From the NCBI GenBank assembly GCA_030695905.1, contig JAUYOL010000001.1, positions 66,023 to 130,022 of the forward strand: a stretch of DNA of 64,000 nt, given 5' to 3'. Both the position numbers and the translations under genes were made by a program. The notes under the pieces were generated by a model. The model was not told the origin of the DNA. It made no database searches and saw only the letters and a list, made by a program, of their open reading frames with translations. Shown here one piece after another: positions 1-64,000 of the stretch (positions within the stretch are counted from its first letter, which is position 1; every line of letters begins with the position of its first letter). This DNA comes from Candidatus Omnitrophota bacterium. GTDB taxonomy: Bacteria > Omnitrophota > Gorgyraeia > 2-01-FULL-45-10.

Positions 1-64
1 ACTAAAATAATTACAGTTTTTGTCAACGGCTGTATTGTTCTAAAAGATGGCGGGATAATTTAAG

Positions 65-850
65 ATGAAGCAGTTAAAGGCAAAGATACTTGAAAACAAA
101 ATTGTGGCCCCCGGATTCTATAAAATATGTGTGGAGAGCCCATATCTTGCTAAAGCTACTAAGCCGGGGCAGTTCTTTAAAGTCCGATGCTACGACTCCG
201 GCGAGCCTATTTTGAGAAGGCCGCTGGGAGCGCACAGTATATCGAAAAATAGCGTAGAGATGCTGTATGAAGTCGTGGGCAAAGGGACAGAATTGCTTAC
301 CAAGAAAAAAGCAGGAGACCTTCTCGATATAATCGGTCCTCTCGGCAATGGATTCAGCTTACCCCGGTCTCCGGCCTCCGGCCTCCGATCCCCGATACTG
401 ATAGCAGGCGGCATAGGTGTCGCTCCGCTGCTTGCCTTAGCGCAGAAGATAGCCTCGAAACAGGTAGGATTTCATGTAATAATAGGAGCTAAGACGAAGT
501 CAGGTATTTTGTGCGAAAAGGAGTTTAAAAAATTAGGAGCTTTTGTTATGGTGTCGACCGAGGACGGCTCAAAAGGGCATAAGGGTTATGCCACCGATAT
601 ATTAAAGCATCTATTGAAGACCATTGGCTGCCAGTCGTCGGGCATATACGCGTGCGGCCCACACCCAATGCTTAAGGCCGTGGGCCATATATCGGAGCTT
701 ATGCATATCCCATGCCAGGTATCGCTTGATGAGCGCATGGCATGCGGCGTGGGCGTGTGTTTAGGGTGCCCCGTTAAGGTTAAGTCCGGCGGCTATAAGA
801 TGGTGTGCAAAGACGGCCCGGTCTTTGACGCAAAGGAGATAGCCTGGTGA
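65..850 (+). CDS. pyrK: dihydroorotate dehydrogenase electron-transfer subunit (FAD/NAD-binding, C-terminal 2Fe-2S Cys cluster)
   Basis: Translation has the PyrK-like ferredoxin-reductase fold and the C-terminal CGVGVCLGC motif. It overlaps the next gene (pyrD) by 4 nt. Confidence 0.8.
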   Translation: MKQLKAKILENKIVAPGFYKICVESPYLAKATKPGQFFKVRCYDSGEPILRRPLGAHSISKNSVEMLYEVVGKGTELLTKKKAGDLLDIIGPLGNGFSLPRSPASGLRSPILIAGGIGVAPLLALAQKIASKQVGFHVIIGAKTKSGILCEKEFKKLGAFVMVSTEDGSKGHKGYATDILKHLLKTIGCQSSGIYACGPHPMLKAVGHISELMHIPCQVSLDERMACGVGVCLGCPVKVKSGGYKMVCKDGPVFDAKEIAW

Positions 851-1755
851 GGACAAACGTCAACATAGGCAAGTTAAAATTAAAAAATCCGGTAATGGTT
901 GCCTCTGGCACATTCGGGCCGGAATACAGCGCATTCTTTAATATAAATAAACTGGGCGCATATATAGCGAAAACGGTCACTTTAAACGCGAGAACCGGGA
1001 ATCCGCCACCCAGAATCGCCGAAACTCCGTCGGGGATGCTAAACGCGATAGGCCTTGAAAACACAGGAGTGTTAGATTTTATTAAGAATAAACTTCCAAA
1101 ACTCCAAGGTATAACAATACCCATCATAGCGAGCATAGCGGGAAACGACGCGCGTGAATTTAAGGAGCTGGCAGCGTCTTTGAGCAAAGTCAAAAAAATC
1201 GCGGGGTTAGAAGTAAATCTTTCCTGTCCGAATGTAAAACACGGTAAAAGAGACTTTTTGATCGCGCAGGACGAACGCGCTACATACGAAATAATAAGAG
1301 CTATCCGCAAGGCAACCAGTCTAACCATAATAGCAAAGCTGTCGCCGAATGTTACCGACATAACGAAGATAGCCCAGGCTGCGGAAAGTGCCGGTGCCAA
1401 CGCGGTCTCATTGGTCAATACATTTATAGGCATGGCGGTGGACATCGAGACAAAAAAGCCCATACTCGGAAATGTTACGGGAGGGTTGAGCGGACCGGCG
1501 ATAAAACCCATCGCACTTCGCATGGTAAGAGACGTATATAAAAAAGTGAAGATACCCGTAGTAGGTATTGGCGGAATAATGGATTATAAAGATGCCGCGG
1601 AATTTATTCTATGCGGCGCAACCGCTATCCAGGTAGGAACCGCTAACTTTGTTAACCCAAGCGCACCGGCGGATATTTTGGAAGGCCTAAAAGATTATAT
1701 AATAAAAAATAAAATCAAAGATATCAACTACCTGATAGGAGCGCTTAAAGTATGA
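847..1755 (+). CDS. pyrD: dihydroorotate dehydrogenase catalytic subunit (class 1B)
   Basis: Conserved N-terminus NPVMVASGTFG and a TIM-barrel DHOD pattern. It follows pyrK in an operon. Confidence 0.85.
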   Translation: MRTNVNIGKLKLKNPVMVASGTFGPEYSAFFNINKLGAYIAKTVTLNARTGNPPPRIAETPSGMLNAIGLENTGVLDFIKNKLPKLQGITIPIIASIAGNDAREFKELAASLSKVKKIAGLEVNLSCPNVKHGKRDFLIAQDERATYEIIRAIRKATSLTIIAKLSPNVTDITKIAQAAESAGANAVSLVNTFIGMAVDIETKKPILGNVTGGLSGPAIKPIALRMVRDVYKKVKIPVVGIGGIMDYKDAAEFILCGATAIQVGTANFVNPSAPADILEGLKDYIIKNKIKDINYLIGALKV

Positions 1756-2462
1756 ACGCTAATGAACGCCTTATAGTCGCGTTGGACGTAGACACAAGCC
1801 AAAAAGCGCTTGGGCTTGTAGAGAAACTCAAGAAAGATATTAAAACATTCAAGATAGGCAGCGAGCTATTCACGTCATGCGGGCCGGGCATAGTGGAAGA
1901 AGTGAGAAAAAAAGGCTGTGGAGTATTTCTGGACCTCAAATTTCATGACATACCGAATACGGTGGAAAAATCTGCCATTGCGGCAACAAGGCTCGGCGCG
2001 TTCATATTCAATGTGCACGCGCTTGGAGGCTCGGAGATGATGAAAAGGGCCGGCGCGGCGGTAGCGCAAGAGGCAAAAAAACTTAATATAAATAAGCCAA
2101 AAGTCATAGCGATTACAGTGCTTACCAGCATGGATGAAAATAGCTTGAAGAAGATAGGCATAGATGATAACATGGAAACCCAAGTTTTGAAGCTTGCGAA
2201 ATTAGCTGAAGGTTCCGGCTTAGACGGCGTCGTAGCGTCTCCGGCAGAAGTGAAATTAATCAGAAAAAATTTGGGGAAAGATTTTTTAATAGTTACTCCC
2301 GGAGTAAGGCCTTCATGGGCGGCCAAGGGCGACCAGAAAAGAGTGGCAACTCCGAAAGAAGCCATCGATAACGGAGCCGATTTTATAGTAGTCGGCAGGC
2401 CGATCATAGAGGCCGCGGATCCTGTAGAAGCGGCAAAAAGAGTCTTAGAAGAGATCGGGTGA
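1752..2462 (+). CDS. pyrF: orotidine-5'-phosphate decarboxylase
   Basis: LIVALDV...FLDLKFHDIPNT motif typical of OMP decarboxylase. Sits in the pyr operon. Confidence 0.85.
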   Translation: MNANERLIVALDVDTSQKALGLVEKLKKDIKTFKIGSELFTSCGPGIVEEVRKKGCGVFLDLKFHDIPNTVEKSAIAATRLGAFIFNVHALGGSEMMKRAGAAVAQEAKKLNINKPKVIAITVLTSMDENSLKKIGIDDNMETQVLKLAKLAEGSGLDGVVASPAEVKLIRKNLGKDFLIVTPGVRPSWAAKGDQKRVATPKEAIDNGADFIVVGRPIIEAADPVEAAKRVLEEIG

Positions 2463-3031
2463 TGAACGAAAAAGACGTTTTAGATATATTTAACAAACAA
2501 AATGCTCTTCTGACAGGGCATTTTAAGCTTTCAAGCGGCTTACATAGCGAAAAATATTTGCAATGTGCTCTTGTGCTGCAATATCCGGATATCGCGCAGA
2601 AGCTTTCCGTGGAGCTGGCGAAGAAATTCTCTAAAACAAAGATAGATCTTGTTGTCGGCCCGGCTCTCGGCGGTGTAACGTTCGCGTATGAGGTCGCAAG
2701 AGCCCTGGGCGTAAGAGGACTGTTTACAGAGCGCCAGGAAGGAAAGATGGTGTTGCGCCGCGGGTTTTCGATAGGTAAGGGCGAAAAGGTTTTAGTCGTA
2801 GAAGATGTCGTTACGACCGGCGGATCGACAAAGGAAGTAATAGACGTTGTTAAATCTTGCGGGGCTGATGTTGTAGGTGTAGGCAGTGTAATCGACAGAA
2901 GCAGCGCCGCGATAGATTTTGGCGTGCCTTTTTACGCGCTCGCTAAAGTGAGAGTCGAGACCTTTGAGGAAACCGGCTGTCCACTGTGTAAAAAGAACGT
3001 TCCGGTAACCAAACCTGGTTCAAGGAAGTAA
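2459..3031 (+). CDS. pyrE: orotate phosphoribosyltransferase
   Basis: PRTase motif VLVVEDVVTTGGS and a GHFKLSSG N-terminus. Last gene of the pyr operon. Confidence 0.85.
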   Translation: MMNEKDVLDIFNKQNALLTGHFKLSSGLHSEKYLQCALVLQYPDIAQKLSVELAKKFSKTKIDLVVGPALGGVTFAYEVARALGVRGLFTERQEGKMVLRRGFSIGKGEKVLVVEDVVTTGGSTKEVIDVVKSCGADVVGVGSVIDRSSAAIDFGVPFYALAKVRVETFEETGCPLCKKNVPVTKPGSRK

Positions 3032-3068
3032 CAATATAGCGGTATTTGTAGTATAATATTGAAAATTC

Positions 3069-3143
3069 GGGCAAGTAGCTCAATGGCGGAGCACTCGGTT
3101 TACATCCGATAGGTTACAGGTTCGACCCCTGTCTTGCCCACCA
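3069..3143 (+). tRNA. tRNA-Val (anticodon TAC)
   Basis: Cloverleaf: acceptor gggcaag/cttgccc, T-loop TTCGACC, anticodon loop ttTACat, 3' CCA. Confidence 0.7.
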
Positions 3144-3153
3144 TAAACAAAAA

Positions 3154-3188
3154 TCTCCCACACATAATGGATGTGGGATTTTTGTTTA
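3154..3188. terminator. bidirectional rho-independent terminator between tRNA-Val (+) and nth (-)
   Basis: Hairpin tcccaca-N9-tgtggga, flanked by an A-run upstream and a T-run downstream. Confidence 0.5.
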
Positions 3189-3827
3189 TTTATGGTAGAA
3201 GATCTTTTTGGATGGGCAGAGATTGCCCAGGACACACTCAAGGCACTTAGGTTTTGCTGCGACGCAAATAGCTCGACCATGCGCAATCAGCAGGTCGCTT
3301 AATTTGGGCCAGTCTTTTTTCGGCGTTATCTTCATTAGATCGACCTCGATTTTTACGGGGTCTTCGTTTTTTGTTAGTCCGAGCCGAAGGCTTAAGCGGC
3401 GCACATGCGTATCGACAGCGATGCCTTCTATCTTGCCATAGCCATGTGACAGCACTATATTGGCCGTTTTCCGCGCGACGCCGGGCAGCTCTATCAATTT
3501 CTCCATCGAATCAGGGACCCTGCCTTTAAACTTTTCCACTATAATCTTCGCCGAGCCTATTATATTCTTCGCCTTGCTATGATAGAATCCCGTAGAGCGG
3601 ATCTGCGATTCGAAGGTCTTTAAATTCGCGGACGCGAAATCCGCCGCGGTTTTATATTTTTTGAATAACGGCCCTGTGACGATATTTACTCTCTTATCGG
3701 TACACTGCGCGGAAAGAATAGTAGCTACCAGCAACTGAAGAGTGTTTTTATGCAGGAGGGCCGTTGTAGCGCCGGGGTATTCTTTTTTCAGAAGGTGTAA
3801 GATCCTGCCTATTCTATTTTTTGGCAT
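3186..3827 (-). CDS. nth: endonuclease III (DNA glycosylase/AP lyase)
   Basis: HhH-GPD motif LPGVARKTANIVL and a C-terminal 4Fe-4S cluster CX6CX2CX5C. Confidence 0.85.
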   Translation of the reverse strand: MPKNRIGRILHLLKKEYPGATTALLHKNTLQLLVATILSAQCTDKRVNIVTGPLFKKYKTAADFASANLKTFESQIRSTGFYHSKAKNIIGSAKIIVEKFKGRVPDSMEKLIELPGVARKTANIVLSHGYGKIEGIAVDTHVRRLSLRLGLTKNEDPVKIEVDLMKITPKKDWPKLSDLLIAHGRAICVAAKPKCLECVLGNLCPSKKIFYHK

Positions 3828-4992
3828 GCGCTTTCTTTTCGGCGTCGCGTTTTTTAGCTTTTTTTAAGGATGGGTCGAAGTGCTCAAATTTCAGGAACTG
3901 GCAGATGAAGTTAAAGACAGGCCGAAACATTCTATTTTGGAGCCTTACATAAAGGTGAAGAGGAATAAATTCAAACCCGAGCCTTCTTTTTGGCTCATAT
4001 CCCGTGATGCCCATCGCATATTTTTTTATCTTATTGGCTATACACCAATTAAGGACATCGCGGAACTTCAAAAAATAAAGATGGTACTGGTGGGCTATCG
4101 TATAATCCAGTCCTACATAGTAATCTATCAGAATGTCCTCGGATACAAGGCACAACAAAAACGCCACTAACCTGCCGTCTATCTTCCAAAGGAAATATTT
4201 TACTTTTCCGGGCATGTTCTTAGGCAGGTTTTTAAAGAATGCCGGAGGCAAAAGCTCAAAACCCATGTCATGTTTTTCCACGATATCAAGATACAGCTTA
4301 TACACATCCTTTAACGTGGCATCGTCGGGGTTATCCGCTATCTCCATAGCTATTTTTAATTTACCGTCTACTTTTTTGAACTTTCTCCTTAAGTCATAAC
4401 GGTTGGGCGCGCTTAAGGTATTTAAATATTCCTCGAAGTTTTTAAACTTTACGTCCAGCATGGTTGTGGGCAGGCTGTCGAATTTTTTGAAACCCTTATT
4501 TTTTAGAGGAGCCAGCAAATTTATATATTCATCGCGAAAGTCCTTAAACGCGATTACCGCCGCTTTGTTTTTTCTTGCCGTCTGTTCCAACTTGCGGGAT
4601 ATCGTTTCGATAACGGCTTTACTACACACAGAAGATCCGATGTGGCCTTCCCCCATGGGCATGCCGCACACCAGAGCTTTTAGGCTGAATATATTAGGCA
4701 GGCGTTTTTTTATCGAATTTGTAACACGTCTTAATGGGCCGTTGATACTTGTATCGAGGGAGTAATTTAGCAGGAAGAACGTGGTGGCCGCGACAGGCGT
4801 TTTGCGGTCATAGACCATCAGATAATGCATTGTAAATTGGTCTAAATTCGCTTCGTCGAGATTATTGAAAAAGCCATAATTTTCAAGCACATCGGGGTAG
4901 ACCTTCTTCCAGTCAGTTTCCGGCATATCGGTTATGCGCCTGGTTACCCTTGTCTTAAGGCCTGTTTTTTTATGGCGACGCGATAAGATCAA
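3814..4992 (-). CDS. GNAT-fold acyltransferase, BioF2-like/FemAB-like (Acetyltransf_6 family)
   Basis: 392 aa. Pattern similarity to the DUF482/Acetyltransf_6 family. Lys-rich C-terminal tail. Confidence 0.4.
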   Translation of the reverse strand: MILSRRHKKTGLKTRVTRRITDMPETDWKKVYPDVLENYGFFNNLDEANLDQFTMHYLMVYDRKTPVAATTFFLLNYSLDTSINGPLRRVTNSIKKRLPNIFSLKALVCGMPMGEGHIGSSVCSKAVIETISRKLEQTARKNKAAVIAFKDFRDEYINLLAPLKNKGFKKFDSLPTTMLDVKFKNFEEYLNTLSAPNRYDLRRKFKKVDGKLKIAMEIADNPDDATLKDVYKLYLDIVEKHDMGFELLPPAFFKNLPKNMPGKVKYFLWKIDGRLVAFLLCLVSEDILIDYYVGLDYTIAHQYHLYFLKFRDVLNWCIANKIKKYAMGITGYEPKRRLGFEFIPLHLYVRLQNRMFRPVFNFICQFLKFEHFDPSLKKAKKRDAEKKAHAKK

Positions 4993-5081
4993 TTTTATCG
5001 TCCTTCCGGGTGGATATTACAGAGTCTATGCGGTATATGATATCATTGGTATATATATTTGGCAAGATTTGGTTGTGGGGG

Positions 5082-7130
5082 TTATCTTTCTTTTTTTAGC
5101 ACACCGAGGAAAGCATCCACTATCTTTGGGTCGAATTGAGTGCCCGCGCCGCTTTTAATTATTTTTACCGCTTCTTTTTTTGGAAGCGCTTTGCGGTAGG
5201 GGCGGTCTGAAATTAGCGCCTGGTAGACGTCGGCTATCGCGACTATGCGCGCGCCTATAGGTATGGACTCCTTTCTTAGGCTGTGCGGATATCCTTTGCC
5301 GTTCCACCACTCATGATGGTGGAGAATGACAGGTATAATGTCGCGCAGGGAGTGTATCGGCCTTACAATATCAGCGCCTATCTGGGGGTGCTCTTTAATA
5401 ATTTCTCTTTCCTGTTTCGTTAGTTTCCCGGCCTTAAGAAGGATCTTTTCGGGTACGCCGATCTTCCCAAGGTCGTGCAGCACCGAAGCTTCTTTTATGA
5501 CTTCTATCTTATCTTTTGGCAGGCCAAGCGAATGGGCTATACCCGTAGCGTAGTGGATCGTTTTTTCCACATGCTCACCGGTATAACGGTCTTTTAATTC
5601 GATAGTTTTAGCGAAAGCAAATATAGCTTCTATTACGCTTTGATTCCCGCGGGCGGTAAGCTTTTTTATCTTATTCTTTAACACATCAACACCTGGTTCT
5701 TCCTGTGGCTGTGTGATATCTTTTTTTATTTCCAGATCCACATATGAATATACCCTGTCTCCACCGTCTTCTTTGGCCTTATTCAGTATCTGGTCAGCTA
5801 TGTCGATAAAGTCGATTCCGCAATCGATTCTTTTATCGATAGGGTATGAACTGACTGCCGCGCTTGCCTTGATCTTTACACTGTGTTTTTTATCACCAAA
5901 ACCATGCAAGCGTATCATGTCGAGTATTCTTTGGGCCAGGGTGAGCGCTTCATATTTTCCGGTACCTGGAGATATGATAATAAACTCCTCTCCGCCGAAC
6001 CTTATCACTATATCGTAAACGCGGACCTCTTTTTTTAATAACCTTGCGAACTGTTTTAATATTGTATCGCCGAACTGGTGCCCATAGACATCGTTTATCG
6101 ACTTGAAATAATCTATATCCATCATGATTACAGAAAGCTCCTGGGAGTGTCTTTTTGCGCGCTCAAGCTCCGACTTCATTGCGTCAACAAGATAGTGATG
6201 ATTGTATAGACCGGTATGAGAGTCTTTCAAGGCAAGATGTTTCAGGTTTTCATTTGCCTTCGAAAGCGCGCTGTTTAATTCCATTATCTTATTTTCCGAT
6301 TCTTTGCGCTCTGTAATATCGCGTGTTATCGCGAGCAGCTGATACTTGCCTCCTATGATAGCGCGCCTTAAGCTTACCTCTACCCAAAATGTCCTGCCTA
6401 CCTTATCTTTAACGAGCTGCTCGAAAAGCTGTGGTTGTCCGCGCCCTGCTTTATCATAACTATCCCATACATTCTTTAACATATGAGGGCTCTCTCCCGG
6501 AATGACGGCCTGCAGGTCGAGCCCAGCCATCTCTTCCCTGCGGTAACAAAAAAGCTCGCAAGCTCTTTCATTCGCGTCGATTATTTTATATGTTTTTATA
6601 TCCCTTATTATTATCGCGTCATTCGCTGACTCGAATATAGAATGGTAGCTCTCTTCCGATATTCTGCACGCGTTCTCCATCTCCTTGCGTTGCGTGATAT
6701 CATGGAATACGCCCTGCACCACTTCCTTGTTTTCTATTTCTGTAATAGAACAGCTTATAAGCACCGTCTTTATCTTTCCGGATTTTGTTACTATATCCGC
6801 TTCATCCACACCCATTTTATTAAAAGCCTGGCCGAAGAACATATCTTTGTAGCGCCCTGCTTCATCAGCGGGATGCAGCGTTGTCTGGTGCTGGCCTATA
6901 ATCCCATCCTTAGATCTCTCAAAAAGCTTTTCGGCAGCCTTGTTGCAGTTGATAATAATGCCTGTTTCAGGGTCGGCCCACATGATAGCGTCAAGGGCGT
7001 TCTCGAACGCGAGCCTGAACCTCTTTTCGTTTTCCTGCAATTCCTGGGTGCGGTCTCTTACCAGGTTTTCAAGATGCTCTCTGTAGCGTTTTAGCTCTTC
7101 ATTTTTTTGCTCATGTTCACTCGAGCACAT
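5082..7130 (-). CDS. PAS-PAS-GGDEF-HD-GYP c-di-GMP turnover protein
   Basis: GGDEF active site RFGGEEF. HD-GYP motifs HDLGKIGVP and HHHEWWNGKGYP. Two N-terminal PAS domains. Confidence 0.85.
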   Translation of the reverse strand: MCSSEHEQKNEELKRYREHLENLVRDRTQELQENEKRFRLAFENALDAIMWADPETGIIINCNKAAEKLFERSKDGIIGQHQTTLHPADEAGRYKDMFFGQAFNKMGVDEADIVTKSGKIKTVLISCSITEIENKEVVQGVFHDITQRKEMENACRISEESYHSIFESANDAIIIRDIKTYKIIDANERACELFCYRREEMAGLDLQAVIPGESPHMLKNVWDSYDKAGRGQPQLFEQLVKDKVGRTFWVEVSLRRAIIGGKYQLLAITRDITERKESENKIMELNSALSKANENLKHLALKDSHTGLYNHHYLVDAMKSELERAKRHSQELSVIMMDIDYFKSINDVYGHQFGDTILKQFARLLKKEVRVYDIVIRFGGEEFIIISPGTGKYEALTLAQRILDMIRLHGFGDKKHSVKIKASAAVSSYPIDKRIDCGIDFIDIADQILNKAKEDGGDRVYSYVDLEIKKDITQPQEEPGVDVLKNKIKKLTARGNQSVIEAIFAFAKTIELKDRYTGEHVEKTIHYATGIAHSLGLPKDKIEVIKEASVLHDLGKIGVPEKILLKAGKLTKQEREIIKEHPQIGADIVRPIHSLRDIIPVILHHHEWWNGKGYPHSLRKESIPIGARIVAIADVYQALISDRPYRKALPKKEAVKIIKSGAGTQFDPKIVDAFLGVLKKER

Positions 7131-7166
7131 TTTTACATGTCTCCTAATACGGGTAAAAAAGCAGGC

Positions 7167-7529
7167 TTATCTAATAAACATTCTTATTTTTTCGAGTAGA
7201 TCTGCCGGCTCAAAAGGCTTTAATATGTAGTCATCGGCGCCCATCTCTTTTATTCTTTCAGGGACACGGATGATACTTGCGGTAAATATTATAATAGGTA
7301 TGTGTTTAAAATGTGGATCGGACTTTAATTTTTTGCAAAGCACATCCCCCTGCATTTCGGGCAGAAGCAGGTCCAGCAGTATCAGATCCGGCATCTCTGT
7401 TTTCAGCAGTTTAAGAGTCTCCTCACTGCTCGTCGTCGATAATATGTCGTAGCCGGCGGCTTTTAGTCTCTCCTGGGCGAGGGTAAGAAGATCCGGTTCG
7501 TCCTCAACTATTAGTATTTTTTTTGCCAT
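7167..7529 (-). CDS. response regulator receiver protein (stand-alone REC)
   Basis: MAKKILIVEDE ... LLDLLLP ... K-P REC signature. Start trimmed to the internal ATG abutting the upstream kinase stop. Confidence 0.75.
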   Translation of the reverse strand: MAKKILIVEDEPDLLTLAQERLKAAGYDILSTTSSEETLKLLKTEMPDLILLDLLLPEMQGDVLCKKLKSDPHFKHIPIIIFTASIIRVPERIKEMGADDYILKPFEPADLLEKIRMFIR

Positions 7530-7530
7530 A

Positions 7531-9399
7531 TCATCTTCTCCGTTCTGTGATTGGTAAGACAAAATGTACGGTTGTTCCCTTGCCGAATTCTGACTCGGCC
7601 CAGATCTTTCCTTTATGTATTTCAATAATCTCTTTTGATATGGCAAGTCCTAACCCTGATCCGCCAACCTTTCTTTCCACTTGAGAAAACCGCTTGAATA
7701 GTTTGGGCATATCATCCTCTTTTATTCCACAGCCGGTATCGGTTACCGATACCTGGATGGAATTATCGCCCTTTATGGAAGCTATCGTTATACTGCCCCT
7801 TTTTGTATACTTTACAGCATTGCTGATGAGATTGTTCAGGACCTCTATAATCTTGTCTTTATCGAAATTGGCACGAGGCAACTTATTTTCAAGTTTGAGA
7901 TTAAATTTTAGCCTATTCTTGCTTACCAGGGAAAGCATTGCCAGATGGACCTCGCGGATGATGTCGTTAATATTGTTTTCCTCGAATTTAAGTTTCATCA
8001 TACCAGCGTCGAGCTTTTGGAAGTCCAGCACCTGATTGATTAATCTCGTAAGCCTGTCTATATTCCTTTTTGCTATATCAAGTATATCCTTTTTTTCCGT
8101 ATCTATAATGCCGGTCCTACTTTCGGTGACAAGAGAGAAAGCCTCCTTTATAGCGCTTAGCGGGGTTCTAAGCTCATGAGATACCATATTCATAAAGTCT
8201 TCTTTTGCCGTTATCGCCTGTTTGCGCTCGGTGATGTCACGCACTATAGAAAGAAGGCAGTACCTTCCTCCTATAATCGCCCGTTTTGCGTTGACTTCGA
8301 CCCAGAACTCCCTGCCGAATTTATCTTTAGTAAACCATTCAAAAATCTGTGGTATGCCGGAAGCCGCCTGTTCGTAAAACTGCCTGCATTTTTCAGCGGT
8401 ATATTGGCCAAAACTAATGTAAAAAGGCTCCAAATTTAACCCTATCATTTCCTCTTTAGGATAGCAAAAGATTTCACATGCTTTGCTGTTAACATTTATT
8501 ATGTGGTATGTTTTGATATCGCGAATAATAATTCCGTCATTCGCTGACTCGAATATAGAGTGGTAGCTCTCTTCCGATACCCTGCAAGCGTTCTCCATCT
8601 CCTTGCGCTGCGTAATATCGTGGAATACGCCCTGCATGACCCGTTTATTTTCTATCTCTGTCATAGAGCAGCTTATGAGCACTATTTTTATCTTTCCGGA
8701 TTTTGTCACTATAGTAGCTTCATCCACACCCATTTTGTTCAAAATTTGATTTTTAAACATTTCGGAATAACGTTCTTTTTCATTAGTAGGATGCAGAGTT
8801 GTTTGGTGACGGCCTATTAGTTCATCCTTAGATTTCTCAAAAAGCTTTTCGGCAGCCTTGTTGCAGTTGATAATAATGCCTGTTTCCGGGTCGGCCCACA
8901 GGATAGTGTCAAGGGCGTTCTCAAAAGCGAGCCGAAACTTTTTTTCACTTTCCTGCAGCGCTCGGGTACGATCACCCAGCAATTTTTCCAGATTTTGTTT
9001 ATATAAATTCGTCTCCGAGTCTTTTCTTATGCGCTCACTTATGTCCTCCACCATCTCAACAGCGGCTGTAATATTACCATTGGCATCCTTCAGAGGAGAA
9101 GAGACGATTCTGTAATTGACTATACGGCCGCCCACAGGTGTTTGTGTTATCGCTTCATGCACAAGCCCGTCTTTTAGAGTCAGACAAGTAGGGCAGTAAG
9201 AACAGATGCTATCGCGGGGAGGATTATTAAATGTGCGATAGCATATAGGTTTTTTTGCGACATCTATATAGGGGAACCACTGCCTCATCTTTGTGTTAAG
9301 CGCAAGTATCTGCATATCTGGGCTTATTAGTGCAATGCCTATATCTATGCTATCAACCATGCCCCTGCATATCTCATCAGTTAATCTGAATGTTTCCAT
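7531..9399 (-). CDS. PAS-domain sensor histidine kinase
   Basis: H-box SHELRTPL. HATPase_c with a GSGLGLAISK G2 box. Three PAS repeats. Confidence 0.85.
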   Translation of the reverse strand: METFRLTDEICRGMVDSIDIGIALISPDMQILALNTKMRQWFPYIDVAKKPICYRTFNNPPRDSICSYCPTCLTLKDGLVHEAITQTPVGGRIVNYRIVSSPLKDANGNITAAVEMVEDISERIRKDSETNLYKQNLEKLLGDRTRALQESEKKFRLAFENALDTILWADPETGIIINCNKAAEKLFEKSKDELIGRHQTTLHPTNEKERYSEMFKNQILNKMGVDEATIVTKSGKIKIVLISCSMTEIENKRVMQGVFHDITQRKEMENACRVSEESYHSIFESANDGIIIRDIKTYHIINVNSKACEIFCYPKEEMIGLNLEPFYISFGQYTAEKCRQFYEQAASGIPQIFEWFTKDKFGREFWVEVNAKRAIIGGRYCLLSIVRDITERKQAITAKEDFMNMVSHELRTPLSAIKEAFSLVTESRTGIIDTEKKDILDIAKRNIDRLTRLINQVLDFQKLDAGMMKLKFEENNINDIIREVHLAMLSLVSKNRLKFNLKLENKLPRANFDKDKIIEVLNNLISNAVKYTKRGSITIASIKGDNSIQVSVTDTGCGIKEDDMPKLFKRFSQVERKVGGSGLGLAISKEIIEIHKGKIWAESEFGKGTTVHFVLPITERRR

Positions 9400-9409
9400 A
9401 TTTAGCTAC

Positions 9410-9784
9410 TTAAGCCTTCCCGCTCTCTCTATCTATTATCTCTACTATGCTATCAAGCAGAGAATCCATGCTTGCCGATTTTTCCAGATATTCATCCGCG
9501 CCGGAATATTTGGCTATGGGAGCCGATATTGCCGGATAGCCGGTGAGAAACACGGTTTTTGTATCAAGCTTATTCGTTTTAACATACTTAGCGAGCTCCA
9601 AGCCCGTAAGCCCCGGCATATTAAAGTCCACAAATATTATGTCGTAGTGGTTACTTTTTATCATATCCAATGCCCTGTCTCCGTCATAAGCAAAATCCAC
9701 GCGATGGCCTTTTCCCGTTAAAAATTTCTTTATTATACCTATGAGATCCTTATCGTCATCGGCGATAAGTATATTCTTTTCCAT
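9410..9784 (-). CDS. response regulator receiver protein (CheY-like)
   Basis: ILIADDD ... DIIFVDFNMPGLTG ... REC fold, 124 aa. Confidence 0.8.
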   Translation of the reverse strand: MEKNILIADDDKDLIGIIKKFLTGKGHRVDFAYDGDRALDMIKSNHYDIIFVDFNMPGLTGLELAKYVKTNKLDTKTVFLTGYPAISAPIAKYSGADEYLEKSASMDSLLDSIVEIIDRESGKA

Positions 9785-9799
9785 ATTGGTACCTCCAAT

Positions 9800-10255
9800 C
9801 TATTTGGGCGGTATTTGGTTTAATAAGAGCCAATATAGCCCCAGCTCCGAGACCGCCGTGACAAACTTATCAAACTCTACGGGCTTGGGTATGTAGCTAT
9901 TTGCCCCATATTTATAGCTTTTAACCAGGTCCTCCTCCTCTTTTGAAGAGGTCAGTATTACAACGGGTATTGATTTGGTTTTATCGTCCGTCTTTATTTT
10001 GCGCAATACTTCCAGGCCGTCCACCTTTGGAAGCTTTATATCGAGCAGTATTACTTTCGGCCTGATGCCGTTATTGCCATTCTTTTTTGCCGCATATGCG
10101 CCTTCGTGGAAGATAAAGTCGAGGGCCTCAGCGCCGTCCTTTACCACATAAACTTTATTGGCAAGCCTTCGCTTTTCTAAAACCCTCAAGATAAGCTCGA
10201 TATCGTCAGGATTATCCTCAACCAAAAGAATGTCAGCCGCTTCTTTTATTCCCAT
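9800..10255 (-). CDS. response regulator receiver protein
   Basis: [10 protein letters not shown] ... [12 protein letters not shown] ... YIPKP REC signature. Start set at the internal Met, overlapping the upstream kinase by 23 nt. Confidence 0.75.
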
Positions 10256-12053
10256 GGTTACCCCCTTTTTTAGGCAGCGCGAAATAAAACGTTGCCCCTT
10301 CACCGGTTTTGCCTTCTGCCCAGATCCTGCCCCCGTGCCGGTCAATGATCTGACGCGCGATAGCCAGGCCGACTCCTGTTCCCTCGAACTGGGCTTCATC
10401 ATGGAGCCTCTGGAATATTTCAAATAATTTATCCATATATTTCATATCAAATCCTACGCCGTTATCTTTCACATAATATTTATTTTCTTTCGCGTCGCTT
10501 ATACAGCCTATCTCAATAGTACCCATTTTTTTAGATCTTGTAAATTTGGCTGCGTTTGACAGTATATTGTACCAGACATGATGCATAAGGCTTGGATCGC
10601 CATTTGCGGGAGGGATATCTTTTATATCTATCTTTAATGTTCGGTCAGGCGTTATCTCATCCTTCATATCTTCTAATACACATTTTACGATTTTTTCCAT
10701 ATCGATATGGCGCATTTGTACCTTTTGGCGTCCCAAGTGCGCGAATCGAAGCAGGTCTTCTATCAGCAGGCCCATCTTTTTCACATTTTTGCGTATAGTG
10801 ACAAGGTTATGCTTGCCGGCATCATCGAGCTTATCACCATAATCTTCCAGTAGCATACGGCTAAATCCGTCTATTGATCGAAGAGGGGCCCGAAGATCAT
10901 GCGATACGGAGTAATTGAAGGCATCGAGCTGTTTATTCGTCTCCTCAAGCTCCGTCGTGCGCTCTCTCGCCAATTCTTCGAGATGCCCGCGATATTGCTC
11001 TAATTCATTCTCTATCTTCTTGCGCTCGGAAATTTCCCTGCTTAATCTCTCAAGCGTGCCGGCAGTAGTCTTGGCTATATAAAATGACGCAGCGGCAGAT
11101 AGCACCAAAACAAAGACAAATATACCTATAAGAAAATTTCTTAGCGTTGTTACATCGGTAAATGCTTCGTCGCAGTCTATTTTTGCCACTATGCCCCATT
11201 CGGAAGAGGGTATATAGTCCCAGGCCGCTATAACATCCCTATTTCGATAGTCGGTCGAATGGCCGCCCCCTTTTACGCCTAATACAGCACGCTGGGCAGG
11301 TATGGCCGTTTTTTCTCCTATGCGGATCTTTTTTGTAAGAGTCGCTTTGGGATCGTGCCGAAGAGGATTTAGAAAGAGGATCTCGTTCCCTATTTTTTTG
11401 CACAGCAACGTCTCTCCGGTATTGCCCAGTCCCGTTGTGTCCTGGACAAGATTATAGAATTGGGTCATATTGACCTCGAAAACTATGACACCTACAAGGA
11501 GGCCATCGGAGCCAAGAACAGGAGCGCTTATAAGAAGCGCTGGTTTGCCTTCCCGCATCTCATCCAAAAATATATCTGTAAAATATACGCCGGTTTTTCC
11601 CTCGGAAAAGGCTTTTTGTTCCGAGTCTTGCAGGCTTCGCAGAAGATGCTTTGGGTATTGGCGGGGATTTGAAGTGTATACTATCTTTCCGGTGGGTTCA
11701 ACTAATATAATTTCGTATAGATCCAGAATGTACTGCATTGGCCTTAATTGTTCGTCCAGGGCCTCTTTGGCAGACATGAATTCAGCCTTCGATGTGTCAC
11801 CCGAAAGCCTTGTCAATATTGGCAGATTTTTCCTGATCATCCAGAAATTCTGCGCCATCTTTATGCTATTCTCAAGTCCTTTGAAGTATGTGTTGATTTT
11901 ATCTGCCTTGAAGGCTACTATGTCTTCAAGCGAGGAGATGTGATGCTTTTCAATCGATCGTGCATAGTTAATGAAAGTTAAAGCGGCAATAAGAATAGTT
12001 GGGATTAAAGCGATGGCAAGAAAAATAAAGGTAAGCCTTGACCTGATAGACAT
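10233..12053 (-). CDS. sensor histidine kinase with periplasmic Cache-like domain
   Basis: Two TM helices around a ~270-aa extracytoplasmic domain. His[13 protein letters not shown]. HATPase_c [12 protein letters not shown]. Confidence 0.85.
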
Positions 12054-12124
12054 ACGATTATGGCCCCCCGAGCAGCCCTACCTTCGAGTATAGCACAATA
12101 ATCAAAACAGTCAATCAGTTGTGA

Positions 12125-12202
12125 TGGCGGGGACGACGGGGGTCGAACCCGCGACCTTCAGATCGACAATCTGACGTTCTAACCAAACTGAACTACGTCC
12201 CC
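12125..12202 (-). tRNA. tRNA-Asp (anticodon GTC)
   Basis: Reverse complement folds as a cloverleaf with loop ttGTCga, T-loop GGTTCGA and 3' CCA. Confidence 0.85.
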
Positions 12203-12327
12203 AATTTTACGAAGTGAAATGTGTGAGGTATTATATACTTACCGCCCGAATATAGCAAGATTTTTTTAAGGATTATTTGTATTGCTAAAAATAGAGTGGT
12301 ATACTTTAACCAAAAACTAAAACCTGC

Positions 12328-13779
12328 ATGATAAAGTTCAAAAATAAAGTTCTGGTAATCGGATATGGCTCGGTCGCCAAATGCACGCTGCCGATACTAT
12401 TAAAACACATCGATATACCACACAAAAACATCACAATAATAGATTTTATAGATAAAAGAAAAGAATTGCAGCCGTGGATCAAAAAAGGCATTAAGTATTT
12501 TCAGGAAAAAGTCACCCCCATAAATATAAACCAGCTTTTATCAAAACATGTTTCATCAGGCGGGCTTGTCATAGACCTCGCATGGAACATAGAATGTCTG
12601 GATATGCTAAGCTGGTGCCACGATAACAAAGTTTTATACATCAACACTTCCGTCGAGGAATGGGATCCTTACGCGGGCATTCACAATAAAAGCGCGTTTA
12701 AAAAATCTCTGTACTATAAACAGATGCAGATACGCGATATGGTGTCCAAATGGAGCAACGGTTTTATCACGGCCGTCTTGGACCATGGCGCGAATCCGGG
12801 GCTCATTTCGCATTTTACCAAAAAAGGCATCACAGATATCGCGTTAAAATACATTAAGGATAAAACCGTTCAGAAAAATCACGCAAAAAATATAGAGCGT
12901 CTTTTAAGCAGTAAAAATTTTTCCCGGCTTGCGATGATGTTAGGGATAAAGGTAATTCATATAAGCGAGCGGGACACTCAAGTGACAAACAGGCCCAAAG
13001 AAGTAGACGAATTTGTCGGCACGTGGAGCATAGAGGGGCTAAGGGAAGAAGGCATCTCCCCTTCCGAGATGGGGTGGGGTACACATGAAAAAGAGCCCGG
13101 TTTAATACATAGCGTCCCTCCATATGGCCCGAAAAATCAGATATTTTTGTCACAGATGGGGATGAATACGTGGGTAAGGACATGGGTGCCTAACGAAGAG
13201 ATCGTAGGTATGGTGATAAGGCATGCGGAGGCCTTCAGCATATCTGACAATCTTACTGTGCATGAAAAAGGCCGGGCGGTTTACAGGCCCACGGTGCACT
13301 ATGCCTATATGCCGTGCAATGAGACTATAGCGTCGCTTCATGAATTACGCGCCAGAAATTACGAACTGCAGAAAAAACAGCGCATAATGAGTGATGAGAT
13401 AAAAAGCGGCGCTGATATATTGGGCGCGCTTATCATGGGCCACAAATATAATTCGTGGTGGACGGGCAGCGTGCTTAGCATAGAGTCTTCGAGAAGACTG
13501 GTGCCGCACCAGAACGCCACAACGATGCAGGTCGCTATAGGAGTCGTATCGGGCATAATGTGGATGATAGAAAACCCGGATAAGGGCGTAAATGCGCCTG
13601 ATGATCTGCCGCACGAGTATATACTAAATATAGCCAAGCCTTACTTAGGAAAGCTTGTATCGGAACCTTCGGATTGGACCCCCCTGAAGAATTATAGGGT
13701 ATTTTTCAAAGAGAACCACTCTGCTCACCTCGATAAAAGAAATATCTGGGCCTTCAAAAACTTCCTATTCAAAGATTAA
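12328..13779 (+). CDS. homospermidine synthase-like (saccharopine dehydrogenase family NAD-binding)
   Basis: N-terminal Rossmann VLVIGYGSVAKCTLP. ~480 aa length matches bacterial Hss. Confidence 0.55.
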   Translation: MIKFKNKVLVIGYGSVAKCTLPILLKHIDIPHKNITIIDFIDKRKELQPWIKKGIKYFQEKVTPININQLLSKHVSSGGLVIDLAWNIECLDMLSWCHDNKVLYINTSVEEWDPYAGIHNKSAFKKSLYYKQMQIRDMVSKWSNGFITAVLDHGANPGLISHFTKKGITDIALKYIKDKTVQKNHAKNIERLLSSKNFSRLAMMLGIKVIHISERDTQVTNRPKEVDEFVGTWSIEGLREEGISPSEMGWGTHEKEPGLIHSVPPYGPKNQIFLSQMGMNTWVRTWVPNEEIVGMVIRHAEAFSISDNLTVHEKGRAVYRPTVHYAYMPCNETIASLHELRARNYELQKKQRIMSDEIKSGADILGALIMGHKYNSWWTGSVLSIESSRRLVPHQNATTMQVAIGVVSGIMWMIENPDKGVNAPDDLPHEYILNIAKPYLGKLVSEPSDWTPLKNYRVFFKENHSAHLDKRNIWAFKNFLFKD

Positions 13780-13871
13780 AATCTGTTAGAAATAAAAAAA
13801 CTTGCTTTTGCCCATTGTAAATTACTATCTTATGATATATACTCTAATTAAGAGAAAAGAAAGAAATCTAT

Positions 13872-13958
13872 ATCGATAAAGGCAAACCTAGCGAAAGCTA
13901 TGGGACGCAAAACTAAAGAACCTAAAGCCGTAAGGCCATGGTAGTCAGTCGCCGAAAA
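13872..13958 (+). ncRNA. candidate c-di-GMP-I (GEMM) riboswitch
   Basis: GGCAAACC ... tagcGAAAgcta (GNRA hairpin) ... GGGACGCAAA ... gccGTAAggc ... GGTAGTCAGTCGCC. This closely follows the Vc2-type GEMM-I consensus. Sits in the 5' leader of ORF 14029. Confidence 0.55.
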
Positions 13959-14028
13959 TAGGTTAATAGTCTATTGGCGGTGTACCATGTGCAAACGGCT
14001 TAATTTTTTATCATGGGGGGTGATTTAG

Positions 14029-14349
14029 ATGCGCTCTATGGCAAAGCAGGTATTAAAAATAGCAATCCTGGCTATAATTTTGACCATAGTCGCTCTATAT
14101 ACCCCGGTATATTTTTCTGGACCTTATGGTCTATCTTACAGCTCCACCATCCATGCCTCCGCACAGGAAAAAAACGATAACATTGTGATAGATAGCTATT
14201 GCGAATCAAGCGGTGTTAATTCGATAATAAATCTTGAAAACTGCAGTATGGCCAACAAAATCGCAATGGAGAAGGGCCAGATAAGGATAGTAAGAGATAA
14301 TGCCGGAGAGCCTGAAAACGCTTACGCGAAAAATATAGAAGATGAATAA
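14029..14349 (+). CDS. hypothetical secreted/membrane protein (riboswitch-controlled)
   Basis: N-terminal hydrophobic signal/anchor. Lies downstream of the GEMM-like leader. Confidence 0.5.
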   Translation: MRSMAKQVLKIAILAIILTIVALYTPVYFSGPYGLSYSSTIHASAQEKNDNIVIDSYCESSGVNSIINLENCSMANKIAMEKGQIRIVRDNAGEPENAYAKNIEDE

Positions 14350-14382
14350 TCCAGAGCCTTTTTACAATTATGTGGTATAATA

Positions 14383-14414
14383 CTCCCCGTTAGAATTAAC
14401 ACGGGGAGTTTTTT
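14383..14414 (+). terminator. hairpin + T6, terminator of ORF 14029 overlapping extended -10 promoter (tgtggTATAAT at 14371-14381)
   Basis: ctccccg-N12-cggggag followed by tttttt immediately before the ATG at 14415. The right arm doubles as a GGGGAG Shine-Dalgarno. Confidence 0.4.
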
Positions 14415-14810
14415 ATGGATAAAAAACCTTATATTCTTGTAGTGGACGATGAAAGCGACGCGCGCTCGATGGTGATAGATTTTCTGAAAGAGCGCTATGA
14501 GTGTGAGTTTGCCGAGGCAAAAGACGGCGAAGAGGCGGTAAACTTTTTGAAGTGTCACCCATGCGACCTGATGATCCTCGATATAAAGATGCCTAAAAAA
14601 GGCGGTATCGCGGTAATAAAAGAAGCGAGAGAGATTAACCCAAAGCTCGATATATTAGTGGTATCAGCCTGGGTGAGCGACGAAGTGTCTCAGGAAGCGG
14701 TTGAAAGCGGCGCGACCGACTATCTGGTCAAGCCGATAGACCTTAAAGTTGTGGCAATGAAATTTTCCGATATCTTAAAGAAGAAAGGGTATCTGGTTAG
14801 TAAGATTTAG
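14415..14810 (+). CDS. response regulator receiver protein (stand-alone)
   Basis: ILVVDDESD ... LMILDIKMPKKGG ... YLVKP. Confidence 0.8.
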   Translation: MDKKPYILVVDDESDARSMVIDFLKERYECEFAEAKDGEEAVNFLKCHPCDLMILDIKMPKKGGIAVIKEAREINPKLDILVVSAWVSDEVSQEAVESGATDYLVKPIDLKVVAMKFSDILKKKGYLVSKI

Positions 14811-15387
14811 GATTCTGGATTATTATGCAGCGCGCTTTTAAGCTGTGTGAAGGATTCTCGAAATGATGCGGAAGACTGCTTAAAAATGAAAGAGAATCGC
14901 CTTTACTTAAAAGGTGCTTCTCTCCCCCGACAAAAACCTGCGTCTCTCCCTGTAATATTATTATCAGCTTTTCAAAACTATTTGTATCCTGCGGATCCTG
15001 CTCTTCCCTTGTCGCTCCTCCGGGACGAAGTATCAGTTCCATCGCCAAAAACCTCATGCTGCGCGGGCTCAAAATCTCCGCGATCGCTTTGCCATTATAT
15101 ATGTACTCATTATTTGCCCTGTCTTTGCGGCGCATTATTGTCACTATTTTTGATACTTCTTTATCAGTGCCTTCAACCAGCTCTTTTAAGGATATGCCAA
15201 GGCCCGTTGAGATCTGATACAGGCTTCTTAAGCGGATAGTGTCTCTGCGGCCTTTTTCAAGCCGGCATAGAGAGTAGTATGTCAGCGCTCTTTTGCCGAA
15301 TATATCGACAAGTTTTTTGTGGAAGTCTTTAAGGCTGACCTTTAGTACGGTTTTTCTTAAGTAGCGGATCTTTTCCGAAAGTTTCAT
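14797..15387 (-). CDS. XRE-family HTH transcriptional regulator with C-terminal cupin domain
   Basis: N-terminal HTH_3-like. C-terminal cupin beta-barrel pattern (G(X)5HXH-like ... PHHF). Confidence 0.65.
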   Translation of the reverse strand: MKLSEKIRYLRKTVLKVSLKDFHKKLVDIFGKRALTYYSLCRLEKGRRDTIRLRSLYQISTGLGISLKELVEGTDKEVSKIVTIMRRKDRANNEYIYNGKAIAEILSPRSMRFLAMELILRPGGATREEQDPQDTNSFEKLIIILQGETQVFVGGEKHLLSKGDSLSFLSSLPHHFENPSHSLKARCIIIQNPKSY

Positions 15388-15593
15388 ATGTCACCTTTGT
15401 TCTGTCAGAAGAAAGTATACAACGAAACTCTTTAACTGTCAATAGAAAAATTGATTTTTTGTGTAGATTTTTTATATAAAACAGCAAAAATATATAACTT
15501 TTTTAGTTCCTAATTAATTAACATAACTTATTCATAATAAATAAGTTATGAGGTTACAAAAATATAATAATTGACGTTTCATTTTAAAAATAC

Positions 15594-15622
15594 TTGACAA
15601 ACAGCAATTCGTATGCTATATT
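15594..15622 (+). promoter_or_regulatory. sigma70-like promoter (TTGACA-17-TATATT) for ORF 15656
   Basis: Consensus -35/-10 with 17-nt spacer. AGGAGG ribosome-binding site at 15640. Confidence 0.4.
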
Positions 15623-15655
15623 TGAAGTGTAATACAAAGAGGAGGGGAAAAGAAA

Positions 15656-15994
15656 ATGATGACTCTAAAAATGGCAATAATAGCGATGATGATAAGTTCT
15701 TCAGCGGTACCTTTTAACGGTTCAGATGTAAATAAGGCGATTGAGCATCCGAGGATTTCCGAAGTAATGGATTATTCAGTACCAAAAGATACCAGCGCCC
15801 TCGATGTTAAGGATATAGCGGATGCTCAATATGCGCCTGTTGATCAGGCCGCACCGGTAGAAGAGGCCGTTTCTGCCAGGCAGACTGTCAACGGAGACAA
15901 GACATATGAACAATGCATGAGAGAAGAGTTTGAACGCATATATGAAGAAATAAACAGGATGCTTAATGAGGTGGTTGATCGTTGTGACAAGTAG
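15656..15994 (+). CDS. hypothetical protein with N-terminal hydrophobic segment
   Basis: ORF with a strong ribosome-binding site. No recognisable domain. Confidence 0.45.
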   Translation: MMTLKMAIIAMMISSSAVPFNGSDVNKAIEHPRISEVMDYSVPKDTSALDVKDIADAQYAPVDQAAPVEEAVSARQTVNGDKTYEQCMREEFERIYEEINRMLNEVVDRCDK

Positions 15995-16039
15995 TTGTAG
16001 TTGCATAGAGTGATATTGTAGTGTTATAATAATCGCCCT

Positions 16040-16759
16040 ATGAGACAAGCATTATCAGCAGCAATCTGGATCTTCGTGGCACTTCTTACCGTACTCTTGT
16101 ACCTCGCAATGTTGTTCTTCGTAATAGTCCTTTATCCATTTGATAAGAAACGAAAAGTCGCGCATGCGCAGTGTTACTGGTGGAGCGATGCCCTTCTAAA
16201 GTTTAATCCGGGCTGGAAGATGGATATTTCCGGGCTCGAAAATATTGACAAGAAGAAAACGTATGTTATAGTAGCTAATCACCAGAGCCTGGCGGACATA
16301 ATAGTTTTATACCAGATAAAGACGCAGTTTAAATGGGTTGCCAAGGAGAGCCTTTTTAATATACCATTTTTAGGATGGTGCATGTCGCTTGCCAGGCACA
16401 TAAAGCTGGAGCGGGGCAAGCTTACAAGCATAAAAAAGGTATATCGTGAGGCCGCGGAATGGTTGAGGCAGGATATGTCGGTGTTATTTTTTCCTGAGGG
16501 CACCAGAAGCGAAACGGACAGGATGAATGAATTTCAGAACGGCGCGTTCAAACTTGCCATAAAAGAGAAGAGATATGTTCTGCCGATACTTATCAAGGGA
16601 ACGAGAGACGCCATACCAAAGCATGGCCGGCAATTTGCGGATAAGATGCATTGCACACTAAGGGTGTTGCCGGAGATAGATACGTCGAGATTTGGTCCGG
16701 GCGATTTCGAGCTTTTGAGAGATGAAGCGCGTTCAAAAATGGAGGCCGTATCAACGTGA
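16040..16759 (+). CDS. plsC: 1-acyl-sn-glycerol-3-phosphate acyltransferase
   Basis: LPLAT motifs NHQSLADI (HX4D) and FPEGTRS. Confidence 0.8.
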   Translation: MRQALSAAIWIFVALLTVLLYLAMLFFVIVLYPFDKKRKVAHAQCYWWSDALLKFNPGWKMDISGLENIDKKKTYVIVANHQSLADIIVLYQIKTQFKWVAKESLFNIPFLGWCMSLARHIKLERGKLTSIKKVYREAAEWLRQDMSVLFFPEGTRSETDRMNEFQNGAFKLAIKEKRYVLPILIKGTRDAIPKHGRQFADKMHCTLRVLPEIDTSRFGPGDFELLRDEARSKMEAVST

Positions 16760-17079
16760 TTACATATGATGATTTCAAAAAAGTAGAGTTAAAGATAGCA
16801 AAGATCCTTGAAGCCGAAGAGGTTGCCGGAGCGGAGAAACTGTTAAAGCTCCAGATAGATCTGGGTAATTCCGAAAAAAGACAGATCGTAGCCGGTATAA
16901 AGAAACAATATCAGGCGAAAGATCTTATTGGCAAGGAGATAGCGGTTATTACAAATCTCGAGCCCCGTATGGTGATGGGGATAGAGAGTAACGGCATGCT
17001 TTTGGCCGCGTCCGGGGACGCCGGGCCCGTTATTCTTATACCTGAAAAAGAAGTTCCTCCCGGAAGCGGGATAAAATAG
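16756..17079 (+). CDS. tRNA-binding domain protein (CsaA/Trbp111-like, MetRS C-terminal-like OB fold)
   Basis: FKKVELKIAKILEAEEV ... LQIDLG ... motif of the EMAP/CsaA tRNA-binding domain. Confidence 0.7.
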   Translation: MITYDDFKKVELKIAKILEAEEVAGAEKLLKLQIDLGNSEKRQIVAGIKKQYQAKDLIGKEIAVITNLEPRMVMGIESNGMLLAASGDAGPVILIPEKEVPPGSGIK

Positions 17080-17091
17080 ACGGATATTGAC

Positions 17092-17168
17092 GCGCCTGTA
17101 ACTCACATGGATAGAGTACCTGGCTACGAACCAGGGTGTAGCAGGTTCGATCCCTGCCAGGCGCGCCA
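17092..17168 (+). tRNA. tRNA-Arg (anticodon ACG)
   Basis: Acceptor gcgcctg/caggcgc. Anticodon loop ctACGaa. T arm gcagg-ttcgatc-cctgc. 3' CCA. Confidence 0.8.
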
Positions 17169-17196
17169 TTTTAATAGTGATAAAGCACTAATTTAT

Positions 17197-17655
17197 ATGT
17201 CAAAACTCGACCAATACTACATGTCCGAGGCCTTGAAAGAGGCGCAGAAGGCTTTTGATGCCGATGATGTGCCGGTAGGGGCGGTTATCGTGCACGAGGG
17301 GCGGGTTATTGCCAGAGCCCATAATCAGATAAAATTGCTCAAAGACCCTACCGCTCACGCCGAGATGATAGCCATTACGCAGGCGGCCTCCTACCTGGCC
17401 AACGAGCGTTTGCTAAATACAACCATGTATGTTACAATTGAACCGTGTTCTATGTGCGCCGGAGCGCTTGTATTGGCTCGCGTAAAAAGGTTGGTTTACG
17501 GGGCATGCGACCCCAGGACAGGCGCATGCCATTCGGTCTTTAAGATCACCGATAATAAGCGATTAAATCACAGAATAAAGACTGAAAAAGGTGTATTGGA
17601 AAAAGAGTGCGTCTGGATGCTGAAAGAGTTCTTTAAGAAGAAACGGGTTAGATAA
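17197..17655 (+). CDS. tadA: tRNA-specific adenosine deaminase
   Basis: CDA-fold zinc motifs HAEMIAI and PCSMCAGA. Start trimmed to the Met downstream of the tRNA. Confidence 0.85.
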   Translation: MSKLDQYYMSEALKEAQKAFDADDVPVGAVIVHEGRVIARAHNQIKLLKDPTAHAEMIAITQAASYLANERLLNTTMYVTIEPCSMCAGALVLARVKRLVYGACDPRTGACHSVFKITDNKRLNHRIKTEKGVLEKECVWMLKEFFKKKRVR

Positions 17656-17665
17656 TCAGTAAAAC

Positions 17666-17757
17666 GGAGAGGTCGCCTAGTGGTCTATGGCGGCGGTTTG
17701 CTAAACCGCTATATGGGTAATACCGTATCGAGAGTTCAAATCTCTCCCTCTCCGCCA
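17666..17757 (+). tRNA. tRNA-Ser (anticodon GCT)
   Basis: Long variable arm. Loop ttGCTaa. T-loop TTCAAAT. 3' CCA. Confidence 0.85.
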
Positions 17758-17835
17758 GTTTTAAGAAGTAAGTTCTTCTCAAAGTAGGAATATGTGGTAT
17801 AATATCCCTACATACTAAATTTTGATCGAAGGGAG

Positions 17836-18219
17836 GTGTTAATAAAGATGAAAAAATTATTATTAGTACTTATCGCTCTTATGCTATCCGCTTCGATATC
17901 CTTTGCTCAGAATGATACGAAAGTCGTTGAGCCGGTAAAATCGGTGGTCGAGGGCATAGAGGCTGTAAGCGAATTCGTAGGTAAGGTAGTATCGGTTACC
18001 GTTGCCGAGCCGGCAAAGGGAGTGACTGAAAGCACGGTAAAAGTCAGCGACGAAATGGGTAATCCCGTATCGTTTACCGTAAGTTCAGCCGCGAAGATCA
18101 CAGACGCGTCCCTAAACGCTATTACATTAGGCCAGCTTAAGGAGGGCGAGAAGGTAAAAGTAAAAGCTATAAAGACAAAAGAGGGCAAGGGAGAGGCTAA
18201 GTCAATAGCTGTTCAGTAA
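17836..18219 (+). CDS. small secreted protein (paralog A)
   Basis: Signal peptide MKKLLLVLIALMLSASISFAQ. Shares a G-NPVSFTV motif with the next gene. Confidence 0.55.
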   Translation: MLIKMKKLLLVLIALMLSASISFAQNDTKVVEPVKSVVEGIEAVSEFVGKVVSVTVAEPAKGVTESTVKVSDEMGNPVSFTVSSAAKITDASLNAITLGQLKEGEKVKVKAIKTKEGKGEAKSIAVQ

Positions 18220-18272
18220 TTCTTGCGATTTGATGTACAATATCAAACTGTTAAAGAAAGGGGGCTATTGCG

Positions 18273-18608
18273 ATGAAAAAATTACTAATCGCTTTAATAG
18301 CTTTAACATTCGTAGTATCGCTGGCTTATGCCGAACAGGCAGGTCAGGCTGCTAAGAGCACCGAAGAATTGAAGACTTTTGTGGGCAAGATCGTATCGTT
18401 AGAATACGCCGATCCTACAAAAGGACTCGACAAGAACAATATGAAGGTTCTTGGCCCGGATGGTAACCCTGTTTCCTTCACGGTTCCGGTCACAGTAACG
18501 CTGCTTGACGCCGCGACAAGAGTTGTCACTCTGAATACCTTCAAAGTGGGTGACACTGTAAAGATTGAGCGCGTAAAGGGCGAAGTAAAGTCAGTACAGA
18601 AGCAATAA
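18273..18608 (+). CDS. small secreted protein (paralog B)
   Basis: Signal peptide. Motif GPDGNPVSFTVPV paralogous to ORF 17836. Confidence 0.55.
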   Translation: MKKLLIALIALTFVVSLAYAEQAGQAAKSTEELKTFVGKIVSLEYADPTKGLDKNNMKVLGPDGNPVSFTVPVTVTLLDAATRVVTLNTFKVGDTVKIERVKGEVKSVQKQ

Positions 18609-18630
18609 TTTCACACTAACGGATTATTCG

Positions 18631-18672
18631 AGACGGCAGGCATTTCTTTTGAAGTGTCTGCCGTCTTGGTTT
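18631..18672 (+). terminator. rho-independent terminator
   Basis: gacggcag-N18-ctgccgtc followed by a T-rich run. Confidence 0.5.
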
Positions 18673-18711
18673 AAATAGACTTTGTGCTGTAAATATGGTA
18701 TTATTGCCCAC

Positions 18712-19644
18712 ATGAAGAAGACTTTAAGGATACTGGGGCTGGTATTACTGATAGGGATAGTCTATTCTCTTATCCCCGTCACAGCACTGTATTTAGGGAA
18801 AGATGTAAGCGGGCCAACCAATGAACAGATCATCGAAAAGCTGAAAAACAATAAGGGTAATGTATTTTCGTTTATTGTTTTCGGCGACAACCACGCAGGC
18901 TTTATATTTAATGACAGCGCTTTCTTAAAAATAATACACAATATAAACAGGGAAAATAGATTCAAGAAGCTGAATATAGACTTTGTGACGAACCTCGGCG
19001 ATATATCCTTCATTAAAGGCACAGAGTGGGATTACCGTTTATATGACAGGCTGCGCGCAAAAATAAAATGGCCGGTCATAAGCTTGATGGGTAATCATGA
19101 CGATGAAAAAGGCAGCGACCGCAGGTTTAAAAAATATTTAGGCAAGAAAGAGTTCACCTTTACCGATCGGAACTCATACTTTATAGTTTTGGACAATAAT
19201 ATAACTTCGTTATCGGAAGAGCAGTGCAAGTGGCTCGAAGAGGAGCTGCAAAAATCAGCGTCTTACGCTCACCGTTTCATATTCATGCATAAACAGGCTA
19301 TGTCATTGTACCAGCAATCGTGGTTCAGGCCGGAATTGGGCAGCTGGTCCTACCGATTCATGAAGTTGTGCGAAAAATACAAGGTGGATATTGTGTTTGC
19401 CGGCCATGAACACATGTTCAGAGAGGCAACTTATGGCGGCGTGCGGTATGTAATGTCAGGTGGAGCGGGGATGCTTAACCAGATACCGGAAGCCGATGGC
19501 GGATATCTGCATTACCTGGTGGTACGCGTGTATGGCGATTATGTAGATTTCGAAGTGCGCAAGATTTTCCCGCCGCTTTGGGAATATTTCACATACTATA
19601 TGTGGAAAGAGCTGTTTTATCTTTTGAAGGATGTATTTTGCTAA
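18712..19644 (+). CDS. calcineurin-like metallophosphoesterase
   Basis: GDNH, GNHD and GHEH metal-binding motifs. N-terminal signal/anchor. Confidence 0.7.
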   Translation: MKKTLRILGLVLLIGIVYSLIPVTALYLGKDVSGPTNEQIIEKLKNNKGNVFSFIVFGDNHAGFIFNDSAFLKIIHNINRENRFKKLNIDFVTNLGDISFIKGTEWDYRLYDRLRAKIKWPVISLMGNHDDEKGSDRRFKKYLGKKEFTFTDRNSYFIVLDNNITSLSEEQCKWLEEELQKSASYAHRFIFMHKQAMSLYQQSWFRPELGSWSYRFMKLCEKYKVDIVFAGHEHMFREATYGGVRYVMSGGAGMLNQIPEADGGYLHYLVVRVYGDYVDFEVRKIFPPLWEYFTYYMWKELFYLLKDVFC

Positions 19645-19654
19645 CCCTTAGACG

Positions 19655-20749
19655 ATGCGCATATTAAGAGATTACATATTAAAGGAATTTTTCCACTCGT
19701 TTTTGCTCTCAATAGTAGTATTCACATTCGCCTTCCTGATAGGTAACATCATACAGATAGCGAACCTTGTAATAAATAAGGGCGTAAACCTGCTATCGGT
19801 GATGCAGCTGTTATTCTTCATGATACCGTGGCTCTTAAGTTTCACATTTCCGATGGCGTCACTTACATCGGTAATACTTACATTCGGGAGATTTTCCAGC
19901 GACGGCGAGCTTACCGCGATGAAGGCCAGCGGAATAAGCCTTTACCGCATAGCGTTTCCTATAATAATGGTGGGGGCTATGATAAGCGCCGCGACGTTTA
20001 TATTAAATGACCAGATATCGTCAAACGCGTCTTACGCGTCGAGAAAAGTCATAAAAGAGATAGGTCTAAAAAACCCGACGGCCTATCTTGAGGCCGGTAC
20101 TTTTATAAGAGGTTTTGAGAATTATGTAATATTCATATACGATGTTAAAGGGAACAAATTCAAAAATATAAGAATATACCAGCCTCAGGAGGGCAAGCCA
20201 ACCCGCACCATAGTGGCGGAGTCGGGCGAGATAAACACTTTTCCCGAAAAAAATCTGCTGGAACTGAAACTATTTAACGGCACAAGCGAAGAACCGTCGC
20301 CTACGGATCCGGAAAATTTTTACAAATTGAATTTCAGGACCTATTATATGACGATAGACCTTGCTAAGATCCTCAAGAAAGAGAAGATAGACAAAAAAAC
20401 CCGTGAAATGACGATGAAAGAACTGCGTGTCGAGATCAAAAAAGATATAGCGCAAAAGATAGACCCGATGCCTGTGCTGGTAGAAATGTACAAAAAGATA
20501 AATATGTCGATAGCGTCGTTTGTGCTTATACTTATAGGCATTCCTCTTGGCATAAGGGCGCACAGGAGTGAGAAATCCATAGGTTTCGGAATAAGCCTTC
20601 TATTATTTGCCATGTACTGGGGGGTGTTTTTGGGCGGTATAGCGATGTCGCTGCGGGGGACGTTACCGCCGTCGATAGGAGTCTCTTTACCCAATTTTGT
20701 ATTTTTTGTGGTTGGTGTGGTGGTGTTTATATTTACAGCAAGGAGGTAG
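19655..20749 (+). CDS. LptF/LptG-family LPS export permease
   Basis: YjgP/YjgQ topology (TM1-3, a periplasmic beta-jellyroll, then three C-terminal TM helices). N-terminus MRILRDYILKEF. Confidence 0.7.
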   Translation: MRILRDYILKEFFHSFLLSIVVFTFAFLIGNIIQIANLVINKGVNLLSVMQLLFFMIPWLLSFTFPMASLTSVILTFGRFSSDGELTAMKASGISLYRIAFPIIMVGAMISAATFILNDQISSNASYASRKVIKEIGLKNPTAYLEAGTFIRGFENYVIFIYDVKGNKFKNIRIYQPQEGKPTRTIVAESGEINTFPEKNLLELKLFNGTSEEPSPTDPENFYKLNFRTYYMTIDLAKILKKEKIDKKTREMTMKELRVEIKKDIAQKIDPMPVLVEMYKKINMSIASFVLILIGIPLGIRAHRSEKSIGFGISLLLFAMYWGVFLGGIAMSLRGTLPPSIGVSLPNFVFFVVGVVVFIFTARR

Positions 20750-20754
20750 TATTT

Positions 20755-20901
20755 ATGGGGCAGAAGAGCCGGTATCAGATAAAAAGTCAGCAGAGGCTTG
20801 TTAGGAAGAAAGCGCGGAAAAAACTTGCCGCTAAAGGCGCGAATCTCGCGGAATATTATTATGGAAAGTATTATTTAAAGCCGGAGTCTTCGGGGGCATA
20901 A
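20755..20901 (+). CDS. small basic hypothetical protein (48 aa)
   Basis: Strong AGGAGG ribosome-binding site 8 nt upstream. Not in the ORF track because it is under 60 aa. Confidence 0.3.
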   Translation: MGQKSRYQIKSQQRLVRKKARKKLAAKGANLAEYYYGKYYLKPESSGA

Positions 20902-20902
20902 C

Positions 20903-21853
20903 ATGGTAGATATTCACGATATAGTTATAGTGGGCGGCGGGCCCGCGGGCCTTACCGCCGGTATTTACGCTTCACGCGCCCGCATGAATACGCTTCTACT
21001 GGAAAAGATCGCCTGCGGCGGGCAGATATTGACAGCCGATGTAATAGAAAATTTTCCCGGGTTCCCCTGCGGTACGAATGGGCCGGACCTGGCGGACTTT
21101 ATGCTGAAGCAGGCCGAGCATTTTGGCCTTGTGATCTCTACGCGTGAAGTTGCCAAGATATTACCAAAAAGCAGCCAATCCGACCCTTTCCTGATAAAGA
21201 CGGTCGAAGGCGATGACATAAAGGCTCTTTCTGTAATAATATCCACCGGAGCTGACTGGAACGCTTTGGGCGTGCCGGGTGAGGATAAACTAAGGGGTAG
21301 GGGAGTTTCATACTGCGCGACATGCGATGGGCCGCTTTTTAGGAACAAAGAAGTAGTCGTTGTGGGCGGAGGAGATACCGCGCTGGGCGAGGCGATATAT
21401 CTGACGCGTTTTGCCAGTAAAGTTACCGTTATACACAGGCGCGACGCTTTAAGGGCAACGCGCATATTGCAGGAAAGAGCGTTTGCCAATAAAAAAATGG
21501 AGCTTTGCCTAAAGTCGGTTGTTACCGAAATAGTGGGGACCAGCCGTGTCGAAGGCGTAAAAGTTAAAAATACGGCGACTTCCGAAGAAAAAACCATTAG
21601 GACTGACGGTGTATTCGTGCTTATAGGCCTTTCACCAAATTCAGGCATGTTTAAGGATCTGCTGAAGCTGGACGAAAAAGGCTATATCATATCAGACGAA
21701 GATATGAAGACTTCCATAGATGGTATATTTGCGTGCGGGGATGTCAGGAGCAAGCCATTAAGGCAGGTTGTTACGGCCACGGGAGAAGGCGCAACCGCCG
21801 CGGTCAGCGCCCAGCATTACGTCGAGAAGCTAAAAGGAACCGATTATAAATAG
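20903..21853 (+). CDS. trxB: thioredoxin-disulfide reductase
   Basis: FAD-binding GGGPAG. Redox-active CATC. NADPH motif GGGDTA. Confidence 0.9.
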   Translation: MVDIHDIVIVGGGPAGLTAGIYASRARMNTLLLEKIACGGQILTADVIENFPGFPCGTNGPDLADFMLKQAEHFGLVISTREVAKILPKSSQSDPFLIKTVEGDDIKALSVIISTGADWNALGVPGEDKLRGRGVSYCATCDGPLFRNKEVVVVGGGDTALGEAIYLTRFASKVTVIHRRDALRATRILQERAFANKKMELCLKSVVTEIVGTSRVEGVKVKNTATSEEKTIRTDGVFVLIGLSPNSGMFKDLLKLDEKGYIISDEDMKTSIDGIFACGDVRSKPLRQVVTATGEGATAAVSAQHYVEKLKGTDYK

Positions 21854-21895
21854 CCTTGACGTCCGTCGTATTTCATGATAATTTATAACCCCTGT

Positions 21896-21970
21896 GCCGA
21901 GGTAGCTCAGTGGTAGAGCGCTGCGCTGAAAACGCAGGCGTGGGCAGTCCGATTCTGCCCCTCGGCACCA
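21896..21970 (+). tRNA. tRNA-Phe (anticodon GAA)
   Basis: Acceptor gccgagg/cctcggc. Loop ctGAAaa. T arm ggcag-tccgatt-ctgcc. CCA. Confidence 0.85.
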
Positions 21971-22009
21971 TTTTTTCTTCTATTAACCCGCCAACTATTT
22001 TGAAAAACT

Positions 22010-23191
22010 ATGCAAGATAAGATAATTCAGTTAAGAAAAGGTAAAAAAGGCAGGCTCAAACCCGGCCATCCCTGGATATTCAAGGGCCAAATACTTAAGC
22101 TGACCTCATCCGTGAGGCCCGGCGATATCGTCACGGTAATAAGCAGCGAAGATGACTTTATAGGCCGCGGCTATTATAACCCCGCTTCCGACATATCTAT
22201 ACGACTGCTAACATTTAACGAAGAGCCCGTAGACAGCGCCCTTATACACAGAAAAATAAAAGAAGCGGTAGAAAAGAGGGAATTTCTAAAAGAAATAACG
22301 AACGCAAAGAGGCTTGTGTTCAGTGAGGCAGACGCGATCCCCGGACTGATAGTCGATCTTTATAATGATACGCTTGTCATCCAAATCTATACGCTTGGGA
22401 TGGAAAAACTGAGAGAAGAGGCCTTGAGCGCTCTTAAGGACGTGGTAGGTCCAAAATATATATATGAGAAAAGTGATTCACCTTTCAGGAGGATAGAAAA
22501 ATTGAAATCGGTTAAATGCTGGGTGGGCACTCCGGGGCCCGCCGAAGTCGAAATCGACGAAGCCAAGGTGAAGTTTATAGTCGATATAGAAAAAGGGCAC
22601 AAGACGGGTTTTTATCTGGACCAGAGGCGGTCAAGGCTCGCTTTGCGCGCGATAGCAAAAGGTAAAAAAGTCCTGGACCTATTCTGTTATACCGGCGGGT
22701 TTTCCATAAATGCCGCTCTGGGCGGAGCAAAAAAGGTTCTCGGCATAGACGTAAAGTCCGACTGGCTTGATTTAGCCCGCAGGAACGCCGCTCTAAACAA
22801 TGTTTCCGGCGCGATCGACCTGCAGGCCAGCGACGCTTTCAACGCTATTAAAAACATCTGTAATTCCGGTGAAAAATTTGATATCATAGTAGTTGATCCT
22901 CCATCATTCTTAAGGAGCAAAAAGGATCTTATAACCGCAGCTAAAGGCTACAAGGAGATAAATACGCTTGCGTTCAAAAGCCTGGCTGACGACGGGGTCT
23001 TGTGCACGTTCTCCTGTTCGCACAATATGCCGAATAAGATGTTTTCCGATATAGTAAAAGACGCGGCGGCCTGCGGCGGGAAAAAATTCGTTATATTAAA
23101 AAGGTGCAGGCAGGACAAGGATCACCCGATATCCAGAGAAATTCCGGAAACAGAATACTTAAAAGGATATTTCTTAAAGACGGTGCAATGA
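22010..23191 (+). CDS. rlmI: 23S rRNA m5C methyltransferase, RlmI-like (PUA + class I SAM MTase)
   Basis: N-terminal GHPWIFKGQI PUA-like domain. SAM motif VLDLFCYTGGFS. Confidence 0.75.
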   Translation: MQDKIIQLRKGKKGRLKPGHPWIFKGQILKLTSSVRPGDIVTVISSEDDFIGRGYYNPASDISIRLLTFNEEPVDSALIHRKIKEAVEKREFLKEITNAKRLVFSEADAIPGLIVDLYNDTLVIQIYTLGMEKLREEALSALKDVVGPKYIYEKSDSPFRRIEKLKSVKCWVGTPGPAEVEIDEAKVKFIVDIEKGHKTGFYLDQRRSRLALRAIAKGKKVLDLFCYTGGFSINAALGGAKKVLGIDVKSDWLDLARRNAALNNVSGAIDLQASDAFNAIKNICNSGEKFDIIVVDPPSFLRSKKDLITAAKGYKEINTLAFKSLADDGVLCTFSCSHNMPNKMFSDIVKDAAACGGKKFVILKRCRQDKDHPISREIPETEYLKGYFLKTVQ

Positions 23192-24027
23192 GCGAAGTAA
23201 AAGATAAAAAACGAAATAGCGGTGTCAGTAACGCGTTCAAGCTGTCTATGGTCGTGTTGCTTTTCGCGCTTACATTCATAAGACTTGCCTGCGCGCTGTA
23301 TTTTCCATCCATAGAAATAATTTCAGATAAAATTCTCCTGGCGATAACATTATTTATAGTTGTATATTTATGGGTAAAAGAAGTAAGGGATTACCATCGC
23401 CTGCTTAGGCTGCACAAAAATTTGCAGATTACCAACGAACAATTAAAGGCTTCCGAAATCGACACCATAGCCGCGCTGATAAAAGCCGAAGAAGAAAAAG
23501 ACGGGTATACCCGCGGCCACTCCGATAGAGTGACTAAAATTTCACTGGCGATAGCCCAAGAGATGAATCTTGATAACGAGAAGAAGAGACTTATCGAACG
23601 CGCGGGCATACTGCACGATATAGGCAAGATAGGGATATGTGATTCGATACTGTGTAAAAAAGAAAAGCTGACAGACGAAGAATGGCTCGTTATAAAGAGC
23701 CATCCGGATAAGGGCGACAAGATTCTGGAGCCGTTAAAATTTCTGCCCACCGAAAGGGATATAATCTTAAGCCACCACGAACGCTATGACGGGAAAGGCT
23801 ATCCGCGCGGGCTTAAAGGCAGCCAGATACGCATAGAGGCGCTCATATTAGCGGTAGCCGACGCTTTTGACGCGATGAATTCCGCGCGTTCTTATAGACA
23901 GCCGCTTAGCAAAGAAGTTATAACGTCAGAATTGGAAAAATCGCGGGGCACACAACATTCGGCGGAAGTTGTTGACTATTTTTTAAGACTGCTTAAGAAA
24001 AGGCCGGAACTCTGGGAGAGGCAATGA
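23188..24027 (+). CDS. membrane-anchored HD-GYP phosphodiesterase
   Basis: HD motif ILHDIGKIG. HHERYDGKGYP. ATGA overlap with rlmI. Confidence 0.8.
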   Translation: MSEVKDKKRNSGVSNAFKLSMVVLLFALTFIRLACALYFPSIEIISDKILLAITLFIVVYLWVKEVRDYHRLLRLHKNLQITNEQLKASEIDTIAALIKAEEEKDGYTRGHSDRVTKISLAIAQEMNLDNEKKRLIERAGILHDIGKIGICDSILCKKEKLTDEEWLVIKSHPDKGDKILEPLKFLPTERDIILSHHERYDGKGYPRGLKGSQIRIEALILAVADAFDAMNSARSYRQPLSKEVITSELEKSRGTQHSAEVVDYFLRLLKKRPELWERQ

Positions 24028-24857
24028 AAAGAAGAATAGGTGAAATTTTAATGGCGAACGGCCTGATAACGAGGAAGATCCTTGACGAGGCGCTTGCTTA
24101 TCAACAGGCCCACGGAGGCAATATAACCCAATACCTGATAGCTCATGGCCATATAAAAGAGGAAGAACTTGCCAAGTGTATTTCAATTCAATTCGGATAT
24201 CCGTACCTGCCGCTAAGGGCCTATGAGATACCCGCGAGTATCGCGAAGATAGTACCCGTGGCTATAGTAAAAAAATACTGGCTCATACCGGTAGATAAGA
24301 TTCAAAATATTATAACGCTTGTCATGGCCGATCCGTTCGACGAGGACGCGCTAAACGAGGTTGAGAAGGCTACCGGGTGCAAGGTGCAGCCGTTTGTGGG
24401 CATACTGTCGGATATACTTAAGGCGATAGAAAAATATTACGGTATAAATGTCGGATATGAAGACCTGAAAAAAACCAGGGAAAAAGCCCCGCTTTTTATC
24501 GCCGAGGAAAAGTATGCCGGTGTCGAACGCAGAAGATCTCTAAGGTTACGCGCGAAGATAGCCGTGCATTTCCCGCTTCAGAATGAATATAAAAAATCCG
24601 AGACAAAAGATGTGAGCATGCATGGATTTTTGTTTGAGTCATCCAACGCGCTTCCGATAGGATCTGTGCTGGTAATGGATGTAGAGCTTCCAAAGGATAT
24701 AAATCCTTATCCGATACCCGCTATTGTAAAGGTGGCCAGAACCATAGAATTGCCAAACAAAGGTTTTGATGTAGGCGTCGAGATAATCAGGATAGCCAAG
24801 GAAGATCTGGAAAAGATTATGAACTACGCTTTGTCGCAGCAAACCGCGCAAAGATAG
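24024..24857 (+). CDS. MshEN (T2SSE_N)-PilZ two-domain c-di-GMP receptor
   Basis: N-terminal RIGEILMANGLITRKILDEALAYQQ matches the MshEN c-di-GMP binding motif. C-terminal PilZ motifs RRRSLRLR and DVSMHG. Confidence 0.7.
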   Translation: MKRRIGEILMANGLITRKILDEALAYQQAHGGNITQYLIAHGHIKEEELAKCISIQFGYPYLPLRAYEIPASIAKIVPVAIVKKYWLIPVDKIQNIITLVMADPFDEDALNEVEKATGCKVQPFVGILSDILKAIEKYYGINVGYEDLKKTREKAPLFIAEEKYAGVERRRSLRLRAKIAVHFPLQNEYKKSETKDVSMHGFLFESSNALPIGSVLVMDVELPKDINPYPIPAIVKVARTIELPNKGFDVGVEIIRIAKEDLEKIMNYALSQQTAQR

Positions 24858-24869
24858 TTTATTCAATAG

Positions 24870-25328
24870 ATGTTTTATAAATTATACCAAAAAATCAGGT
24901 TATTTTTACTATACCTATCCGGCCACAAAAGACAAGTTGCGGCGGCTGTGATAGAAAAAAATTCTAAGATACTCATTGCCAAAAGAAGAAGCGGTGACAC
25001 TCTCGGCGGGAAATGGGAATTCCCCGGAGGAAAGATAGAGCCGGGCGAGACACCGGAAGAATGCCTGACAAGAGAGCTAAAAGAAGAGTTTGATGTAGAG
25101 ACAGAGGTGGAAGGCTTTTTGTTATCCACGACATTCAGATATTTTCTGATTCCCATAGAATTGCTGGCATACAAAGTTAAGCATATATCAGGCGAGTTTA
25201 AAGCGAATGAACACGACGAGATAATGTGGGTATCCCCAAACGAATTCGATAGTTATGATCTTGTCAACGCGGATAAGCCCATAGCCAAAGTAATATTAGA
25301 AGCCAAAAATACGGGATATAAAACATAA
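24870..25328 (+). CDS. NUDIX hydrolase (MutT-like)
   Basis: Nudix box GGKWEFPGGKIEPGETPEECLTRELKEE. Confidence 0.8.
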   Translation: MFYKLYQKIRLFLLYLSGHKRQVAAAVIEKNSKILIAKRRSGDTLGGKWEFPGGKIEPGETPEECLTRELKEEFDVETEVEGFLLSTTFRYFLIPIELLAYKVKHISGEFKANEHDEIMWVSPNEFDSYDLVNADKPIAKVILEAKNTGYKT

Positions 25329-25336
25329 AAATAGGA

Positions 25337-25543
25337 GTGAAGAATATGTGGTACTTTATTATAATCATATCGGTGCTTTATGTGGGTTTCTTTATTTGGG
25401 CTACCATAGATTACAGGAAGAAAGAAAAAGTCCAGGAAAAAGATACGGATAAGTCTGTCTGCCGTTCCGAAAACTCTCTGGATGAGTATGGCAAGAAGAT
25501 GAATACCTCGGAAACCCCCGAATGCCCGGAGCCGGAAGAATGA
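25337..25543 (+). CDS. small membrane protein
   Basis: Single TM helix followed by an acidic tail. Confidence 0.3.
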   Translation: MKNMWYFIIIISVLYVGFFIWATIDYRKKEKVQEKDTDKSVCRSENSLDEYGKKMNTSETPECPEPEE

Positions 25544-25971
25544 CGAAGATCAGGCATTTAGCGCATAAAAAAGGTTTTACCCTTGTAGAAGTGCTGATAG
25601 CGGCTCTTATAATGGGAATAGGCCTTATTAGTGTTGGGGCCGCTATCTATGAACAATTCTCTTTTGTTGGCCAAATAAGGGAGAGGGTCATCGCGGACAT
25701 GGCCGCCCAGGAAGAGATCGAATATATTAGAGGGCTGCCGTTCAATACCATTATAAATTCTAATACAGCTTTCCCTAATCCTTCAAGCTTCAGTTCATTA
25801 TTAAACAATAACAATCCAAGCGTTGCCGTAGCGGTAGACAATTACCTAAGTGATCCTTCAAATAATATTCGCAGGGTTTCCGTTACTGTAAGCTGGGATT
25901 CCTTTATGGGCAGTAGATTACAAACAAACCTCGTTACTTTAGTAACGCGTAACGGTATTGACAGACAATGA
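25540..25971 (+). CDS. prepilin-type N-terminal cleavage/methylation domain pseudopilin
   Basis: KKGFTLVEVLIAALIMGIG class III signal. Confidence 0.7.
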   Translation: MTKIRHLAHKKGFTLVEVLIAALIMGIGLISVGAAIYEQFSFVGQIRERVIADMAAQEEIEYIRGLPFNTIINSNTAFPNPSSFSSLLNNNNPSVAVAVDNYLSDPSNNIRRVSVTVSWDSFMGSRLQTNLVTLVTRNGIDRQ

Positions 25972-26618
25972 TGTATATGGACCGGAAGAATAAAGGTTTC
26001 ACGATAGCCGAGATGCAGATAGCGTTGTTCGTGGCTACTATCATACTGATAGCCGCAATCTCTCTTTATATATTTTATTGGCGAGGATTTGTTACGGGCA
26101 ATACCGTTTTGGATATCTATTCTAATTCAAGGATGGCGATGGGGTGGATAGCAAAAGATGTCAGATCGGCCGCGGAGATATTGCCGCAATCCACAATTGT
26201 GTCGGGGCGCACAACTTCCGATAGCTGTATTGTTCTACAGGTACCGTCTATTGCCAATACCGGCGGCAGCGCCAGTGTTATACCGTCACAATTTGATGAA
26301 ATTGTTTATATAGTGCAAGACGGCAACCTGCAGCGTATCGTAACTCCGTACACAGCAGGGCTTACACCAAGCGTCAGGCCGCCTGAAAACCGCGCCGTAG
26401 CTCGTTATTGTAATTTGGTAACCTTTTACAAAGTAGATACCTCCACCGGTACATGGACGCCTTTATCAGGCTTTTTGGGCAGCGGCGGGAATTTATCCAC
26501 CATTAACAATATGGGCGTATCTTTGCCAATAAATGAGACTACCCTCTCTTTAAGCGGTGTAGAGACACAAAACTATTCGATAACCCCGACCATGGTATTA
26601 AGATTGCGGAATAAATAG
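25968..26618 (+). CDS. pilin-like minor pseudopilin
   Basis: KGFTIAEMQIALFV prepilin signal. Confidence 0.65.
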   Translation: MMYMDRKNKGFTIAEMQIALFVATIILIAAISLYIFYWRGFVTGNTVLDIYSNSRMAMGWIAKDVRSAAEILPQSTIVSGRTTSDSCIVLQVPSIANTGGSASVIPSQFDEIVYIVQDGNLQRIVTPYTAGLTPSVRPPENRAVARYCNLVTFYKVDTSTGTWTPLSGFLGSGGNLSTINNMGVSLPINETTLSLSGVETQNYSITPTMVLRLRNK

Positions 26619-26640
26619 GCGAGAAAGAGGTATAAAGTTT

Positions 26641-27867
26641 ATGCGTAGTAAAAAAAATAAAGGCGTTGTGCTGATTACGACCATTTTGATCGCGTCTATC
26701 CTAATAATAATCGCTATACCGTATATATCAAGAGTCGCTTCGGAATATAGGCTGATGTCAAAAATGTATAAATCAACTCTTGCTCTTAATTTAGCCGAAG
26801 CGGGTATAGAGCGGGCCATCTGGGAAATATGTTATAACAATAGCGATTTTTCGGGATGGGTGTATTCAAACGAGGCCAATATTCAAACATGGGCTATTTC
26901 AAACGCAGCGTTTAAAAACACAGCCGGCAAAACAGTCGGTTATTATGATCTTGCAGTTTCGCTTCCCGTAGGGACAACAACGCGGACAATTGTGTCCACA
27001 GCTTATGTGCCGGGTAAAAGTTCTCCGGACGCGACAAAAAAGATCACGGTCAATTATGCCGGGGGCCAGTATCATTTTACGAACGCGATTGCAGCCGCCG
27101 GTTCTAATCCAAGTATTACGGTAAGCGGCAATGTAATAGTGGATAGTTATGATTCTTCGGTCGGGCCTTATGGCAACCCGAATCAGACTAACACCAGGCA
27201 GGGTAATATACAAACCAACGGCCCCATAAACCTGACCGGTAACGCATATATATACGGTAATGCGAACCCCGGGCCAAGCTATCCATTCTCGGGCAATCCT
27301 CCGGTGTCCGGTTCTTATGCAACTTTGTCAGCTCCTATCAGTGTTAATCCCATACCTGCCGCGACTGTTAACGCCGCGCGAACGACTAATAATAACAGCA
27401 ATATTACCGTTACAAGCGATGGAAACACAACGGCCTATGCCGGCGGGGATGTTCTTAGCGTAAGCAGTAACGATATTTTGACACTCGCGGGCGGCACATA
27501 CTATTTTACTTCGATGAGTGTGTCCGGTAACGCCCAGATCAGCGTCAGCGGATCATCTATAATATACGTGGATGGCGGCAACGTATCAGTATCCGGCAAC
27601 GGGATTGTTAACAGTGGCACGCCGTTAAATCTGGCATTATATTCTACAGGCAATAATGTTACACTGTCCGGCAATTCGGCATATATCGGGACGGTATATG
27701 CGCCCGATGCTACTGTGCGGGTAAGCGGTAATGACAACTTTTATGGAGCTATTGTTTGCGGCAGCAGCGTTGATACAGGTAACGCGTCCATTCATTTTGA
27801 TTTAGCGCTGATAAACGCGCCTCAAGTCGTCGATAATGATAGAATTATTTCCTGGCTCGAAGAGTAG
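26641..27867 (+). CDS. PilX-like minor pilin with repetitive (VSGN) beta-rich C-terminus
   Basis: N-terminal hydrophobic prepilin-like helix. Repeated SGN/VSG motifs. Confidence 0.5.
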   Translation: MRSKKNKGVVLITTILIASILIIIAIPYISRVASEYRLMSKMYKSTLALNLAEAGIERAIWEICYNNSDFSGWVYSNEANIQTWAISNAAFKNTAGKTVGYYDLAVSLPVGTTTRTIVSTAYVPGKSSPDATKKITVNYAGGQYHFTNAIAAAGSNPSITVSGNVIVDSYDSSVGPYGNPNQTNTRQGNIQTNGPINLTGNAYIYGNANPGPSYPFSGNPPVSGSYATLSAPISVNPIPAATVNAARTTNNNSNITVTSDGNTTAYAGGDVLSVSSNDILTLAGGTYYFTSMSVSGNAQISVSGSSIIYVDGGNVSVSGNGIVNSGTPLNLALYSTGNNVTLSGNSAYIGTVYAPDATVRVSGNDNFYGAIVCGSSVDTGNASIHFDLALINAPQVVDNDRIISWLEE

Positions 27868-27875
27868 ACGCCCTA

Positions 27876-27940
27876 TCCTATAAGCACCAAACCTCTCCCG
27901 GCGTTCTTACCACTCGATATAAGCAACTATCTCCGCTAAA
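27876..27940 (+). pseudogene. remnant 3' end of an excisionase-like gene (copy 1 of direct repeat)
   Basis: ~85% identical to 31349-31415. Translates in frame to YPISTKPLPAFLPLDISNYLR*, against YPISIKPLPVFSPLDISSHVR* in the intact gene 31182..31415. Confidence 0.5.
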
Positions 27941-28024
27941 AATCGTTGTAAGTTTATACTACAATCGTCGTAATGGTTTTACCTCTTAATGCGAGGTGAT
28001 CCCTAATCAATTCATGGAAATGTC

Positions 28025-28078
28025 CAGTGATAGGAAATGTCCACTAAACAGAGGACATTTAGATGCAGTGGACATTTA
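28025..28078. promoter_or_regulatory. nested palindromic operator-like sites (AAATGTCCA / TGGACATTT)
   Basis: aaatgtccag ... aaatgtccac-taaacag-aggacattt ... tggacattt. Related to the TGTTCAC-taaacag-GTGAACA motif at 31444. Confidence 0.45.
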
Positions 28079-28169
28079 ATACAACCTATCTGATCTATAC
28101 CATCGGACAGTTGTTCTATTTCATAGAACAGGCAGCATTTCCCTCTTTAAGAAAAACCTTGACATCAAT

Positions 28170-28215
28170 GTTCACTAATGGTATATTGTTCAGTAATTAG
28201 TGAACATTAAAAAGG
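28170..28215. promoter_or_regulatory. inverted repeats TGTTCAC...GTGAACA immediately upstream of abiEi-like gene (autorepressor operator candidate)
   Basis: tgttcactaat...attagtgaacatt followed by ggagtgaacatt, then the ATG. Confidence 0.45.
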
Positions 28216-28216
28216 A

Positions 28217-28912
28217 GTGAACATTATGAATGGCCATACAAATGGAACGAATATTTTTGCTGATAAGGCGACTTTCATTCTAAGGAAGATGCTGTCTAAT
28301 CCCGAAAAGAAGTGGGTTACGCGCGACTTTATGGGTGATGACGGGGTAAGCCTTGGAATGGCGCAGGGAGTGCTTGAAACGATGGCGAAGAAGGGCTACA
28401 TCGAGCGGGTCAAGCGCGGTCCCGATAGCTATGCGCTTCTTACGAATAAAAACGAACTCATTAGCGATTGGGTATCGGAGTATCGGTTTGACCTAAACGA
28501 AGTCGATGTTTATTATTCCCCTGATAAGAATATTCTATTGAAGCTTAAGGATTATCTGAAAGATAAACAATACGCGCTCACTCTTCATTCGGGCGCTAAC
28601 CTGATAACATCTTTTGTGGTTACAGATCAAATCGATCTGTATTTTAAGCCGGAAAACTGGAAGAAAGAGATCCTTGAGTTGCGACAACAGCTTGACTTAA
28701 AGGAGCTTGTAAGAGGCGGTAATGTCCGCATTATTTGCCCCGCGTACAAAAATAGCGTATTTTATGGGGCCCGGACAATAAAGGGATGCAAAGTTGTTTC
28801 CGGTCTACAGCTTTACCTTGATCTCTACAATTTTAAACCTCGTGGCCGCGAGCACGCGGAATATCTGAAAAAAGCATTGGAAGAGAAGGGGAAGAGCTTG
28901 TATGAATCTTGA
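28217..28912 (+). CDS. AbiEi-like wHTH antitoxin/transcriptional regulator
   Basis: N-terminal winged-helix. Overlaps the downstream nucleotidyltransferase gene by 11 nt. Upstream palindromes. Confidence 0.45.
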   Translation: MNIMNGHTNGTNIFADKATFILRKMLSNPEKKWVTRDFMGDDGVSLGMAQGVLETMAKKGYIERVKRGPDSYALLTNKNELISDWVSEYRFDLNEVDVYYSPDKNILLKLKDYLKDKQYALTLHSGANLITSFVVTDQIDLYFKPENWKKEILELRQQLDLKELVRGGNVRIICPAYKNSVFYGARTIKGCKVVSGLQLYLDLYNFKPRGREHAEYLKKALEEKGKSLYES

Positions 28913-29699
28913 GAAAATCGAAGCCGTATTTTTTAGTGTGCTTGAAGATATCAGCGGTTATCTTCCGGATCTCACGCTTGTCGGAGGATGGATGCCGTAC
29001 ATCTATTCAAATTTTCTTTGGAAAACATCCGTAAAAAATCCAGTAACCACGGTTGATATTGATTTTGGCGTGGATCAATCCGTTACCGGAGATTATTCAA
29101 AGACAATTTTTGAAACGCTTTCCCCTTTGGATTACAAAGAGCGTCATTTTAAGATGGATAGGCCGTTTCCTGTAGTGCTCTATAAAGAAAAGGTTCCGGT
29201 AGAGTTTATTACTTATCCTACCGTCGATATTAAAGCGATCGAGAAGATGGTGGGTCAGCAAATACAGATAAACAAGATCGATAAATTTGATTTTCTATTA
29301 AAACACCGGATCTCGATAAACGTTCAGGGTAAGCAAAAGAACAAAAGCTATCTTATCAATTGCCCAAGCCCATCGGCTTTTTTGTATCACAAGGGAGCGA
29401 CTTTTATTTATAGGGAGAACGAAGAGAAGCGGGCTAAGGATTTGTACTACATGTACTTCATCTTGCGGTACGCGCCTGACATCGATGCTATTTTGAAGGA
29501 AGTATCCCAGTACAGAGAAAAAGGGCATTTAATGGATGTGCCGGATAATATAAATAAGTTCTTCGAAAGAGTTTCAAGTCAAGGGTGCCTTTTGATAGAA
29601 GAGGAAAACGGCCCCGATGAATACATTCATGATGTTCGGCAGGACATATTTGATAGATTTAATGGGCTGAAGGAAGCATTAAAAGGGATCGGCAAGTGA
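28902..29699 (+). CDS. AbiEii-like nucleotidyltransferase (DUF1814-type toxin)
   Basis: Pol-beta NTase motif GGW ... TVDIDF (GSx9-13DxD). Confidence 0.5.
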   Translation: MNLEKIEAVFFSVLEDISGYLPDLTLVGGWMPYIYSNFLWKTSVKNPVTTVDIDFGVDQSVTGDYSKTIFETLSPLDYKERHFKMDRPFPVVLYKEKVPVEFITYPTVDIKAIEKMVGQQIQINKIDKFDFLLKHRISINVQGKQKNKSYLINCPSPSAFLYHKGATFIYRENEEKRAKDLYYMYFILRYAPDIDAILKEVSQYREKGHLMDVPDNINKFFERVSSQGCLLIEEENGPDEYIHDVRQDIFDRFNGLKEALKGIGK

Positions 29700-29824
29700 A
29701 GACCTACGCTGTCGGCGATATTCATGGCGCCTACAAGGCATTGATACAGTGTTTTAATACTAAGAAATACTGGCAGTCGGATTTGTCGCCGGAATTATAT
29801 GGCGGGACACTGGACAGATTATAA
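29696..29824 (+). pseudogene. 42-aa N-terminal fragment of an ApaH/PPP-like metallophosphatase
   Basis: GTG-initiated frame VKTYAVGDIHGAYKAL... carries the GDxHG motif, then stops after 42 codons. Confidence 0.3.
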
Positions 29825-30377
29825 GGGCCAAGTCGCGAGAGTTGATGATTTATTTTGGACCTCAAATTACATGAAAAAAGCCATAATCGTTAATGATAAA
29901 ATGCAGAAGAATTTCCGCTATTATCTGACAGAGCCTGCCGGTAAAAATTTCCACCCGGAATTTAAGCCGGAGCTCACCCCGAAAGAAATGCTGGAGATGG
30001 GAGTCTTTGGCGGGAAATACATGACCGATTGTGGAAAGGAATTTCCCGGATCATGGTACAAAAAAGCAAAGCTATGTCCCGAAAAACATGACGCAAACTT
30101 AAATTATTTCGGCATAAACGCGAGCCAGCCTCTTTCTATTTGGAGAAAGAAAGGATGGATATATCCGGATGATCCCCGCGGATGGTTCCAGTGGTATTGC
30201 CGTTATTATATGGGGCGGCGCCTTCCGGGAGAGGATGAGCGCCAGATAAAGAGATGGAAGGCGATAAAAAGACATATCGCTCAAGTTAAGAAAAACTGTA
30301 AGAAACAAGACGCCGCCTGCAGGCCTAGGCAACGGCAGGCAATCCTTCATTGGGCGTATGACAGTAGAACATTATAA
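29799..30377 (+). CDS. hypothetical protein (Trp/Tyr-rich conserved C-terminal GWFQWYCRYYMGRR)
   Basis: ORF only. Start uncertain. Confidence 0.4.
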   Translation: MAGHWTDYKGQVARVDDLFWTSNYMKKAIIVNDKMQKNFRYYLTEPAGKNFHPEFKPELTPKEMLEMGVFGGKYMTDCGKEFPGSWYKKAKLCPEKHDANLNYFGINASQPLSIWRKKGWIYPDDPRGWFQWYCRYYMGRRLPGEDERQIKRWKAIKRHIAQVKKNCKKQDAACRPRQRQAILHWAYDSRTL

Positions 30378-30550
30378 AGGAGCTAAAGGATATGAGTAAA
30401 AAAGACAAAAAGATCATTCTTATAGCCCAGCGCAACCCTCAGGCCGCCTTCAGCGCGTTGGACGGACCAGGAGCCGGGATGGGGCGAAGAAGATCACCTG
30501 ATGAATGAGTAGAGATTTTTGGGAAAATCTGCTATAATCTCGTGAAACAC

Positions 30551-30588
30551 GCTGGCGTAGCTCAGTTGGTAGAGCAGCGGTTTCGTAA
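30551..30588 (+). mobile_element. attL: 38-nt 5' fragment of tRNA-Thr(CGT), identical to 53618-53655, ending at anticodon loop
   Basis: gctggcgtagctcagttggtagagcagcggtttcgtaa is identical to the 5' part of the intact tRNA-Thr. It is preceded by a TATAAT (30531-30536) that fits the original tRNA promoter. Confidence 0.7.
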
Positions 30589-31181
30589 TGGAAACAGGGC
30601 AGTTTTCGTAACCCATTGATATTGTTGCAACTGCGTTATTTCACTGTGAGTTACGTCGCAATTCGAGTTGTAGCAATCTGGACGAATCTGTGTCATTCTG
30701 GCTATGTTTTTATCACAAATTTAGCACAACGACCCCGCGTCGTCATTGCGAGGCCCGAAGGGCCGAAGCAATCTCAATCGCGGTGTAATGATCGCAGTAG
30801 CCGACGTTTTAACGTCGGCTACGTCTGTATAGATGCATAGAAGTGGGGTTATTTGCGTCCACGTCGCGTCTGGCGGGCATGATCAGGTCAGTCTATGCTT
30901 ACGGGTCCTTGGAAGGGGGGTCGGGGTGCGGGTCGGGCGAGGCGCAGGTTGTCAGTGATTTCAGGTTTGAAAAAGCGTGTCCATGTCAATTCATCTAAGG
31001 ACACACTATCAGCATAGGTGATTTGGGACGTCCTTTCCGTCGGAGAATGGCAATATTTTGCGTCAAAAATTATCATCGCCGGGAGGGCCAAAACAGCCGT
31101 TTTTAGGGACATTTTGCTGATTTTTAAGAAATTTTTTATTACAAGTTTGTTATCATTTGTAACAAAGCGTATAGGTGATTT

Positions 31182-31415
31182 ATGGAAAACGGTTACTACG
31201 AGACATATACAGTGCGAGAGATCGCCAAGCAGTTTAAAGTCCATCCCTACACTGTCCGAAGACTGGCAAGGCGGAAGAAGATCCCCGCCTTTCGATTCGG
31301 CGGCCAGTGGAGATTTCATAAACTCGACATCGAGCGATGGGCAGCGTCCTACCCCATAAGTATCAAACCTCTGCCGGTGTTCTCACCACTCGATATAAGC
31401 AGCCATGTTCGCTAA
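31182..31415 (+). CDS. excisionase/AlpA-like HTH DNA-binding protein
   Basis: TVREIAKQFKVHPYTVRRLARRKKIPAFRFGGQWRF follows the excisionase-family HTH_17 pattern. Confidence 0.6.
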   Translation: MENGYYETYTVREIAKQFKVHPYTVRRLARRKKIPAFRFGGQWRFHKLDIERWAASYPISIKPLPVFSPLDISSHVR

Positions 31416-31443
31416 AAATAGATTAATGTTCACTCAGCCCTTA

Positions 31444-31468
31444 ATGTTCACTAAACAGTGAACATTAG
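31444..31468. promoter_or_regulatory. palindromic operator ATGTTCAC-taaacag-GTGAACAT
   Basis: Perfect 8-bp inverted repeat. Related to the palindromes at 28025-28078. Confidence 0.45.
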
Positions 31469-31634
31469 GGTGTGGGCGTCTTGTCGCAAAAACTGTATAC
31501 TTTTTGCGACATAAATTAAGGCCATGTCCCGCTATCTTTAATTCTGCATGAATGTTACATATAATGTAATAAAAACGACAGGAGATTTTCGTTGACTTAC
31601 CCTGTGATTCGTGCTATAAAGTGCAATAACAGCA

Positions 31635-31853
31635 ATGGAGGATAAAATGTCAAAGATAGGAGCCTCACACATGGATATCGTAAAAAAATTAGAGCTGTAT
31701 CGCTTGGAGAATAAGATTACCCAGCAGGCATTGGCTAAAGAGCTTGACGTAGCCTTTTCTACTGTCAGTAGGTGGTTTAACGGCAAGACAGTTCCCAGCA
31801 AAATTCAGCAGTATCATGTAGAAAAGTATCTGAGGAAGAAGGTGGGAGTATGA
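31635..31853 (+). CDS. XRE-family HTH regulator
   Basis: ITQQALAKELDVAFSTVSRWFNG HTH_3 motif. Confidence 0.7.
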   Translation: MEDKMSKIGASHMDIVKKLELYRLENKITQQALAKELDVAFSTVSRWFNGKTVPSKIQQYHVEKYLRKKVGV

Positions 31854-33205
31854 AATTCACAGAAAGCGAAATCGTAGAGCTCAAAACATCGACATCAGAG
31901 CTCAAAGAGGCGATCATTTCATTGGGGGCCATGTTGAACAAGCATGGCAAGGGCACAGTTTATTTCGGCATCGGTGATAATGGTGCCGTTTTGGGACAAC
32001 AGATCGGCAAATCAACCATAAAAGATGTTTCAAAAGCCATCAGTGATTGGATTGAACCCAAGGTTTATCCTGATATTCAGGCCAAGAAAATACAAGGCAA
32101 GGACTGTATTGTTGTTAAAGCCAGCGGACATGATGTCGTGTATTCGGCCCGCGGACGATACTATTTACGGATGGGAGAGGAAGATAAGAAACTTTCGGTT
32201 GATGAACTAAGGCATCTGGTTGAAAAGAAAAATAACTATGCCTATTCATGGGGTGCTGAGCTTTCTAATTTTTCACTATCAAAGGTTAGCGTTGCGACGG
32301 TTAAGAAGTTTGTTGAGAAAGGCCGCAAGGCCGGACGTATTGAATACGCTTATGATTCGGCGCATAACGTCCTTAATAAAATTCACCTACTCAAGGGTAA
32401 AAGATTGCTTAACGCGGGTCGGGCGCTATTTTGTGAAGACAGTGGTGTTGAAGTTCAAGCGGCTGTCTTTGCCGGTAAAGATAAAACGACATTCGTCGAT
32501 ATTCAGAGTTTTCGCGGGCCTCTTTTTAGTTTGATCGAACGGTGCGAAGTTTACGCCAAAGAACACATTAACTGGCGCGCTGATCTTTCCGGTAGCACAA
32601 GGGTGGAAATCCCGGAGGTTCCCGTCCGTGCTATGAAGGAAGCTATTATCAATTCCCTTTGCCACAGAGATTTTTATAATCCTAAAACGAACGAGATCGC
32701 TATTTATCGAGATAGGATCGAAATTTATAACCCCGGCCAGTTTCCTTTTGACCATGATCCGGACGAGTTCATCGCAGGTCATGGTAAAAGCTATCCCAGA
32801 AACCCACTGATTGCGGAAGCTTTTTATCTGGCTAAGGATATTGAGCGGTGGGGGTCAGGCTTGCGGCGTATCAAGGAAGAATGCGATGCCGCGGGTGTGA
32901 AGGTTGCCTTCGAGAAGGTATCTACCGGCTTTCAGGTGACGTTTTATCGGTCAGAAGCCGACACTACCCCTCAAAAGGGCGGAGAAACTGGGGAAAAAAC
33001 TAGGGTAGAAACTAGGGTAGAAACTAGGGTAGAAATAATCAAAATTATGAAAGAAAATCCTCGCGTTACAGTAGGAGATATTGCGAAGGCGACGGGATTG
33101 ACCATAAAAGGCGTTGAGTGGAACATCAAGGATCTTAAGCAGAAAGGCTTGATTAAGCGTATCGGACCTAATAAGGGCGGCCATTGGGAAGTGGTGACGC
33201 AATAA
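31850..33205 (+). CDS. AlbA_2 (Schlafen-like divergent AAA)/HATPase_c_4 protein with C-terminal wHTH
   Basis: N-terminal ESEIVELKTS...GKGTVYFGIGDNG pattern of the AlbA_2 domain. C-terminal HTH. Internal TRVE x3 repeat. Confidence 0.55.
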   Translation: MKFTESEIVELKTSTSELKEAIISLGAMLNKHGKGTVYFGIGDNGAVLGQQIGKSTIKDVSKAISDWIEPKVYPDIQAKKIQGKDCIVVKASGHDVVYSARGRYYLRMGEEDKKLSVDELRHLVEKKNNYAYSWGAELSNFSLSKVSVATVKKFVEKGRKAGRIEYAYDSAHNVLNKIHLLKGKRLLNAGRALFCEDSGVEVQAAVFAGKDKTTFVDIQSFRGPLFSLIERCEVYAKEHINWRADLSGSTRVEIPEVPVRAMKEAIINSLCHRDFYNPKTNEIAIYRDRIEIYNPGQFPFDHDPDEFIAGHGKSYPRNPLIAEAFYLAKDIERWGSGLRRIKEECDAAGVKVAFEKVSTGFQVTFYRSEADTTPQKGGETGEKTRVETRVETRVEIIKIMKENPRVTVGDIAKATGLTIKGVEWNIKDLKQKGLIKRIGPNKGGHWEVVTQ

Positions 33206-33450
33206 TGATTCTCGTCCTCGCAGGGAATAAAGATGAATTCGAAAAGTTTTTGGAGAACCACGAGCCTAAAAACATTTTTAGATTTATCAGCAATGATTCG
33301 GATTATGCAGGGCATAAGAAATGCGATCTACTTCGTATCGGGTCTTACGAAGACAATCCATTGTGGAAAGACATGGATAAGCGGAAAATGTTAAATAAAT
33401 ATTGCTGTTCGAACGAAATTGACATAAATGATGCTTATTTGCGTAGATAA
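33205..33450 (+). CDS. hypothetical protein
   Basis: ORF starting on the ATGA overlap with the upstream stop. Confidence 0.35.
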   Translation: MILVLAGNKDEFEKFLENHEPKNIFRFISNDSDYAGHKKCDLLRIGSYEDNPLWKDMDKRKMLNKYCCSNEIDINDAYLRR

Positions 33451-33615
33451 TGCGCAATTAGTGCACGATTAGTTAATGAGCCATAAATGAGCCAAATGCG
33501 CCAAAGGGGCGCTAATGGGGCGAAAGGGGCAGTAAGGTTCGATTGCACGATTTGGACGAATAGTGCACGATTGGCCTAAGGGGACATAAAGGGGACAAAT
33601 GAGCAGGGTTTTATT

Positions 33616-34161
33616 ATGAACTATTGGTGGACATCAGATTATCACTTTTCGCATTTTAATATCATTCGCTATTGCAAGAGGCCTTTTGAGACGGCTGAAG
33701 AAATGAATGAAACGATCATCCGCAAGCATAATGAGCGGGTTAAGCCGGACGATACAGTTTTCTTTCTGGGCGACTTCATCTTTAAAGGTGGGAAAGAAGG
33801 TGGTGTAGAGAAATACCGGCAGTTCGAAAAGAGGCTGAATGGTAAGTTTATTTTCATCAAAGGCAACCACGACCGGCATAACAGCCTCAATACGATTATC
33901 TCGAAGATGTATATTCATTATGGCTCTAAGGATATTTGCATGACGCACCGGGCCGAGGACGCGGACCCGAATGTGCCATGGAATTTCTGCGGGCACGTTC
34001 ATGAGAAGTATAAGGTGAAACGTTTGAACGAGAATTCCATAATAGTGAACCTTTGTGTTGAGGTGTGGGATTATTATCCGGTCGCGTTTAAACAGATCAG
34101 TTCCGTGATTGCAACATTCATAAAGGAAGAGAAAAATGGTGTGTCGCAGGATCAGATATAA
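33616..34161 (+). CDS. metallophosphoesterase
   Basis: SDYHFSH, GDFIF and GNHD motifs. Confidence 0.6.
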   Translation: MNYWWTSDYHFSHFNIIRYCKRPFETAEEMNETIIRKHNERVKPDDTVFFLGDFIFKGGKEGGVEKYRQFEKRLNGKFIFIKGNHDRHNSLNTIISKMYIHYGSKDICMTHRAEDADPNVPWNFCGHVHEKYKVKRLNENSIIVNLCVEVWDYYPVAFKQISSVIATFIKEEKNGVSQDQI

Positions 34162-34207
34162 ATTGGAGTAGATTTTATGGATACAAAAATAATGAGGAGT
34201 ATTTCTT

Positions 34208-34402
34208 ATGCCAATGATTAAATGTACTGATGAACAAGCTCATTTAATAGAATTGTGTTTGGAAACCATGTGCAGAGCTACCATGGGTCAACTAAGGCAT
34301 GTTATCGAATCTATGGAGCAGATTAGAGGAAAATTATTTGAGGTGAAATGTCCGGATGGAGAAGTGCGAAGTTTTTATTCTCTTGGAAGCTATATAGAAT
34401 AA
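34208..34402 (+). CDS. hypothetical small protein
   Basis: ORF only. Confidence 0.3.
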   Translation: MPMIKCTDEQAHLIELCLETMCRATMGQLRHVIESMEQIRGKLFEVKCPDGEVRSFYSLGSYIE

Positions 34403-34735
34403 ATGATAAAACCCATCCTTTTTCCGGAGTTATCCTCTAATGAAAGTTATGGAGTTGGGCAGAAGGCCATTGGGAAAGGGCAGGTATTGTACGAAATGGA
34501 AAAGGTTTTGCAAAATTACCGTGCCAAAAAGGACAATCATCCTAAAAATTCAGTTACTTGGCATGAGCCTTTACACTACAGTAAAAAACCATTGATTGAG
34601 GTTATGAAATTACAGAATGAGATGAAGCAGGTTAAGAAGAAGAAAATGGTTCAAAGGGCTCACAATGCGTTCAAAAGGGGCCCGGCGAGCGTAGTTAAAC
34701 GAAAGGGTTATCGTAAATTGAAGGGCAACCATTAA
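34403..34735 (+). CDS. hypothetical basic protein
   Basis: ORF only. Confidence 0.3.
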   Translation: MIKPILFPELSSNESYGVGQKAIGKGQVLYEMEKVLQNYRAKKDNHPKNSVTWHEPLHYSKKPLIEVMKLQNEMKQVKKKKMVQRAHNAFKRGPASVVKRKGYRKLKGNH

Positions 34736-34912
34736 GGATTTCTTAATAGTTCAAATTAGCCAATAACCTGTTGGCCAAATGGAAGCAAGGCAAGAGATAA
34801 TATGCGTTACTTGTTCTATATCAAAACAAGTAAAACTTAACAAGTTGATTTACATAGAGTTACAGCATTTTTACTTGGTTTTTCGTTGAAGTGAAGAACA
34901 TAGAAGAGAAGA

Positions 34913-35167
34913 ATGGCAAAAGAAGCATTGGAGTTATGGCAGGCCCTACCGACGGATACAAGATGCATGCTTTTGAGCAACGTCTGGTGCGGTGAGTGCC
35001 GGAAGGCGGTGACCATTGTCGATTATCATGCGGAGTTAAAGGGCGTAGTGGTCCTGCAGGGCTTCTGCGGCACCTGCGGGCATAAGGTAGCTCGGGTCAT
35101 CGACGATCTGGCCCCGGCTCCAAAGAGGACGAAGCAAGGCAATAAGAGAAAATACAGAAAATATTAG
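34913..35167 (+). CDS. small zinc-ribbon-like protein
   Basis: CGEC ... CGTCGH paired Cys motifs. Confidence 0.4.
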
Positions 35168-35189
35168 ATGCTTACAGAAAGGGCCAGGC

Positions 35190-36725
35190 ATGGCAAAAAA
35201 TAAGAATACAAATGGTGATTTGAACTTTGAGCCGAAGCTGTGGCAGACGGCTGATAAGATGCGTAATAACATGGACGCTGCCGAATATAAGCATGTGGTG
35301 TTAGGGCTTATCTTCCTTAAATATATATCAGATGCCTTCAGTGAGCTTTATCAGAAATTAGCTGGTACCAAAGGCGCGGACGCTGAGGATCCGGACGAAT
35401 ACAGGGCCGAAAACGTATTCTACGTCCCAAAAAAGGCCCGATGGGATTATCTGCAGAAAAACGCGAAACAGCCCACCATTGGCAAGTTTATTGATGATGC
35501 AATGGATGAAATCGAGAAGGATAACTCCACCCTGAAAGGCGTTCTTCCTAAAAACTATGCCCGGCCGGCCCTTGATAAACAGCGTCTCGGAGAACTCATC
35601 GACCTTATTGGGACAATTGGCCTTGGTGACAAAGAAAATCGAAGCAAGGACATCTTGGGCCGTGTATATGAGTATTTCCTGGGCCAATTTGCGGATGCGG
35701 AGGGCAAGAAAGGCGGACAATTCTATACTCCGCGCAGTATAGTGCGCTTGCTTGTCGAAATGCTCGAGCCATATAAAGGTCGGGTATTTGATCCATGCTG
35801 CGGATCGGGCGGCATGTTCGTCCAAGGCGAGAAATTTGTGCAGATACATGGTGGCCGAATTGGCGATATTGCCGTATATGGACAGGAATCAAACCAAACA
35901 ACATGGCGTCTTTGCAAAATGAATCTTGCTATTCGTGGTATCGATGCCAACATCGCATGGAACAACGAAGGCAGCTTCTTAAATGACGCTCACAAGGACC
36001 TTAAGGCCGACTTTGTCATCGCTAACCCTCCGTTTAACGACAGCGACTGGAAGGGCGAACTTTTACGCGAAGATATTCGCTGGAAATATGGGACGCCACC
36101 TATGGGCAATGCAAACTTTGCATGGGTTCAACACTTCATTCATCATCTTTCACCCACAGGGCTGGCTGGCTTTGTCTTGGCTAATGGCGCTATGTCGTCT
36201 AACGCTTCAGGTGAAGGCGATATCAGAAAAAGTATCATAGAAGCAGATATCGTGGATTGTATGGTGGCCCTACCCTCACAGCTTTTCTATAACACTATGA
36301 TACCGGCATGTCTTTGGTTTATCGTGCGTGATAAGAAAAATCACAAATTCAGAGATCGACGCGGTGAAACACTTTTTATCGACGCTCGCAATATGGGCGC
36401 CATGATCGACCGCAGGCACCGCGAACTTACGGACGACGATATTACCAAGGTCGTTGGCACATATCATGCTTGGCGTAGCAAGGGTGGTAAATATAAGGAT
36501 ATAGCCGGATTCTGCAAATCAGCGAAACTATCAGAAATTCAAAAGCATGGCCACATTCTCACCCCGGGCCGTTATGTGGGGGCTGCTGAGGTTGCGGAGG
36601 ACGATGAGGTATTTGAAAATAAGATGAAGCGTCTCACGGGTGAGTTGTCAGAGCAGTTTAAACAATCGGATAAGCTTGAGGCAGAGATCAAAAAGAATCT
36701 CAAAGGCTTAGGATATGAAATTTGA
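35190..36725 (+). CDS. hsdM: type I restriction-modification N6-adenine methyltransferase subunit
   Basis: HsdM N-terminal domain. Catalytic NPPFN. SAM motif [10 protein letters not shown]. Confidence 0.9.
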
Positions 36726-36755
36726 AAGCTAGAGAATATTATTCCGATAGTAAAA

Positions 36756-37619
36756 ATGGCGGTTTTTATGTATGCATATAATTTTAAACCGAAACAGAAA
36801 GCGATAAATTTTAAAGAAATTTTTGTTGTAATGCCATTCGGAAGCAAATACGACGATATTTATGAGAAATTGATTGTGCCAGCAACTGAAAAAGCGAATG
36901 GCATACTGTCTTATAGTGGTAGTCAGCGGTTGCTTCCCTACAGATCCAAAGATGATATACGAACAACTTCTGGCTGGATTAATGTATTAGAGCATTTATT
37001 AACGGCGCAAATAGTTCTCGGGGTCCTTACTGATAATAATCCTAATGTGTTTTATGAGCTGGGGATAGCGCACGCTACAGAACCAATTACTCGTCAAATC
37101 CTCGTAGCGCCGAAACAATATGAGCGGCAATTTGATTTAAAAGATCTTATTTACTACGAGTATGAAGATGAGCTTGATAAAAGTATTGACCCATTGGCTA
37201 GTCGAATAGCAGACGCTATCAAAAGCTACAACATTGATGAGGAAAAAAAGATTAACCAAGCACGAATGCTCATCGGTCCTTATGAATTTGAGGTGCTGAT
37301 GACGCAGGGAAGCAAAAGGAACTTTGTATTGCATACATCAGTAAAAGGCCGTGAAGACTACGAGAAAGAACTTTTGGCAAGGTTGGGCGAAGAACATTTA
37401 AAAGGAGCGTTTGAAAGGCATGTTCCTGCAATAGCCAATCTTTGTAGCCACGGGTTTCTTGGCCTTCACACATCTTCCGAACGAAAGGACGATAAAACCG
37501 TTGTTCATTTTTCTTATCATTGGACAGAGTTAGGCAATAGCTTACTTTATTTTATGAAATTAATACCGATTGAGGAATTGAGAGCTAGGCGCGATGGAAT
37601 GCCAGCATATTTTGATTAA
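36756..37619 (+). CDS. hypothetical protein inserted between hsdM and hsdS; N-terminal TIR-like / nucleoside 2-deoxyribosyltransferase-like pattern
   Basis: IFVVMPFGSKYDDIY ... VLGVLTDNNPNVFYELGIAHA resembles the NDT/TIR-like (SLOG-fold) signature. Weak assignment. Confidence 0.45.
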   Translation: MAVFMYAYNFKPKQKAINFKEIFVVMPFGSKYDDIYEKLIVPATEKANGILSYSGSQRLLPYRSKDDIRTTSGWINVLEHLLTAQIVLGVLTDNNPNVFYELGIAHATEPITRQILVAPKQYERQFDLKDLIYYEYEDELDKSIDPLASRIADAIKSYNIDEEKKINQARMLIGPYEFEVLMTQGSKRNFVLHTSVKGREDYEKELLARLGEEHLKGAFERHVPAIANLCSHGFLGLHTSSERKDDKTVVHFSYHWTELGNSLLYFMKLIPIEELRARRDGMPAYFD

Positions 37620-37623
37620 ATCT

Positions 37624-38937
37624 ATGAACAAAAATTTCAAACAAACAAAACTTTGTGAAACTCCTGAAGGGTGGGATATCCAAGCCATTGCGGATTTACC
37701 CATTGAGATTATTGATGGTGATCGAGGGCTAAATTATCCTAAGAAAGATGAATTTAAAAAACAGGGGTTTTGTCTATTTCTTAGTACTAAAAATGTCCCA
37801 GGAGAACATTTTGATTTTACCGAAGCTGATTTTATTAACGAGGAACGGGATCGTCTCTTACGAAAAGGTAAATTAAAAAAAGAAGATATTGTCCTTACAA
37901 CGCGTGGCACAGTAGGTAATATTGCGTATTATCATGAACAAATTCCTTACGAACACATTCGTATAAATTCTGGAATGGTTATAATTCGCAATATGGGAGA
38001 CAAATTTGATACGGGTTATCTATGCCATCTTTTGAAAAGCCCTATAGTGAAACAGCAATACCTTAGCTTTGCTACTGGATCGGCACAACCACAGTTGCCG
38101 ATCAGGGATATTAACAAAATTAGACTAACAGTACCTTCTATTTTAGAACAGCGTGCCATTGCCAAAATCCTTTCTGACCTTGATGATAAAATAGAACTCA
38201 ATCACCGGATGAACAAAACCCTCGAATCCATCGTGCAGGCGACTTTTAAGCGGTGGTTTGTAGATTTTGAATTTCCAGATGAACATGGTAATCCATATAA
38301 AACATCTGGTGGAAAGATGACTGACTCTGATCTCGATGAGATCCCTGATGGATGGACTGTTAAGGAAATATCTGATTGCGGAGAAATTGTATGTGGAAAA
38401 ACACCTCCGACGGTTGACAAAGACAATTATGGCAATGATTTATTCTTTATAACCATACCAGATATGCGCGGGCAAGCGTTTGTAATAAAAACGGAACGAA
38501 AACTCTCTAAAAAAGGAGCTTCGACGCAAAATAAAAAAGAATTGCCGGCTCTAACTATTTGCGTAAGTTGCATTGCGACCCCCGGCCTAGTTTCCTTGAC
38601 CAGCGCCCCCAGCCACACAAACCAACAAATTAACAGCATTGTTTGTAATAAAAATATTAGCCCATTTTTTATGTACTACACAATGCTTTATAAGAGTGAA
38701 GAAATAAAGACTATGGGCCTTGGTGGTACCGCAACGCTAAATCTTAATACGGGAAATTTTGCGCGCATTAAAATAGTCGTACCGGAAAAGACAATCACGG
38801 ACGCTTTTCATAAAACAGCAACACCTTTTATGGAAAAGATTTTGTCTAATTTGAAAGAAAATGAAAGTCTTTACATTATTCGCGGTTCTCTTTTACCAAG
38901 GTTAATGTCAGGAAAAATAAGGCTAGGTAAAAATTAA
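37624..38937 (+). CDS. hsdS: type I restriction-modification specificity subunit
   Basis: Two target-recognition domains separated by conserved coiled regions. Possible alternative start at 37594. Confidence 0.75.
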   Translation: MNKNFKQTKLCETPEGWDIQAIADLPIEIIDGDRGLNYPKKDEFKKQGFCLFLSTKNVPGEHFDFTEADFINEERDRLLRKGKLKKEDIVLTTRGTVGNIAYYHEQIPYEHIRINSGMVIIRNMGDKFDTGYLCHLLKSPIVKQQYLSFATGSAQPQLPIRDINKIRLTVPSILEQRAIAKILSDLDDKIELNHRMNKTLESIVQATFKRWFVDFEFPDEHGNPYKTSGGKMTDSDLDEIPDGWTVKEISDCGEIVCGKTPPTVDKDNYGNDLFFITIPDMRGQAFVIKTERKLSKKGASTQNKKELPALTICVSCIATPGLVSLTSAPSHTNQQINSIVCNKNISPFFMYYTMLYKSEEIKTMGLGGTATLNLNTGNFARIKIVVPEKTITDAFHKTATPFMEKILSNLKENESLYIIRGSLLPRLMSGKIRLGKN

Positions 38938-38955
38938 TTTTATAGGAGGCGGCAA

Positions 38956-40416
38956 ATGGTGAAAAGTTCTTGGACTTCAGATGATACAAAAACATTAGAT
39001 ATTTTACTGGATTACCAAAATTCTCGAATAGACGCCAATGAGAAATCATCGCAGGAAGAAATAAGAAAGTTATTATTAAAGACAGAAGATGTCATTGACC
39101 TTGCTAATAGCATAATCGCTACTAAAGGGCTTTTGCGAGGAGAAAGAATAATTATTGTTAAAGAAGATGGCAATTCTATAGTCCTAGAAGGCAATCGCAG
39201 AACTTGTGCTTGCCAACTATTACTAAGCCCAGAATTAATTCCAAAAGAATTTAGAACAAAATTCCCTATTTGTCATGACGGAGGGATAAAAAAAGAACTA
39301 GAGCATTTAAAATCTGATATTGCGCCAGATAGATTGGCAGCGGAAATTACTATTACCAAGAGGCATACTGAACCGGGAGTTTCGCAATGGACTCCCATTG
39401 CGAAACAAAGAAGAATTACGCGTCTTGTTGAGGCAAGGAGATCTATTGAAGAGTTAATGTCTGAATTTGGAATGACACGGTCAAACATTTTGAAAACTTT
39501 GAAAGATTATCATATTTTTCAATATGCAAAAAATCTTTCCATTTGGAACAAGGTTGAAAAAGATATTTTGAACGATCCAACTCTCTCAATCAATCCTTTC
39601 ACTCGGTTTTTTGATTTAAAGGGTGTTAAGAAAGCCTTGGAATTGAAACATAAAGAAACTGGCGAATTGGAAATCGAGATAAAAAAAGAACTTTTTGACA
39701 AAATCATAGCTTTTATTGCCCGCGAATTTTTAATTCCCGATAAAGGCACAAGTAAGCTTGGTGCAAATACTCGCACAACGCCAGAAGAGTTGTTTCAAAG
39801 TATTTCTTCACATGATAAAGATATAAGAGCATTTCTAAAAAAGAAGCTAAAATTGGATAATTTGAAGAATAAGGAAAAAGCTAAATCTGGGGCCGAATCA
39901 GCAGAACAAACAGGTACGGCTAGGACTTCAGGTGCAACAGCTTCTACGCAAACATCGGCAAAGTCTGGAAAGTTCTTTGAAAATCTTCCCTGTCCTTTAA
40001 AAGATAACCAGCTATTGTTAGTTGTGAATGAAATATCGGATATAAATTATAAGAAATATCGCCTATCAGCAACCTTTCTTGTAAGAGCTTTAGTTGAAAG
40101 AATCTTGAATCATTGCATCGACAAATATGCGCTTAAGAAACAATTGCTAAAGGAGTTTTACACTAAGCGCAAGGGGTGTAAAGGCATAGAACCAGGGCTA
40201 GAGTTTGTGGTTGATTTTTGTATAAAAAATCATGATCAAATGTTCAATGTAAATACAGTACGAAATATTCTAAGAAAATGGAAAGGGGATAAGGATCTAT
40301 TAGATATTATCATTCATGGTCGTTGGGCCAATCCTAGCATTACAAACCTTGAACATTTCGCATCTCTCATTCGACCTACGGTTGAACAAATTCTTAGCGG
40401 GAATGCTTTGAAATGA
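38956..40416 (+). CDS. ParB/Srx-like N-terminal domain protein (486 aa) embedded in RM operon
   Basis: VLEGNRRTCA matches the ParB-N/DGQHR-like DGxxR signature. Low-complexity Ser/Thr/Ala linker. Unknown C-terminal domain. Confidence 0.45.
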   Translation: MVKSSWTSDDTKTLDILLDYQNSRIDANEKSSQEEIRKLLLKTEDVIDLANSIIATKGLLRGERIIIVKEDGNSIVLEGNRRTCACQLLLSPELIPKEFRTKFPICHDGGIKKELEHLKSDIAPDRLAAEITITKRHTEPGVSQWTPIAKQRRITRLVEARRSIEELMSEFGMTRSNILKTLKDYHIFQYAKNLSIWNKVEKDILNDPTLSINPFTRFFDLKGVKKALELKHKETGELEIEIKKELFDKIIAFIAREFLIPDKGTSKLGANTRTTPEELFQSISSHDKDIRAFLKKKLKLDNLKNKEKAKSGAESAEQTGTARTSGATASTQTSAKSGKFFENLPCPLKDNQLLLVVNEISDINYKKYRLSATFLVRALVERILNHCIDKYALKKQLLKEFYTKRKGCKGIEPGLEFVVDFCIKNHDQMFNVNTVRNILRKWKGDKDLLDIIIHGRWANPSITNLEHFASLIRPTVEQILSGNALK

Positions 40417-41342
40417 AAATCGAGCAAGAAAATAAAGCTCTGAATAATAAAACAATAACAACCAATCTGAGCCCATTAAGGTATCCAGGTTCAAAGCGGA
40501 AGATAGCTTTGTATATTAGAGAAATCCTTCAACATAACAAGCTAACTCCCGATCTCCTTGTGGAACCATTTGTCGGTGGCGGTAGCATTTCTCTATTTTT
40601 TATTGCCAATAATTTTGTAAAAAAAATTATTATTTCAGATAAAGATAGATTAATTAGCAGTTTTTGGAAGGTAGTTTTTTCTAATCCAGACAGCATCAAC
40701 CGTTTCATTCAACATGTAAAAATTAATCTTAAAAATTTTGATAAGTATAAAAATATCGCAAAAGATACTGAGAATTATAATGAAACTGAATTAGCAAAAG
40801 CATGCATTTTTCTCAACAGAACTAGCTTCTCAGGCGTTTTAGCTAATCCTGCTGGCCCTCTTGGCGGAAGAGAGCAGAGGTCGGACTACAAAATCGATTG
40901 CCGCTTTAATAGAAAAACCATCGTAAAGAAAATTAGTTGCATCGCATCTTTTAAGAGCAGGGTTATTGTTCGTAATGGCCACTGGAAAGATATAATAAAG
41001 TATGCAGAAGGTTGGCGCAAGGATAATAAGGGGTATAAAAAAACATTCATATACCTAGATCCGCCTTTCTATTTAAAAGGAGAAAGTTTATATAGAAATT
41101 ATTTTGAAACCAATCAACACGAAGAACTATCTAAAGAATTGGAGAAAATAACCTGCCCATGGATTTTAAGTTATGATAATGTCTTACAAGTTAGAAAACT
41201 ATATGAGAATTTTAAAAACATCGTTTATATCGACATGCCATATTCAATTAATTCGCATGCTAATAGAATTGAAAAAGAATTGATAATTACTAACTTAAGT
41301 TTGCCCAAGGTAAACGAAATGAGCTTTCATAATAAGCAATGA
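40413..41342 (+). CDS. D12-class (Dam-like) N6-adenine DNA methyltransferase
   Basis: RYPGSKRK ... EPFVGGGS (motif I) and YLDPPF (motif IV). Confidence 0.7.
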
Positions 41343-44300
41343 AAAAAATTACAGAATATGAAATCGAGCAGGTCGCCTTAGATATCCTTTCAGAGCTTAA
41401 ATATAAGGTTATCTACGGGCCGGATATTGCCCCGGATGGGCCGAAGCCAGAGAGACAGAGTTATGCCGATATTGTCCTACTTGTTAGGCTTCGCGAGGCA
41501 ATAAATCAGTTTAATCCTAATATTCCTGCCGAAGCAAAGGATGAAGCAATAAAGCGGATATTACGGACTGAAAGCCCTGACCTTGTAATAAATAATCATC
41601 GCTTTCACAAGATGCTTGTTGATGGTGTTGATGTAGAATATCGCAAAGACGGCCGGATTACCGGCGATAAGGTATGGCTCTTCGACTTTGCAAATCCGAA
41701 TAATAATGAATTCTTAGCGATTAACCAGTTTACCATTATCGAAAATAATATTAATCGCAGGCCTGATATTATTCTCTTTGTGAATGGTCTGCCGATCGTG
41801 GTAATAGAGCTAAAAAATCCGGCTGATGAAAATGCCACTACCTTAACCGCTTTCAAACAATTCCAAACGTATAAACTCCAGATACCCTCTCTTTTTAAGT
41901 TTAACGAGATTTTAGTCGCAAGCGATGGTATTGACGCAAAAGCTGGGACGATAACCTCTGACTGGGAGCGATTCTTGCCATGGAAGACGATCGATGGCAC
42001 CGAGAAGGCATCAAAGGTAATGCCACAGATAGAGGTTTTATTAAAAGGCATGTTTAATAAAAAGGTTTTGCTCGATCTTATCCGGTACTTCGTCGTCTTC
42101 GAGCAGGATAAGGATACTAAAGACAATACGGTTAAAATTTCAAAGAAGATTGCGGCTTATCATCAATATCATGCCGTTAATAAAGCCATCGACGCTACTA
42201 TTAAGGCATCCCGAGCCAGGGGTGATAAGCGTTGCGGTGTAGTTTGGCACACACAGGGTTCGGGCAAAAGCCTTATTATGGCCTTTTATACGGGTAAACT
42301 TGTTTTGAGTTTGGACAATCCCACAGTAGTTGTCTTAACCGATAGAAATGACTTAGATGATCAGCTCTTCGGCACATTCTCCCGATGCAATGAATTGTTG
42401 CGACAAGCGCCAGCGCAAGCAGAATCTCGTGCAAAACTGCAAGAATATCTTAAAGTTTCATCCGGCGGCATTGTATTTACCACTATTCAAAAATTCTTCC
42501 CGGAAGAAAAAGGCGACCAATACCCTCTTCTATCCGAACGTCGTAATATAATTGTCATCGCCGATGAGGCTCACAGAAGCCAGTATGATTTTATTGATGG
42601 TTTTGCCAAGCACATGCGCGACGCCCTACCAAATGCTTCATTTATCGGATTTACTGGCACACCCATAGAACGACACGATCGTAACACTATTGCTGTCTTT
42701 GGTGATTACATTGATATTTATGATATTGAGCAGGCAGTTAACGATGGCGCTACAGTTCGGATATACTACGAGAGCCGGCTTGCTATGCTTGAGCTAAAGG
42801 ATGAGGAACGGCCTAAGATTGATCCCGAGTTTGAAGAAGTCACTGAAGGCGAAGAGTTCAAGAAAAAGGAAAAGCTGAAGACCAGATGGGCCCGGCTTGA
42901 AGCCATTGTTGGAAGTGAAAAGCGTATTAAGCAGATCGCCAAAGATATAGTGAATCATTTCGAAAGCCGTCTTACGGCTGTCGAGGGTAAAGGTATGATT
43001 GTCTGTATGAGCCGGCGAATAGCAATTGATCTTCATAATGAAATTATTAAGCTAAGACCTCAATGGTATAACAAAGATGATGACAAGGGCTTCCTAAAGG
43101 TTATTATGACGGGCTCTGCCAGCGACCCTGTCGAGTGGCAAGAACATATCAGAAATAAACAAAGGCGCAGGGATATTGGTGATCGTATGAAAGATCCAAG
43201 CGATCCGCTGAAATTAGCAATCGTGCGGGATATGTGGCTTACAGGATTTGATGCACCGTCGCTTCATACAATGTATATAGACAAGCCAATGCGGGGCCAC
43301 GGTCTTATGCAAGCTATTGCGCGCGTAAATCGTGTATTTAAGGATAAGCCGGGTGGTCTTGTAGTCGATTATTTAGGTATAGCCGATGATTTAAAGCGTG
43401 CGCTCGCAGAGTATACAGAAAGCGGCGGTAAAGGCAAGCCAGCGTTTAAGCAAGAAGACGCGGTGGCTTTAATGCTCGAGAAATATGAAGTCGTTTGTGG
43501 GATGTTTGATAAATTCAATTATAAAAAATTCTTTCCCGCCCCTGTAAAAGACAAGATGTCTATTATAACACTGGCACAGGAGCACATATTAAAGCAGAAA
43601 AATGGCAAGGAGCGATTGATGGCCTATGTGACACAACTCTCGCAGGCCTTCGCGCTTTCGGTACCGCATAAAGAGGCCTTAAAAATAAGGGATGACGTGG
43701 GATTCTTTCAAGCAGTCCGGGCCCGGCTGGCAAAGTATGAGACCGGCACAGGCAAAACCGAAGAAGATCTCGACTCGGCAATAAAGCAAATTATCTCAAA
43801 GGCTATCATTTCGGACAAAGTAATTGATATATTCGAAGCAGCCGGTCTTAAGAAGCCGGACATTTCTATTCTGTCGGACGAATTTTTGGCCGAAGTTAAA
43901 GGGATGCCACATAAGAACCTTGCCTTCGAACTTTTAAAGAAATTACTCAATGATGAAATCAGGACGAGATCTCGCAAAAATCTTATTCAGGGCCGATCAT
44001 TCGCTGAAATGCTCGAGAAGGCCATTAAGAAGTACCAGAATAAGGCCATAGAAGCAGCCAAAGTCATCGAAGAACTGATTGAGCTTGCCAAAAAGATGCG
44101 CGAGGCCGATAAGCGTGGCGAAGATCTCGGGCTGAATGAGGACGAGATTGCGTTTTACGATGCTCTGGAGGTTAATGACAGCGCTGTAAAGGTATTAGGA
44201 GACGAGATCTTAAAAACTATTGCCCGGGAGCTCGTTCAGACGGTTCGTAATAATGTTAGTATCGACTGGACCTTAAAGGAAAGCATTCAGGCAAAGCTAC

Positions 44301-44932
44301 GGGTTATGGTAAAAAGGATATTACGCAAGCACGGCTACCCTCCGGATAAGGAAAAGAAAGCCACCGAGACTGTTTTAGAGCAGGCTACCTTATTAGGCAA
44401 GGACTGGGCCGAGAAACCAGAAGAATCCGTAGAAAAATCAGATCTATTCTTTAGCGATGTGATCGATAAGGCGACTTTCGAAGAGGATTATTTGCCTATT
44501 TATGATTTGCAGGCGGTTGCGACATCGTTCCGAGAGCAAACCACACCAACAATTAAAGGCTGGAAGCCGATAAAGGGCCGTAATATTAATAAAGATATGT
44601 TTATCGCTCAGGTTGTCGGTAAATCTATGGAGCCAACGATACAAGATGGCAGCTGGTGTATTTTCCGTTTTGATCGTGGCGGTTCGCGCAATGGTTTGGT
44701 AGTGCTTGCCGAATCGCGGTTAGTATCTGATCCGGAAACGAGTCAAAACTTTACCATTAAGCGCTACAAGAGCGAAAAAGAAGATCTCGGCCAGGGCCAG
44801 TGGAGACATAAACGTATTACCCTATCGCCGGACAATAAGACTTTTAACGATATTGTGCTTGAAAACGTTGCCGGTGACGATTTTCGGATTGTAGCTGAAT
44901 TTATAGAGATATTGAAGATTAGGAGTATTTGA
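41339..44932 (+). CDS. hsdR: type I restriction enzyme R subunit fused to C-terminal LexA/S24-like peptidase domain
   Basis: Res-III/DEAD motifs (GSGKS, DEAH) and helicase C. The last ~147 aa (44489-44932) carry GKSMEP ... KRYK ... the S24 Ser/Lys dyad pattern. Confidence 0.8.
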
Positions 44933-45013
44933 CCAAGGGTGATTAGATAGGTGCCTTGAAAGATAGTGGGAAACGTATCGAGTAAAATATTTGTAGCCAA
45001 AAGGTATATTTTC

Positions 45014-46768
45014 ATGACAATGGTTGCAGTATGTCTTTTCAAAGAAGGTGGCGTATTAATCTCCGATTCTCGGGCAACCAAGGATAATAATGGTAAATAC
45101 GCATTTAGCGATACTCTTCAAAAAATTCTCTACATTCGCAAAAATATTGCTCTTTCATATGCAGGTGACGTTCAAATTGCCGGAGATGTTGCAAGAGAAG
45201 TACGGTTAAAGGTTATCGGAGATGACAATCTTAAAGAGCCGCAAACCCTAGCGGCGAAAATACCGACAATTGCCACCCTATCATATCTCAAATATGTATT
45301 TATTAGAGGTAGGCCCTGCGCTGTATATTTACTGCTGGCAGGAGTTGATTCTTCGGGAAAAACATATGCATGGGTTTTTAAGTCACCCGGTTTTAAACCA
45401 ATAAAGATTGAAAATGGTTTCGATGTAATTGGTTCGGGAGAGGTAGTTGTTCCATATTTGGAAAAAAGTTATAAAAATATAGATAGCTCCCATAACGATC
45501 TTAAGTCTAAAGCAGATGCATTAATAGTCGGGCTTGAGAGTGAGCTACAAAAACACGATGTAAACACAGTCGGTGGACTTTTTCAGGTTGTTCTTCTTAC
45601 CCCCGAAGGAATACGTCCCCTTCGTTATGGGTTCATGGACTTAGATCCACTTAAAAGTGGTGATGCAAAAAGTATGGAATTGATCAAGGGGAAATGGACA
45701 CAGACAAATGAGGCAACGCGAGAAAAAGTAGAGCTTTTAGAACCATCTAAACTTGTCACCAATGTTTTTAAAGAGACGCAATTTCATGAATATGCGCCAC
45801 CCAATCAGGATAAAAAAATTCCAAAATGGTATTCATACTATTTTATTACATGTTCAAAAGTCAAAAGGGATATTACTACGACAGAATTTCAGGGTGTATT
45901 AACACAAATAGCCAGTTTAAGATATCCGGCCACTATACCCATTATTGCATCCATGGGATTTTGGGGTACTGCCGGTGAGAATCAAATAGAATTGCGAGTG
46001 GAAAAAGACGGAAAACAAGAAACGATTTATTCCAAAAAAATCCATACAGAATATTTACCCGAAATAGTTGAATTGGATGCAGAAATAAAGCTTGTTATTA
46101 GTTCGCCAGGGCCCGCATTCTTAGAGTTCTTAATTAATAAGCAGGTTCTTGCTAGAAAAGCTCTTTATTTTGGCAATCTCAACGGCATTCCAAAATCCGA
46201 TGGGGATAAAGAAGAATTTCTCAGAGAGCGTCAATCACAGCTCACAGAGGAACACCGACAACTTTCGGATGCTTTTTTGAATGACAAAAATTCTGTTACT
46301 GAATATTTCGTCTTATGTGAGAACTGCATTCATGAGGGAAATGTAATTAAATTTATCAATGAAATGAAAGCGGTTTATTGGAAATCATACCCGCTACCTT
46401 TACGGGTATATATTGCTAGTGCAATCAGAATGCCAAAAGGCAAACATAGTATCCGCATAGAGTTAGTGAATGCGGCGACTCGATATAACTCAAACATAAC
46501 AAACACTACTGTAGAAAACACATCCGATTGCTTAGTTACTCCTATCCATGGCGAAATGGTTGTGAATATACCAGAGCCCGGTATTTATTTTTTCAATCTA
46601 TACGTTGATGGCAAATTTATTACAAGTGCGCTTCTTCCAGCGGAGCTCTCGAAAGCCAAATATTCTTACAGTCTGACAGATGAGGGAGAAAAAATGGTTG
46701 AGTCTGGAGAGTTAATAATTTTGCCAAGACGGTCTATTTTAGAAAGCGAAATAAAGAATAACAAATAA
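45014..46768 (+). CDS. HslV/proteasome-beta-like Ntn-hydrolase domain fused to ~400-aa unknown C-terminal domain
   Basis: N-terminal MTMVAV ... ISDSRAT ... K ... SYAGDVQIAGD ... IGSGE aligns with HslV Thr1/Asp17/Lys33/GSGG. No adjacent HslU. Confidence 0.55.
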   Translation: MTMVAVCLFKEGGVLISDSRATKDNNGKYAFSDTLQKILYIRKNIALSYAGDVQIAGDVAREVRLKVIGDDNLKEPQTLAAKIPTIATLSYLKYVFIRGRPCAVYLLLAGVDSSGKTYAWVFKSPGFKPIKIENGFDVIGSGEVVVPYLEKSYKNIDSSHNDLKSKADALIVGLESELQKHDVNTVGGLFQVVLLTPEGIRPLRYGFMDLDPLKSGDAKSMELIKGKWTQTNEATREKVELLEPSKLVTNVFKETQFHEYAPPNQDKKIPKWYSYYFITCSKVKRDITTTEFQGVLTQIASLRYPATIPIIASMGFWGTAGENQIELRVEKDGKQETIYSKKIHTEYLPEIVELDAEIKLVISSPGPAFLEFLINKQVLARKALYFGNLNGIPKSDGDKEEFLRERQSQLTEEHRQLSDAFLNDKNSVTEYFVLCENCIHEGNVIKFINEMKAVYWKSYPLPLRVYIASAIRMPKGKHSIRIELVNAATRYNSNITNTTVENTSDCLVTPIHGEMVVNIPEPGIYFFNLYVDGKFITSALLPAELSKAKYSYSLTDEGEKMVESGELIILPRRSILESEIKNNK

Positions 46769-47056
46769 AATCACCCCCCCCAATCAACTTTTCTTATGCG
46801 CGCATTTATATACAGCGAACGATGCATAATAATTTAAATGTTTACGGGTCCTTGGAAGGCGGGTCGGGCGCGGCACAAATATTTATTAAAATAGAGACAG
46901 CGCCGTTTTTCAAAAATAAATAGTCGCTGGCCCTATTTTCAGTTAATGAAGTCTAACCAATGGGAATAGTGACCGGACGCTATTCGGACACCGGTAATTG
47001 CATGTTATATATTCACAAAGTCAGGTTAGTAGTGTATAATATAATTGAGGTGAAAA

Positions 47057-47755
47057 ATGGGCAAGGTATACAAAAATGCTCCATTAGTTGAAGCGGTTTT
47101 TGAAATGCGCTTTCCCGCTGATCTAAACATAGAATGCGCCAGATCAAATTTCTATGAGAGCATAAAAAAGGATTTTCCTAACATCTTTGTCCCGAATGCT
47201 CAATTCGGACAGGCGCTTGCGCTACAACCATATGAGTTTAAGAGCGCGGATCATAAGAAAGTCATACGTTTTTCAATAAATAGCTTCGCTTTCCATACGA
47301 GTGATTACTCAGGCGGGTTTGAGCTATTCGAAGAAGAGTGTCTTAAATACATTAATCTGTTCATAAAATTCTTTAAAATCTCTACATTGAACCGCATGGG
47401 TCTTCGTTATATTAACAGAATAGCTATTATGCGCAAAGATGGCTTAATACCAATCGGTGAATACTTAAACTTTGGTTTTGAACTGCCGGACAGCATGTCA
47501 AGCGATCCAGAGATATTTCATGCGTTGCTTATTAACAAAGTGGGTGATGGTAAGTTGCGAACTCTTATTCAATATCAAGAAGTACCGCCCAAGAACGAAG
47601 TAATACTGTTAGATTTCGATTATTACTACGAGGACAAAATAAAGGCTATAGATTTCCCTAAATATCTTACGCAGGCGCATAAGCATATAAAAGAGGATGT
47701 GTTCAAGAAATTGATAAGCGAAAATTATATGAAAGCGTTAGAGGCTAAAGGATGA
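47057..47755 (+). CDS. TIGR04255-like conserved hypothetical protein
   Basis: N-terminus YKNAPLVEAVFEMRFP is the signature I recall for that family. First gene of three overlapping genes. Confidence 0.45.
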   Translation: MGKVYKNAPLVEAVFEMRFPADLNIECARSNFYESIKKDFPNIFVPNAQFGQALALQPYEFKSADHKKVIRFSINSFAFHTSDYSGGFELFEEECLKYINLFIKFFKISTLNRMGLRYINRIAIMRKDGLIPIGEYLNFGFELPDSMSSDPEIFHALLINKVGDGKLRTLIQYQEVPPKNEVILLDFDYYYEDKIKAIDFPKYLTQAHKHIKEDVFKKLISENYMKALEAKG

Positions 47756-48264
47756 TAAAGACAATATCTGCTACTTTTCACGGCGAAGACTATACGAAAT
47801 TAGCAAGAAATCTATCTTTCAGGGTAGAAGAAAATGCTGTGCCTGCAGGGGTTAAGTTGGATAGAAATGTCTTTGAAGAGGTGTTGGATTTAATGCGCGT
47901 TGAATATCAGAAGCCTGATGACGTGATGCCTGCTAAGCCAGATGCGCTGTCATTGGACTGTATTGTACCCGACGCAGTTTTTACGGTAAATCAGAGCGTT
48001 TTTACATATCCTATTTTTTCATTACCACACTGCCAACTAAAGCACCCTATACAGATTGTCATTGAAGCAAAAGAGGACGGTAATGTTATTGTTTGGAGCG
48101 ATGAGTTCGAGTTGTCGGGCTTGGGCGGAACAAAGGAAGAAGCGCTTGCGGATTTCAGTTCTTTTGTATTCTCTGATCGTAATTCATTAAGAAAGATACC
48201 GACGGATAAACTTAGTGATGGCGCGAAAGATTTATTGCGTAGATATGAAGAATATTTAGAATAG
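47752..48264 (+). CDS. hypothetical protein (operon partner)
   Basis: ATGA overlap with the upstream gene. Confidence 0.4.
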   Translation: MIKTISATFHGEDYTKLARNLSFRVEENAVPAGVKLDRNVFEEVLDLMRVEYQKPDDVMPAKPDALSLDCIVPDAVFTVNQSVFTYPIFSLPHCQLKHPIQIVIEAKEDGNVIVWSDEFELSGLGGTKEEALADFSSFVFSDRNSLRKIPTDKLSDGAKDLLRRYEEYLE

Positions 48265-48266
48265 CA

Positions 48267-48554
48267 ATGCAGATAAAGAAAAAGATAATTGAACGAGGAT
48301 TGTTAGGCAAAGGGTTTGCCCAAGATAACACCGATCACGAGATATTAAGGTTAGTGGTAGACGGCAAAACTACTAAAGTAAGAACAAAGCTTTCCTTCGG
48401 CTCTAAGTATAAAGATTATGGTGATACGCTATTAGATTGCGTAAAGAAACAGCTTCACTTTGGGACTAAGACGCAACTTGTTAGATTGATAGATTGTACG
48501 ACAAGGCATGAGGAGTATGTAGCGTATCTCAGAACACTTGGCGTATGTCTCTAA
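48267..48554 (+). CDS. hypothetical protein (operon partner)
   Basis: 2-nt spacing from the upstream gene. Confidence 0.35.
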   Translation: MQIKKKIIERGLLGKGFAQDNTDHEILRLVVDGKTTKVRTKLSFGSKYKDYGDTLLDCVKKQLHFGTKTQLVRLIDCTTRHEEYVAYLRTLGVCL

Positions 48555-48693
48555 ATAAATAATAAAAGCGAATAATAGGCAACCCGAGGGGTTGCTTTTT
48601 TATTGTATTCAAAAATAAATAATCGATAGTCCTATTTTTTATTTGACCTACCTGAAATATCGCGATTTTCCCGTTTAAAGCCAATCCCCATTA

Positions 48694-49066
48694 TTGCTAC
48701 TCCGTAGCAACGACCCCATTGTCAAAATAATTCGTTATTGTAAGATAGGTATAGAAACACATAGGTTGAATTTGTCCATTTTGTGGTAACGACCCTATTG
48801 CAAAAGAAACCTGCTGTTGTAGAATTGTGATGAGGCGGGGTTTTTCTTTTTTTATCCCCGACACTTTAACAGGAAAACCGGTATATACGTTGTAGGAGGG
48901 GGCATTTGAGCGAAAAAATCTGTATATACGTTTTGAGAAATAATTGCGGAAACCCCGACATTTTAGCAGGAAAACCGGAATATACGTTATAGGCGCGGAT
49001 GAAGAAAGTGAAAAAAGTGAAAATATTTCCGGCACTTTTGCATAAAACGTCGTATATAGCTAGTAG
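48694..49066. repeat. iteron-like direct repeats and GTATATAC palindromes upstream of replication gene
   Basis: Two ~41-bp direct repeats at 48856 and 48952. Four GTATATA(C/G) cores. 24-bp direct repeats at 48704 and 48784. Confidence 0.5.
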
Positions 49067-49077
49067 GAGGCATTGAA

Positions 49078-49311
49078 ATGGTGACCGGGAAGCATTTTGA
49101 AGCGGGAAACCTCTATCTGGCTACGTATCTTTTCTTTTGCGGGTTTGCTATGAAGGGGATTGCGGGATCGGGCCGGCTTAAGAGGATCCTGTTTGACGAT
49201 ATCCCTGCCGTGCATAAGGCCTGTGAGGAGTTTTACGCCGATTCAGACGCGCGCAAGTTGTTTGACTGTTACCGGAGGGTAAAGGATTACTTATTTCAGA
49301 ACGGAGTTTAA
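49078..49311 (+). CDS. hypothetical small protein
   Basis: ORF with a GGAGG ribosome-binding site. Confidence 0.4.
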   Translation: MVTGKHFEAGNLYLATYLFFCGFAMKGIAGSGRLKRILFDDIPAVHKACEEFYADSDARKLFDCYRRVKDYLFQNGV

Positions 49312-49313
49312 CG

Positions 49314-51689
49314 ATGGAAGTCGAGAGAAGAGTAGAGAAGAGATGGATCAGCGAGAATATTCCTGCCGAATTAAAGGATCTGCCGATCTGGGTTGGTTTT
49401 AAGTTTATTCCGCAGGAAGGTCAAAAGCCCCGCAAAGAGCCGTTCAATGCCGCGACCGGCGGCAAAGCCTGTTCGAATAATCCAAAAACATGGCGGTCAT
49501 TTGATGAGGTTATCGGAAGGGCCGAATCAATGCATTTTAATGCCATTGGGATTGGGCTTTCTGAGCCGTACGTTGGCGTAGACCTCGACCATTCCGTTGT
49601 TGATGGAGATATCCAGCCATGGGCCCAAAAGATCATATCGATCATCGATAGTTATACCGAATTCTCTCCCAGCAAAACAGGTGTTCATATTCTTTGTAAA
49701 GGTACGCTTCAAAAGGGACGCAAATTCAGCGCACTTAATATCGAAATGTATCAGAAGACCCGGTTTTTTACGGTTACCGGAGACGTTGTGCCTGAATGCA
49801 GGTCAGAGATCATGGATCGAAGCGGGCAGATCACGAAATTATTCGAAGAGTGTGAGCAGAAGGACAATGAGAAGAGGCAATCAAAATCAATCCTCGACCG
49901 CATATTGAAAAGCCAAGACGCGGAGAAGTTTCAGAAGCTTTTCTCGGGCCAGTGGCAGGATTTATATCCTTCTCAGTCTGAGGCAGACCTTGCGTTGTGC
50001 AACAAGCTGGCCTTTTGGACCGGCAAGGATCCGGCGCTTATGGATTCGCTCTTCCGTAAATCCGGCCTTATGAGGCTCAAGTGGGATGAGAAGCATTTCG
50101 GTGACGGCAGGACATACGGCCAGTCGGTAATAGAGAAAGCGATTAGCGGTTGCCGAGATGTTTATAGCGGCTCTCAAGAGATAACCACAAAACATAAACT
50201 TACACAGGGCGAGATCATCACCCGTGATTGTGAAGAGAAGATTACGGATTTCTTCAGGGATCAGCATGGCAATACTTTCGTCGTGCTTCCGGTTGAGGGC
50301 CACCTTGAGGTATGCCCGACATCAAGCGGTCGCTTTAGGAATTGGAAAGCAACACGTTTTCGTGAGAGGTTCGGTGTCCCGCCAAAAAACGAAGCCATTA
50401 TTCAGGCGCGGATTCAAGTGGAGGCGCGCTGTGGGTGCGGCAAGCAGGTGGAATTATTTAATCGTATAGGCTGGCATGAAGGCAAAATCTATTATGACCT
50501 TACTACTCCTGATTATCGTGGTGTAGCTATTGATGAAAACGGCTGGAATGTCGTCTTCTTACCGCCAATATTCAGGCGTTACCAGCATCAAGCACAGCAG
50601 GTCATTCCGGTTAATGACGGAGATCCGAAAGAGATCTTACGCTTTTGTAATGTGGGTCCGGATGATCACTGCCTTTTTATGGTCGCGATCGCGTCTTTCT
50701 TCATTCCGAACATCCCACATGTGATCATAAGCCAGACCGGCGAGCAGGGTTCCGGCAAGTCCAACAATTCCCGCAAGATCAAGGGTTTGGGCGACCCATC
50801 ACGCGTTATGCTCATCTCGACTCCAAAGGACTTGGAGCAGGCGCAGATGACGGCCGAGAAGCACTGGATCAGCACTTTCGACAATATCTCCAAAATTCAT
50901 GAATGGTTTAGCGACTTCCTGTGTCGTGGCGTTACCGGCGAGGGCGACATGAAGCGCAGTCTTTATACCAATGACGATGAGTTTATCCGGTCATACCGCC
51001 GTTGTTTTGTCTTAAACGGCATCGGCGTTTCAATGTGGCGCGGGGATTTGCTCGACCGCGCGGTTATCTTCGATATACCGGTCCTAAAGGATGCCCGGCC
51101 GGAGCGAGTCATGGATGACGAATGGCAAAAAGCCTTGCCCGGGATCCTCGGAGGCTTCTTTACAGCTATTTCAAAGGCTATGAGAACAGTTTCGCAAGTT
51201 ACCGGCCATGAGAAGTTCCGCATGGCCGATTTTGCCCAGTGGGGCGGCGCTCTGGCTCAAGAGCTCGGCTATTCGAGAGACGAATTCTTTAAGAAATATC
51301 AGGAATCCGTCAAAGGTAAATGGCAGGACACAGCCGAGGACAGCGTCTTTGCCAAAAAGATAATGGATCTTATGGATAGGCGCAACGGCTATTGGGAGGG
51401 TTCAGCGGCAGAGCTTTTGCATGAGATAACGCCGGATAGCGGTGAAGAGAAGGGCATACCCAAAACAGCCAAGTGGCTTTCAACTGAGCTGGTGCGTATC
51501 GCTCCGGTCATGCGTAATGTTGGGGTTGATATTGTGAAGAATGAGAAGCGCGAGCCGGGCACCGGCAGGCGTATCTTTATACTTAAAAGAACAGGGCCAA
51601 AGAGCTGTGAGGATCGGTGTGAGCAGAGTGTGAGCAGCGGCTTGTTTTGTGAGGATCGCGTGGGGGTAGACAGTGATCGGCCGTTCTGA
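49314..51689 (+). CDS. prim-pol (bifunctional primase/polymerase)-type replication protein with P-loop NTPase domain
   Basis: N-terminal LPIWVGFK ... VDLDH ... SPSKTGVHIL prim-pol pattern. GEQGSGKS Walker A in the middle. Confidence 0.65.
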   Translation: MEVERRVEKRWISENIPAELKDLPIWVGFKFIPQEGQKPRKEPFNAATGGKACSNNPKTWRSFDEVIGRAESMHFNAIGIGLSEPYVGVDLDHSVVDGDIQPWAQKIISIIDSYTEFSPSKTGVHILCKGTLQKGRKFSALNIEMYQKTRFFTVTGDVVPECRSEIMDRSGQITKLFEECEQKDNEKRQSKSILDRILKSQDAEKFQKLFSGQWQDLYPSQSEADLALCNKLAFWTGKDPALMDSLFRKSGLMRLKWDEKHFGDGRTYGQSVIEKAISGCRDVYSGSQEITTKHKLTQGEIITRDCEEKITDFFRDQHGNTFVVLPVEGHLEVCPTSSGRFRNWKATRFRERFGVPPKNEAIIQARIQVEARCGCGKQVELFNRIGWHEGKIYYDLTTPDYRGVAIDENGWNVVFLPPIFRRYQHQAQQVIPVNDGDPKEILRFCNVGPDDHCLFMVAIASFFIPNIPHVIISQTGEQGSGKSNNSRKIKGLGDPSRVMLISTPKDLEQAQMTAEKHWISTFDNISKIHEWFSDFLCRGVTGEGDMKRSLYTNDDEFIRSYRRCFVLNGIGVSMWRGDLLDRAVIFDIPVLKDARPERVMDDEWQKALPGILGGFFTAISKAMRTVSQVTGHEKFRMADFAQWGGALAQELGYSRDEFFKKYQESVKGKWQDTAEDSVFAKKIMDLMDRRNGYWEGSAAELLHEITPDSGEEKGIPKTAKWLSTELVRIAPVMRNVGVDIVKNEKREPGTGRRIFILKRTGPKSCEDRCEQSVSSGLFCEDRVGVDSDRPF

Positions 51690-51905
51690 AAGCGTGAGCT
51701 TGCTCACGAACCTCACACTTGCTCACAGCCCTGCTCACAGGGAGAACCTACGGATTATCAATGGGTTAGGCGATTTTGTGAGGTTTGTGAGGCTATTTCT
51801 CTAAAGTGTATAAGATAAAAATATTTAATATAAATAGGTGTATTGCTCACACAAAGGACGCAGGTATAAGGAGAGGGATTTTTGCCTCACAATGCTCACA
51901 ACGAA
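51606..51905. repeat. array of >12 TGTGAG/CTCACA hexamer copies
   Basis: tgtgaggatcgg, tgtgagcag x2 ... ttgctcacga, ttgctcacag, ctgctcacag, tgtgaggtttgtgagg, ttgctcacac, gcctcacaatgctcacaa. Confidence 0.5.
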
Positions 51906-52213
51906 AGGAGAAGTGGTCATGGATAAGGCATGGAATAAGGCTTGTAAAAGGATGGCGGAGCAGGGTAACCGAGAGGTTAAGGCGCACGGCAGGCGATGGG
52001 ACAAGAAGCTTAAAAGGTTGGCAAGTAAGTGGAACGCATCGGCTTCGGGGTCCCTCCAGGGGGGTGTCGGCCGAGGGTCAGGCGAGGCGAAGTCTGTGAG
52101 TGATGTCAGTTTTTGAAAATGTCGTGTCGTGGTCGCATAGGCTGTTTTTGTGCTCAAGGCCACGACAAAACCGGACATTTGCGATGTCCGAATGTCCTAT
52201 TGCGTAATAAACT

Positions 52214-52402
52214 ATGACAAAATTATTTTCACCTCAAGAATTGTCCGAAGTTTTAAATATAAGCATCGAGACCGTCTATGCGTGGACGTCTCAGAAGAGG
52301 ATCCCGTATATCAAAATGGGCAGGCTTGTTCGGTTTAATATGGATGAGGTGAATAAGTGGCTTGAAAGGCAGAGGGTAATGCCATATGAGGGCGAGGGAT
52401 GA
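52214..52402 (+). CDS. xis: excisionase (AlpA/Xis HTH family)
   Basis: LSEVLNISIETVYAWTSQKRIPYIKMGRLVRF. Confidence 0.7.
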   Translation: MTKLFSPQELSEVLNISIETVYAWTSQKRIPYIKMGRLVRFNMDEVNKWLERQRVMPYEGEG

Positions 52403-52512
52403 GGGAAAAATGGGACAGTCCCAATCAACGCTTAATAGATGCTTTTGGGACAGTCCCTATTTTTCCTTAACTACTTGCCAACTCGCAGAAAATATGGCTA
52501 TATACACATACT

Positions 52513-53616
52513 ATGATATATAAACGAGGCAAAACATGGTACATAGGTTACTCCGCTAACGGGCGGTTGATGCGGGAAGCGGTTGGTGAGTCGCGGAAAT
52601 TCGCCGAGCTTGTTCTTGGCAAGAAACGGGCCGAGGTCAGAGAGGGCCGTTTCCTCGATGTCAAGAAACACGCGAAGATCAAGTTTGAGGATTTCGCTAA
52701 GACATTTGTGGAGCTCCATTCAAAGGTTAATAAAAGGCCCAGAGTCGCCAAGAGAGACGAACAACTCATAAAACGCCTGTCCGGGCATTTCGCGGGCAAG
52801 TATCTGTACGAGATAACATCCAAGCAGATAGAAGAATATAAAAAAGTCCGTAAAGAGACTAAGCTCAAGGATAAGTTTATTGCCGCGGCGACCGTAAACA
52901 GAGAATTGGCATGTCTCAAGTGCATGTTTAATAAAGCGATCGAATGGGGCAAGGCAGATGAGAACCCTGTCCGTAAGGTGAAGTTATTTAAAGAGAATAA
53001 TAAACGCTTGAGGTTTCTTGAAAGAGAAGAGATACCAAAGTTCTTGGATAGCGCGGCCCCGCATCTAAAGCCGATCCTGATAGTCGCATTATTTACCGGT
53101 ATGCGTAAGTCGGAGATCCTGACTCTCCAATGGAAGAATATCAACTTTGGGCAGGGCATAATATATTTGCTCCACACTAAGAATGGCGAGCGCAGAGAAG
53201 TGCTGATGAACGATATCGTCAAAAAGACACTTATTGCCGTTCCTAAAAATCCCAGCAGCCCATATATATTCTGTCACGAGGACGGTAAGCCCTACCTGAA
53301 TGTCCGAAAATCTTTTGACGCAGTTTTGAAAAAATGTGATATAATTGACTTCAAATTCCACGATCTGAGGCACACATTCGCCTCGCACCTAGTTATGTTC
53401 GGTATAGACATAAAGACAGTGCAGGAGCTGATGGGCCATAAGTCCATTGAGATGACGCTCCGCTATTCGCATCTATCGCCGGATCACAAAAAGAGGGCCG
53501 TGGAGATCTTAGGAAATAGAATTAGCACAAATATAGCACAAACGCCTAAAACGGCAAATACAAGCGAGATAGGCGAATCGCCTAACTCGTTGAAAGAATT
53601 AGAGTTAGTGCATTAA
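52513..53616 (+). CDS. int: tyrosine-type site-specific integrase
   Basis: C-terminal catalytic motifs HDLRHTFAS and LMGHKSIEMTLRYSHL. Ends 2 nt before tRNA-Thr. Confidence 0.9.
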   Translation: MIYKRGKTWYIGYSANGRLMREAVGESRKFAELVLGKKRAEVREGRFLDVKKHAKIKFEDFAKTFVELHSKVNKRPRVAKRDEQLIKRLSGHFAGKYLYEITSKQIEEYKKVRKETKLKDKFIAAATVNRELACLKCMFNKAIEWGKADENPVRKVKLFKENNKRLRFLEREEIPKFLDSAAPHLKPILIVALFTGMRKSEILTLQWKNINFGQGIIYLLHTKNGERREVLMNDIVKKTLIAVPKNPSSPYIFCHEDGKPYLNVRKSFDAVLKKCDIIDFKFHDLRHTFASHLVMFGIDIKTVQELMGHKSIEMTLRYSHLSPDHKKRAVEILGNRISTNIAQTPKTANTSEIGESPNSLKELELVH

Positions 53617-53617
53617 T

Positions 53618-53693
53618 GCTGGCGTAGCTCAGTTGGTAGAGCAGCGGTTTCGTAAACCGCAGGTCGATGGTTCAACTCCATTCGCCAGCTCCA
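53618..53693 (+). tRNA. tRNA-Thr (anticodon CGT); attR within 5' half
   Basis: Cloverleaf with loop ttCGTaa, T-loop TTCAACT and CCA. Confidence 0.85.
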
Positions 53694-53706
53694 TATATCG
53701 TTTCTT

Positions 53707-54447
53707 ATGAAGATAATATTTCTTGGCACAAACGGATGGTATGATACCGAAACAGGAAGCACGCCCTGTATTCTTATCGAAACGGTAGATCGGTTTATCG
53801 TTCTCGATGCGGGGTTTGGTTTTTATAAAGTGAAAAAATATGTAACTTCCAAAAAACCGGTTAGTCTTTTTATCAGCCATCTTCATTATGACCACCTGAT
53901 AGGACTACATACGCTGCCCATCTTTAAACTGGACCAGGGAATAGATATTTACGCGAACAAAATTATAATGAAAGGGCTGAAATCTTTTCTCAAGAGGCCG
54001 TATACCTCGCCGGTCCTTCTGCTTCCGACAAAAGTGCGGTTTCATACGATCACAGGAGATGCCGATTCTCCCGTAAAATTTGAAACGGCAAGAATGCGCC
54101 ATTCGGTTCCCTGCCATGGGTATAAATTTTATATAGAAGGCAAGACGGTTACTTATTGCACCGACACAGGATTATGTAATGGCCTGGAGAAGCTTGCCGG
54201 AGGCGCGGACTTGCTGATCACCGAATGCGCGATGGCGCCCGGAGATAAATCACCCAACATCTTCCATATAACCCCGGAGACCGCGGCGGAAGTTGCCGCG
54301 CGGGCCGGGGCAAAAAAATTGGCTCTGTGCCATTTCGATCCCGCAAAATATCCTACGATAGATAGCCGTAAGTGCGCACAGGACGTGGCCAAGGCTATTT
54401 TTAAAGAGACGGTTGCGACAAGCGATGGCATGGTTGTAGAAGTTTAA
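53707..54447 (+). CDS. MBL-fold metallo-hydrolase
   Basis: HLHYDH motif. Confidence 0.75.
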   Translation: MKIIFLGTNGWYDTETGSTPCILIETVDRFIVLDAGFGFYKVKKYVTSKKPVSLFISHLHYDHLIGLHTLPIFKLDQGIDIYANKIIMKGLKSFLKRPYTSPVLLLPTKVRFHTITGDADSPVKFETARMRHSVPCHGYKFYIEGKTVTYCTDTGLCNGLEKLAGGADLLITECAMAPGDKSPNIFHITPETAAEVAARAGAKKLALCHFDPAKYPTIDSRKCAQDVAKAIFKETVATSDGMVVEV

Positions 54448-54479
54448 GCTAATAACACCGCGTCGGTGCACAATAAAAT

Positions 54480-55733
54480 ATGACTAAATTCAGAGATGTT
54501 CTCAAGGACCGCAACTTTTTCTGCCTTTGGCTCGCGCAGATAATATCAAACTTCGGCGACAGGCTGACACAGATGGCGCTGGTCGCGCTCATTTATCAGC
54601 GCACACCGGGAAACACGGTGGCGCTGGCCAAGCTAATATCCTTTACCGTTATACCGGTATTTTTGATCGGGCCCATCGCGGGAGCGTGGGTCGACAGGCT
54701 CAACAAGAGAAACGTGATGATAATTTCCGATCTGTTGAGAGGGATACTGATACTGACCATACCGTTCTTCATACTATCTAAACAGATAATTCCTATATAT
54801 CTCGCGATATTCCTGGCGTTTTCCATCTCCAGATTCTTTATTCCGTCAAAGATGGCGATAATACCGGAACTCGTATCGAAAGACAAGCTTCTTGTGGCGA
54901 ATACTCTTGCCGACACGACTCATATGGTCGGTAATGTGCTTGGGCTGGTGGTGGCCGGTATACTCGTGAATATAAGGTTTATCGGCGCGATAGGCGGGTT
55001 CTACATAGACGCGGCCACTTTTTTTGTTTCGGCGGCATTTATAACTATGATAGCGCAGAAAGAATTTGTTACGCATGTGGCCGAGGATATCAAAGTAACA
55101 CGGAAAGCACTTGAAAACTCTATCCGCAAGTCAATATTCGAGGAGATAAAGGACGGAATAAGATATTTAATGCAATACAACGAAATGCATTTTATAGTCT
55201 ACGTATTTTTTCTTCTTATGGCGGGCCTCGGGGCCATATCGTGCGTCGTAATAGTATTTATTCAGGAGTCTTTTGGTACGGCTACACTCGATCTGGGCTT
55301 AATAGGGCTTTTCCTGGTAGGCGGATTGTTGTTGGGCGCGCTCATCTACGGTAAGCTTGGCCAAAAACTGGAAAAGAAAAAGGCCATATTGATAAGTTTT
55401 ATTACTACGGGTATAGCGTTGATGCTGTTTACTTTTTTTGTGAGGAAATGTCCCAACGTTCTTGTAAGCGGCATCCTATCAGGCCTTATAGGGATGGCCG
55501 CAAGCCCGATAATGACTTCTGTAAATACTCTTACACATGAGACTATGCCCGAAGAAGCTCGCGGCAGGACTTTCAGCTCGCTGGAAGCGGTAATACATCT
55601 GGCATTTTTAGTATTTATGTTTATGGCGGCTTATGCGGCAAAATACGTGGATAGGTTCTGGATATTGATAGCAGTAGGCGCTATATTCGCAATATGCGGT
55701 TTATTGGGCACGGTATTGAAGTCGAAAGATTAA
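54480..55733 (+). CDS. MFS transporter
   Basis: 12-TM pattern. GDRLNKR-like motif between TM2 and TM3. Confidence 0.75.
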   Translation: MTKFRDVLKDRNFFCLWLAQIISNFGDRLTQMALVALIYQRTPGNTVALAKLISFTVIPVFLIGPIAGAWVDRLNKRNVMIISDLLRGILILTIPFFILSKQIIPIYLAIFLAFSISRFFIPSKMAIIPELVSKDKLLVANTLADTTHMVGNVLGLVVAGILVNIRFIGAIGGFYIDAATFFVSAAFITMIAQKEFVTHVAEDIKVTRKALENSIRKSIFEEIKDGIRYLMQYNEMHFIVYVFFLLMAGLGAISCVVIVFIQESFGTATLDLGLIGLFLVGGLLLGALIYGKLGQKLEKKKAILISFITTGIALMLFTFFVRKCPNVLVSGILSGLIGMAASPIMTSVNTLTHETMPEEARGRTFSSLEAVIHLAFLVFMFMAAYAAKYVDRFWILIAVGAIFAICGLLGTVLKSKD

Positions 55734-55746
55734 CGCTTTTGAAGGG

Positions 55747-55920
55747 TTATTTTGACTTGAAATCCCTGTCGTGCTTGCCTTTTTCAGCGGAGCAGACCCT
55801 GAAGTAGTTGCATACCGGGCAGCAGATATTCTCTTCTCCCTTTTCCCCGCGATACCATTTGGTTTCACAGGTCCAGTAGACCTGGCATGTTTCGCAGCAG
55901 CTCATCTTGGGATTGGGCAT
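55747..55920 (-). CDS. small Cys-rich protein (57 aa)
   Basis: AAGGAG ribosome-binding site 7 nt upstream. 11 Cys (CC..C..C ... CC..C). Under the 60-aa cut-off of the track. Confidence 0.35.
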   Translation of the reverse strand: MPNPKMSCCETCQVYWTCETKWYRGEKGEENICCPVCNYFRVCSAEKGKHDRDFKSK

Positions 55921-56041
55921 AGCTTTGAATCTCCTTCAGAACCTAAAATACATTATATGTATATAATTGTCAATAAAATTCGAAAGTGCAATAAGAATTC
56001 GCTTGGATTTTTTCTACCGATGATATATAATCTGCTTCATA

Positions 56042-56290
56042 ATGGACCAGGCCGATAAACGTAAATCCGATCTTTATAAGTGGATCAAGATAGGCGGGCT
56101 TCTATCGTTTCTGCCGTTTGTGCTCGTTTCAGGGCCCATGGCGGGTTATTTTTTAGGAAACTATCTGGAAAAAAAATTCAACCTGCCTTTTTATGTATCG
56201 ATCGCTCTTATAACGATAGGTTTCGCCGCAAGTATAAAAGAGACGATAAAAATAGTCAAAATGGCTTTGCGGACGCAGGAGAAGGCTTAA
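56042..56290 (+). CDS. AtpZ/AtpI-family small membrane protein
   Basis: Two TM helices. Lies immediately upstream of atpB. Confidence 0.5.
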   Translation: MDQADKRKSDLYKWIKIGGLLSFLPFVLVSGPMAGYFLGNYLEKKFNLPFYVSIALITIGFAASIKETIKIVKMALRTQEKA

Positions 56291-56291
56291 A

Positions 56292-57047
56292 ATGCATCAC
56301 GGTGAGATACCAAACCTTGTAACTATTTTAGCGGGACACCTTAAATCGGGCAATATAGCCCAGTATCTTTATCGGTGGGAAAATATAATATTTTCCGTAA
56401 TAGCGCTTTCTATAATATCCATCGTAGCTTATTTGGCTTACAGAAAAATCAATTTAATGCCATCCAGGCTTCAGGGGGCTTTTGAACTTTTTGTGGCAGG
56501 CGTAGATGATTTTGTGTGCGGCATAATAGGCCATAAGGGCAGGCAGTACACGCCATTTATCGGGACGCTCTTTATATACATACTTTTTATGAACCTTCTT
56601 AGCTTAGTTCCTTTCATGAAATCTCCCACTACCAGTTGGTCCATAACGCTGGCGCTTGCCGTGGTAGTTTTTTTCTATGTTCAATATGCCGGAATAAAAG
56701 AACTGGGATTTTTAGGATATATAGACCATATGTTAGGCAAGCCCAGAGGCATAATGGCGATATCTGTTGTAATGCCGCTTATGATGCTGTTTCTCCATGT
56801 GGTATCGGAATTGGTGCGTCCGATAAGCTTATCGCTTCGTCTGCGCAGCAATATATGGGGAGACGACATGCTGCTTTCATTGATGGCGGGTTTCGGGATC
56901 AAAGGCATACCGCTGCTTTTATTTAACAGTGTGCTGGCGCTCCTTGCGTCAGTGGTGCAGGCTACAGTTTTTTGCCTTTTGACCACAATATACTTCGCGC
57001 TCGTTTTGTCGCACGAAGAAGAAGAGAAAATAGGGCCCCTAACATAG
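56292..57047 (+). CDS. atpB: F0F1 ATP synthase subunit a
   Basis: LSLRLRSNI conserved Arg motif. Confidence 0.85.
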   Translation: MHHGEIPNLVTILAGHLKSGNIAQYLYRWENIIFSVIALSIISIVAYLAYRKINLMPSRLQGAFELFVAGVDDFVCGIIGHKGRQYTPFIGTLFIYILFMNLLSLVPFMKSPTTSWSITLALAVVVFFYVQYAGIKELGFLGYIDHMLGKPRGIMAISVVMPLMMLFLHVVSELVRPISLSLRLRSNIWGDDMLLSLMAGFGIKGIPLLLFNSVLALLASVVQATVFCLLTTIYFALVLSHEEEEKIGPLT

Positions 57048-57068
57048 TAATAACAAAGGAGGTGACAC

Positions 57069-57299
57069 ATGGATTACAAAGCAGTTCTCGCGATAGGATT
57101 ACCTATCGGATTGGGTATAGTAGGTTTCGGCTCCGCGATAGCGCTGGGCAAAGCCGTTGCGTCCGCGATGGAAGCTACCGGCAGGCAGCCAGAGGCATCA
57201 ACGAAGATTTTGATAAACATGGCTACAGGCTGCGCATTTATCGAAGCGCTTACAATTTACGCGCTTGTATTTGTGTTTGGTCTTGCCGGGAAGATTTAA
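57069..57299 (+). CDS. atpE: F0F1 ATP synthase subunit c
   Basis: Hairpin with the GRQPE loop and a conserved carboxylate helix. Confidence 0.9.
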   Translation: MDYKAVLAIGLPIGLGIVGFGSAIALGKAVASAMEATGRQPEASTKILINMATGCAFIEALTIYALVFVFGLAGKI

Positions 57300-57315
57300 T
57301 TAAGGGATTCGCTTA

Positions 57316-57813
57316 ATGGAGCTATTAAAACTTTTAGACACCAGCCAAATAATCGCGCAGGCTATCAGTTTTCTCATACTGTTTTTTATATTGCGCGTTA
57401 TCGTATGGAAACGCTTCCTTAAAGTTCTTGACGACAGGAAGGAAAAAATATCTTCCGAATTCAAGAGCATAGAGGACTCCAAAGATGAGGTTGAGCAGCT
57501 TAAATCGGATTACAAGGCTCGAATAGACAATATAGACGAGATAGCGAAGGTCAGGCTCGAGGAGGCGGTGTCGGAAGGTAGGCGCATAGCGGAGGAAATA
57601 AGAGAGAACGCCAATGCGGAGGCTCTGCAGATTATCGAAAAGACCGACGAGGCCATAAAGTCGGAGCTTTCCAGGGCCAGAGAAGAGTTTAGGGATGATA
57701 TAGTGGATATAGCTATAACCGCTGCCGGAAAAGTTATAGAAGAAAAATTGACTGAAAGCGAAGACAAGAAGATAGTCGAAGATTTTTTAAAGAGGCTTGA
57801 TAGGGCGACATGA
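57316..57813 (+). CDS. atpF: F0F1 ATP synthase subunit b
   Basis: N-terminal TM helix followed by a long charged coiled coil. Confidence 0.8.
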   Translation: MELLKLLDTSQIIAQAISFLILFFILRVIVWKRFLKVLDDRKEKISSEFKSIEDSKDEVEQLKSDYKARIDNIDEIAKVRLEEAVSEGRRIAEEIRENANAEALQIIEKTDEAIKSELSRAREEFRDDIVDIAITAAGKVIEEKLTESEDKKIVEDFLKRLDRAT

Positions 57814-58346
57814 CCTTAATAAAAAGATATGCCGAAGGCTTTTTGGAATACGCTAAGGAGACTATAGGTTCCCAGAGGGCCATGGAAGAGATGAAAGCAG
57901 CGAAAGATGTTTTTCGCGACAATCCGGAGTTTAAAGAATTTCTGGAGAATCCGGCGATAAATTATATCGAGAAGTGCGGTGTTATAGACAGGACTCTTGC
58001 AACGAGTTTTTCGCAGGAGATGCGGAATTTCTTAAAGCTTCTTTTAAAAAAATCCCGGATAGATAAATTTTCTGAAATTGCTGAGTATGTCAGGATAAAA
58101 TATGCGCATGGGGAAAAATCCAGTGCCTTGCTGTATACCAGTTATCTTATGGGCACCGAATTTTTGGAAAAGTTTAAAAATGCGCTCGAGAATAAATTGC
58201 GCGTGAAACTGCAGCTTTATGTAAATCTGGCTCCTGATATGCTTGGGGGCGTGCGTGTGATTTTCGGCAACAAGATATTGGATGGTTCCGTGAGGAAACG
58301 CCTTGAAGACGTAAAACGAAAACTATTAGCCGCAAAGGTGGCATAA
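57810..58346 (+). CDS. atpH: F0F1 ATP synthase subunit delta
   Basis: OSCP-like. Operon position. Confidence 0.8.
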
Positions 58347-58347
58347 A

Positions 58348-59868
58348 ATGGAATTTAGACCGGAAGAAGTAACAGCGATAATAAAACTGGAACTCGAAAA
58401 ATATAAGACCAGGCTCAGGATGGAGTCCATAGGCACCGTACTGCAGGTAGGAGACGGTATAGCGCTTGCCTACGGCCTAGATGATGTTATGGCCGGTGAG
58501 CTTGTTCAATTCTCAAGTAATGTCACGGGCATGGTATTTAACCTGGAAGAAGAGAATGTCGGTATTATTATATTCGGCGACGAAAAAACTATAAAAGAAG
58601 GCGATACGGTAAAGAGGACTTATAAAGTGGCCCAGATGCCGGTAGGCGAAGCGCTTTTAGGCAGGGTTGTCAACGCGCTTGGAGTGCCCATAGACGGCTT
58701 GGGCGAGATAAATACGCATAGATACCGGCCTATAGAGACCAGGTCGCCCACTGTTGTGCAGCGGCAGCCCGTCAAAGAACCTCTGCAGACGGGGATAAAG
58801 GCGATAGATTCTATGATACCGATAGGCCGCGGCCAGCGCGAGCTTGTAATCGCTGACAGGCAGACAGGTAAAACCTCTATAGTAATAGACACTATTATAA
58901 ATCAGAAGAACAAGGGAGTGTATTGCATATACGTCGCGATAGGCCAGAAGATGTCAAATATAGTGGCCGTTACCGAGACGCTGAAAAAATATGGCGCGTT
59001 GGAATATACCGTTATAGTTAATGCCTCTTCGCGTTCGGCCGCGTCTTCACAATATCTGGCTCCATTTGCCGGATGCGCTATAGGAGAAGAATTTCTGCAT
59101 ACAGGAAGGCATGCCCTGGTCATATATGATGATCTATCCAAACATGCGCAGGCATACCGGCAACTATCGCTTCTTCTTCGTCGTCCACCCGGCAGAGAAG
59201 CATATCCAGGAGATATATTTTATCTTCACGCAAGGCTCCTGGAGCGCGCGGCTAAACTTACAGATGAATTAGGAGGCGGCTCACTTACGGCTATCCCCAT
59301 AATCGAAACCCAGGCCGGAGATATAACCAGCTACATACCCACAAACGTTATATCAATTACCGATGGACAGATATATCTTGAAAGTGACCTTTTTTACGCC
59401 GGCGTCCGGCCTGCGATAAATGTGGGCCTTTCTGTTTCGCGTGTAGGCGGTAACGCGCAGACCAAGGCGATGAAACAGGTTGCCGGCAGGCTAAGGCTTG
59501 ACCTTGCCCAATATAGGGAGTTATTGGCCTTTACGCAATTCGGCGCGGAGCTCGACAAAACTACACAGGCGCAGCTGATACGCGGCGAGCGCATGGTCGA
59601 AATACTAAAACAAGGGCAGTATGATACGCTGCCTATTTCAAAACAGATACTGATAATATACGCGGGGACCAACGGTTATCTTGATGACCTGCCCGTGGCG
59701 TCTATAAAGAAATTCGAAAGCGAATTCTACAAATATGTCGATAACCAGCATACCGACATCGCGATTGAGATCGAAACCAAGCACCACTTAAGTGAAGAGC
59801 TGATGTTGAGGCTTAATAGTATGATTGTTCTGTTTAAAGAAGAGTTTAAAAAGCAAAATAAATTATGA
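58348..59868 (+). CDS. atpA: F0F1 ATP synthase subunit alpha
   Basis: P-loop GDRQTGKT. Confidence 0.95.
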
Positions 59869-60722
59869 CACAGGCCATTACCGGCATAAAGCTCAGGATG
59901 CGCAGCGTCGCCAATATCCGCAAAATTACAAGGGCGATGGAGATGGTATCGATGTCAAAATTAAACCGCGTAAGAGCGTCTCTTTTCGCGATGCGTAACT
60001 ATTTTGGCAGGCTCGAGGCCATATTTAATGATTTCCTGGCGCATACGGGTTATACCGCGCATCCGTTATTTGAAAAGCGCCAGAATGTAGAAAAAATAGG
60101 GCTGTGCGTAATAACATCTGATACAGGGTTGTGCAGCACATATAACCAGTTAATTATAAGGGCCGCCGAGGCCTTCATATCGAGATTTCAGAAAGAGAAT
60201 ATAAAGATAGTGACGGTCGGAAAAGAAGGCTACCACCATTTTAAAAAATTGGGTTTTGACATAAAAAGTTCCTATCCGGAATTGCATGGCCGCTATCCCG
60301 GAAAGCTGACGGAGAAGATGGCATCCGATCTAATAAGTCTTTTTTTAAACAGGGAAGCCGATGAAGTGTACGTGGCATATACGCATTTCGAATCGACTTT
60401 ACGGCACAGGCCAAAAGTGGAGAAATTCGTTAATATAGAATATAAAGATATAGGCTACGAGGATTACCTTATATTGGAGCCCGATATAAATGGTGTCGCG
60501 CAGGAGCTGGTCCCAAAATATTTATCCGAAAAGTTTCGGCTAACTCTTCTGGAGGCGCTTACGTCGGAGCATGCGGCAAGGATGTTCGCTATGAAGACGG
60601 CGACGGACAATGCGAATGAATTGATGGATACATTAACATTATTGAGAAATAAAGCGCGCCAGGCCGCGATTACAAAAGAGGTCATCGAGATTGCCTCGGG
60701 CGCGGAAGCTATGAGGGAGTAA
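59865..60722 (+). CDS. atpG: F0F1 ATP synthase subunit gamma
   Basis: N-terminus [11 protein letters not shown] ... [10 protein letters not shown]. Confidence 0.9.
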
Positions 60723-62370
<1,648 letters not shown>

Positions 62371-62379
<9 letters not shown>

Positions 62380-63762
62380 CATCAGGCCCAGTTGCAGGAA
62401 AAGAAGCAGATGGGCGAGCGCAAGGCCCGGTATAGCGATTGCGATTCCCGCCTTTAACCATTCAAGAAAAGATATCTGACATATTTTGCAGCGTTCAAGG
62501 TGTCCCACGGCCACTATATTTGCGGTACTGCCTATTATCGTAAGGTTCCCCAATATAGTTGATCCGAAAAGAATTGCCCACCATAGAGGGAATACATCCA
62601 CGCCCATAGAGCCTATATCTTTTATTATGGGTATAAAAGTGGCGACCGCCAGCACGTTATCCATGACGGCTGTAAGCGCGCCGGATGTCCACACACATAT
62701 GGACATCAATAGCGGAATATTTTTCCCCGCGGAATCCACTATGTTCTTTGCCACGACGGATGTTATACCCTGATATGTCAATGTGCCCACGGACGCGAAT
62801 AGAAAGAGAAAGAACGCAAGCGTCCACCAATCGACCTTCCTCTCGACTATGTCGCGGGCCTGTTTGCGCCCGATAACCAATACTGTCGCAGCTCCGATTA
62901 TAGACGTTCCCAGGAGCATTGTGTTTTTTGCGAGGCCCAGCAGATGCTCTATCTGGTGGTGCAGCACAAGGCATACGATAACGCAGGCAAATACCGCCCC
63001 GGCTATAATGGTATCCCTTGGCATCACTTTCTTTTCCGGTATAGCTTCCTTTATAGCTTTTTCTCTTTTGTGCGCCTGCATGGCGGCATGAAGCTCTTTT
63101 ATCGGTTTTGAGTAATATATAAAGAAAGCGGCTATCGTCGCCAAAAGGACTATGATGGATATTGGCGTAGCCCATCTTATGAAGTCCATGAACCCAAGAG
63201 AACTGCGCAAGGCTATTATGACGCCTATAGGGTTACCTACTACTGTAGCGCTTGAACCTATGTTTGTGGCGAAGACTACCATTATAATAAAAGGGACGGG
63301 GTTTAATTTATATCTGCTTGTTATGTTGAGCATCGCTGTTATCATGAAAAGGATACTTGTGACTTCGTCGACCAGCGCCGCCGATATGCCGGACATAATA
63401 AGCATTAGTATTATAAGGCGGTTCCCATTCATACCTACCAGCGATATTAGTTTATTTACCAGGTGTTCAAAAAATTGTTTTTCTTCCAGGTAGCCGACTA
63501 TTATCATCATGCCTATTAAGAATAATATTATATCGACGTTAGCGAATTCGATAATATGGGGCACATCCAATAATCCGGCGACCATAAGTATTCCGACGCC
63601 AAATAGCGCGAAGGCGAGCCTGTAGCTCCAGAAAAATATTGCGCCGAAAAATATCGCAGAAAATCCGCCTACGGCTATGAGTTGTTTAGTGGTAAGGCCT
63701 AATGTCGAGGATGCGAGGACCGTTAATATCAGCCCGGCTGTATAAAGAAGCGCGTTTCTCAT
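62371..63762 (-). CDS. ArsB/NhaD-superfamily ion transporter permease
   Basis: Polytopic. Internal repeat architecture typical of CitMHS/ArsB/NhaD. Confidence 0.55.
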
Positions 63763-63882
63763 TTATTTTCCCATTCCTTGAGATTTATGATAACATACGC
63801 ACCTGGTCATAACAAGATTTTTTTGTTGAGCGATATAAGTTTTAGGTGTATATTATATATACTAAAAAGCAGGGGTAAAAGT

Positions 63883-64000
63883 ATGGTAGAAATAAATAGT
63901 GAAAATTTTAGCAAAGAAGTACTCGGCTCGGAAAAAGTTGTCCTTGTGGATTTTTGGGCGCCATGGTGCGTGCCCTGCAAGGTTATCGCCCCGACAGTCG
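63883..64000 (+). CDS. trxA: thioredoxin (partial, truncated by window end)
   Basis: VLVDFWAPWCVPCK active-site region. Confidence 0.7.
   Translation, partial: MVEINSENFSKEVLGSEKVVLVDFWAPWCVPCKVIAPTV

Follow-up and report, generated by a model that had tools for sequence, protein, structure and literature searches.

Evidence for a 23-kb integrative element inserted through a tRNA-Thr(CGT) 5' half in a Candidatus Omnitrophota bacterium

The 64,000-nucleotide stretch of Candidatus Omnitrophota bacterium DNA analyzed here (the window) carries, at positions 30589-53655, what is with a probability of about 90% an integrative element of ~23 kb, put into a tRNA-Thr(CGT) gene by a heterobivalent tyrosine integrase. 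In the proposed mechanism, the 5' half brought by the element would join the 3' half of the host gene, yielding a complete tRNA at attR beside the integrase gene (int), and the host's original 5' half would be stranded, together with its promoter, 23 kb away at attL. The element would also carry its own replication module, consisting of iteron-like repeats and a primase. Insertion through a tRNA 5' half is uncommon and already known, and the island is a well-supported, ordinary case of it.

Borders and attachment sites

The features that define the two ends of the island are as follows.

30551-30588, + strand: attL core, a displaced 5' fragment of tRNA-Thr(CGT), positions 1-38 (repeat search, mismatch scans)
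30609-30621, + strand: TAACCCATTGATA, an exact fit to the IHF consensus YAANNNNTTGATW, 21 nt past the core; putative host-factor site
30711-30729, + strand: P' arm, TATCACAA and TAGCACAA, 11 nt apart, 123 and 134 nt after the loop
52214-52402, + strand: excisionase-like HTH_17 protein, 62 aa, just 5' of int (Pfam HTH_17, E 3e-14; PHROG_66, E 5e-9)
52513-53616, + strand: tyrosine integrase, 367 aa (Pfam Phage_integrase, E 3e-32; Int_N)
53523-53541, + strand: P arm, TAGCACAA twice, 11 nt apart, within the 3' end of int, 126 and 115 nt before the loop
53618-53693, + strand: attR, intact hybrid tRNA-Thr(CGT), with the right repeat copy at 53618-53655 (ARAGORN, Rfam, repeat search)

A repeat search of the window returned a 38-nt direct repeat, 100% identical between 30551-30588 and 53618-53655. 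ARAGORN detects one tRNA-Thr(CGT) (53618-53693, + strand), which scores 70.8 bits in Rfam; neither program calls a tRNA at the left copy, and Rfam reports no other RNA family in 27000-57000. The repeat corresponds to positions 1-38 of this tRNA, and its 3' limit is the last base of the anticodon loop, TTCGTAA (tRNA positions 32-38, 53649-53655). Downstream of the loop, the left copy reads TGGAAACAGG and the intact tRNA reads ACCGCAGG. The window thus holds the arrangement sought by Islander, an intact tDNA with a co-oriented 5' fragment upstream, both on the + strand. The first-pass annotation of this DNA had described the same borders, namely an exact 38-nt repeat, a left copy stopping after the anticodon loop and a right copy forming the intact tRNA, and all of this was recovered. 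It had also named a coincidental identity as a way in which its reading could fail. The last 21 nt of the repeat, searched with up to 3 mismatches, occur in the window only at the two repeat copies, versus 0 in 100 shuffles, so the identity is not coincidental.

When up to 6 substitutions are allowed, the window contains two 5' halves and one 3' half of tRNA-Thr. Two islands in tandem within the interval were considered and rejected, as no third tRNA fragment appears even at this tolerance. A second copy of TTTCGTAA (30604-30611), considered as an old att remnant, is better explained by the IHF-like motif. Island-like DNA is also found left of attL (27856-30377), which a simple one-insertion model leaves unexplained; an exact-protein look-up of the ORF at 29799-30377 in this flank returned no record.

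The integrase is a tyrosine recombinase, as indicated by its PF00589 match (E 3e-32) and the R-K-H-R-H/W-Y set; residues R198, K223, H283, R286, H309, and Y318 are intact and invariant in a 37-sequence alignment. Its PDB matches are integrases and Xer proteins. It is classed apart from Xer because its relatives consistently adjoin tRNA genes (62 of 80 loci, which were typed), and Xer proteins do not. The interval therefore contains a non-Xer, non-integron integrase, as Islander islands do, and its gene abuts attR. This adjacency had been noticed in the first-pass annotation, with a gap of 2 nt; the adjacency stands, and the gap is in fact 1 nt, the TAA stop codon lying at 53614-53616. PHROG_66, to which the small HTH_17 protein is matched, is annotated as 'excisionase and transcriptional regulator', and the same position next to int is also occupied by a gene in two relatives (L082 and L090).

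The arm repeats follow the consensus TAKCACAA, in pairs at 53523/53534 and 30711/30722 that are distinct from the core sequence. Arm-type repeats are, thus, present on both sides of the core, as in a lambda-type attP, and the same layout is found in L004, L005, L050, L057, and L090. The IHF-consensus motif adjoins the tRNA in the same orientation in 10 of the 62 family loci (versus ~0.4 expected), with a one-mismatch copy at the equivalent place in L090. Judging from the sequence, the N-terminal domain of the integrase may bind the arms, and 30609-30621 is a putative IHF-binding site. The attP would start directly after the int stop codon, and its order on the + strand would be the arm pair in the last 100 nt of int, tRNA positions 1-38, the IHF-like site, and the second arm pair ~125 nt further on. 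The predicted attB junction is CTATAATCTCGTGAAACAC followed by the full tRNA, and the predicted attP junction is GTGCATTAAT followed by the 38 nt and TGGAAACAGG. As the post-loop TGGAA of attP does not mirror GCGGT, the 5' anticodon stem, the core is less symmetric than in the textbook model.

Cargo, empty sites and related islands

Between its ends, the island encodes the following features.

31182-31415, + strand: HTH_17 DNA-binding protein at the left end of the island (Pfam HTH_17, E 1e-15; 95-99% identical in L172 and L178)
31635-31853, + strand: HTH_3 regulator (Pfam; 100% identical in L172)
31850-33205, + strand: Schlafen/AlbA_2-HATPase_c_4-wHTH protein (Pfam; 100% identical in L172)
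35190-36725, + strand: hsdM of a type I restriction-modification (RM) system (Pfam, PADLOC)
37594-38937, + strand: hsdS of the type I RM system (Pfam, PADLOC)
38956-40416 and 40413-41342, + strand: PD-Lambda-5 A/B pair, nested between hsdS and hsdR (Pfam, PADLOC)
41339-44932, + strand: hsdR of the type I RM system, with a C-terminal Peptidase_S24 domain (Pfam, PADLOC)
48856-49072, + strand: three 46-nt direct repeats 5' of the replication genes (repeat search; 87% and 65% identity to the reference copy)
49314-51689, + strand: replication protein of primase-polymerase type, 791 aa (Pfam NrS1-1_pol-like_HBD, E 6e-30; PHROG DNA primase, E 3e-78)

Defence cargo makes up ~16 kb (the 35190-44932 region and other defence-like genes), two thirds of the island. 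The cargo had earlier been described as a type I RM system, xis, a replication protein, and several orphan genes; the first three were retrieved, and several of the 'orphans' are defence genes according to PADLOC. The product of 31850-33205 was rejected as a replication protein, its domains being Schlafen/AlbA_2, HATPase_c_4, and winged-helix. From their position, the 46-nt repeats are putative iterons or a putative origin. Several island ORFs have no family match in Pfam or PHROGs, and no Pfam family for a relaxase, a coupling protein, or type IV secretion was found among them. A 45-nt repeat brackets the cargo.

Three relatives (L083, L085, and L086) carry an intact tRNA-Thr(CGT) 5' of an MBL-MFS-ATP synthase block, with the genes in the window's order, and no integrase, fragment, or blastn match to the island was found at their tRNA-Thr site. 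Their MBL proteins are 72-82% identical to that of the window, a genus-like distance, and they represent other strains. A DUF7305 pilin gene (61% amino acid identity) is located on the contig of the tRNA-Thr in L086. The comparison with empty sites suggested by the first-pass annotation, thus, finds the order of pilin, tRNA-Thr, MBL, and ATP synthase kept and the interval absent from relatives with an uninterrupted target. The compositional comparison that it also suggested separates island from flanks, with tetranucleotide correlations of 0.77-0.85 inside versus ~0.89-0.95 outside; within the island, the GC content varies between 0.35 and 0.50. The exact MBL protein is present on just one other contig (L001), which begins inside the tRNA repeat and is, therefore, uninformative.

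Parts of the element are found elsewhere. L172 matches the left 3.5 kb of the island at 96.4% nucleotide identity, with a flank unrelated to that of the window. The P' arm adjoins tRNA-Thr 5' fragments with at least 7 different flanks, and arm and fragment occur together in nine other contigs. The same 23 kb without the tRNA fragment, a finding that had been listed as contrary to insertion, was not seen: island DNA elsewhere again adjoins a tRNA-Thr 5' fragment, with different flanks. In L082, the integrase is 99% identical and tRNA positions 1-38 are identical, but the T arm shows 3 differences, and both the cargo and the downstream gene differ from the window's. A near-identical integrase and the same 5' half are here joined to another host 3' half, which indicates that int and the 5' half move together. 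L173, considered as a free attP, keeps only the tail of the P arm, with no int within 7.9 kb upstream, and is read as a tandem junction with a decayed element. An exact 45-nt search of the JGI metagenomes for the host right-hand junction gave 0 matches, the strain being absent from this collection, and an exact search of viral contigs for the attL/attP junction also gave 0 matches; neither an excised circle nor a same-strain empty site was found in these searches.

Other readings of the interval can be weighed against these data. It is conceivable, if rather unlikely, that the island is a fixed relic, inserted by the integrase in a copy no longer able to excise. The failure to retrieve a circular form or a same-strain empty site would fit this, as would the large, mosaic cargo, with its GC range and bracketing 45-nt repeat, and the existence of decayed relatives such as L173. 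Nevertheless, the two 38-nt copies are identical, int has its full length and keeps every catalytic residue, the xis-like gene is intact, as are both arm pairs, with the spacing seen in the circular L090, and the near-identical left end (96%) and integrase (99%) in other genomes point to recent spread. Together, these features suggest that this copy of the island may be currently active.

That the element is a prophage or phage satellite, and not a genomic island of plasmid-like type, is improbable. L090 belongs to a viral collection and has genes for an HK97-type capsid protein, a D5-type primase, an HTH_17 protein, and an integrase; the int-xis-primase module of the window resembles satellite cores, and the ORFs lacking a family match leave some room for this reading. 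However, Pfam and PHROGs searches of the island ORFs returned no capsid, terminase, portal, tail, or lysis family, which sets the island outside the prophage class, and most of its length is defence cargo. Prokaryotic genomes do contain partial tRNA genes, which provides the bare possibility that the 5' fragment is a tRNA pseudogene issued from an integrase-independent duplication or rearrangement, the 23 kb being ordinary chromosome. This can be practically dismissed: the fragment ends exactly at the att identity limit of the family and is followed by the P' arm conserved in the nine other contigs, and the interval is absent from relatives and compositionally distinct, with int abutting the intact tRNA copy. 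Read as an integrative element, the 23 kb represent recently acquired mobile DNA, bringing type I restriction, a PD-Lambda-5 pair, and other defence-like genes to an uncultured Omnitrophota lineage.

Crossover, integrase family and tRNA expression

Strand exchange would occur in the 7-nt anticodon loop, 53649-53655 being the likely crossover region at attR; the cleavage positions are estimated from the limits of the shared sequence. The hybrid tRNA of L004 carries a G29 that is mispaired with A41, and the displaced fragment of this locus retains T29. The L174 fragment differs from the 5' half of the window up to position 17, and that of L179 differs at position 27. Such host-specific differences place the exchange 3' of positions 17, 27, and 29, and the three variants indirectly bracket it to tRNA positions 30-43. 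The shared sequence ends at positions 38-43 in five complete 5'-type islands (38 in the window, and four others) and starts at positions 29-32 in six 3'-type islands, so that the anticodon loop is the only part common to all of them. The att identity block is, thus, bounded at the anticodon stem-loop, as in the anticodon-loop sublocation class. The crossover at the anticodon loop, initially proposed from the repeat, is supported by these family limits and by a circular relative, in whose attP the half tRNA stops at the loop. The shared sequence by itself is compatible with a crossover anywhere between positions 1 and 38, the D arm is symmetric (GCTC-AGTTGGTA-GAGC), and D and T loops have been proposed as an alternative cleavage place for two archaeal integrases (PMC8371274). 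A crossover elsewhere in the 38-nt stretch, for example in the D stem-loop, is nonetheless very unlikely, given the reach of the displaced-fragment differences, the fact that 3'-type relatives have in common only positions from 29-32 onwards, and the centring of the arm pairs on the anticodon loop in both L090 and the window.

Among the 62 typed loci, the 5' half is carried in 30 and the 3' half in 32, and integrases that are 67% identical differ in the half carried. Tandem repeats with an 11-nt period are found at the place of the P arm in 57 of these loci. The distance between arm pair and anticodon clusters at 98 or 119 nt, with medians of 98.5 (5'-type) and 99 (3'-type). This suggests that the anticodon loop may be used alike whichever tRNA half is carried, in keeping with the idea that an integrase lineage can reverse its orientation with respect to the tRNA thanks to the symmetric anticodon stem-loop. 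As the neighbor-joining tree was rough, its deep branches were not used, and pairwise identities and nearest neighbors were relied upon. The family is widespread, its hosts being uncultured Omnitrophota, Nitrospirota, Desulfobacterota, Acidobacteriota, and some Methanosarcinales.

L090 is a circular 14.7-kb contig (127-nt terminal overlap) encoding a 52% identical integrase. It carries a tRNA-Met 5' half ending at the anticodon loop, and no full tRNA was found in it. All four of its GGTGACA copies lie at -124, -113, +121, and +132 nt from the loop, versus -126, -115, +123, and +134 nt for the arm repeats of the window. The free form of a relative, carrying the predicted attP, is, thus, seen directly.

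The expression of the rebuilt tRNA involves one more feature.

30510-30538, + strand: native tRNA-Thr promoter TAGAGA-17-TATAAT, including an upstream TG, stranded at attL (promoter scan, 10/12 matches; 12 nt before the fragment)

The core of this promoter, ATCTGCTATAAT, is also found in L083, ahead of the unoccupied tRNA-Thr, and in L178 and L179, ahead of the fragments. No other good sigma-70-like site was found for the tRNA: a scan with an E. coli-type consensus, which may miss Omnitrophota promoters, returned none between the start of int and the tRNA. Promoters reaching 9/12 matches at the 3' end of int occur in 7 of 30 5'-type loci versus 3 of 32 3'-type controls; as this is no clear excess, no element-borne promoter is claimed for the window, although L057 and L078 each possess a good promoter copy. 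Given the 1-nt gap and, by an argument from absence, the lack of a promoter-like site in between, the rebuilt tRNA would most likely be co-transcribed with xis and int and freed by RNase P. More tentatively, the family may keep a single attP architecture (arm repeats in the end of its own gene, ~98/119 nt from the anticodon) and have repeatedly switched the tRNA half; in 5'-half members, the xis-int transcript would then end in the tRNA as its last cistron, which RNase P would release 1 nt past the int stop codon. The attL promoter would face the same-strand genes of the island, so that these genes and the tRNA supply would depend on the integration state.

Comparison with known systems

The 5'-half geometry, held from the outset to be less common than the 3' one, accounts for 159 of the 3919 islands in Islander, versus 3760 with a 3' fragment (Hudson, Lau and Williams 2015, PMC4383910). 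The window island shares with Islander islands the intact tDNA, the co-oriented upstream fragment, the integrase within the interval, and the anticodon-centred attP (class 'A'), and differs in belonging to the minority 5'-fragment class (PMC4383910). As Islander was built from complete genomes, the Omnitrophota and this integrase clade are probably absent from it. The anticodon-loop sublocation class (Williams 2002), as summarized in later papers (PMC4383910, PMC8371274), is defined by an att identity block bounded at the anticodon stem-loop, with cleavage at the loop borders. The window adds a clean, multiply cross-checked 5'-half case, with a full attP (arms, core, and putative host-factor site) and a circular relative for comparison.

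The pTN3/TKV4-type elements of Thermococcales also have a tRNA 5' half in common between attP and attB, of 41 bp in pTN3 (Cossu et al. 2017, PMC5495485; PMC8371274) versus 38 bp in the window island. In pTN3, the attP lies inside int, which is therefore split on integration; in the window, the core follows the stop codon, only the arm repeats overlap the ORF, and int is complete when integrated, unlike SSV-type split genes. The pTN3 tRNA is likewise severed from its own promoter, and is reportedly expressed from the integrase promoter (PMC5495485; PMC8371274). pTN3 is archaeal, whereas the host of the window island is bacterial.

With lambda-type heterobivalent integrases, the window integrase shares an N-terminal extension before the core-binding and catalytic domains. 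Its site, known from sequence, has the same paired arms ~120-130 nt on both sides, the IHF-consensus motif between arm and core, and a small HTH excisionase-like gene by int. It differs in that the arm repeats all point in one direction, in pairs 11 nt apart, and in that the P arm lies within the int coding sequence, so that the repeats also encode the C-terminal tail (DTxWT in many relatives, ISTNIAQT in the window). Such defined att sites and a compact integrase could be put to use for integration into tRNA-Thr(CGT) targets.

P22, which integrates in thrW at the anticodon loop, carries the 3' part of the tRNA. For both P22-type phages and the window element, the crossover is placed in a tRNA-Thr gene, at its 7-nt anticodon loop. 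The former restore the 3' part, so that the tRNA keeps its own promoter, whereas the latter restores the 5' part; within the window's own integrase family, the P22-type orientation is the one used by the 32 typed loci carrying a 3' half.

The tRNA-Thr repeat and the predicted junctions

ARAGORN detects six tRNAs in the window, including the tRNA-Thr(CGT) at 53618-53693 (+), which scores 70.8 bits with Rfam and is the only RNA family found by an Rfam scan of 27000-57000. A repeat search returns an exact 38-nt direct repeat (30551-30588 and 53618-53655) that corresponds to positions 1-38 of this gene, the anticodon loop TTCGTAA being positions 32-38. The first-pass annotation had described a 38-nt repeat bounding the island, with a left copy that is a tRNA-Thr 5' fragment stopping after the anticodon loop and a right copy that is the intact gene. 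These points are borne out: identity ends at position 38, where the left copy continues as TGGAAACAGG and the intact gene as ACCGCAGG. The repeat is far above chance expectation, its last 21 nt, with up to three mismatches, occurring at two places only in the window and in none of 100 shuffles. At up to six substitutions, the window contains two 5' halves of tRNA-Thr and one 3' half.

The reading we adopt, with a probability of about 0.9, is that an integrase inserted the island by exchange at the anticodon loop. Strand exchange is predicted to take place inside tRNA positions 32-38. The attB junction would read GCTATAATCTCGTGAAACAC followed by the full 76-nt tRNA, and the attP junction would read GAGTTAGTGCATTAAT + GCTGGCG...TTCGTAA + TGGAAACAGGGCAG.

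Three comparison contigs (L083, L085, and L086) encode MBL hydrolases 72-82% identical to the window's neighbour, keep the same downstream order (MBL, MFS, ATP synthase, CitMHS, thioredoxin), and have an intact tRNA-Thr(CGT) shortly upstream of this block. They carry no integrase and no tRNA fragment, and blastn of 30589-53617 against them gives no match to any part. In L086, a DUF7305 pilin gene (61% amino acid identity to 26641-27867) lies 4.9 kb upstream of the tRNA, so the empty 'pilin ... tRNA-Thr ... MBL' site that had been anticipated in related genomes does exist without the island.

The same element is also found in other contexts. On contig L082, an integrase 99% identical to that of the window (P0001) likewise ends 1 nt before a tRNA-Thr(CGT), the first 38 nt of which are those of the window; three positions of the T arm are different from the window's, as are the cargo and the host gene downstream. 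The tRNA 5' half, therefore, moves with the integrase gene, the 3' half being the host's. The 20-nt attL junction has nine true matches in metagenome contigs, all with the tRNA 5' half and then the window's P' arm (the far-side arm of attP), behind at least seven different upstream sequences. One of these elements, in L172, is 96.4% identical to the first 3.5 kb of the island at the nucleotide level and encodes a 100% identical Schlafen-like protein, and it sits behind an L171-type flank without similarity to the window's left flank. The L174 fragment differs in the acceptor stem and D loop and is thus host-specific up to position 17, and the L179 fragment differs at position 27.

Two further arrangements concern neighbouring or stacked elements. 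In L173 (7780-8096), a tRNA-Thr 5' half stands between a P-arm tail and a P' arm. No integrase lies within 7.9 kb upstream of this junction, and the end of an 890-aa HATPase-like protein is about 175 nt before it; this is probably a tandem array, the upstream element of which has lost its integrase gene. In the window, the DNA directly after the pilin stop codon (27856-28090), left of the native promoter and attL, is homologous to island-internal DNA: it matches an operator-like region and the 3' end of the island HTH_17 gene, with 87% identity to L178 over 209 nt. Next come AbiEi/AbiEii, found as cargo of the L180 island, and a 192-aa ORF, all within 27856-30377. A related element has probably left this stretch behind as a relic, but in a simple tandem array one would expect it on the other side of the native tRNA promoter.

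Gene content of the island

The main genes of the island, with those of the integration and replication module first, are as follows.

52513-53616 (+), tyrosine integrase, with Phage_integrase (E 3e-32) and Int_N domains (Pfam)
52214-52402, HTH_17 protein of 62 aa, directly upstream of the integrase gene, matching PHROG 'excisionase and transcriptional regulator'
49314-51689, primase-type replication protein of 791 aa, upstream of the xis-like gene
41339-44932, hsdR (1197 aa) of a type I RM system in the cargo
island cargo, Schlafen/AlbA_2-HATPase_c_4-wHTH protein
island cargo, metallophosphoesterase

The integrase keeps R198, K223, H283, R286, H309, and Y318, all invariant among 37 aligned relatives. 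Only one base separates its stop codon from tRNA-Thr, which corrects the earlier figure of 2 nt. A DUF5659 ORF and three 46-nt direct repeats (48856-49072) precede the primase gene; the repeats, just upstream of the ORF, may be iterons or a replication origin.

The rest of the island, about 16 kb, is defence cargo according to Pfam and PADLOC. The replication protein, xis-like gene, and type I RM system listed in the first-pass annotation are present, and several of the genes described there as orphans are defence genes. Among the island ORFs, no capsid, terminase, relaxase, or secretion family is found. Several details of the cargo can be mentioned. HsdR ends in a Peptidase_S24 (LexA-like) domain (residues 1066-1187, E 1e-7), a fusion that seems unusual. 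Between hsdS and hsdR, the operon also accommodates a PD-Lambda-5 A/B pair (38956-41342) made up of a 486-aa protein and a D12-class methyltransferase. Another gene among the defence genes encodes a 600-aa protein (44966-46768) without a PADLOC match, which begins with a proteasome-subunit-like domain and ends with DUF6941. Near its 3' end, the Schlafen-like ORF contains four tandem copies of the 12-nt unit AGAAACTAGGGT (32983-33030). The 16-kb defence cargo lies between two copies of a G-rich, roughly 45-nt repeat (ATGYTTACGGGTCCTTGGAAGG...GCGGGTCGGGCG; 30895-30946 and 46838-46877), which may mark a site of cargo exchange between related elements.

The GC content of the island is mosaic (0.35-0.50). 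The suggested k-mer comparison also sets it apart, with tetranucleotide correlations to the flanks of 0.77-0.85, versus 0.89-0.95 for most flank windows.

The integrase family and its attP architecture

Relatives of the integrase number in the thousands, the majority in uncultured Omnitrophota and further phyla of sediment and groundwater. With an alignment of relatives, 80 genome loci were fetched. A tRNA gene lies within about 150 nt of the integrase gene 3' end in 62 of the 80 loci, the window included. In 30 of these 62, the tRNA is co-oriented with the integrase gene, which abuts its 5' end as in the window; in the other 32, the two genes converge, as in the classic 3' geometry. Where the fetched DNA spans the complete island, the repeat covers positions 1 to 38-43 in the 5' type (window, L004, L005, L050, and L057), and in the 3' type it starts at position 29-32 and continues to the tRNA 3' end (L026, L027, L033, L048, L051, and L061), the anticodon loop being the sole segment common to all. 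In L004, G29 of the hybrid tRNA is mispaired with A41 and the displaced fragment keeps the pairing T29, a direct demonstration that the 5' part is element-derived and that the exchange fell 3' of position 29.

The clade closest to the window integrase is all 5'-type, and geometry agrees with that of the nearest relative in 54 of the 62 loci. The L017 and L022 integrases are 67% identical and differ in geometry, so switches of the tRNA half have happened in this family. Integrases 45-50% identical to the bacterial one of the window occur in Methanosarcinaceae/Methanosarcinales MAGs (L006, where the gene adjoins a co-oriented tRNA-Leu, and L014), which may reflect either transfer between domains or misbinning.

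In nearly all family loci, the final ~100 nt of the integrase gene include a tandem repeat of 11-nt period. It reads ATGGACACTATTTGGACAC in many relatives, encoding DTxWT, and TAGCACAA twice in the window, encoding ISTNIAQT. The repeat pair recurs at the far island end, at 30711 and 30722 in the window and likewise in L004, L005, L050, and L057. The distance from the arm pair to the anticodon clusters at ~98 nt or ~119 nt in both geometries (medians 98.5 and 99). Of the 62 loci, 10 have an exact IHF-consensus motif beside the tRNA, where about 0.4 would be expected, and its orientation is the same in all of them; the putative IHF site of the window is an exact consensus copy at 30609-30621. 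The TAKCACAA arm pairs and the TAACCCATTGATA motif are predicted to be necessary for integration.

The predicted attP of the island is seen directly in a relative, L090 (IMG/VR, 1-14874), whose 127-nt terminal overlap yields a 14,747-bp circle. It encodes an integrase (52% identical), an HTH_17 protein, a D5-type primase, an HK97-type capsid protein, and a serine resolvase, and is a small phage or satellite in free form. ARAGORN finds no tRNA in it. Directly after the integrase gene stands a tRNA-Met(CAT) 5' half whose last bases are those of the anticodon loop (CTCATAA). GGTGACA has four copies only, at -124, -113, +121, and +132 nt from the loop; the arm repeats of the window lie at -126, -115, +123, and +134 nt. 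The window's copy of the island is more likely than not to be still mobile.

Expression of the rebuilt tRNA and known systems

The sole good sigma-70-type site for tRNA-Thr is TAGAGA-17-TATAAT with an upstream TG, at 30510-30538, 12 nt before the attL fragment, and its core, ATCTGCTATAAT, is also found upstream of the unoccupied tRNA in L083. From the integrase start to the tRNA, a promoter scan finds no good sigma-70-type site (the consensus is of E. coli type and may miss Omnitrophota promoters), and no consistent promoter appears in the integrase tail family-wide. As the 1-nt gap also leaves no space for a terminator, a xis-int-tRNA co-transcript processed by RNase P would be the most likely route, and the chances that the rebuilt tRNA is co-transcribed with the integrase gene are about even. 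In two 5'-type loci, L057 (10990-11035 and 4390-4435) and L078, a TTGAC-N18-TAATAT promoter is part of the sequence shared by attL and attR, which here reaches beyond the tRNA on its upstream side; some 5'-type elements, therefore, bring their own copy of the tRNA promoter.

The island is a tRNA-integrating element of the anticodon-loop class, in the minority 5' orientation, with a lambda-like arm-core-arm attP. The Islander catalogue lists 2083 anticodon-centred attP sites, and 159 islands with a 5' tDNA fragment versus 3760 with a 3' fragment (PMC4383910), in agreement with the earlier remark that the 5'-half geometry is the less common one. According to a review of archaeal recombinases, it is the 5' half of a tRNA gene that pTN3-like integrases use, the integrase promoter then drives expression of the recombinant tRNA, and this is seldom seen in bacteria (PMC8371274). 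pTN3 has 41 bp in common with its tRNA-Leu target, and its integrase gene is split on integration (PMC5495485), whereas that of the window stays whole. Expression of the tRNA via the integrase transcript, reported for pTN3 and TKV-type elements, would be a shared trait. For this integrase clade, three regularities may be undescribed so far: the constant distance between arms and anticodon, the placement of arm sites within the integrase ORF, and the repeated changes in which tRNA half is carried. They extend known principles and break none.

Follow-up and report, generated by a model that had tools for sequence, protein, structure and literature searches.

What are three additional genes doing between hsdM, hsdS and hsdR of a type I restriction–modification (RM) operon, and do they belong to the RM enzyme or merely travel with it? 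The question is raised by a locus in a 64,000-nt stretch of DNA from an Omnitrophota MAG (the window), for which an earlier note, made from the letters alone, had suggested a composite defence locus. We combined open reading frames, profile searches, fold comparisons and gene neighbourhoods, and find that suggestion supported by matches to PD-Lambda-5 models of PADLOC, ParB-N and HEPN (Abi-type RNase) folds and an NDT/TIR-like gene, which we call orfX. With a probability of about 0.75, we read the locus as a layered defence operon in which two self-sufficient modules are nested in a type I RM system, carried on an island of roughly 23 kb in a tRNA-Thr gene.

Organization of the locus

The ORF list gives six genes on the forward strand, in the order hsdM, orfX, hsdS, PD-Lambda-5_A, PD-Lambda-5_B and hsdR, and matches exactly the gene set and coordinates reported earlier (Table 1). 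An independent gene call in the public assembly of the same DNA holds the same genes, with orfX starting from Met5 (283 aa). Overlapping stops and starts, also part of the earlier description, occur at three of the five junctions: orfX and hsdS overlap by 26 nt (or are 4 nt apart if hsdS begins at its internal ATG), and the A/B and B/hsdR junctions are 4-nt ATGA overlaps. The other two are short gaps, of 30 nt between hsdM and orfX and of 18 nt, with an AGGAGG ribosome-binding site, between hsdS and PD-Lambda-5_A. A scan for promoters and terminators did not help to decide on co-transcription, as it gave 53 promoter-like sites where 42.8 ± 6.2 were expected and shuffled sequence yielded more terminators; it is gene spacing that speaks for it. 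Because the nested modules lie on the same strand as the hsd genes and adjoin them by small gaps or overlaps, they are probably co-transcribed. GC3 is 0.28–0.35 in orfX, hsdS and the two PD-Lambda-5 genes and 0.45–0.49 in hsdM and hsdR, a difference that fits the inserts being cargo; but because hsdS is as low as the inserts, cargo and scaffold are inseparable by composition alone.

Table 1 Features of the locus and of the island that carries it (positions in the window)
Feature	Position	Strand	Description
Left island boundary	30551..30588	+	38-nt exact copy of tRNA-Thr 5' half; att-type direct repeat
84-aa zinc-ribbon-like ORF	34913..35167	+	Ends 22 nt before hsdM; weak Zn_ribbon matches only
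hsdM	35190..36725	+	511 aa; type I RM methyltransferase subunit; GC3 0.49
orfX	36756..37619	+	287 aa; likely start Met5 at 36768
hsdS	37594..38937	+	447 aa; alternative start ATG 37624; GC3 0.31
PD-Lambda-5_A	38956..40416	+	486 aa
PD-Lambda-5_B	40413..41342	+	309 aa; D12-class N6-adenine DNA methyltransferase
hsdR	41339..44932	+	1197 aa
hsdR body	41339..44407	+	aa 1–1023
HsdR-fused S24 (LexA/UmuD-like) peptidase module	44408..44932	+	C-terminal, aa 1024–1197
600-aa protein	44966..46768	+	34 nt after hsdR; N-terminal proteasome-subunit-like (Ntn hydrolase) domain and C-terminal DUF6941
Strong terminator-like hairpin	48577..48597	+	First one downstream of the cluster; 9-bp stem, 5 GC pairs, then T-run
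Tyrosine integrase	52513..53616	+	Right end of island; Phage_integrase 3e-32, Int_N
Intact tRNA-Thr(CGT)	53618..53693	+	First 38 nt are the right copy of the direct repeat

The type I RM genes and the S24 tail of HsdR

Judged by their domains, the three hsd genes apparently encode a complete and intact type I RM system. HsdM matches Pfam N6_Mtase (2.6e-107) and HsdM_N (3.2e-28) as well as MTase_I (7.7e-223), and HsdS carries Pfam Methylase_S in two stretches, that is, two target-recognition domains, and Specificity_I (4.3e-109) over residues 93–445. HsdR matches Pfam HSDR_N (1.2e-47), SWI2_SNF2 (3.5e-84), T1R_D3-like and T1RH-like_C (1.6e-134), together with TIGR00348 (2e-191); it comprises a PD-(D/E)xK nuclease (an 18-residue stretch, with the D...ELK motif read in the translation), an SF2/SWI2-SNF2 motor with a DEAH motif and a T1RH-like C-domain.

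The least expected feature of the locus is the S24 (LexA-like) tail of HsdR which, like the mobile-island setting, the earlier note had missed. The tail matches Pfam Peptidase_S24 at 1.1e-7 (32.0 bits against a cut-off of 23.3), and a linker (DLFFSDVI..., with 14 residues not shown) leads into a core with Ser1096 (GKSMEP) and Lys1141 (TIKRY), residues kept in 251 of 253 and 259 of 260 tail homologues, respectively. It shares with the S24 autoproteases LexA, UmuD and lambda CI the fold signature and the Ser/Lys dyad, and the strand before its core may be a cleavage-site strand of the Ala-Gly type, although Ala1061-Thr1062 stands where LexA is cleaved at Ala-Gly. Among the homologues, Ala (or Cys) is followed by Gly in 105 and by Thr in 91, and Cys takes the first cleavage-site position in 23. 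A DNA-binding repressor domain is absent. The module has 1500 representatives and recurs on many unrelated restriction enzymes; fusions of S24 to restriction subunits are not described in the literature searched. The tail, a putative self-cleavage module, probably provides post-translational control of restriction. Proteolytic control of HsdR against self-restriction is an established concept (PMC4231737), but whereas the ClpXP-mediated restriction alleviation of EcoKI acts on HsdR in trans, the protease domain is here fused to it in cis.

A PD-Lambda-5 pair between hsdS and hsdR

By profile matches to both components, the two genes between hsdS and hsdR are the known PD-Lambda-5 system. The 486-aa protein matches the PADLOC model PD-Lambda-5_A at 1.9e-31 (21 more PD-Lambda-5_A sub-models match too) and the 309-aa protein matches PD-Lambda-5_B at 2.9e-81. 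The latter is indeed the D12 adenine methyltransferase that had been noticed at this junction (Pfam MethyltransfD12 5.6e-14; Dam subfamily 1.3e-20), with motif I (FVGGGS) and motif IV (DPPF) intact in translation.

PD-Lambda-5_A consists of an N-terminal ParB-N/Srx-like domain (motifs LDxQNxR at 18–24 and GNRR, the GxxR box, at 79–82), an HTH/helical middle, a disordered linker (310–336) and a C-terminal domain with the four-helix HEPN fold in fold searches. At E ≤ 10 the ParB domain has no match in Pfam and no ParB match in NCBIfam or PDB-sequence HMMs, and a family profile run against PDB sequences gives no ParB match either; the ParB-N-like label given earlier is confirmed by the fold, whose matches include chromosomal ParB/Spo0J, and by homologues named 'ParB/Srx' in RefSeq and UniRef. 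R377, E381 and H454 of the HEPN domain are invariant in the homologue alignment and could form a variant site; as no canonical Rx4-6H motif is conserved in that alignment, RNase activity is uncertain.

In 58/58 loci where A is followed by more than 1.2 kb of sequence, B lies downstream. The pair also stands alone, beside an integrase gene in a temperate Marinobacter phage and flanked by transposase and recombinase genes on a plasmid of Vibrio, and type I RM genes are near PD-Lambda-5 in only 2 of 23 well-flanked loci. The system has been validated experimentally in E. coli, where it was termed a compact 'RM+Abi' with broad anti-phage protection (PMC9519451); cloning required an mrr-deleted host (PMC9519451), which implies an active adenine methylase. 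Fusions of ParB to HEPN, and HEPN/ParB/methylase operons, had been predicted before (PMC3710099). The present copy has the A-then-B order, the D12 methylase and the ParB-N and HEPN domains of the E. coli prototype (Vassallo et al. 2022), a likeness at the profile level only; whereas the prototype is borne by a prophage, in a prophage hotspot, this copy lies inside a type I RM operon.

An NDT/TIR-like gene between hsdM and hsdS

The orfX product combines an NDT/TIR-like, N-glycosidase-type N-domain (about residues 18–160; motif N95-x-N97-V-x-Y-E101-L-G) with a winged-helix-like C-domain (about residues 175–283) that has weak TFIIE and RTP fold matches. Its AF2 model (pLDDT 90) matches MilB, NDT, TIR and TIR-STING folds, and because MilB, NDT, DNPH1 and TIR score about equally, the substrate is not readable from the fold. 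The N-domain is invisible to Pfam, NCBIfam and PDB-sequence HMMs even at E ≤ 10 (in Pfam, no Nuc_deoxyrib_tr, TIR_2, ThsB_TIR or DUF4062 match), and orfX is without a match among defence HMMs; its family counts at least 277 homologous proteins, unannotated and none with a Pfam domain. The TIR/NDT-like N terminus claimed earlier is nevertheless upheld by the NDT/TIR folds and by profile homology to a protein above the Pfam Nuc_deoxyrib_tr threshold (hhalign probability 98.8%); E101, invariant in 36 sequences, aligns with the same motif in that NDT-positive relative. Similarity to a DUF4062 protein is undetectable by hhalign (probability 0.5%). Pfam searches, as the earlier note had proposed, recover the D12 methylase but leave orfX and the ParB-like protein without a match; such a blank is one half of what the note had named as refuting its reading, but structure and profile evidence override it.

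N-domain relatives are fused to sensor-type domains (TPR-S, HEAT and DUF4062). Full-length homologues adjoin Gabija-like genes, TIR_2 with Mrr, FRG with PLD, a SIR2-like gene and type IIG RM. The distribution of orfX is patchy, over distant lineages that include Omnitrophota, Nitrospirota, Bacteroidetes, ANME-1 and Bathyarchaeia. All three gene-called full-length homologues and all three genome loci with full-length relatives are outside type I operons, and in the neighbourhood comparison that the earlier note had called for, type I RM genes are near orfX-type relatives in only 1 of 80 loci. We regard orfX as a candidate single-gene defence protein. It resembles Swarozyc (DUF4062 with a winged-helix auxiliary domain) and TIR-STING (CBASS Cap12) in joining an N-terminal domain of the TIR/NDT superfamily, whose conserved Glu may be of the catalytic type, to a small C-terminal sensor-like domain, and in occurring in defence islands; unlike in TIR-effector systems, however, the closest sequence relatives of orfX score Nuc_deoxyrib_tr and not TIR.

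The island and related loci

The whole cluster is part of an island of about 23 kb in tRNA-Thr that has an integrase and is bounded by two repeat copies (the right one at 53618–53655) that are 100% identical and 23,067 nt apart; besides the integrase, the island encodes a primase-polymerase. Two further genes flank the cluster. The 84-aa zinc-ribbon-like ORF, also called as a gene in the public assembly, might encode a leader or a regulator, and the 600-aa protein (Pfam Proteasome 2.4e-8, DUF6941 2.1e-5; archaeal proteasome alpha/beta about 1e-4), with a GC3 of 0.31, low as in the cargo genes, might be another defence protein.

The nesting of defence genes within type I RM operons is already documented. 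TgvAB of V. cholerae VPI-2 is one precedent; PrrC, found almost only within type I RM operons, is regulated by EcoprrI (PMC3710099); and a 'guilt by embedding' survey (Payne et al.) found 96.7% of embedded genes in the same orientation. As in these loci and in RloF of Campylobacter, same-strand defence cargo lies here between hsdM, hsdS and hsdR, in a host locus on a mobile or defence island. The present cargo differs: PD-Lambda-5 plus an unannotated NDT/TIR-like gene is neither GmrSD-like nor an anticodon nuclease, and both junctions, hsdM–hsdS and hsdS–hsdR, are filled. A PrrC/RloC-type nuclease, which pairs an ABC-ATPase N-domain with a C-terminal anticodon nuclease of HEPN type, was considered and rejected, as Pfam finds no ATPase domain in any insert and the cargo is mostly outside type I operons.

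In the closest relative, locus L088, PD-Lambda-5 occupies the same hsdS–hsdR junction (hsdS-A-B arrangement). The cassette (38888–41308) shares 79.6% DNA identity with it over 2,422 bp, whereas the hsd genes align in patches only, at 66–70%, and the other gaps of L088 hold different cargo (a DUF4062 protein, TIR_2 and ThsB_TIR). A second locus, L025, has a more distant NDT-like protein between hsdS and hsdR.

Discussion

For both orfX and PD-Lambda-5, homologues usually lie elsewhere than in type I operons, be it in different defence contexts or on a phage and a plasmid, which argues for autonomous cargo and not RM subunits. Thus, the three extra genes of the earlier note are all present, but as two autonomous units rather than three, and not as RM accessories.

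Could the nested proteins instead be latent effectors that the type I enzyme restrains or switches on, firing, for example, once a phage anti-restriction protein disables HsdMSR, so that the locus would be one integrated machine? The near-confinement of PrrC to type I RM operons and its regulation by EcoprrI (PMC3710099) offer a model, and the tight same-strand junctions, the retention of PD-Lambda-5 at the hsdS–hsdR junction in L088 and the NDT-like protein of L025 would fit it. We nonetheless consider such dependence unlikely: whereas PrrC is almost confined to type I operons, both present cargo types are mostly outside them, with no hsd gene within reach in 21 of 23 well-flanked PD-Lambda-5 and 79 of 80 orfX-type loci and with the full-length orfX homologues and relatives named above all outside such operons, and PD-Lambda-5 cloned alone protects E. 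coli (PMC9519451).

Less probable again is that the methylase and its ParB/HEPN partner, possibly with orfX, mainly stabilize the island by post-segregational killing, phage defence being incidental. RM-type pairs are classic addiction modules, the island has an integrase and att repeats, and PD-Lambda-5-like pairs occur near recombinases on a temperate phage and a plasmid; but addiction is compatible with defence and leaves orfX unexplained, and the E. coli prototype protects broadly against phages (PMC9519451). A housekeeping role, with orfX as a nucleotide-salvage deoxyribosyltransferase, the ParB-like protein as an island partition or segregation factor and the D12 enzyme as an orphan epigenetic regulator, could point to the true NDTs and chromosomal ParB/Spo0J among the fold matches, and to neither orfX nor the ParB-like protein belonging to a Pfam defence family. 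It is the most improbable of the three, as a ParA partner is missing, the ParB domain is joined to HEPN and always accompanied by a methylase, both A and B match PADLOC models, and orfX has an additional winged-helix domain, a patchy spread over distant lineages and variable defence genes as homologue neighbours.

In the layered defence operon that we favour, the type I RM operon would serve as a transcriptional scaffold for cargo in its junctions. PD-Lambda-5_B would mark the host DNA by placing m6A in a second, short motif, and PD-Lambda-5_A would attack unmarked invading DNA via its ParB-type nuclease/NTPase domain, with the HEPN RNase fold as an abortive back-up, in line with the 'RM+Abi' scheme put forward for the prototype of E. 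coli. From sequence, the second modification activity, ParB-like nuclease and Abi-type effector that the earlier note had offered as examples would all find a place, in the D12 methylase, the ParB-N domain and the HEPN domain. The winged-helix C-domain of orfX may sense a phage component and switch on the NDT/TIR-like N-glycosidase, with Glu101 as the presumed catalytic residue, and the active protein would deplete NAD+ or the nucleotide pool, by analogy with TIR-STING and Swarozyc. Both modules would work without the type I enzyme and, we infer, protect the uncultured Omnitrophota host, which would make the locus an instance of the layered immunity known from bacteria.

A type I restriction–modification operon with nested genes

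Defence genes nested in type I restriction–modification (RM) operons are already established, as for PrrC, Campylobacter RloF and TgvAB (V. cholerae VPI-2), and a 'guilt by embedding' survey found embedded genes to be frequent in type I RM, with 96.7% sharing the orientation of the host system. The operon studied here is a further instance of such embedding, with new cargo: orfX, a 287-aa gene between hsdM and hsdS, and genes A (486 aa) and B (309 aa) between hsdS and hsdR. The interpretation as a composite defence locus, put forward in the earlier note, stands. Its three inserts are indeed extra genes in the operon, but they make up two autonomous modules, of which one, PD-Lambda-5, already has a name.

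The six plus-strand open reading frames (ORFs) described there agree exactly with the ORF list in coordinates and length. A homologue search (100% identity) traces the DNA to a metagenome-assembled genome (MAG) of Candidatus Omnitrophota; gene calling in its public assembly agrees as well, there placing the orfX start at Met5 (283 aa). The type I RM set is complete by Pfam, NCBIfam and PADLOC. HsdM matches N6_Mtase (2.6e-107), HsdS contains two Methylase_S stretches, and HsdR combines HSDR_N, SWI2_SNF2 and T1RH-like_C (TIGR00348, 2e-191), its translation showing the nuclease motif D...ELK and the helicase motif DEAH. We consider it probable that the genes form one transcription unit; the junctions are listed in the table, together with the earliest convincing plus-strand terminator-like hairpin. 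A consensus promoter/terminator scan did not resolve transcription units and is uninformative on operon structure, as its counts are no better than those in shuffled sequences (53 promoter-like sites vs 42.8 ± 6.2) and Omnitrophota promoters may differ from the consensus. Just upstream of hsdM, an 84-aa zinc-ribbon-like ORF may be a small operon regulator.

Features of the locus and of comparison loci (window positions unless a locus is named)
Feature	Position	Remark
c-di-GMP-I riboswitch aptamer	13871-13956	Rfam RF01051, 69.3 bits
AbiEi/AbiEii-like pair	28217-29699	just outside island
Direct repeat, 38 nt, exact	30551-30588; 53618-53655	5' half of tRNA-Thr
G+C-rich repeats	30895-30946; 46838-46877; 52073-52091	two or three intergenic island sites
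Schlafen/AlbA_2 + HATPase_c_4 + wHTH protein	31850-33205	inside island, upstream of operon
Three tandem 12-nt copies, AGAAACTAGGGT-like	32983-33030	within 3' end of Schlafen-like gene
84-aa zinc-ribbon-like ORF	34913-35167	stops 22 nt before hsdM
Operon hsdM-orfX-hsdS-A-B-hsdR	35190-44932	plus strand
Junction hsdM to orfX		30-nt gap
Junction orfX / hsdS		26-nt overlap; 4-nt gap from hsdS internal ATG
Junction hsdS to A		18-nt gap with AGGAGG
Junction A / B		ATGA overlap
Junction B / hsdR		ATGA overlap
S24 tail of HsdR (aa 1024-1197)	44408-44932
600-aa proteasome-like gene	44966-46768	34 nt after hsdR
Promoter-like site	47012-47040	region's best, 11/12 matches
TIGR04255-family gene (232 aa), overlapping 170-aa ORF	47057-48264
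Terminator-like hairpin	48577-48597
Three direct repeats, ~46 nt	48856-49072	87% and 65% identity to first
NrS-1-type primase-polymerase	49314-51689	right end of island
Tyrosine integrase	52513-53616	right end of island
L088 type I operon	L088 2636-20845	metagenome contig Ga0209340_1000001
Ends of hsdR-S24 fusions split by gene calling or frameshifts	L168 3941-7528; L169 4418-7486; L170 4265-7363

A and B are an autonomous PD-Lambda-5 pair

The Pfam check for ParB- and TIR-like domains proposed in the earlier note returned nothing for A or orfX even at E ≤ 10, and at the same threshold NCBIfam was likewise blank for both and PADLOC for orfX. Searches of PDB sequences with either family profile gave only spurious or helix-turn-helix (HTH)-type matches, with neither domain of A seen. 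Because sequence profiles were blank to this extent, we relied on fold and transitive-profile evidence instead. In PADLOC, A matches PD-Lambda-5_A (best 1.9e-31, plus 21 further sub-models) and B matches PD-Lambda-5_B (2.9e-81); B also matches Pfam MethyltransfD12, and its translation retains both motif I for SAM binding (FVGGGS) and the catalytic motif IV (DPPF). The PD-Lambda-5 prototype came from a functional selection in E. coli, blocked nearly all tested phages, required an mrr-deleted host for cloning and was described by its authors as a highly compacted 'RM+Abi' system (PMC9519451).

An AlphaFold model of A (42 homologues, pLDDT 87) has a helical HTH-like middle and a disordered linker at aa 310-336. 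The family-invariant residues include D19, N22, R24 and G79-N80-R81-R82, which constitute a ParB-type arginine box, and, in the HEPN part, R377, E381 and H454; the canonical Rx4-6H is absent from that part in the homologue alignment. Homologues of A are named 'ParB/Srx' in UniRef and RefSeq, and a computational catalogue of 2013 already lists fusions of ParB with HEPN as well as HEPN/ParB/methylase operons (PMC3710099). A role for A as a partition factor was rejected on account of the HEPN fusion, the obligate methylase partner and the lack of a ParA.

In a set of 80 metagenomic loci with relatives of A, 58 extend far enough to show what comes after A, and in every one it is B. Marinobacter phage AS1, which is temperate, carries the same pair beside its integrase, and a plasmid of Vibrio maritimus has it flanked by transposase and recombinase genes. 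PD-Lambda-5 is thus autonomous cargo. The co-occurrence of the inserts with type I RM elsewhere, a point raised in the earlier note, does exist, but rarely: of the 23 PD-Lambda-5 loci that have 3 kb or more of sequence on each side, 2 contain hsd genes, and one of 80 genome loci with orfX relatives (L025) is embedded in a type I operon, the rest being without. On these counts, an obligate, PrrC-like link of either module to type I RM was rejected.

The one close relative, L088 (A 82% and B 79% identical), shares the hsdS-A-B placement, and the cargo of the other gaps differs. Its hsdM-hsdS gap holds a DUF4062 + HATPase_c_4 protein and two genes without assigned function, and its B-hsdR gap a TIR_2 gene, an unassigned gene and ThsB_TIR; with eight nested genes, and Fic and PLD genes on its flanks, this operon is an extreme case of embedding. 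At the DNA level, window positions 38888-41308 align to L088 with 79.6% identity over 2,422 bp, compared to a patchy 66-70% for hsdM and hsdR. Third-position GC (GC3) is 0.28-0.35 in orfX, hsdS, A and B vs 0.49 in hsdM and 0.45 in hsdR. Judged by the gap cargo, these identities and GC3, the type I operon acts as a scaffold into whose junctions interchangeable cassettes can be inserted.

orfX belongs to a conserved, unnamed family

At least 277 proteins, none of them named, make up the orfX family; they are spread over Omnitrophota, Nitrospirota, Bacteroidetes, ANME-1, Bathyarchaeia and further lineages. The orfX model (pLDDT 90) has two domains. The invariant motif N95-x-N97-V-x-Y-E101-L-G of the N-terminal domain recurs, aligned by hhalign (98.8%, E 1.2e-16), in a Holophaga protein that clears the Pfam Nuc_deoxyrib_tr threshold (31.3 vs 28.8 bits); the earlier label 'TIR/NDT-like' is therefore right, and this profile homology places the predicted domain on the NDT side of NDT/TIR. 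The C-terminal domain (~aa 175-283) is modelled as helix, helix, beta-hairpin, helix, with weak fold-search matches to the winged helices of TFIIE and RTP.

In more distant relatives, the N-domain is joined to TPR-S/MAP3K_TRAF_bd, HEAT repeats or DUF4062, which is the effector-plus-sensor pattern of conflict systems. The full-length homologues examined occur in varied defence contexts, none inside a type I operon: following a Gabija-like pair of ATPase and helicase, flanked by a TIR_2 protein and an Mrr nuclease or by FRG and PLD proteins, next to a SIR2-like gene and close to a type IIG RM. In architecture, Swarozyc is the closest analogue to have been characterised, a DUF4062 TIR-like NADase whose HTH/winged auxiliary domain attaches to the phage portal and thereby sets off NAD+ depletion (bioRxiv 10.64898/2026.05.01.722283). 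Unlike Swarozyc, orfX has no detectable DUF4062 homology, and its membership of the Swarozyc/DUF4062 family was rejected (hhalign probability 0.5%). In the L025 protein, encoded between hsdS and hsdR, DUF4062 and the orfX-like NDT domain are two distinct domains. By analogy, orfX may work like Swarozyc without being a member.

HsdR carries a peptidase S24 tail

The most unexpected element, overlooked in the earlier note, is the C-terminus of HsdR, which is ~170 aa longer than its L088 relative, the extension scoring as Peptidase_S24 (Pfam, 32 bits vs a cut-off of 23.3). A phmmer search of 1.84 billion representatives gave 1,500 matches at E ≤ 1e-3, of which 773 reach E ≤ 1e-10; in nearly every case the match forms the very C-terminal end of its protein, and these proteins range from 120 to 1,878 aa in length. 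Sampled partners include HsdR C-domains and other ResIII/SWI2-SNF2 motors; type III-like Res helicases; AlwI, type ISP and MmeI-like type IIL enzymes; Mrr, TnsA-like nucleases and RE_endonuc; DUF2075/Schlafen-type helicases with GIY-YIG or NERD nucleases; and one DEAD + MZB + MTES_1575 helicase-nuclease. HsdRs with bodies of only 25-29% identity share 61-67% in the tail, which indicates shuffling of the module.

Across a set of 261 homologues, the nucleophile Ser is kept in 251/253 and the Lys in 259/260. Where LexA has its cleavage bond, Ala/Cys is followed by Gly in 105 homologues and by Thr in 91, with Cys at the first position in 23; HsdR of the window has Ala1061-Thr1062 there. We put at about one in four the probability that the tail is a LexA-style autoproteolytic switch acquired by many unrelated restriction enzymes. 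DNA damage or RecA-ssDNA filaments, a signature of self-restriction or phage attack, would trigger cleavage at the Ala-Gly/Thr site, and this would switch the nuclease off, as a cis-encoded restriction alleviation, or on. Restriction alleviation is known to proceed through ClpXP proteolysis of HsdR (PMC4231737). The tail could also be purely structural, a dimerisation module only. An autoproteolytic switch is compatible with the conserved dyad and cleavage-site strand and with the excess of tail over body identity, and a cis-encoded, RecA-responsive switch on HsdR would be a plausible reading.

A family of 'stand-alone S24 peptidases' in Omnitrophota was rejected: at least three such genes (L168, L169, L170) are C-terminal pieces of mis-called or fragmented hsdR, two of them from NCBI Omnitrophota MAGs where they are annotated 'S24 family peptidase'. 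The type I operon of L170 also nests KAP_NTPase, Peptidase_M78 and DUF4411 genes. In the literature searched, the coverage of which is incomplete and does not prove novelty, we found no description of S24-restriction enzyme fusions.

The cluster lies on an integrative island

An exact direct repeat of part of tRNA-Thr brackets ~23 kb, with a tyrosine integrase and an NrS-1-type primase-polymerase at the right end; the cluster is therefore carried by an integrative island, the GC content of which is 0.421 vs 0.444-0.453 in the flanks. The neighbourhood is defence-rich beyond the operon. The gene after hsdR, with low, cargo-like GC3, encodes a 600-aa protein with a proteasome-subunit-like (Ntn hydrolase) N-domain and a C-terminal DUF6941, and has no PADLOC defence-model match. 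A functional link between it and the S24 tail is not supported, as the HsdR-S24 of L168 (73% identical) is followed by a RAMA/DUF4357 gene instead.

Further downstream, a TIGR04255-family gene and an overlapping 170-aa ORF without matches lie between the promoter-like site and the hairpin and may form a two-gene unit of their own. The ~46-nt repeats just upstream of the primase-polymerase gene could be iterons or the island origin. The G+C-rich repeats comprise D6 (31 nt, two copies, 94%) and the adjacent D5 (19 nt, three copies, 84-89%), one copy directly following the proteasome-like gene. The riboswitch aptamer lies far upstream and is unrelated to the operon.

Implications

The locus is a clean natural example of immune layering in Omnitrophota, a poorly studied phylum, with three or four mechanistically different barriers on one probable transcription unit of a mobile island. 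They are sequence-specific restriction by the type I enzyme, a methylation-guarded ParB/HEPN system as the second and an effector of NDT/TIR type. Its main value lies in the orfX family as a defence candidate and in the S24 module. With at least 277 members combining an NDT-like domain with a winged helix, the family shows, in its genomic context, the signature of a new single-gene defence system. Should the S24 tail respond to RecA or DNA damage, it would be a cis-encoded solution to restriction autoimmunity, a problem for which restriction alleviation by way of ClpXP in E. coli has so far been the main explanation.

Follow-up and report, generated by a model that had tools for sequence, protein, structure and literature searches.

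The window, as we call the whole stretch of 64,000 nucleotides of Candidatus Omnitrophota DNA that was analyzed, holds a type I restriction-modification operon with the gene order hsdM, a gene for a 287-aa protein of unknown kind, hsdS, a PD-Lambda-5 A/B pair and, in last position, hsdR. This last gene is one uninterrupted open reading frame (ORF) of 1197 codons (41339-44932, + strand) with a product of 1197 aa, and the features of the operon and of the HsdR protein are the following:

35190-36725, + strand: hsdM, type I methyltransferase subunit, first gene of the operon (Pfam N6_Mtase, 2.6e-107; HsdM_N, 3.2e-28)
Between hsdM and hsdS: gene for the 287-aa protein of unknown kind
37594-38937, + strand: hsdS, specificity subunit (Pfam Methylase_S, 1.3e-36, two stretches)
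38956-41342, + strand: PD-Lambda-5 A/B pair (PADLOC PD-Lambda-5_A, 1.9e-31; PD-Lambda-5_B, 2.9e-81)
41339-44416, + strand: HsdR core, aa 1-1026, with a PD-(D/E)xK nuclease, an SF2 motor and a C-terminal helical domain
44417-44488, + strand: linker of the C-terminal module, aa 1027-1050 (alignment A1, column statistics)
44489-44530, + strand: predicted cleavage-site region, aa 1051-1064 (family motif, LexA-like spacing to the Ser, strand in the AlphaFold2 (AF2) model)
44594-44914, + strand: S24 catalytic core, aa ~1086-1192, with Ser1096 in GKSMEP and Lys1141 in FTIKRY
44930-44932, + strand: stop codon of hsdR::S24, with the module at the extreme C-terminus

The PD-Lambda-5 pair, a 486-aa protein and a 309-aa D12-class methyltransferase (Pfam MethyltransfD12), is inserted between hsdS and hsdR and forms part of the context, outside the S24 module. 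The operon lies within an integrated element of about 23 kb, whose ends carry two identical 38-bp copies, in direct orientation, of the 5' portion of tRNA-Thr(CGU), at 30551-30588 and 53618-53655. A tyrosine integrase adjoins the tRNA, and an NrS-1-like primase-polymerase is also encoded; these properties are consistent with a mobile defence island. Downstream of hsdR, a 600-aa proteasome-beta-like/DUF6941 protein is encoded. It was considered as a conserved partner protease and rejected, as among 80 genomic loci it was common only to L001 and L081, which carry a near-identical element. Similarly, when these 80 loci were inspected for PD-Lambda-5 A/B, TIGR04255, orf170 and the primase-polymerase, no co-occurrence with the module was found.

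The first 1026 residues of HsdR gave strong matches to known type I enzymes. The protein scored 638 bits (2e-191) against TIGR00348, whose cut-off is 284.55, and the Pfam domains HSDR_N (4-210), SWI2_SNF2 (275-510), T1R_D3 (607-678) and T1RH-like_C (695-1019) were found in succession. In addition, the PADLOC model REase_I spans residues 3-1022, and the translation shows the nuclease motif D...ELK together with GSGKS and DEAH. As judged from these matches, residues 1-1026 are a complete type I R subunit with hsdM and hsdS as neighbours. What sets the protein apart is the module that follows, which comprises aa 1027-1197 (nt 44417-44929; 171 residues).

The initial annotation had described the end of HsdR, at 44489-44932, as a LexA/S24-like serine peptidase domain with the stretches NGLVVLAE...FTIKRYK...RITLSPDN, and the translation is identical to this and forms the in-frame end of a single ORF. 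When the isolated 147-aa tail was aligned to Peptidase_S24 (PF00717; gathering score 23.3), a significant match was obtained with 38.0 bits (E 1.5e-9), and within the whole HsdR the domain was found at residues 1066-1187 with 32.0 bits (E 1.1e-7). In agreement, all 24 family members scanned with Pfam contained this domain. The relation to characterized S24 proteins was, in terms of sequence, a remote one, and we therefore built alignment A1 of the module, with 30 sequences, and an AF2 model. The PDB search with a single module sequence (phmmer) gave no match at E<=1, and that with the module profile only marginal ones (E 0.66-0.96); since nothing firm came from these searches, a comparison of structures was needed. 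The AF2 model was of moderate confidence (pLDDT 76, pTM 0.71). Linker residues 11-30 reached pLDDT 67-88, and a strand at residues 31-39 was followed by a low-confidence loop at 41-47 with pLDDT <50. In the Foldseek comparison of this model with the PDB, LexA, lambda cI or UmuD occupied all of the first 38 places, so that the modelled fold matches that of the three classical S24 proteins.

The positions of the catalytic residues were then compared by hhalign of A1 with E. coli LexA. VVGKSMEP was paired with VSGMSMKD, placing Ser1096 on S119, and FTIKRYK with VTVKRLK, placing Lys1141 on K156; moreover, a 13-residue stretch of the module was paired with LexA LLPENSEFKPIVV. The hhalign of the module with UmuD gave no reliable alignment. 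The codons of the two residues were checked and lie at 44624-44626 (Ser1096) and 44759-44761 (Lys1141). The possibility that the tail is a LexA or UmuD orthologue was discarded: the NCBIfam models for LexA (TIGR00498; 18.6 bits, cut-off 110.95) and UmuD (NF007621; 16.3 bits, cut-off 110) were both below threshold, and the N-terminal partner is HsdR, not a winged-helix DNA-binding domain. Since neither the equivalog thresholds nor the domain architecture of these proteins were found, we regard the module as S24-like, yet as neither a LexA nor a UmuD orthologue. Taken together, the score above the gathering threshold, the fold, the aligned Ser and Lys and the conservation described below bear out the assignment as an S24 peptidase domain, and we hold it as almost certain that this domain is truly fused to HsdR. 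Its boundary had to be revised. The S24 domain and an upstream linker are there as annotated, and the true start lies about 24 residues earlier, at aa ~1027 (nt 44417). The added linker bears a conserved 10-residue motif (aa 1033-1042, nt 44435-44464) that accompanies S24 across unrelated effectors; it is also present in Mrr, TnsA-like, RE_endonuc and HsdR fusions, and is degenerate in one SLFN-g3 fusion.

Conservation statistics were generated from 387 unique, i.e., non-identical, modules. The catalytic Ser, the Lys and the Gly of GxSM were each conserved in 99% of them, and upstream of the Ser a site motif emerged, L-P-[VLI]-Y-x-L-x-A-[A/V]-A↓[G/T/S]-x-F, in which the arrow marks the predicted scissile bond. 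The P1 residue was Ala in 92% of the modules or Cys in 7%, P3 was Ala in 88%, P1' was Gly (54%), Thr (39%) or Ser (6%), and the Phe two residues past P1' was conserved in 97%. The known sites of LexA, UmuD and cI are VAA↓GEP, VQC↓GFP and VQA↓GMF, and Cys at P1 is the UmuD variant; by this likeness, the family site is the predicted counterpart of the cleavage site of these proteins. In the HsdR of the window, the predicted bond is Ala1061↓Thr1062 (nt 44519-44524; ...LQAVA↓TSF), and Ala1061 precedes Ser1096 by 35 residues, just as A84 precedes S119 in LexA. The claim that the tail includes the upstream linker with the cleavage site is supported in that the site strand is present; that the predicted bond in this protein is Ala-Thr, with Thr in place of Gly at P1', had been overlooked.

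The site subtypes AVAT, AAAS and AAAG track the lineage of the module and not the effector partner. The Thr subtype is not a decayed copy, since it retains both Ser and Lys. LexA mutants at the equivalent Gly were crystallized as non-cleavable forms (G85D, 1jhf; G91D, 8b0v), and the Ala-Thr subtype may for this reason cleave slowly or need another trigger. With the sequence features considered as a whole, the module is probably competent for autoproteolysis. It also has properties of its own. Extra residues, some of them invariant, are inserted behind the NG strand and behind the Lys, and the 387 modules share family-specific invariants that are not in LexA, namely W, GGSR, DPET and W-x-H; in alignment numbering, the invariant positions outside LexA are W47, F60, G87, R89, D103, Y115 and H129.

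A trivial explanation for such an architecture would be that hsdR and a small S24 or repressor gene were joined by a sequencing or assembly frameshift. Databases do hold many seemingly stand-alone entries of this family, of 105-180 aa and named 'S24 family peptidase'. However, the hsdR ORF is continuous, and an identical 1197-aa product, with the same neighbour genes, was found on a Logan contig of SRR13727529, i.e., in a second assembly. Other genomes contain an orthologue, from an Omnitrophota MAG (L001), whose module has 86% identity and which is followed by the same downstream gene, and more than 30 further full-length fusions in a single ORF. Stop-to-stop analysis of the 80 genomic loci placed the module within one long ORF in nearly all complete cases. 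Moreover, the module comes without a DNA-binding domain of its own, and the stand-alone S24 entries that were inspected sit downstream of fragmented or degraded effector genes: one follows a shattered hsdR (P0026), another a 3.3-kb gene-less gap (P0007), in a third a 948-aa ORF overlaps out of frame (L012), and the SLFN-g3 gene with a Gly-type S24 tail in Halomonas sp. PA16-9 (NZ_CP040452.1, ~1,652,241-1,654,700) is split by an apparent frameshift. The stand-alone genes were thus rejected as a separate trans-acting component as well, the inspected cases being the ends of broken effector genes. Lastly, S24-less HsdR homologues, 74-83% identical over the C-terminal domain, end at ...KDWAEK, and the extra 171 residues of the window HsdR begin exactly where these homologues end, indicating that a complete enzyme has received the tail as an addition. 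The concern that the fusion might be a frameshift artefact of two genes is settled by the continuous ORF, the identical product elsewhere, the other fusions and the homologues ending at the junction, and we assign it a negligible probability.

Next, we asked how widely the module occurs. When 1.84 billion representative proteins were searched with the profile, 1996 matches were obtained at E<=1e-3, of which 1300 remained at E<=1e-10 and 297 at E<=1e-30, the counted matches being clusters at 50% identity, and a scan with one genome per species confirmed at least 587 module loci. Among the loci listed, the hosts were Omnitrophota, Planctomycetota, Bacillota, Nitrospirota, Acidobacteriota, Deltaproteobacteria-type MAGs and others; a few members (L014, P0033) were binned as archaea, where binning errors are possible. 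Annotated phage genomes gave no module match, and annotated plasmids a single one, on a Halomonas chromid. In 360 of 370 family members, the module ended within 15 aa of the C-terminus of the protein.

The partners of the module were classified by Pfam. The question whether HsdR homologues carry the same fusion was answered in the affirmative, as several HsdR families have an S24 tail, and in the representative carriers the HsdR partners were of at least three kinds, one of them with a DUF559 insert. Beyond HsdR, the module was found on Type ISP enzymes (Mrr_cat_2, helicase, coupler and Type_ISP_C), on MmeI/Eco57I-type enzymes, on SLFN-g3/DUF2075 helicases, which form a very common class of about 800 aa, on two families of ResIII helicases, on a 2050-aa helicase with DEAD and MZB/DUF1998, and on fragments with Mrr_cat, DpnI_C, RE_endonuc and TnsA-like nuclease domains. 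By domain content, the module is a tail on at least ten other kinds of restriction or defence enzymes. Modules 60-89% identical to each other were found on unrelated partners; the tails of HsdR L040 and of the Type ISP enzyme L050, for example, are 89% identical, and for 25 of the 60 loci classified, the closest module belonged to another effector class. Because such similar modules occur on unrelated partners and the site subtype follows the module, this tail has repeatedly been swapped between defence enzymes. As the module is thus not confined to HsdR, the explanation of its role must be generic and not particular to type I systems.

For this role, the initial annotation had proposed that self-cleavage couples restriction to RecA-ssDNA filaments (RecA*) and DNA damage, or that the tail acts as a sensor, and the proposal is plausible. 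S24 proteins self-cleave at Ala-Gly by means of the Ser-Lys dyad, and this is stimulated by RecA filaments (PMC13148647). The reading as RecA*-dependent self-cleavage is strengthened by the 387 modules, because the Ser, the Lys and the A-x-A↓[G/T/S] site are strongly conserved. In the mechanism that we propose, a cellular signal would push the site into the active site, leading to an intramolecular cut at Ala1061-Thr1062; by analogy with the characterized RecA-dependent S24 proteins, this signal would most likely be RecA*. The cut would detach the S24 tail from the enzyme, and the detachment would switch the nuclease off. Restriction that begins to harm the host chromosome, or that falls together with DNA damage and a recombinational repair giving rise to unmodified sites, would in this manner lead through RecA* to the loss of the enzyme responsible, and the result would be an autoimmunity fuse, functionally equal to restriction alleviation. 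That signal-triggered autocleavage detaches the tail and switches the nuclease off is, as an overall mechanism, a serious possibility on which we are nearly evenly divided, and the specific role of the tail as an off-switch or fuse is put forward somewhat more tentatively.

Inactivation could take place by two routes, which are non-exclusive and modelled on LexA and cI. One would be the loss of an S24-mediated dimerization needed for cooperative double-strand cutting. In the other, the new C-terminus ...LQAVA-COOH (-A-[A/V]-A in the family) would be a ClpX-type degron, and ClpXP would take the large fragment. Neher and co-workers reportedly described, in 2003, the VAA of LexA(1-84) and the LAA of ssrA as ClpX recognition signals, and the predicted -QAVA end resembles both. 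In addition, cleavage of LexA uncovers latent ClpX signals, and ClpX binds the N-terminal fragment of cI only after cleavage (PMC10584840). An off-switch was favoured because close relatives have core enzymes that function without a tail, which makes the tail more probably a detachable safeguard than an activator that the enzyme must have, because the partners are united by their capacity to damage the host chromosome, and because the LexA/cI precedent offers the routes of dimer loss and ClpX signal. Where RecA* is loaded at breaks processed at Chi, the damaged DNA is marked as self, and for this reason the arrangement would act as a negative-feedback fuse.

Some observations count against this mechanism, or parts of it. 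Beyond the identity of the domain, its functional layers are what we infer from sequence, and the family-specific invariants could form a site for a different ligand or partner, which would speak against a RecA* fuse. To our knowledge, archaea are without RecA and LexA, so the members binned as archaea count against a RecA* trigger, with the reservation that binning errors are possible. An -A-x-A end is also required by the substrate specificity of S24/S26 proteases, and the likeness to a degron may be incidental. Besides, methyl-directed partners, such as the Mrr and DpnI-like ones, do not obviously need classical restriction alleviation.

The structural and conservation evidence applies equally to an activation switch similar to the conversion of UmuD to UmuD', where the tail would hold the enzyme inhibited or unassembled until a phage-linked signal caused autocleavage and released an active nuclease or helicase. 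The signals named for this alternative are RecA* formed on the ssDNA or the replication intermediates of a phage, or damage that the infection inflicts on DNA. UmuD establishes that S24 cleavage can activate a protein, and some of the partners might need such licensing, i.e., the SLFN-g3/DUF2075 and DEAD+MZB helicases and the small Mrr, TnsA-like and RE_endonuc nucleases. We nevertheless regard activation as rather unlikely, for HsdR homologues with 74-83% identity are complete without the tail, which indicates that the core needs neither the tail nor its removal. Type I, ISP and IIL enzymes are, moreover, constitutively competent and tell self from non-self by methylation, and an extra step would slow the restriction of incoming DNA. 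If, on the other hand, the trigger were independent of RecA, the tail could be a sensor that cleaves in cis or in trans upon meeting a phage protein, a stalled or colliding motor state, or a small molecule; the phage protein could be an antirepressor-like factor with affinity for S24 domains, and the small molecule a ligand of the family-specific invariant residues. The module positions that are invariant and absent from LexA (those from W47 to H129 given above) would fit this idea, as would the non-canonical P1' (Thr or Ser) in 45% of the modules and the members binned as archaea. RecA-independent LexA-like proteins exist, such as IrvR (PMC7101444), and LexA and cI are able to cleave in trans. 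However, no conserved partner gene was found in the loci searched, the 600-aa proteasome-like gene being common only to the near-identical element of L001/L081, and the site strand is kept in cis at LexA-like spacing, which favours self-cleavage over a purely trans-acting protease; such a sensor is therefore judged unlikely.

It is also conceivable that the S24 fold only dimerizes or docks, as a scaffold that is never cut. In LexA and UmuD', the C-terminal domain is dimeric; type I, ISP and IIL enzymes are known to cut both strands only when two of them dimerize or cooperate; and with Thr at P1', the subtype found in the window might resist cleavage. Yet a pure scaffold should lose its catalytic residues, as inactive S24/S26 homologues have done, whereas the Ser, the Lys, GxSM and A-x-A are each conserved in about 90-99% of the 387 modules, with the Thr subtype included, and this makes a purely structural role very unlikely.

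We then compared the fusion with known systems. The profile, the fold and the Ser/Lys pair are common to the module and to LexA, lambda cI and UmuD (MEROPS S24, PF00717). In contrast to these, the module is attached at its N-terminal side to an ATP-dependent restriction nuclease or a different defence enzyme, and not to the DNA-binding domain of a repressor or to a polymerase subunit; the likeness in sequence is remote, and the module adds the conserved linker and the insertions, with Ala-Thr as the predicted site in the window HsdR. When set beside a canonical HsdR with a HindI-type C-terminal domain (TIGR00348, PF11867), aa 1-1026 of the window protein make a complete member, encoded in an hsdM-hsdS-hsdR operon, whereas the 171-residue S24 module is an addition and the PD-Lambda-5 pair is inserted in the operon.

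The closest functional parallel is the alleviation of EcoKI/EcoAI-type restriction (types IA and IB) by ClpXP, where a post-translational, proteolytic control of the R subunit likewise protects the host chromosome. Restriction alleviation guards the chromosome when unmodified sites arise after damage or recombination (PMC4231737; PMC12707154). The HsdR of EcoKI is removed by ClpXP during alleviation, its degron was never found, and why alleviation is not seen in other restriction-modification (RM) classes is a stated puzzle (PMC4231737). There, the protease acts in trans on the translocating HsdR and no S24 domain is involved, whereas here the element is built in, with a putative role for ClpXP; the S24 tail is, furthermore, also present on RM classes without reported alleviation.

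In the full-text literature searched, which covered only a minority of subscription journals, we found neither HsdR nor any other restriction or defence enzyme described with an S24 domain. Neither S24 nor LexA is mentioned in a 2025 review of RM biology, the papers on YprA helicases and on the diversity of BREX describe no fusion of S24 to a restriction enzyme, and PADLOC has no model that covers the S24 tail. Database entries call fragments of this family 'S24 family peptidase' or 'LexA', so the domain match is visible to others. We would thus describe the tail as a known type of autoproteolytic switch in what appears to be a new architecture and with a proposed new role.

How restriction enzymes spare their own hosts after damage, recombination or transfer is understood only for a few type I systems of E. 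coli, and an S24 tail on at least ten enzyme classes is a concrete candidate mechanism of alleviation. Collectively, and as the most tentative part of our proposal, these enzymes may form a widespread class of restriction and defence enzymes with a plug-in, LexA-like autoprotease tail, which would serve as a self-destruct fuse responding to RecA* and self-damage and would give the type I, ISP, IIL, IV and helicase types a shared, enzyme-intrinsic alleviation, possibly by way of a ClpX degron. If this is true, the LexA/cI/UmuD paradigm, so far one of transcription factors and a polymerase subunit, would come to include enzymes, the SOS signal would be tied directly to innate immunity, and synthetic biology would gain a portable, signal-responsive tag for protein inactivation. 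If cleavage activates these enzymes instead, the tail would represent a new principle of infection sensing.

The type I restriction-modification operon that ends in hsdR::S24, the gene for the HsdR subunit with a C-terminal LexA/UmuD-type S24 module, lies within an element of approximately 23 kb that carries a tyrosine integrase and an NrS-1-like primase-polymerase. The features of this region are as follows, in window coordinates.

28217-29699: defence-type gene pair, AbiEi and an AbiEii-like nucleotidyltransferase, immediately beyond the island's left repeat
About 30.55-53.62 kb: island, flanked by 38-bp direct repeats
30551-30588 and 53618-53655: the two copies of the repeat
31850-33205: defence-type protein with SLFN AlbA_2, HATPase_c_4 and wHTH domains
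36756-37619: 287-aa ORF between hsdM and hsdS, overlapping the hsdS start by 26 nt
38956-41342: PD-Lambda-5 A/B pair, inserted between hsdS and hsdR, in the same orientation as the operon
44435-44464: linker motif (aa 1033-1042)
44966-46768: gene for a 600-aa protein, 34 nt 3' of hsdR::S24
49314-51689: NrS-1-like primase-polymerase
52513-53616: tyrosine integrase, adjoining tRNA-Thr(CGU)

The two copies of the direct repeat are exact and equal the first 38 nt of tRNA-Thr(CGU). Together, the flanking repeat, the integrase and the primase-polymerase indicated that the whole restriction-modification/S24 locus is part of an integrated mobile island. The repeat corresponds to the 5' half of the tRNA-Thr gene and not to its 3' half, which is unusual.

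Within the operon, the PD-Lambda-5 pair consists of a 486-aa protein and a 309-aa D12-class adenine methyltransferase; the start and stop codons of the pair overlap, and the GC content of this stretch falls to 0.36-0.37. The 287-aa ORF had no match in Pfam, NCBIfam or PADLOC, and only one weak relative was found among the 80 loci compared. Relatives of the SLFN AlbA_2 protein were also detected near S24-HsdR genes at four other loci (L005, L008, L017 and L039).

At its N-terminus, the 600-aa protein carries a proteasome-beta-like (Ntn hydrolase) domain (PF00227, 2.4e-8); its C-terminus matched DUF6941 with 25.3 bits, just under the Pfam gathering score of 27. When the 80 loci and L081, an identical element on another contig, were compared, the gene was kept only in L081 and in the near-identical element of the Omnitrophota orthologue L001, and it was not found beside the other S24 fusions in the 80 loci. 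It is therefore probably an independent gene.

The linker motif, [E/K]-K-S-D-L-F-F-S-D-[V/I]-[I/V], is also present in homologues, about 10-20 residues N-terminal of the cleavage strand, and it accompanies the S24 module on unrelated effectors. It may loosely resemble xxDLF-type clamp-binding peptides. A minority of carriers (P0253, P0293, P0307 and P0309) have approximately 180-200 additional residues C-terminal of the module, and in the last three of these proteins the extension contains repeated, winged-helix-like ...LG[FY]xRTG... units. If the predicted S24 site is cleaved in these four proteins, the module and the extension would be released together.

Modules of this family were also found on contigs binned as archaeal, i.e., locus L014 (archaeon MAG JBDRCQ010000017) and the partial protein P0033 (Heimdallarchaeota). 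If this binning is genuine, these modules would be hard to square with the RecA-ssDNA filament (RecA*) as the only trigger of cleavage.

Follow-up and report, generated by a model that had tools for sequence, protein, structure and literature searches.

What would a solitary proteasome-type gene contribute as the last member of a type I RM operon, when proteasome-fold enzymes are viewed as housekeeping proteases that form barrels and rely on unfoldase ATPases? This question is raised by a gene in the window, a 64,000-nucleotide stretch of DNA from a Candidatus Omnitrophota bacterium, where it closes an operon with the order hsdM, hsdS, PD-Lambda-5 A/B, hsdR and the target gene. A survey of proteasome relatives has described many orphan homologs, and it left all of these without a functional clue or an informative genomic context (Fuchs, Alva and Lupas, 2021; PMC8665760). 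The features of the locus to which the analysis below refers are as follows.

41339..44932, + strand: hsdR, encoding a type I restriction subunit whose C-terminal domain is S24 peptidase-like (PADLOC REase_I, 1176.7 bits; Pfam domains)
45014..46768, + strand: complete target gene with its stop codon, 584 aa; an Ntn domain and a beta-hairpin precede two DUF6941-like sandwiches and a tail
45014..45019, + strand: ATG-ACA, initiator Met followed by the nucleophile Thr (mature Thr1); propeptide absent
45014..45649, + strand: proteasome beta-like Ntn hydrolase domain, residues 1-212 (PF00227, PDB profile, Foldseek, hhalign, residue invariance)
45065-45067, 45122-45124, 45164-45166 and 45434-45436, + strand: catalytic codons for D18, K37, G51 and S141, respectively
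45650..45799, + strand: beta-hairpin subdomain, residues 213-262, which packs against the Ntn domain in the model and contains an invariant G226-x-W228-x-Q230
45815..46189, + strand: first Ig-like beta-sandwich (DUF6941-like repeat 1), residues 268-392 (AF2 model, hhalign)
46190..46294, + strand: helical linker, the least conserved segment, residues 393-427 (helices 396-415 and 421-425 in the model)
46295..46657, + strand: second Ig-like beta-sandwich (DUF6941, PF22091), residues 428-548
46658..46765, + strand: conserved tail, residues 549-584 (pairwise identity; S551-Y552-x-L554 ... G565-E566-L ... L570 ... R573)

The target gene sits in a true defense locus, a type I RM system with an embedded PD-Lambda-5, so the earlier placement of the gene right after hsdR in a defense setting was accurate. 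Only 81 nt separate the end of hsdR (44932) from the target start, no promoter- or terminator-like site was found on the + strand between the two genes, and they are probably co-transcribed. In one homolog locus (L009), hsdR and the target gene recur as one block of 85% nucleotide identity that stops exactly at the target stop codon. A Pfam or NCBIfam scan of the ORFs between ~31.8 and 53.6 kb revealed no AAA+ or HslU-type gene, as a sequence-only reading of this DNA had stated, and a second proteasome-family gene (alpha subunit) was found neither in the window neighborhood nor in the annotated homolog loci. When the PADLOC-DB v2.0 models were compared with the target protein, 0 families matched at E<=0.1. 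Neither an RNA partner nor repeats or small ORFs turned up around the target gene, and an attempt to place the ends of the island by means of tRNA-Thr found that a second copy of the tRNA 3' end is absent from the window.

The target ORF extends from the ATG at 45014, which has an AAGG 9 nt upstream, to the stop codon at 46766-46768, and its product has the same architecture as 51 full-length homologs of 573-600 aa. An alternative in-frame GTG start at 44966 is possible, but it is disfavored by the conserved N-terminus of the homologs (MTMVA). At all of the ~30 distinct loci that cover the 5' end of the gene, the start codon lies immediately before a Thr (Ser in L032) and exactly 16 residues ahead of an invariant Asp, so the Thr that had been noticed directly after the initiator Met is a property of the family. 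Since the start codon directly precedes the nucleophile in each of these loci, the protein is predicted to have no propeptide.

Several lines of analysis place the N-terminal domain in the proteasome family. Residues 4-164 match the Pfam Proteasome family (PF00227; E=2.4e-8, 34.3 bits compared to a gathering score of 22.4), which is also listed in precomputed Pfam annotation for the majority of the homologs. A phmmer search of the PDB returned alpha and beta subunits of archaeal proteasomes (~1e-4), and a profile of the family detected active 20S beta1/beta2 subunits at 1.9e-9, with Thr2 of the query aligned with their mature Thr1. An AF2 model of the target protein (pLDDT 92.2, pTM 0.86) matched 20S beta subunits in Foldseek at E~5e-9 with a target TM of 0.6-0.74 (~0.7), bearing out the proposed family assignment for the full-length protein; model and Foldseek matches alike display the alpha-beta-beta-alpha sandwich with helices H1-H4 of the Ntn fold. 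Helices H1 and H2 are both present in the model (53-69 and 76-98), and there is no insertion between S3 and S4.

The catalytic landmarks that had been read from the sequence are all present, with little or no variation among 43 homologs: Thr2 (mature Thr1), D18-S19-R20 (Asp17 and Arg19), K37 (Lys33), G51 (Gly47) and G140-S141-G142 (Gly128-Ser129-Gly130). An hhalign comparison with the Thermoplasma acidophilum beta subunit paired D18, R20, K37, G51, GSG and VGG with Glu17, Arg19, Lys33, Gly47, G128-S129-G130 and S169-G170-G171, respectively. An assignment of D168 as Asp166 was dropped, as hhalign puts the conserved (T/S)-V-G-G motif on Ser169-Gly170-Gly171. These comparisons indicate that the target is a stand-alone, propeptide-less Ntn threonine hydrolase of the proteasome family whose catalytic set is intact and for which peptidase activity is predicted.

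The sequence-only reading had described this domain as HslV/proteasome-like, and only the second part of that description was retained. In hhalign comparisons, the family profile aligned with an archaeal beta subunit at a probability of 80% over 172 columns and with Escherichia coli HslV at 2.5% over 60 columns, and HslV was absent from the 60 best PDB matches of the family profile. As judged by its sequence relationships, the catalytic domain is therefore nearer to 20S beta subunits, and to the stand-alone proteasome homologs that bear inserts, than to HslV.

The C-terminal two thirds of the protein had been thought to contain no recognizable domain. This region proved to be a family-specific module of ~370 aa that does contain recognizable domains: in the AF2 model it is composed of a beta-hairpin, two tandem homologous Ig-like sandwiches of the DUF6941 type and a conserved tail. 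The hairpin (strands 218-224, 227-232 and 237-240) loses confidence when the Ntn domain is left out of the modeling, its pLDDT falling from ~90 to 50-84, and the same element is found at the end of stand-alone proteasome homologs of 250-360 aa. Homology of the two repeats in hhalign (probability 98.7%, E=2.3e-16) marks the sandwiches as a tandem duplication. PF22091 (DUF6941) scores 25.4 bits on the target protein compared to a gathering score of 27, this domain is listed in precomputed annotation for about half of the target's homologs, and the family profile picks up stand-alone DUF6941 proteins at ~1e-5 to 1e-3. A literature search on DUF6941 returned nothing relevant.

When 1.84 billion representatives were searched exhaustively with HMMER, the C-terminal module was essentially confined to the target architecture, in which it always starts at about residue 170-180. 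No copy with another N-terminal domain was present in this data set, where the only other matches were short proteasome homologs, through their hairpin, and stand-alone DUF6941 proteins. A 147-aa gene that adjoins stand-alone DUF6941 was considered as a mini-proteasome homolog (PPH-like) and ruled out (hhalign probability 2.4%). Mean pairwise identity is 0.23 for the helical linker and 0.47 for the tail, the highest value among the segments, and residues of the tail are nearly invariant. Compared to the 85%-identical L009 copy, dN/dS is 0.10 and is equal for the Ntn half and the C-terminal half; neither dN/dS nor segment identities revealed diversifying selection in the C-terminal module.

The family is rare, as the 1.84 billion representatives include about 90-120 clusters of it, and a genome scan that used a 12-sequence alignment as query found it scattered across Omnitrophota, Planctomycetota (Planctomycetales), Elusimicrobiota, Binatia and Saccharimonadia (Saccharimonadales). 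No relative on a phage or plasmid was detected in IMG/VR, INPHARED, PLSDB or PHROGs. Large insertions are carried by the nearest short relatives, and a 250-aa short form (L036) that was considered as a variant architecture was rejected as an IS-disrupted copy.

When ORFs from 40 loci were clustered by all-against-all BLAST, no conserved partner gene emerged, the only common clusters being those of near-duplicate loci, and no AAA+ unfoldase or hslU gene was found in the annotated homolog loci. The neighborhoods agree with the proposed defense setting in that variable regions rich in RM, TA and recombinase genes recur and an HslU context was never seen. For example, individual homologs adjoin a type I/IIG-like RM system plus BrnTA; PemK; or Schlafen/AlbA_2, ImmA-HTH and helicases. 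Further homologs adjoin an integrase, DUF6036 and AAA_13; an N6_N4 MTase; DUF2326/DUF2779; serine recombinases, PLD-SNF2 and Eco57I/MmeI; HNH and a recombinase; or a transposase. One homolog lies in an NYN/Fic islet that breaks up a CODH operon, and a related short homolog is located in a Dpd/MTase/recombinase island. In a plain tally that has no background control set, RM, TA or recombinase genes lie nearby at no fewer than 11 of ~18 distinct loci, where nearby means up to ~4 genes away or, in the case of recombinases, anywhere in the fetched flank (up to 10 kb). Besides the locus in the window, at least 3 distinct loci have RM enzymes or DNA methyltransferases no more than two genes away, and the majority of family members are away from type I RM genes. 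Some copies have housekeeping neighbors, among them solute-binding proteins and ABC transporters.

Because the gene is rare, patchy, single-copy cargo of islets rich in RM, TA and recombinase genes, and in the window closes a type I RM/PD-Lambda-5 operon, the most likely role of its product is that of an ATPase-independent, self-regulated protease in genetic conflict. The defense part of this proposal, like the effector or sensor protease of the sequence-only reading, is based on genomic association, and we hold the proposal as a whole tentatively, at somewhat less than an even chance. In the proposed conflict protease, methionine aminopeptidase would bare Thr1, the enzyme would act without an unfoldase ATPase, and the Ig-like module would control access to the active site, a job that is performed elsewhere by the alpha ring or HslU. 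This control might be exerted through the binding of a specific protein target or trigger, or through a closed oligomer, and the triggered protease might then cut a phage or host protein in an anti-phage or anti-mobile-element role. The housekeeping neighbors at some copies and the lack of a PADLOC match count against a conflict protease, as does the fact that isolated proteasome subunits are normally inactive outside of the assembled ring.

A more specific version of this proposal, in which the protein is the founding member of a single-gene anti-phage system whose DUF6941 domains recognize a phage or anti-restriction protein and license the Thr1 of an ATPase-free proteasome-type effector to cut a phage or host target, we consider speculative and somewhat unlikely. 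A literature search that combined proteasome homologs, HslV or PF00227 with defense returned no paper linking the target family to defense. A point against the conflict protease in general is that conservation of the C-terminal module equals that of the catalytic domain, with no signs of diversifying selection, a pattern that suits a structural or oligomerization role no less than it does a phage sensor.

Such a structural role is central to a different explanation, in which the protein is an ATP-independent, self-compartmentalizing general protease (cf. BPH, Anbu) that degrades unfolded or damaged proteins and resides on mobile DNA by chance; its Ntn domains would form rings, and its Ig-like modules would replace alpha subunits as an outer gate or antechamber. 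Proteasome-fold subunits usually need to be assembled into rings to be active, and many of the new homologs are without AAA+ partners (PMC8665760). The uniform conservation of the C-terminal module under purifying selection is expected of an assembly interface, and the high pTM of the model is suggestive of a rigid two-part protomer. However, the extreme rarity and patchy phyletic spread of the family, like its presence in variable islets that also hold RM, TA and recombinase genes, suit an accessory function and not quality control, and we judge a general protease to be unlikely. Alternatively, the intact catalytic set and the large conserved module of a binding type would be in keeping with a monomeric, sequence-specific processing enzyme or transpeptidase, whose substrate is one unlinked cellular or mobile-element protein and whose Ig-like domains are a docking platform. 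There is precedent for this in the archaeal connectase, which is reported to be a monomeric proteasome homolog and a highly specific ligase/protease (PMC7980362; PMC8665760). Connectase has no helices H1/H2 and places a two-helix lid between S3 and S4 (PMC8665760), whereas the target model retains both helices and has no lid; homologs also have no conserved neighboring substrate gene, so that this explanation appears distinctly unlikely.

The 81-nt gap to hsdR, free of promoter- or terminator-like sites, the conserved block that ends with the target stop codon and the RM enzymes or DNA methyltransferases that lie no more than two genes away at 3 or more other loci speak for a type I RM accessory. 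Such a protein could control HsdR, which has an S24 self-cleaving-type domain, for instance in restriction alleviation, or it could be a PrrC-like latent back-up effector that is freed when a phage inhibits restriction. Most members, however, are not beside type I RM genes, so a dedicated partnership with HsdR cannot be the general function of the family, and this role has only a slim chance of being the correct one. Finally, the protein could be a catalytically dead scaffold that retains the proteasome fold, since alpha subunits and beta3/4/6/7 are among many inactive Ntn-fold proteins. This is scarcely credible given the Thr or Ser that follows the start codon at every locus with the gene 5' end, the invariant or nearly invariant Asp17, Arg19, Lys33, Gly47 and Gly-Ser-Gly, and the dN/dS of 0.10 in the Ntn domain.

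The family provides a functional clue for orphan proteasome homologs, as it combines an intact catalytic center and a fixed Ig-like pair with a setting dominated by RM, TA and recombinase genes. Serine, cysteine and metallo-proteases are already known in bacterial immunity, and to our knowledge the threonine Ntn class has so far not been seen among bacterial immune effectors. If the target is an immune effector, threonine Ntn proteases would join these known classes, and there would be a new, non-barrel way of gating the proteasome fold; if it is a self-gated general protease, it would still represent a new quaternary solution for this fold. As an immune effector, it could also be the source of a compact tool, a protease or ligase that is possibly sequence-specific, as was the case with connectase.

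Among known systems, the best sequence and structure matches are 20S proteasome beta subunits (PF00227; archaeal, actinobacterial and eukaryotic), which have in common with the target their fold and the Thr1, Asp(Glu)17, Arg19, Lys33, Gly47 and Gly128-Ser129-Gly130 positions. In contrast to these subunits, the target has no propeptide, no alpha gene, PAN/Mpa/ARC ATPase or Pup system nearby, adds the ~370-aa C-terminal module and is single-copy island cargo. A canonical 20S system was rejected, as the alpha gene and the AAA+ regulator are both missing from the scanned window neighborhood and the annotated homolog loci. HslV (ClpQ) is, like the target, a bacterial Ntn threonine protease with a Thr right after the initiator Met; however, no hslU was found here, and the target is far longer than HslV, which has ~175 aa and no extra domains. 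PrrC, from the prr type I RM locus, and fused effector-sensor proteins of the CapRel type are single-gene or RM-embedded abortive-infection effectors. They resemble the target in that a single polypeptide, encoded in or beside a type I RM operon, combines an effector domain with a C-terminal module for recognition or regulation, but they have no known sequence relationship to it, and their effector is an anticodon nuclease or pyrophosphokinase instead of a threonine Ntn protease.

The families described by Fuchs et al. (2021; group II WPH/PMI, and RPC, DAH, FC4 and 'DGH') are, like the target, patchy and free of ATPases and propeptides, and the last four have extra C-terminal domains (PMC8665760). 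Group II resembles both alpha and beta subunits, as the target family does, and PMI has large insertions that are also seen in the target's nearest short relatives (PMC8665760). RPC is proteobacterial, lacks helix H2 and has a C-terminal extension (PMC8665760); an assignment of the target to RPC was rejected because H1 and H2 are present in the model and its taxa are not proteobacterial. Two Ig-like DUF6941 domains are not described for any family of that survey, which sets the target apart as far as the descriptions go (PMC8665760). Connectase was rejected as an identity for the target on the basis of H1/H2 and the missing S3/S4 lid, and the two differ in taxa and genomic context; nevertheless, they may work in a similar way, as proteasome-fold enzymes that act outside of a barrel and derive their specificity from extra elements.

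The open reading frame at 45014-46768 (+ strand; ATG 45014, stop codon 46766-46768) encodes a 584-residue protein whose N-terminal domain is predicted to be a proteasome beta-type Ntn hydrolase whose catalytic set is complete, an assignment made because Pfam, profile, residue-mapping and AlphaFold2/Foldseek results agree; this identity, taken alone, is regarded as highly probable. The Pfam Proteasome family matched residues 4-164 (E=2.4e-8; 34.3 bits, gathering score 22.4), and archaeal alpha and beta subunit sequences in the PDB matched at about 1e-4, similarities that lie far beyond chance. A search of 5.8 billion proteins recovered 51 relatives (34-99% identity), nearly all 573-600 aa long and of the same architecture. 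Across an alignment of 43 homologs, D18, S19, R20, D33, Q36, K37, G51, G140-S141-G142 and V186-G187-G188-x-x-Q191 were invariant or nearly so (numbering includes the initiator Met, so Thr2 is the mature Thr1). When a profile built from residues 1-212 was compared with the PDB, the best matches were active 20S beta2 and beta1 chains (1.9e-9), with Thr2 aligned to residue 1 of the mature beta chains, and alpha subunits came next at about 4e-7. The sequence-only reading had placed this N terminus in the proteasome/HslV Ntn family, which the profile searches uphold, and had called it HslV-like; the threonine-hydrolase landmarks are indeed invariant or nearly so, but by hhalign the domain is closer to Thermoplasma beta (probability 80%, E=1.3e-5, 172 columns) than to E. 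coli HslV (2.5%, first 60 columns). The Thermoplasma alignment equates D18 with Glu17, R20 with Arg19, K37 with Lys33, G51 with Gly47, G-S-G with Gly128-Ser129-Gly130 and (T)VGG with Ser169-Gly170-Gly171. An AlphaFold2 model built from the 43-sequence alignment (pLDDT 92.2, pTM 0.86) matched hundreds of 20S beta chains in the PDB by Foldseek (E down to 5e-9; target TM 0.6-0.74).

The domain is predicted to carry no propeptide. In every readable locus (about 30 distinct loci that include the gene's 5' end, plus the window), the start codon lies immediately 5' of the Thr codon, which is exactly 16 residues ahead of the invariant Asp, so the proposed reading frame with Thr directly after the initiator Met stands. 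The family start codon is ATG, except for GTG in loci L037-39, and Ser replaces the Thr nucleophile in locus L032. An in-frame GTG at 44966 would lengthen the target and is mechanically possible; it is argued against because the N terminus MT(M/I)V/I-A is kept among homologs. A purine run resembling a Shine-Dalgarno sequence often lies upstream of family genes, with AAGG 9 nt upstream of the start in the window.

The C-terminal two thirds had been described as lacking a recognisable domain, a view overturned by the AlphaFold2 model and hhalign, which revealed two homologous DUF6941-type beta-sandwiches (probability 98.7%, E=2.3e-16, between the two). The modelled parts are as follows.

Predicted parts of the C-terminal module (AlphaFold2 model)
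residues 218-260, beta-hairpin subdomain with invariant G226-x-W228-x-Q230
residues 270-390, first beta-sandwich
residues 396-425, helical linker
residues 428-545, second beta-sandwich; a short conserved tail comes after it

The second sandwich scored 25.4 bits against Pfam DUF6941, just under the 27-bit threshold, and about half of the homologs carry DUF6941 in precomputed Pfam. When the protease domain is left out of the model, both sandwiches remain confident and the hairpin region falls to pLDDT 50-84, which argues that the hairpin is structurally part of the Ntn domain. Mean pairwise identity is 0.41 for the Ntn segment, 0.33 for the hairpin, 0.36 for sandwich 1, 0.23 for the linker, 0.41 for sandwich 2 and 0.47 for the tail, and dN/dS between the target and its 85%-identical copy in L009, an Omnitrophota MAG locus, is 0.10 in the protease and C-terminal parts alike. 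On these values the module is an integral, conserved component of the enzyme, not a fast-evolving appendage. The invariant cysteines C280 and C435 occupy equivalent positions of the two sandwiches, H478, D419 and E544 are invariant or nearly so, and these five residues might form a putative metal or ligand site.

The target is the final gene of a same-strand array that begins with hsdM, and its reported position directly after hsdR in a defence locus was confirmed (81-nt gap; type I RM plus PD-Lambda-5).

Genes of the window locus
35190-36725, + strand, hsdM (PADLOC/Pfam)
between hsdM and hsdS, + strand, 287-aa ORF
37594-38937, + strand, hsdS
38956-40416, + strand, PD-Lambda-5 A, 486 aa (E=1.9e-31)
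40413-41342, + strand, PD-Lambda-5 B methyltransferase, D12-class (E=2.9e-81)
41339-44932, + strand, hsdR with a C-terminal S24 peptidase-like domain
47057-48264, TIGR04255-family gene (232 aa) and an overlapping 170-aa gene with no family match
49314-53693, NrS-1-like primase-polymerase (791 aa), then a tyrosine integrase

The two-gene PD-Lambda-5 system (38956-41342) is nested within the type I RM operon, with hsdS on one side and hsdR on the other. HsdR owes its length of 1197 aa to a LexA/UmuD-type Peptidase_S24 domain (residues 1066-1187, about 44534-44899, motifs GKSM and IKR) fused at its C terminus; it is unusual for HsdR to carry a domain of this self-cleaving type, and the fusion recurs in L009. 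Upstream, a 451-aa protein (31850-33205) with a winged-helix domain at its C terminus matches PADLOC pAgo-associated SIR2-PNTD models (E=7.7e-14) and may be the product of a further defence-related gene.

No promoter- or terminator-like site was found on the + strand of the 81-nt gap. The hsdR-target block is collinear with L009, where similarity ends exactly at the target stop codon, and the 98%-identical contig L014 departs from the window at 46940. Since related contigs part from the window at 46769 and 46940, the region just downstream is a variable slot, and for the same reason the TIGR04255 gene and its partner are considered a separate cassette; a strong promoter-like site (11/12 sigma70-like) for it lies at 47012-47040. 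G+C is 0.34-0.39 across about 37-49 kb and about 0.44 elsewhere in the window. The integrase ends 2 nt short of tRNA-Thr(CGT); the 3' end of this tRNA, a repeat of which would delimit the island, does not recur in the window.

An exhaustive HMMER search of 1.84 billion cluster representatives with the C-terminal profile matched only 120 proteins, of which the strongest 93 have the target architecture or are fragments of it, the module always starting at residue 170-180. The weak matches comprise stand-alone DUF6941 proteins (124-177 aa) and stand-alone proteasome homologs of 250-360 aa, which have Thr1 or Ser1, large insertions, and the family's (S/T)VGGLxQ motif and GxWxQ hairpin.

Wider set of 250-360-aa proteasome homologs
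proteins P0132-P0156, P0173 and P0176
loci L047:8001-9023 and L050:3013-3813

Loci L040-L045 (e.g. L043:1325-2698) conserve a three-gene cassette that starts with stand-alone DUF6941 (124-127 aa) and continues with a 146-147-aa protein with no family match and DUF7689 (197 aa); the 147-aa protein was rejected as a proteasome homolog (hhalign probability 2.4%). Genome matches were MAGs of Omnitrophota (two), Binatia, Planctomycetales and Elusimicrobiota, plus one of Saccharimonadales, the closest being L009 (85% DNA identity to window 41564-46769), a match that suggests, short of proof, an Omnitrophota origin for the window. No relatives were found in IMG/VR, INPHARED phages, PLSDB plasmids or PHROGs.

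ORF clustering of 40 loci identified no gene accompanying the family beyond near-duplicate loci; what recurs is a kind of neighbour, not one gene. Examples from individual loci include MTase-fusion/helicase-nuclease RM, YhcG nuclease, PDDEXK_1 and BrnT/BrnA (one locus); PemK; a serine recombinase; Schlafen/AlbA_2, ImmA-type HTH-M78, HSP70-TPR, UvrD and DEAD helicases and an SbcCD-like pair; DUF2326 and DUF2779; N6_N4 methylase; an integrase with DUF6036 nucleotidyltransferase and AAA_13; DUF5677; flanking serine recombinases with a PLD-SNF2 helicase; an Eco57I/MmeI-type enzyme; HNH and a recombinase; and a transposase and amidoligase. On the contig of P0014, the family copy lies in a small islet (DUF5674, NYN, HTH_17-Fic, several unknowns) that splits an acetyl-CoA synthase/CODH (CODH/ACS) operon, plainly an insertion into a housekeeping operon. 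At L036:221-2418 a 455-aa transposase-like ORF has inserted into the family copy and cuts it off about 250 codons in (intact relative, L026). Among 125 neighbours the commonest Pfam families were RM methylases, HTH, resolvase/recombinase, ResIII/DEAD, integrase, PLD, AAA_21 and HNH, and the commonest PADLOC matches RM methyltransferases. RM, TA or recombinase genes lie near the family gene in at least 11 of about 18 distinct loci, by manual count without background control (within about four genes; recombinases anywhere in the fetched flank, up to 10 kb). The setting that the sequence-only reading called typical of defence cargo recurs among the homologs, a few loci having housekeeping-looking neighbours instead, and the noted lack of a nearby HslU-like ATPase extends to every family locus with per-gene annotation, where no AAA+ unfoldase was found. 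The short relative P0176 sits among Dpd DNA-modification genes, a methylase, DUF5677 and a recombinase; another adjoins an 8xMP membrane protein.

The predicted proteasome-type active site is kept under purifying selection, and a dead scaffold is considered extremely improbable. Removal of a single Met would expose the Thr nucleophile; the attached two-Ig-domain module is conserved and modelled as rigid; the family has no partner gene across the 40 clustered loci, and its distribution is accessory and horizontally mobile, in conflict-gene neighbourhoods. The explanation we favour, at somewhat less than an even chance, is an ATPase-independent enzyme whose C-terminal module would control access to Thr1, through specific protein docking or closed-oligomer assembly, and whose gene would serve defence or inter-element conflict. 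The defence role, of which genomic association is the sole basis, is plausible and testable, and is proposed tentatively.

A self-compartmentalising general protease like Anbu/BPH is unlikely, though it leads the other readings. A specific processing enzyme or ligase like connectase is somewhat less likely still; connectase has an S3/S4 lid and no H1/H2, whereas the target model has H1/H2 and no lid. A dedicated type I RM accessory, acting as a PrrC-like back-up or in HsdR control, is improbable. The target is terminal cargo of the RM/PD-Lambda-5 operon here, and elsewhere the family occurs in RM, TA and recombinase islets.

Like the enzyme we favour, all 22 new proteasome-homolog families described by Fuchs, Alva and Lupas (PMC8665760) are without propeptide and AAA+ partner; a few have unassigned C-terminal domains, and the authors reported "no genomic contexts ... 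suggestive of a specific function" (PMC8665760). The target family is like their group II in resembling both alpha and beta subunits, and its short relatives resemble their insertion-rich PMI proteins. By description, connectase, on the same features, and RPC, which is proteobacterial and lacks H2 (PMC8665760), were rejected as identities. PADLOC models did not match the target protein, and a literature search found no report that connects anti-phage defence with either DUF6941 or proteasome homologs. The observation made from sequence was real and is now better defined than sequence alone allowed: the family is a rare, conserved fusion in which tandem DUF6941 domains follow a proteasome-beta-like domain; its fold and chemistry are known, its architecture and context previously undescribed.
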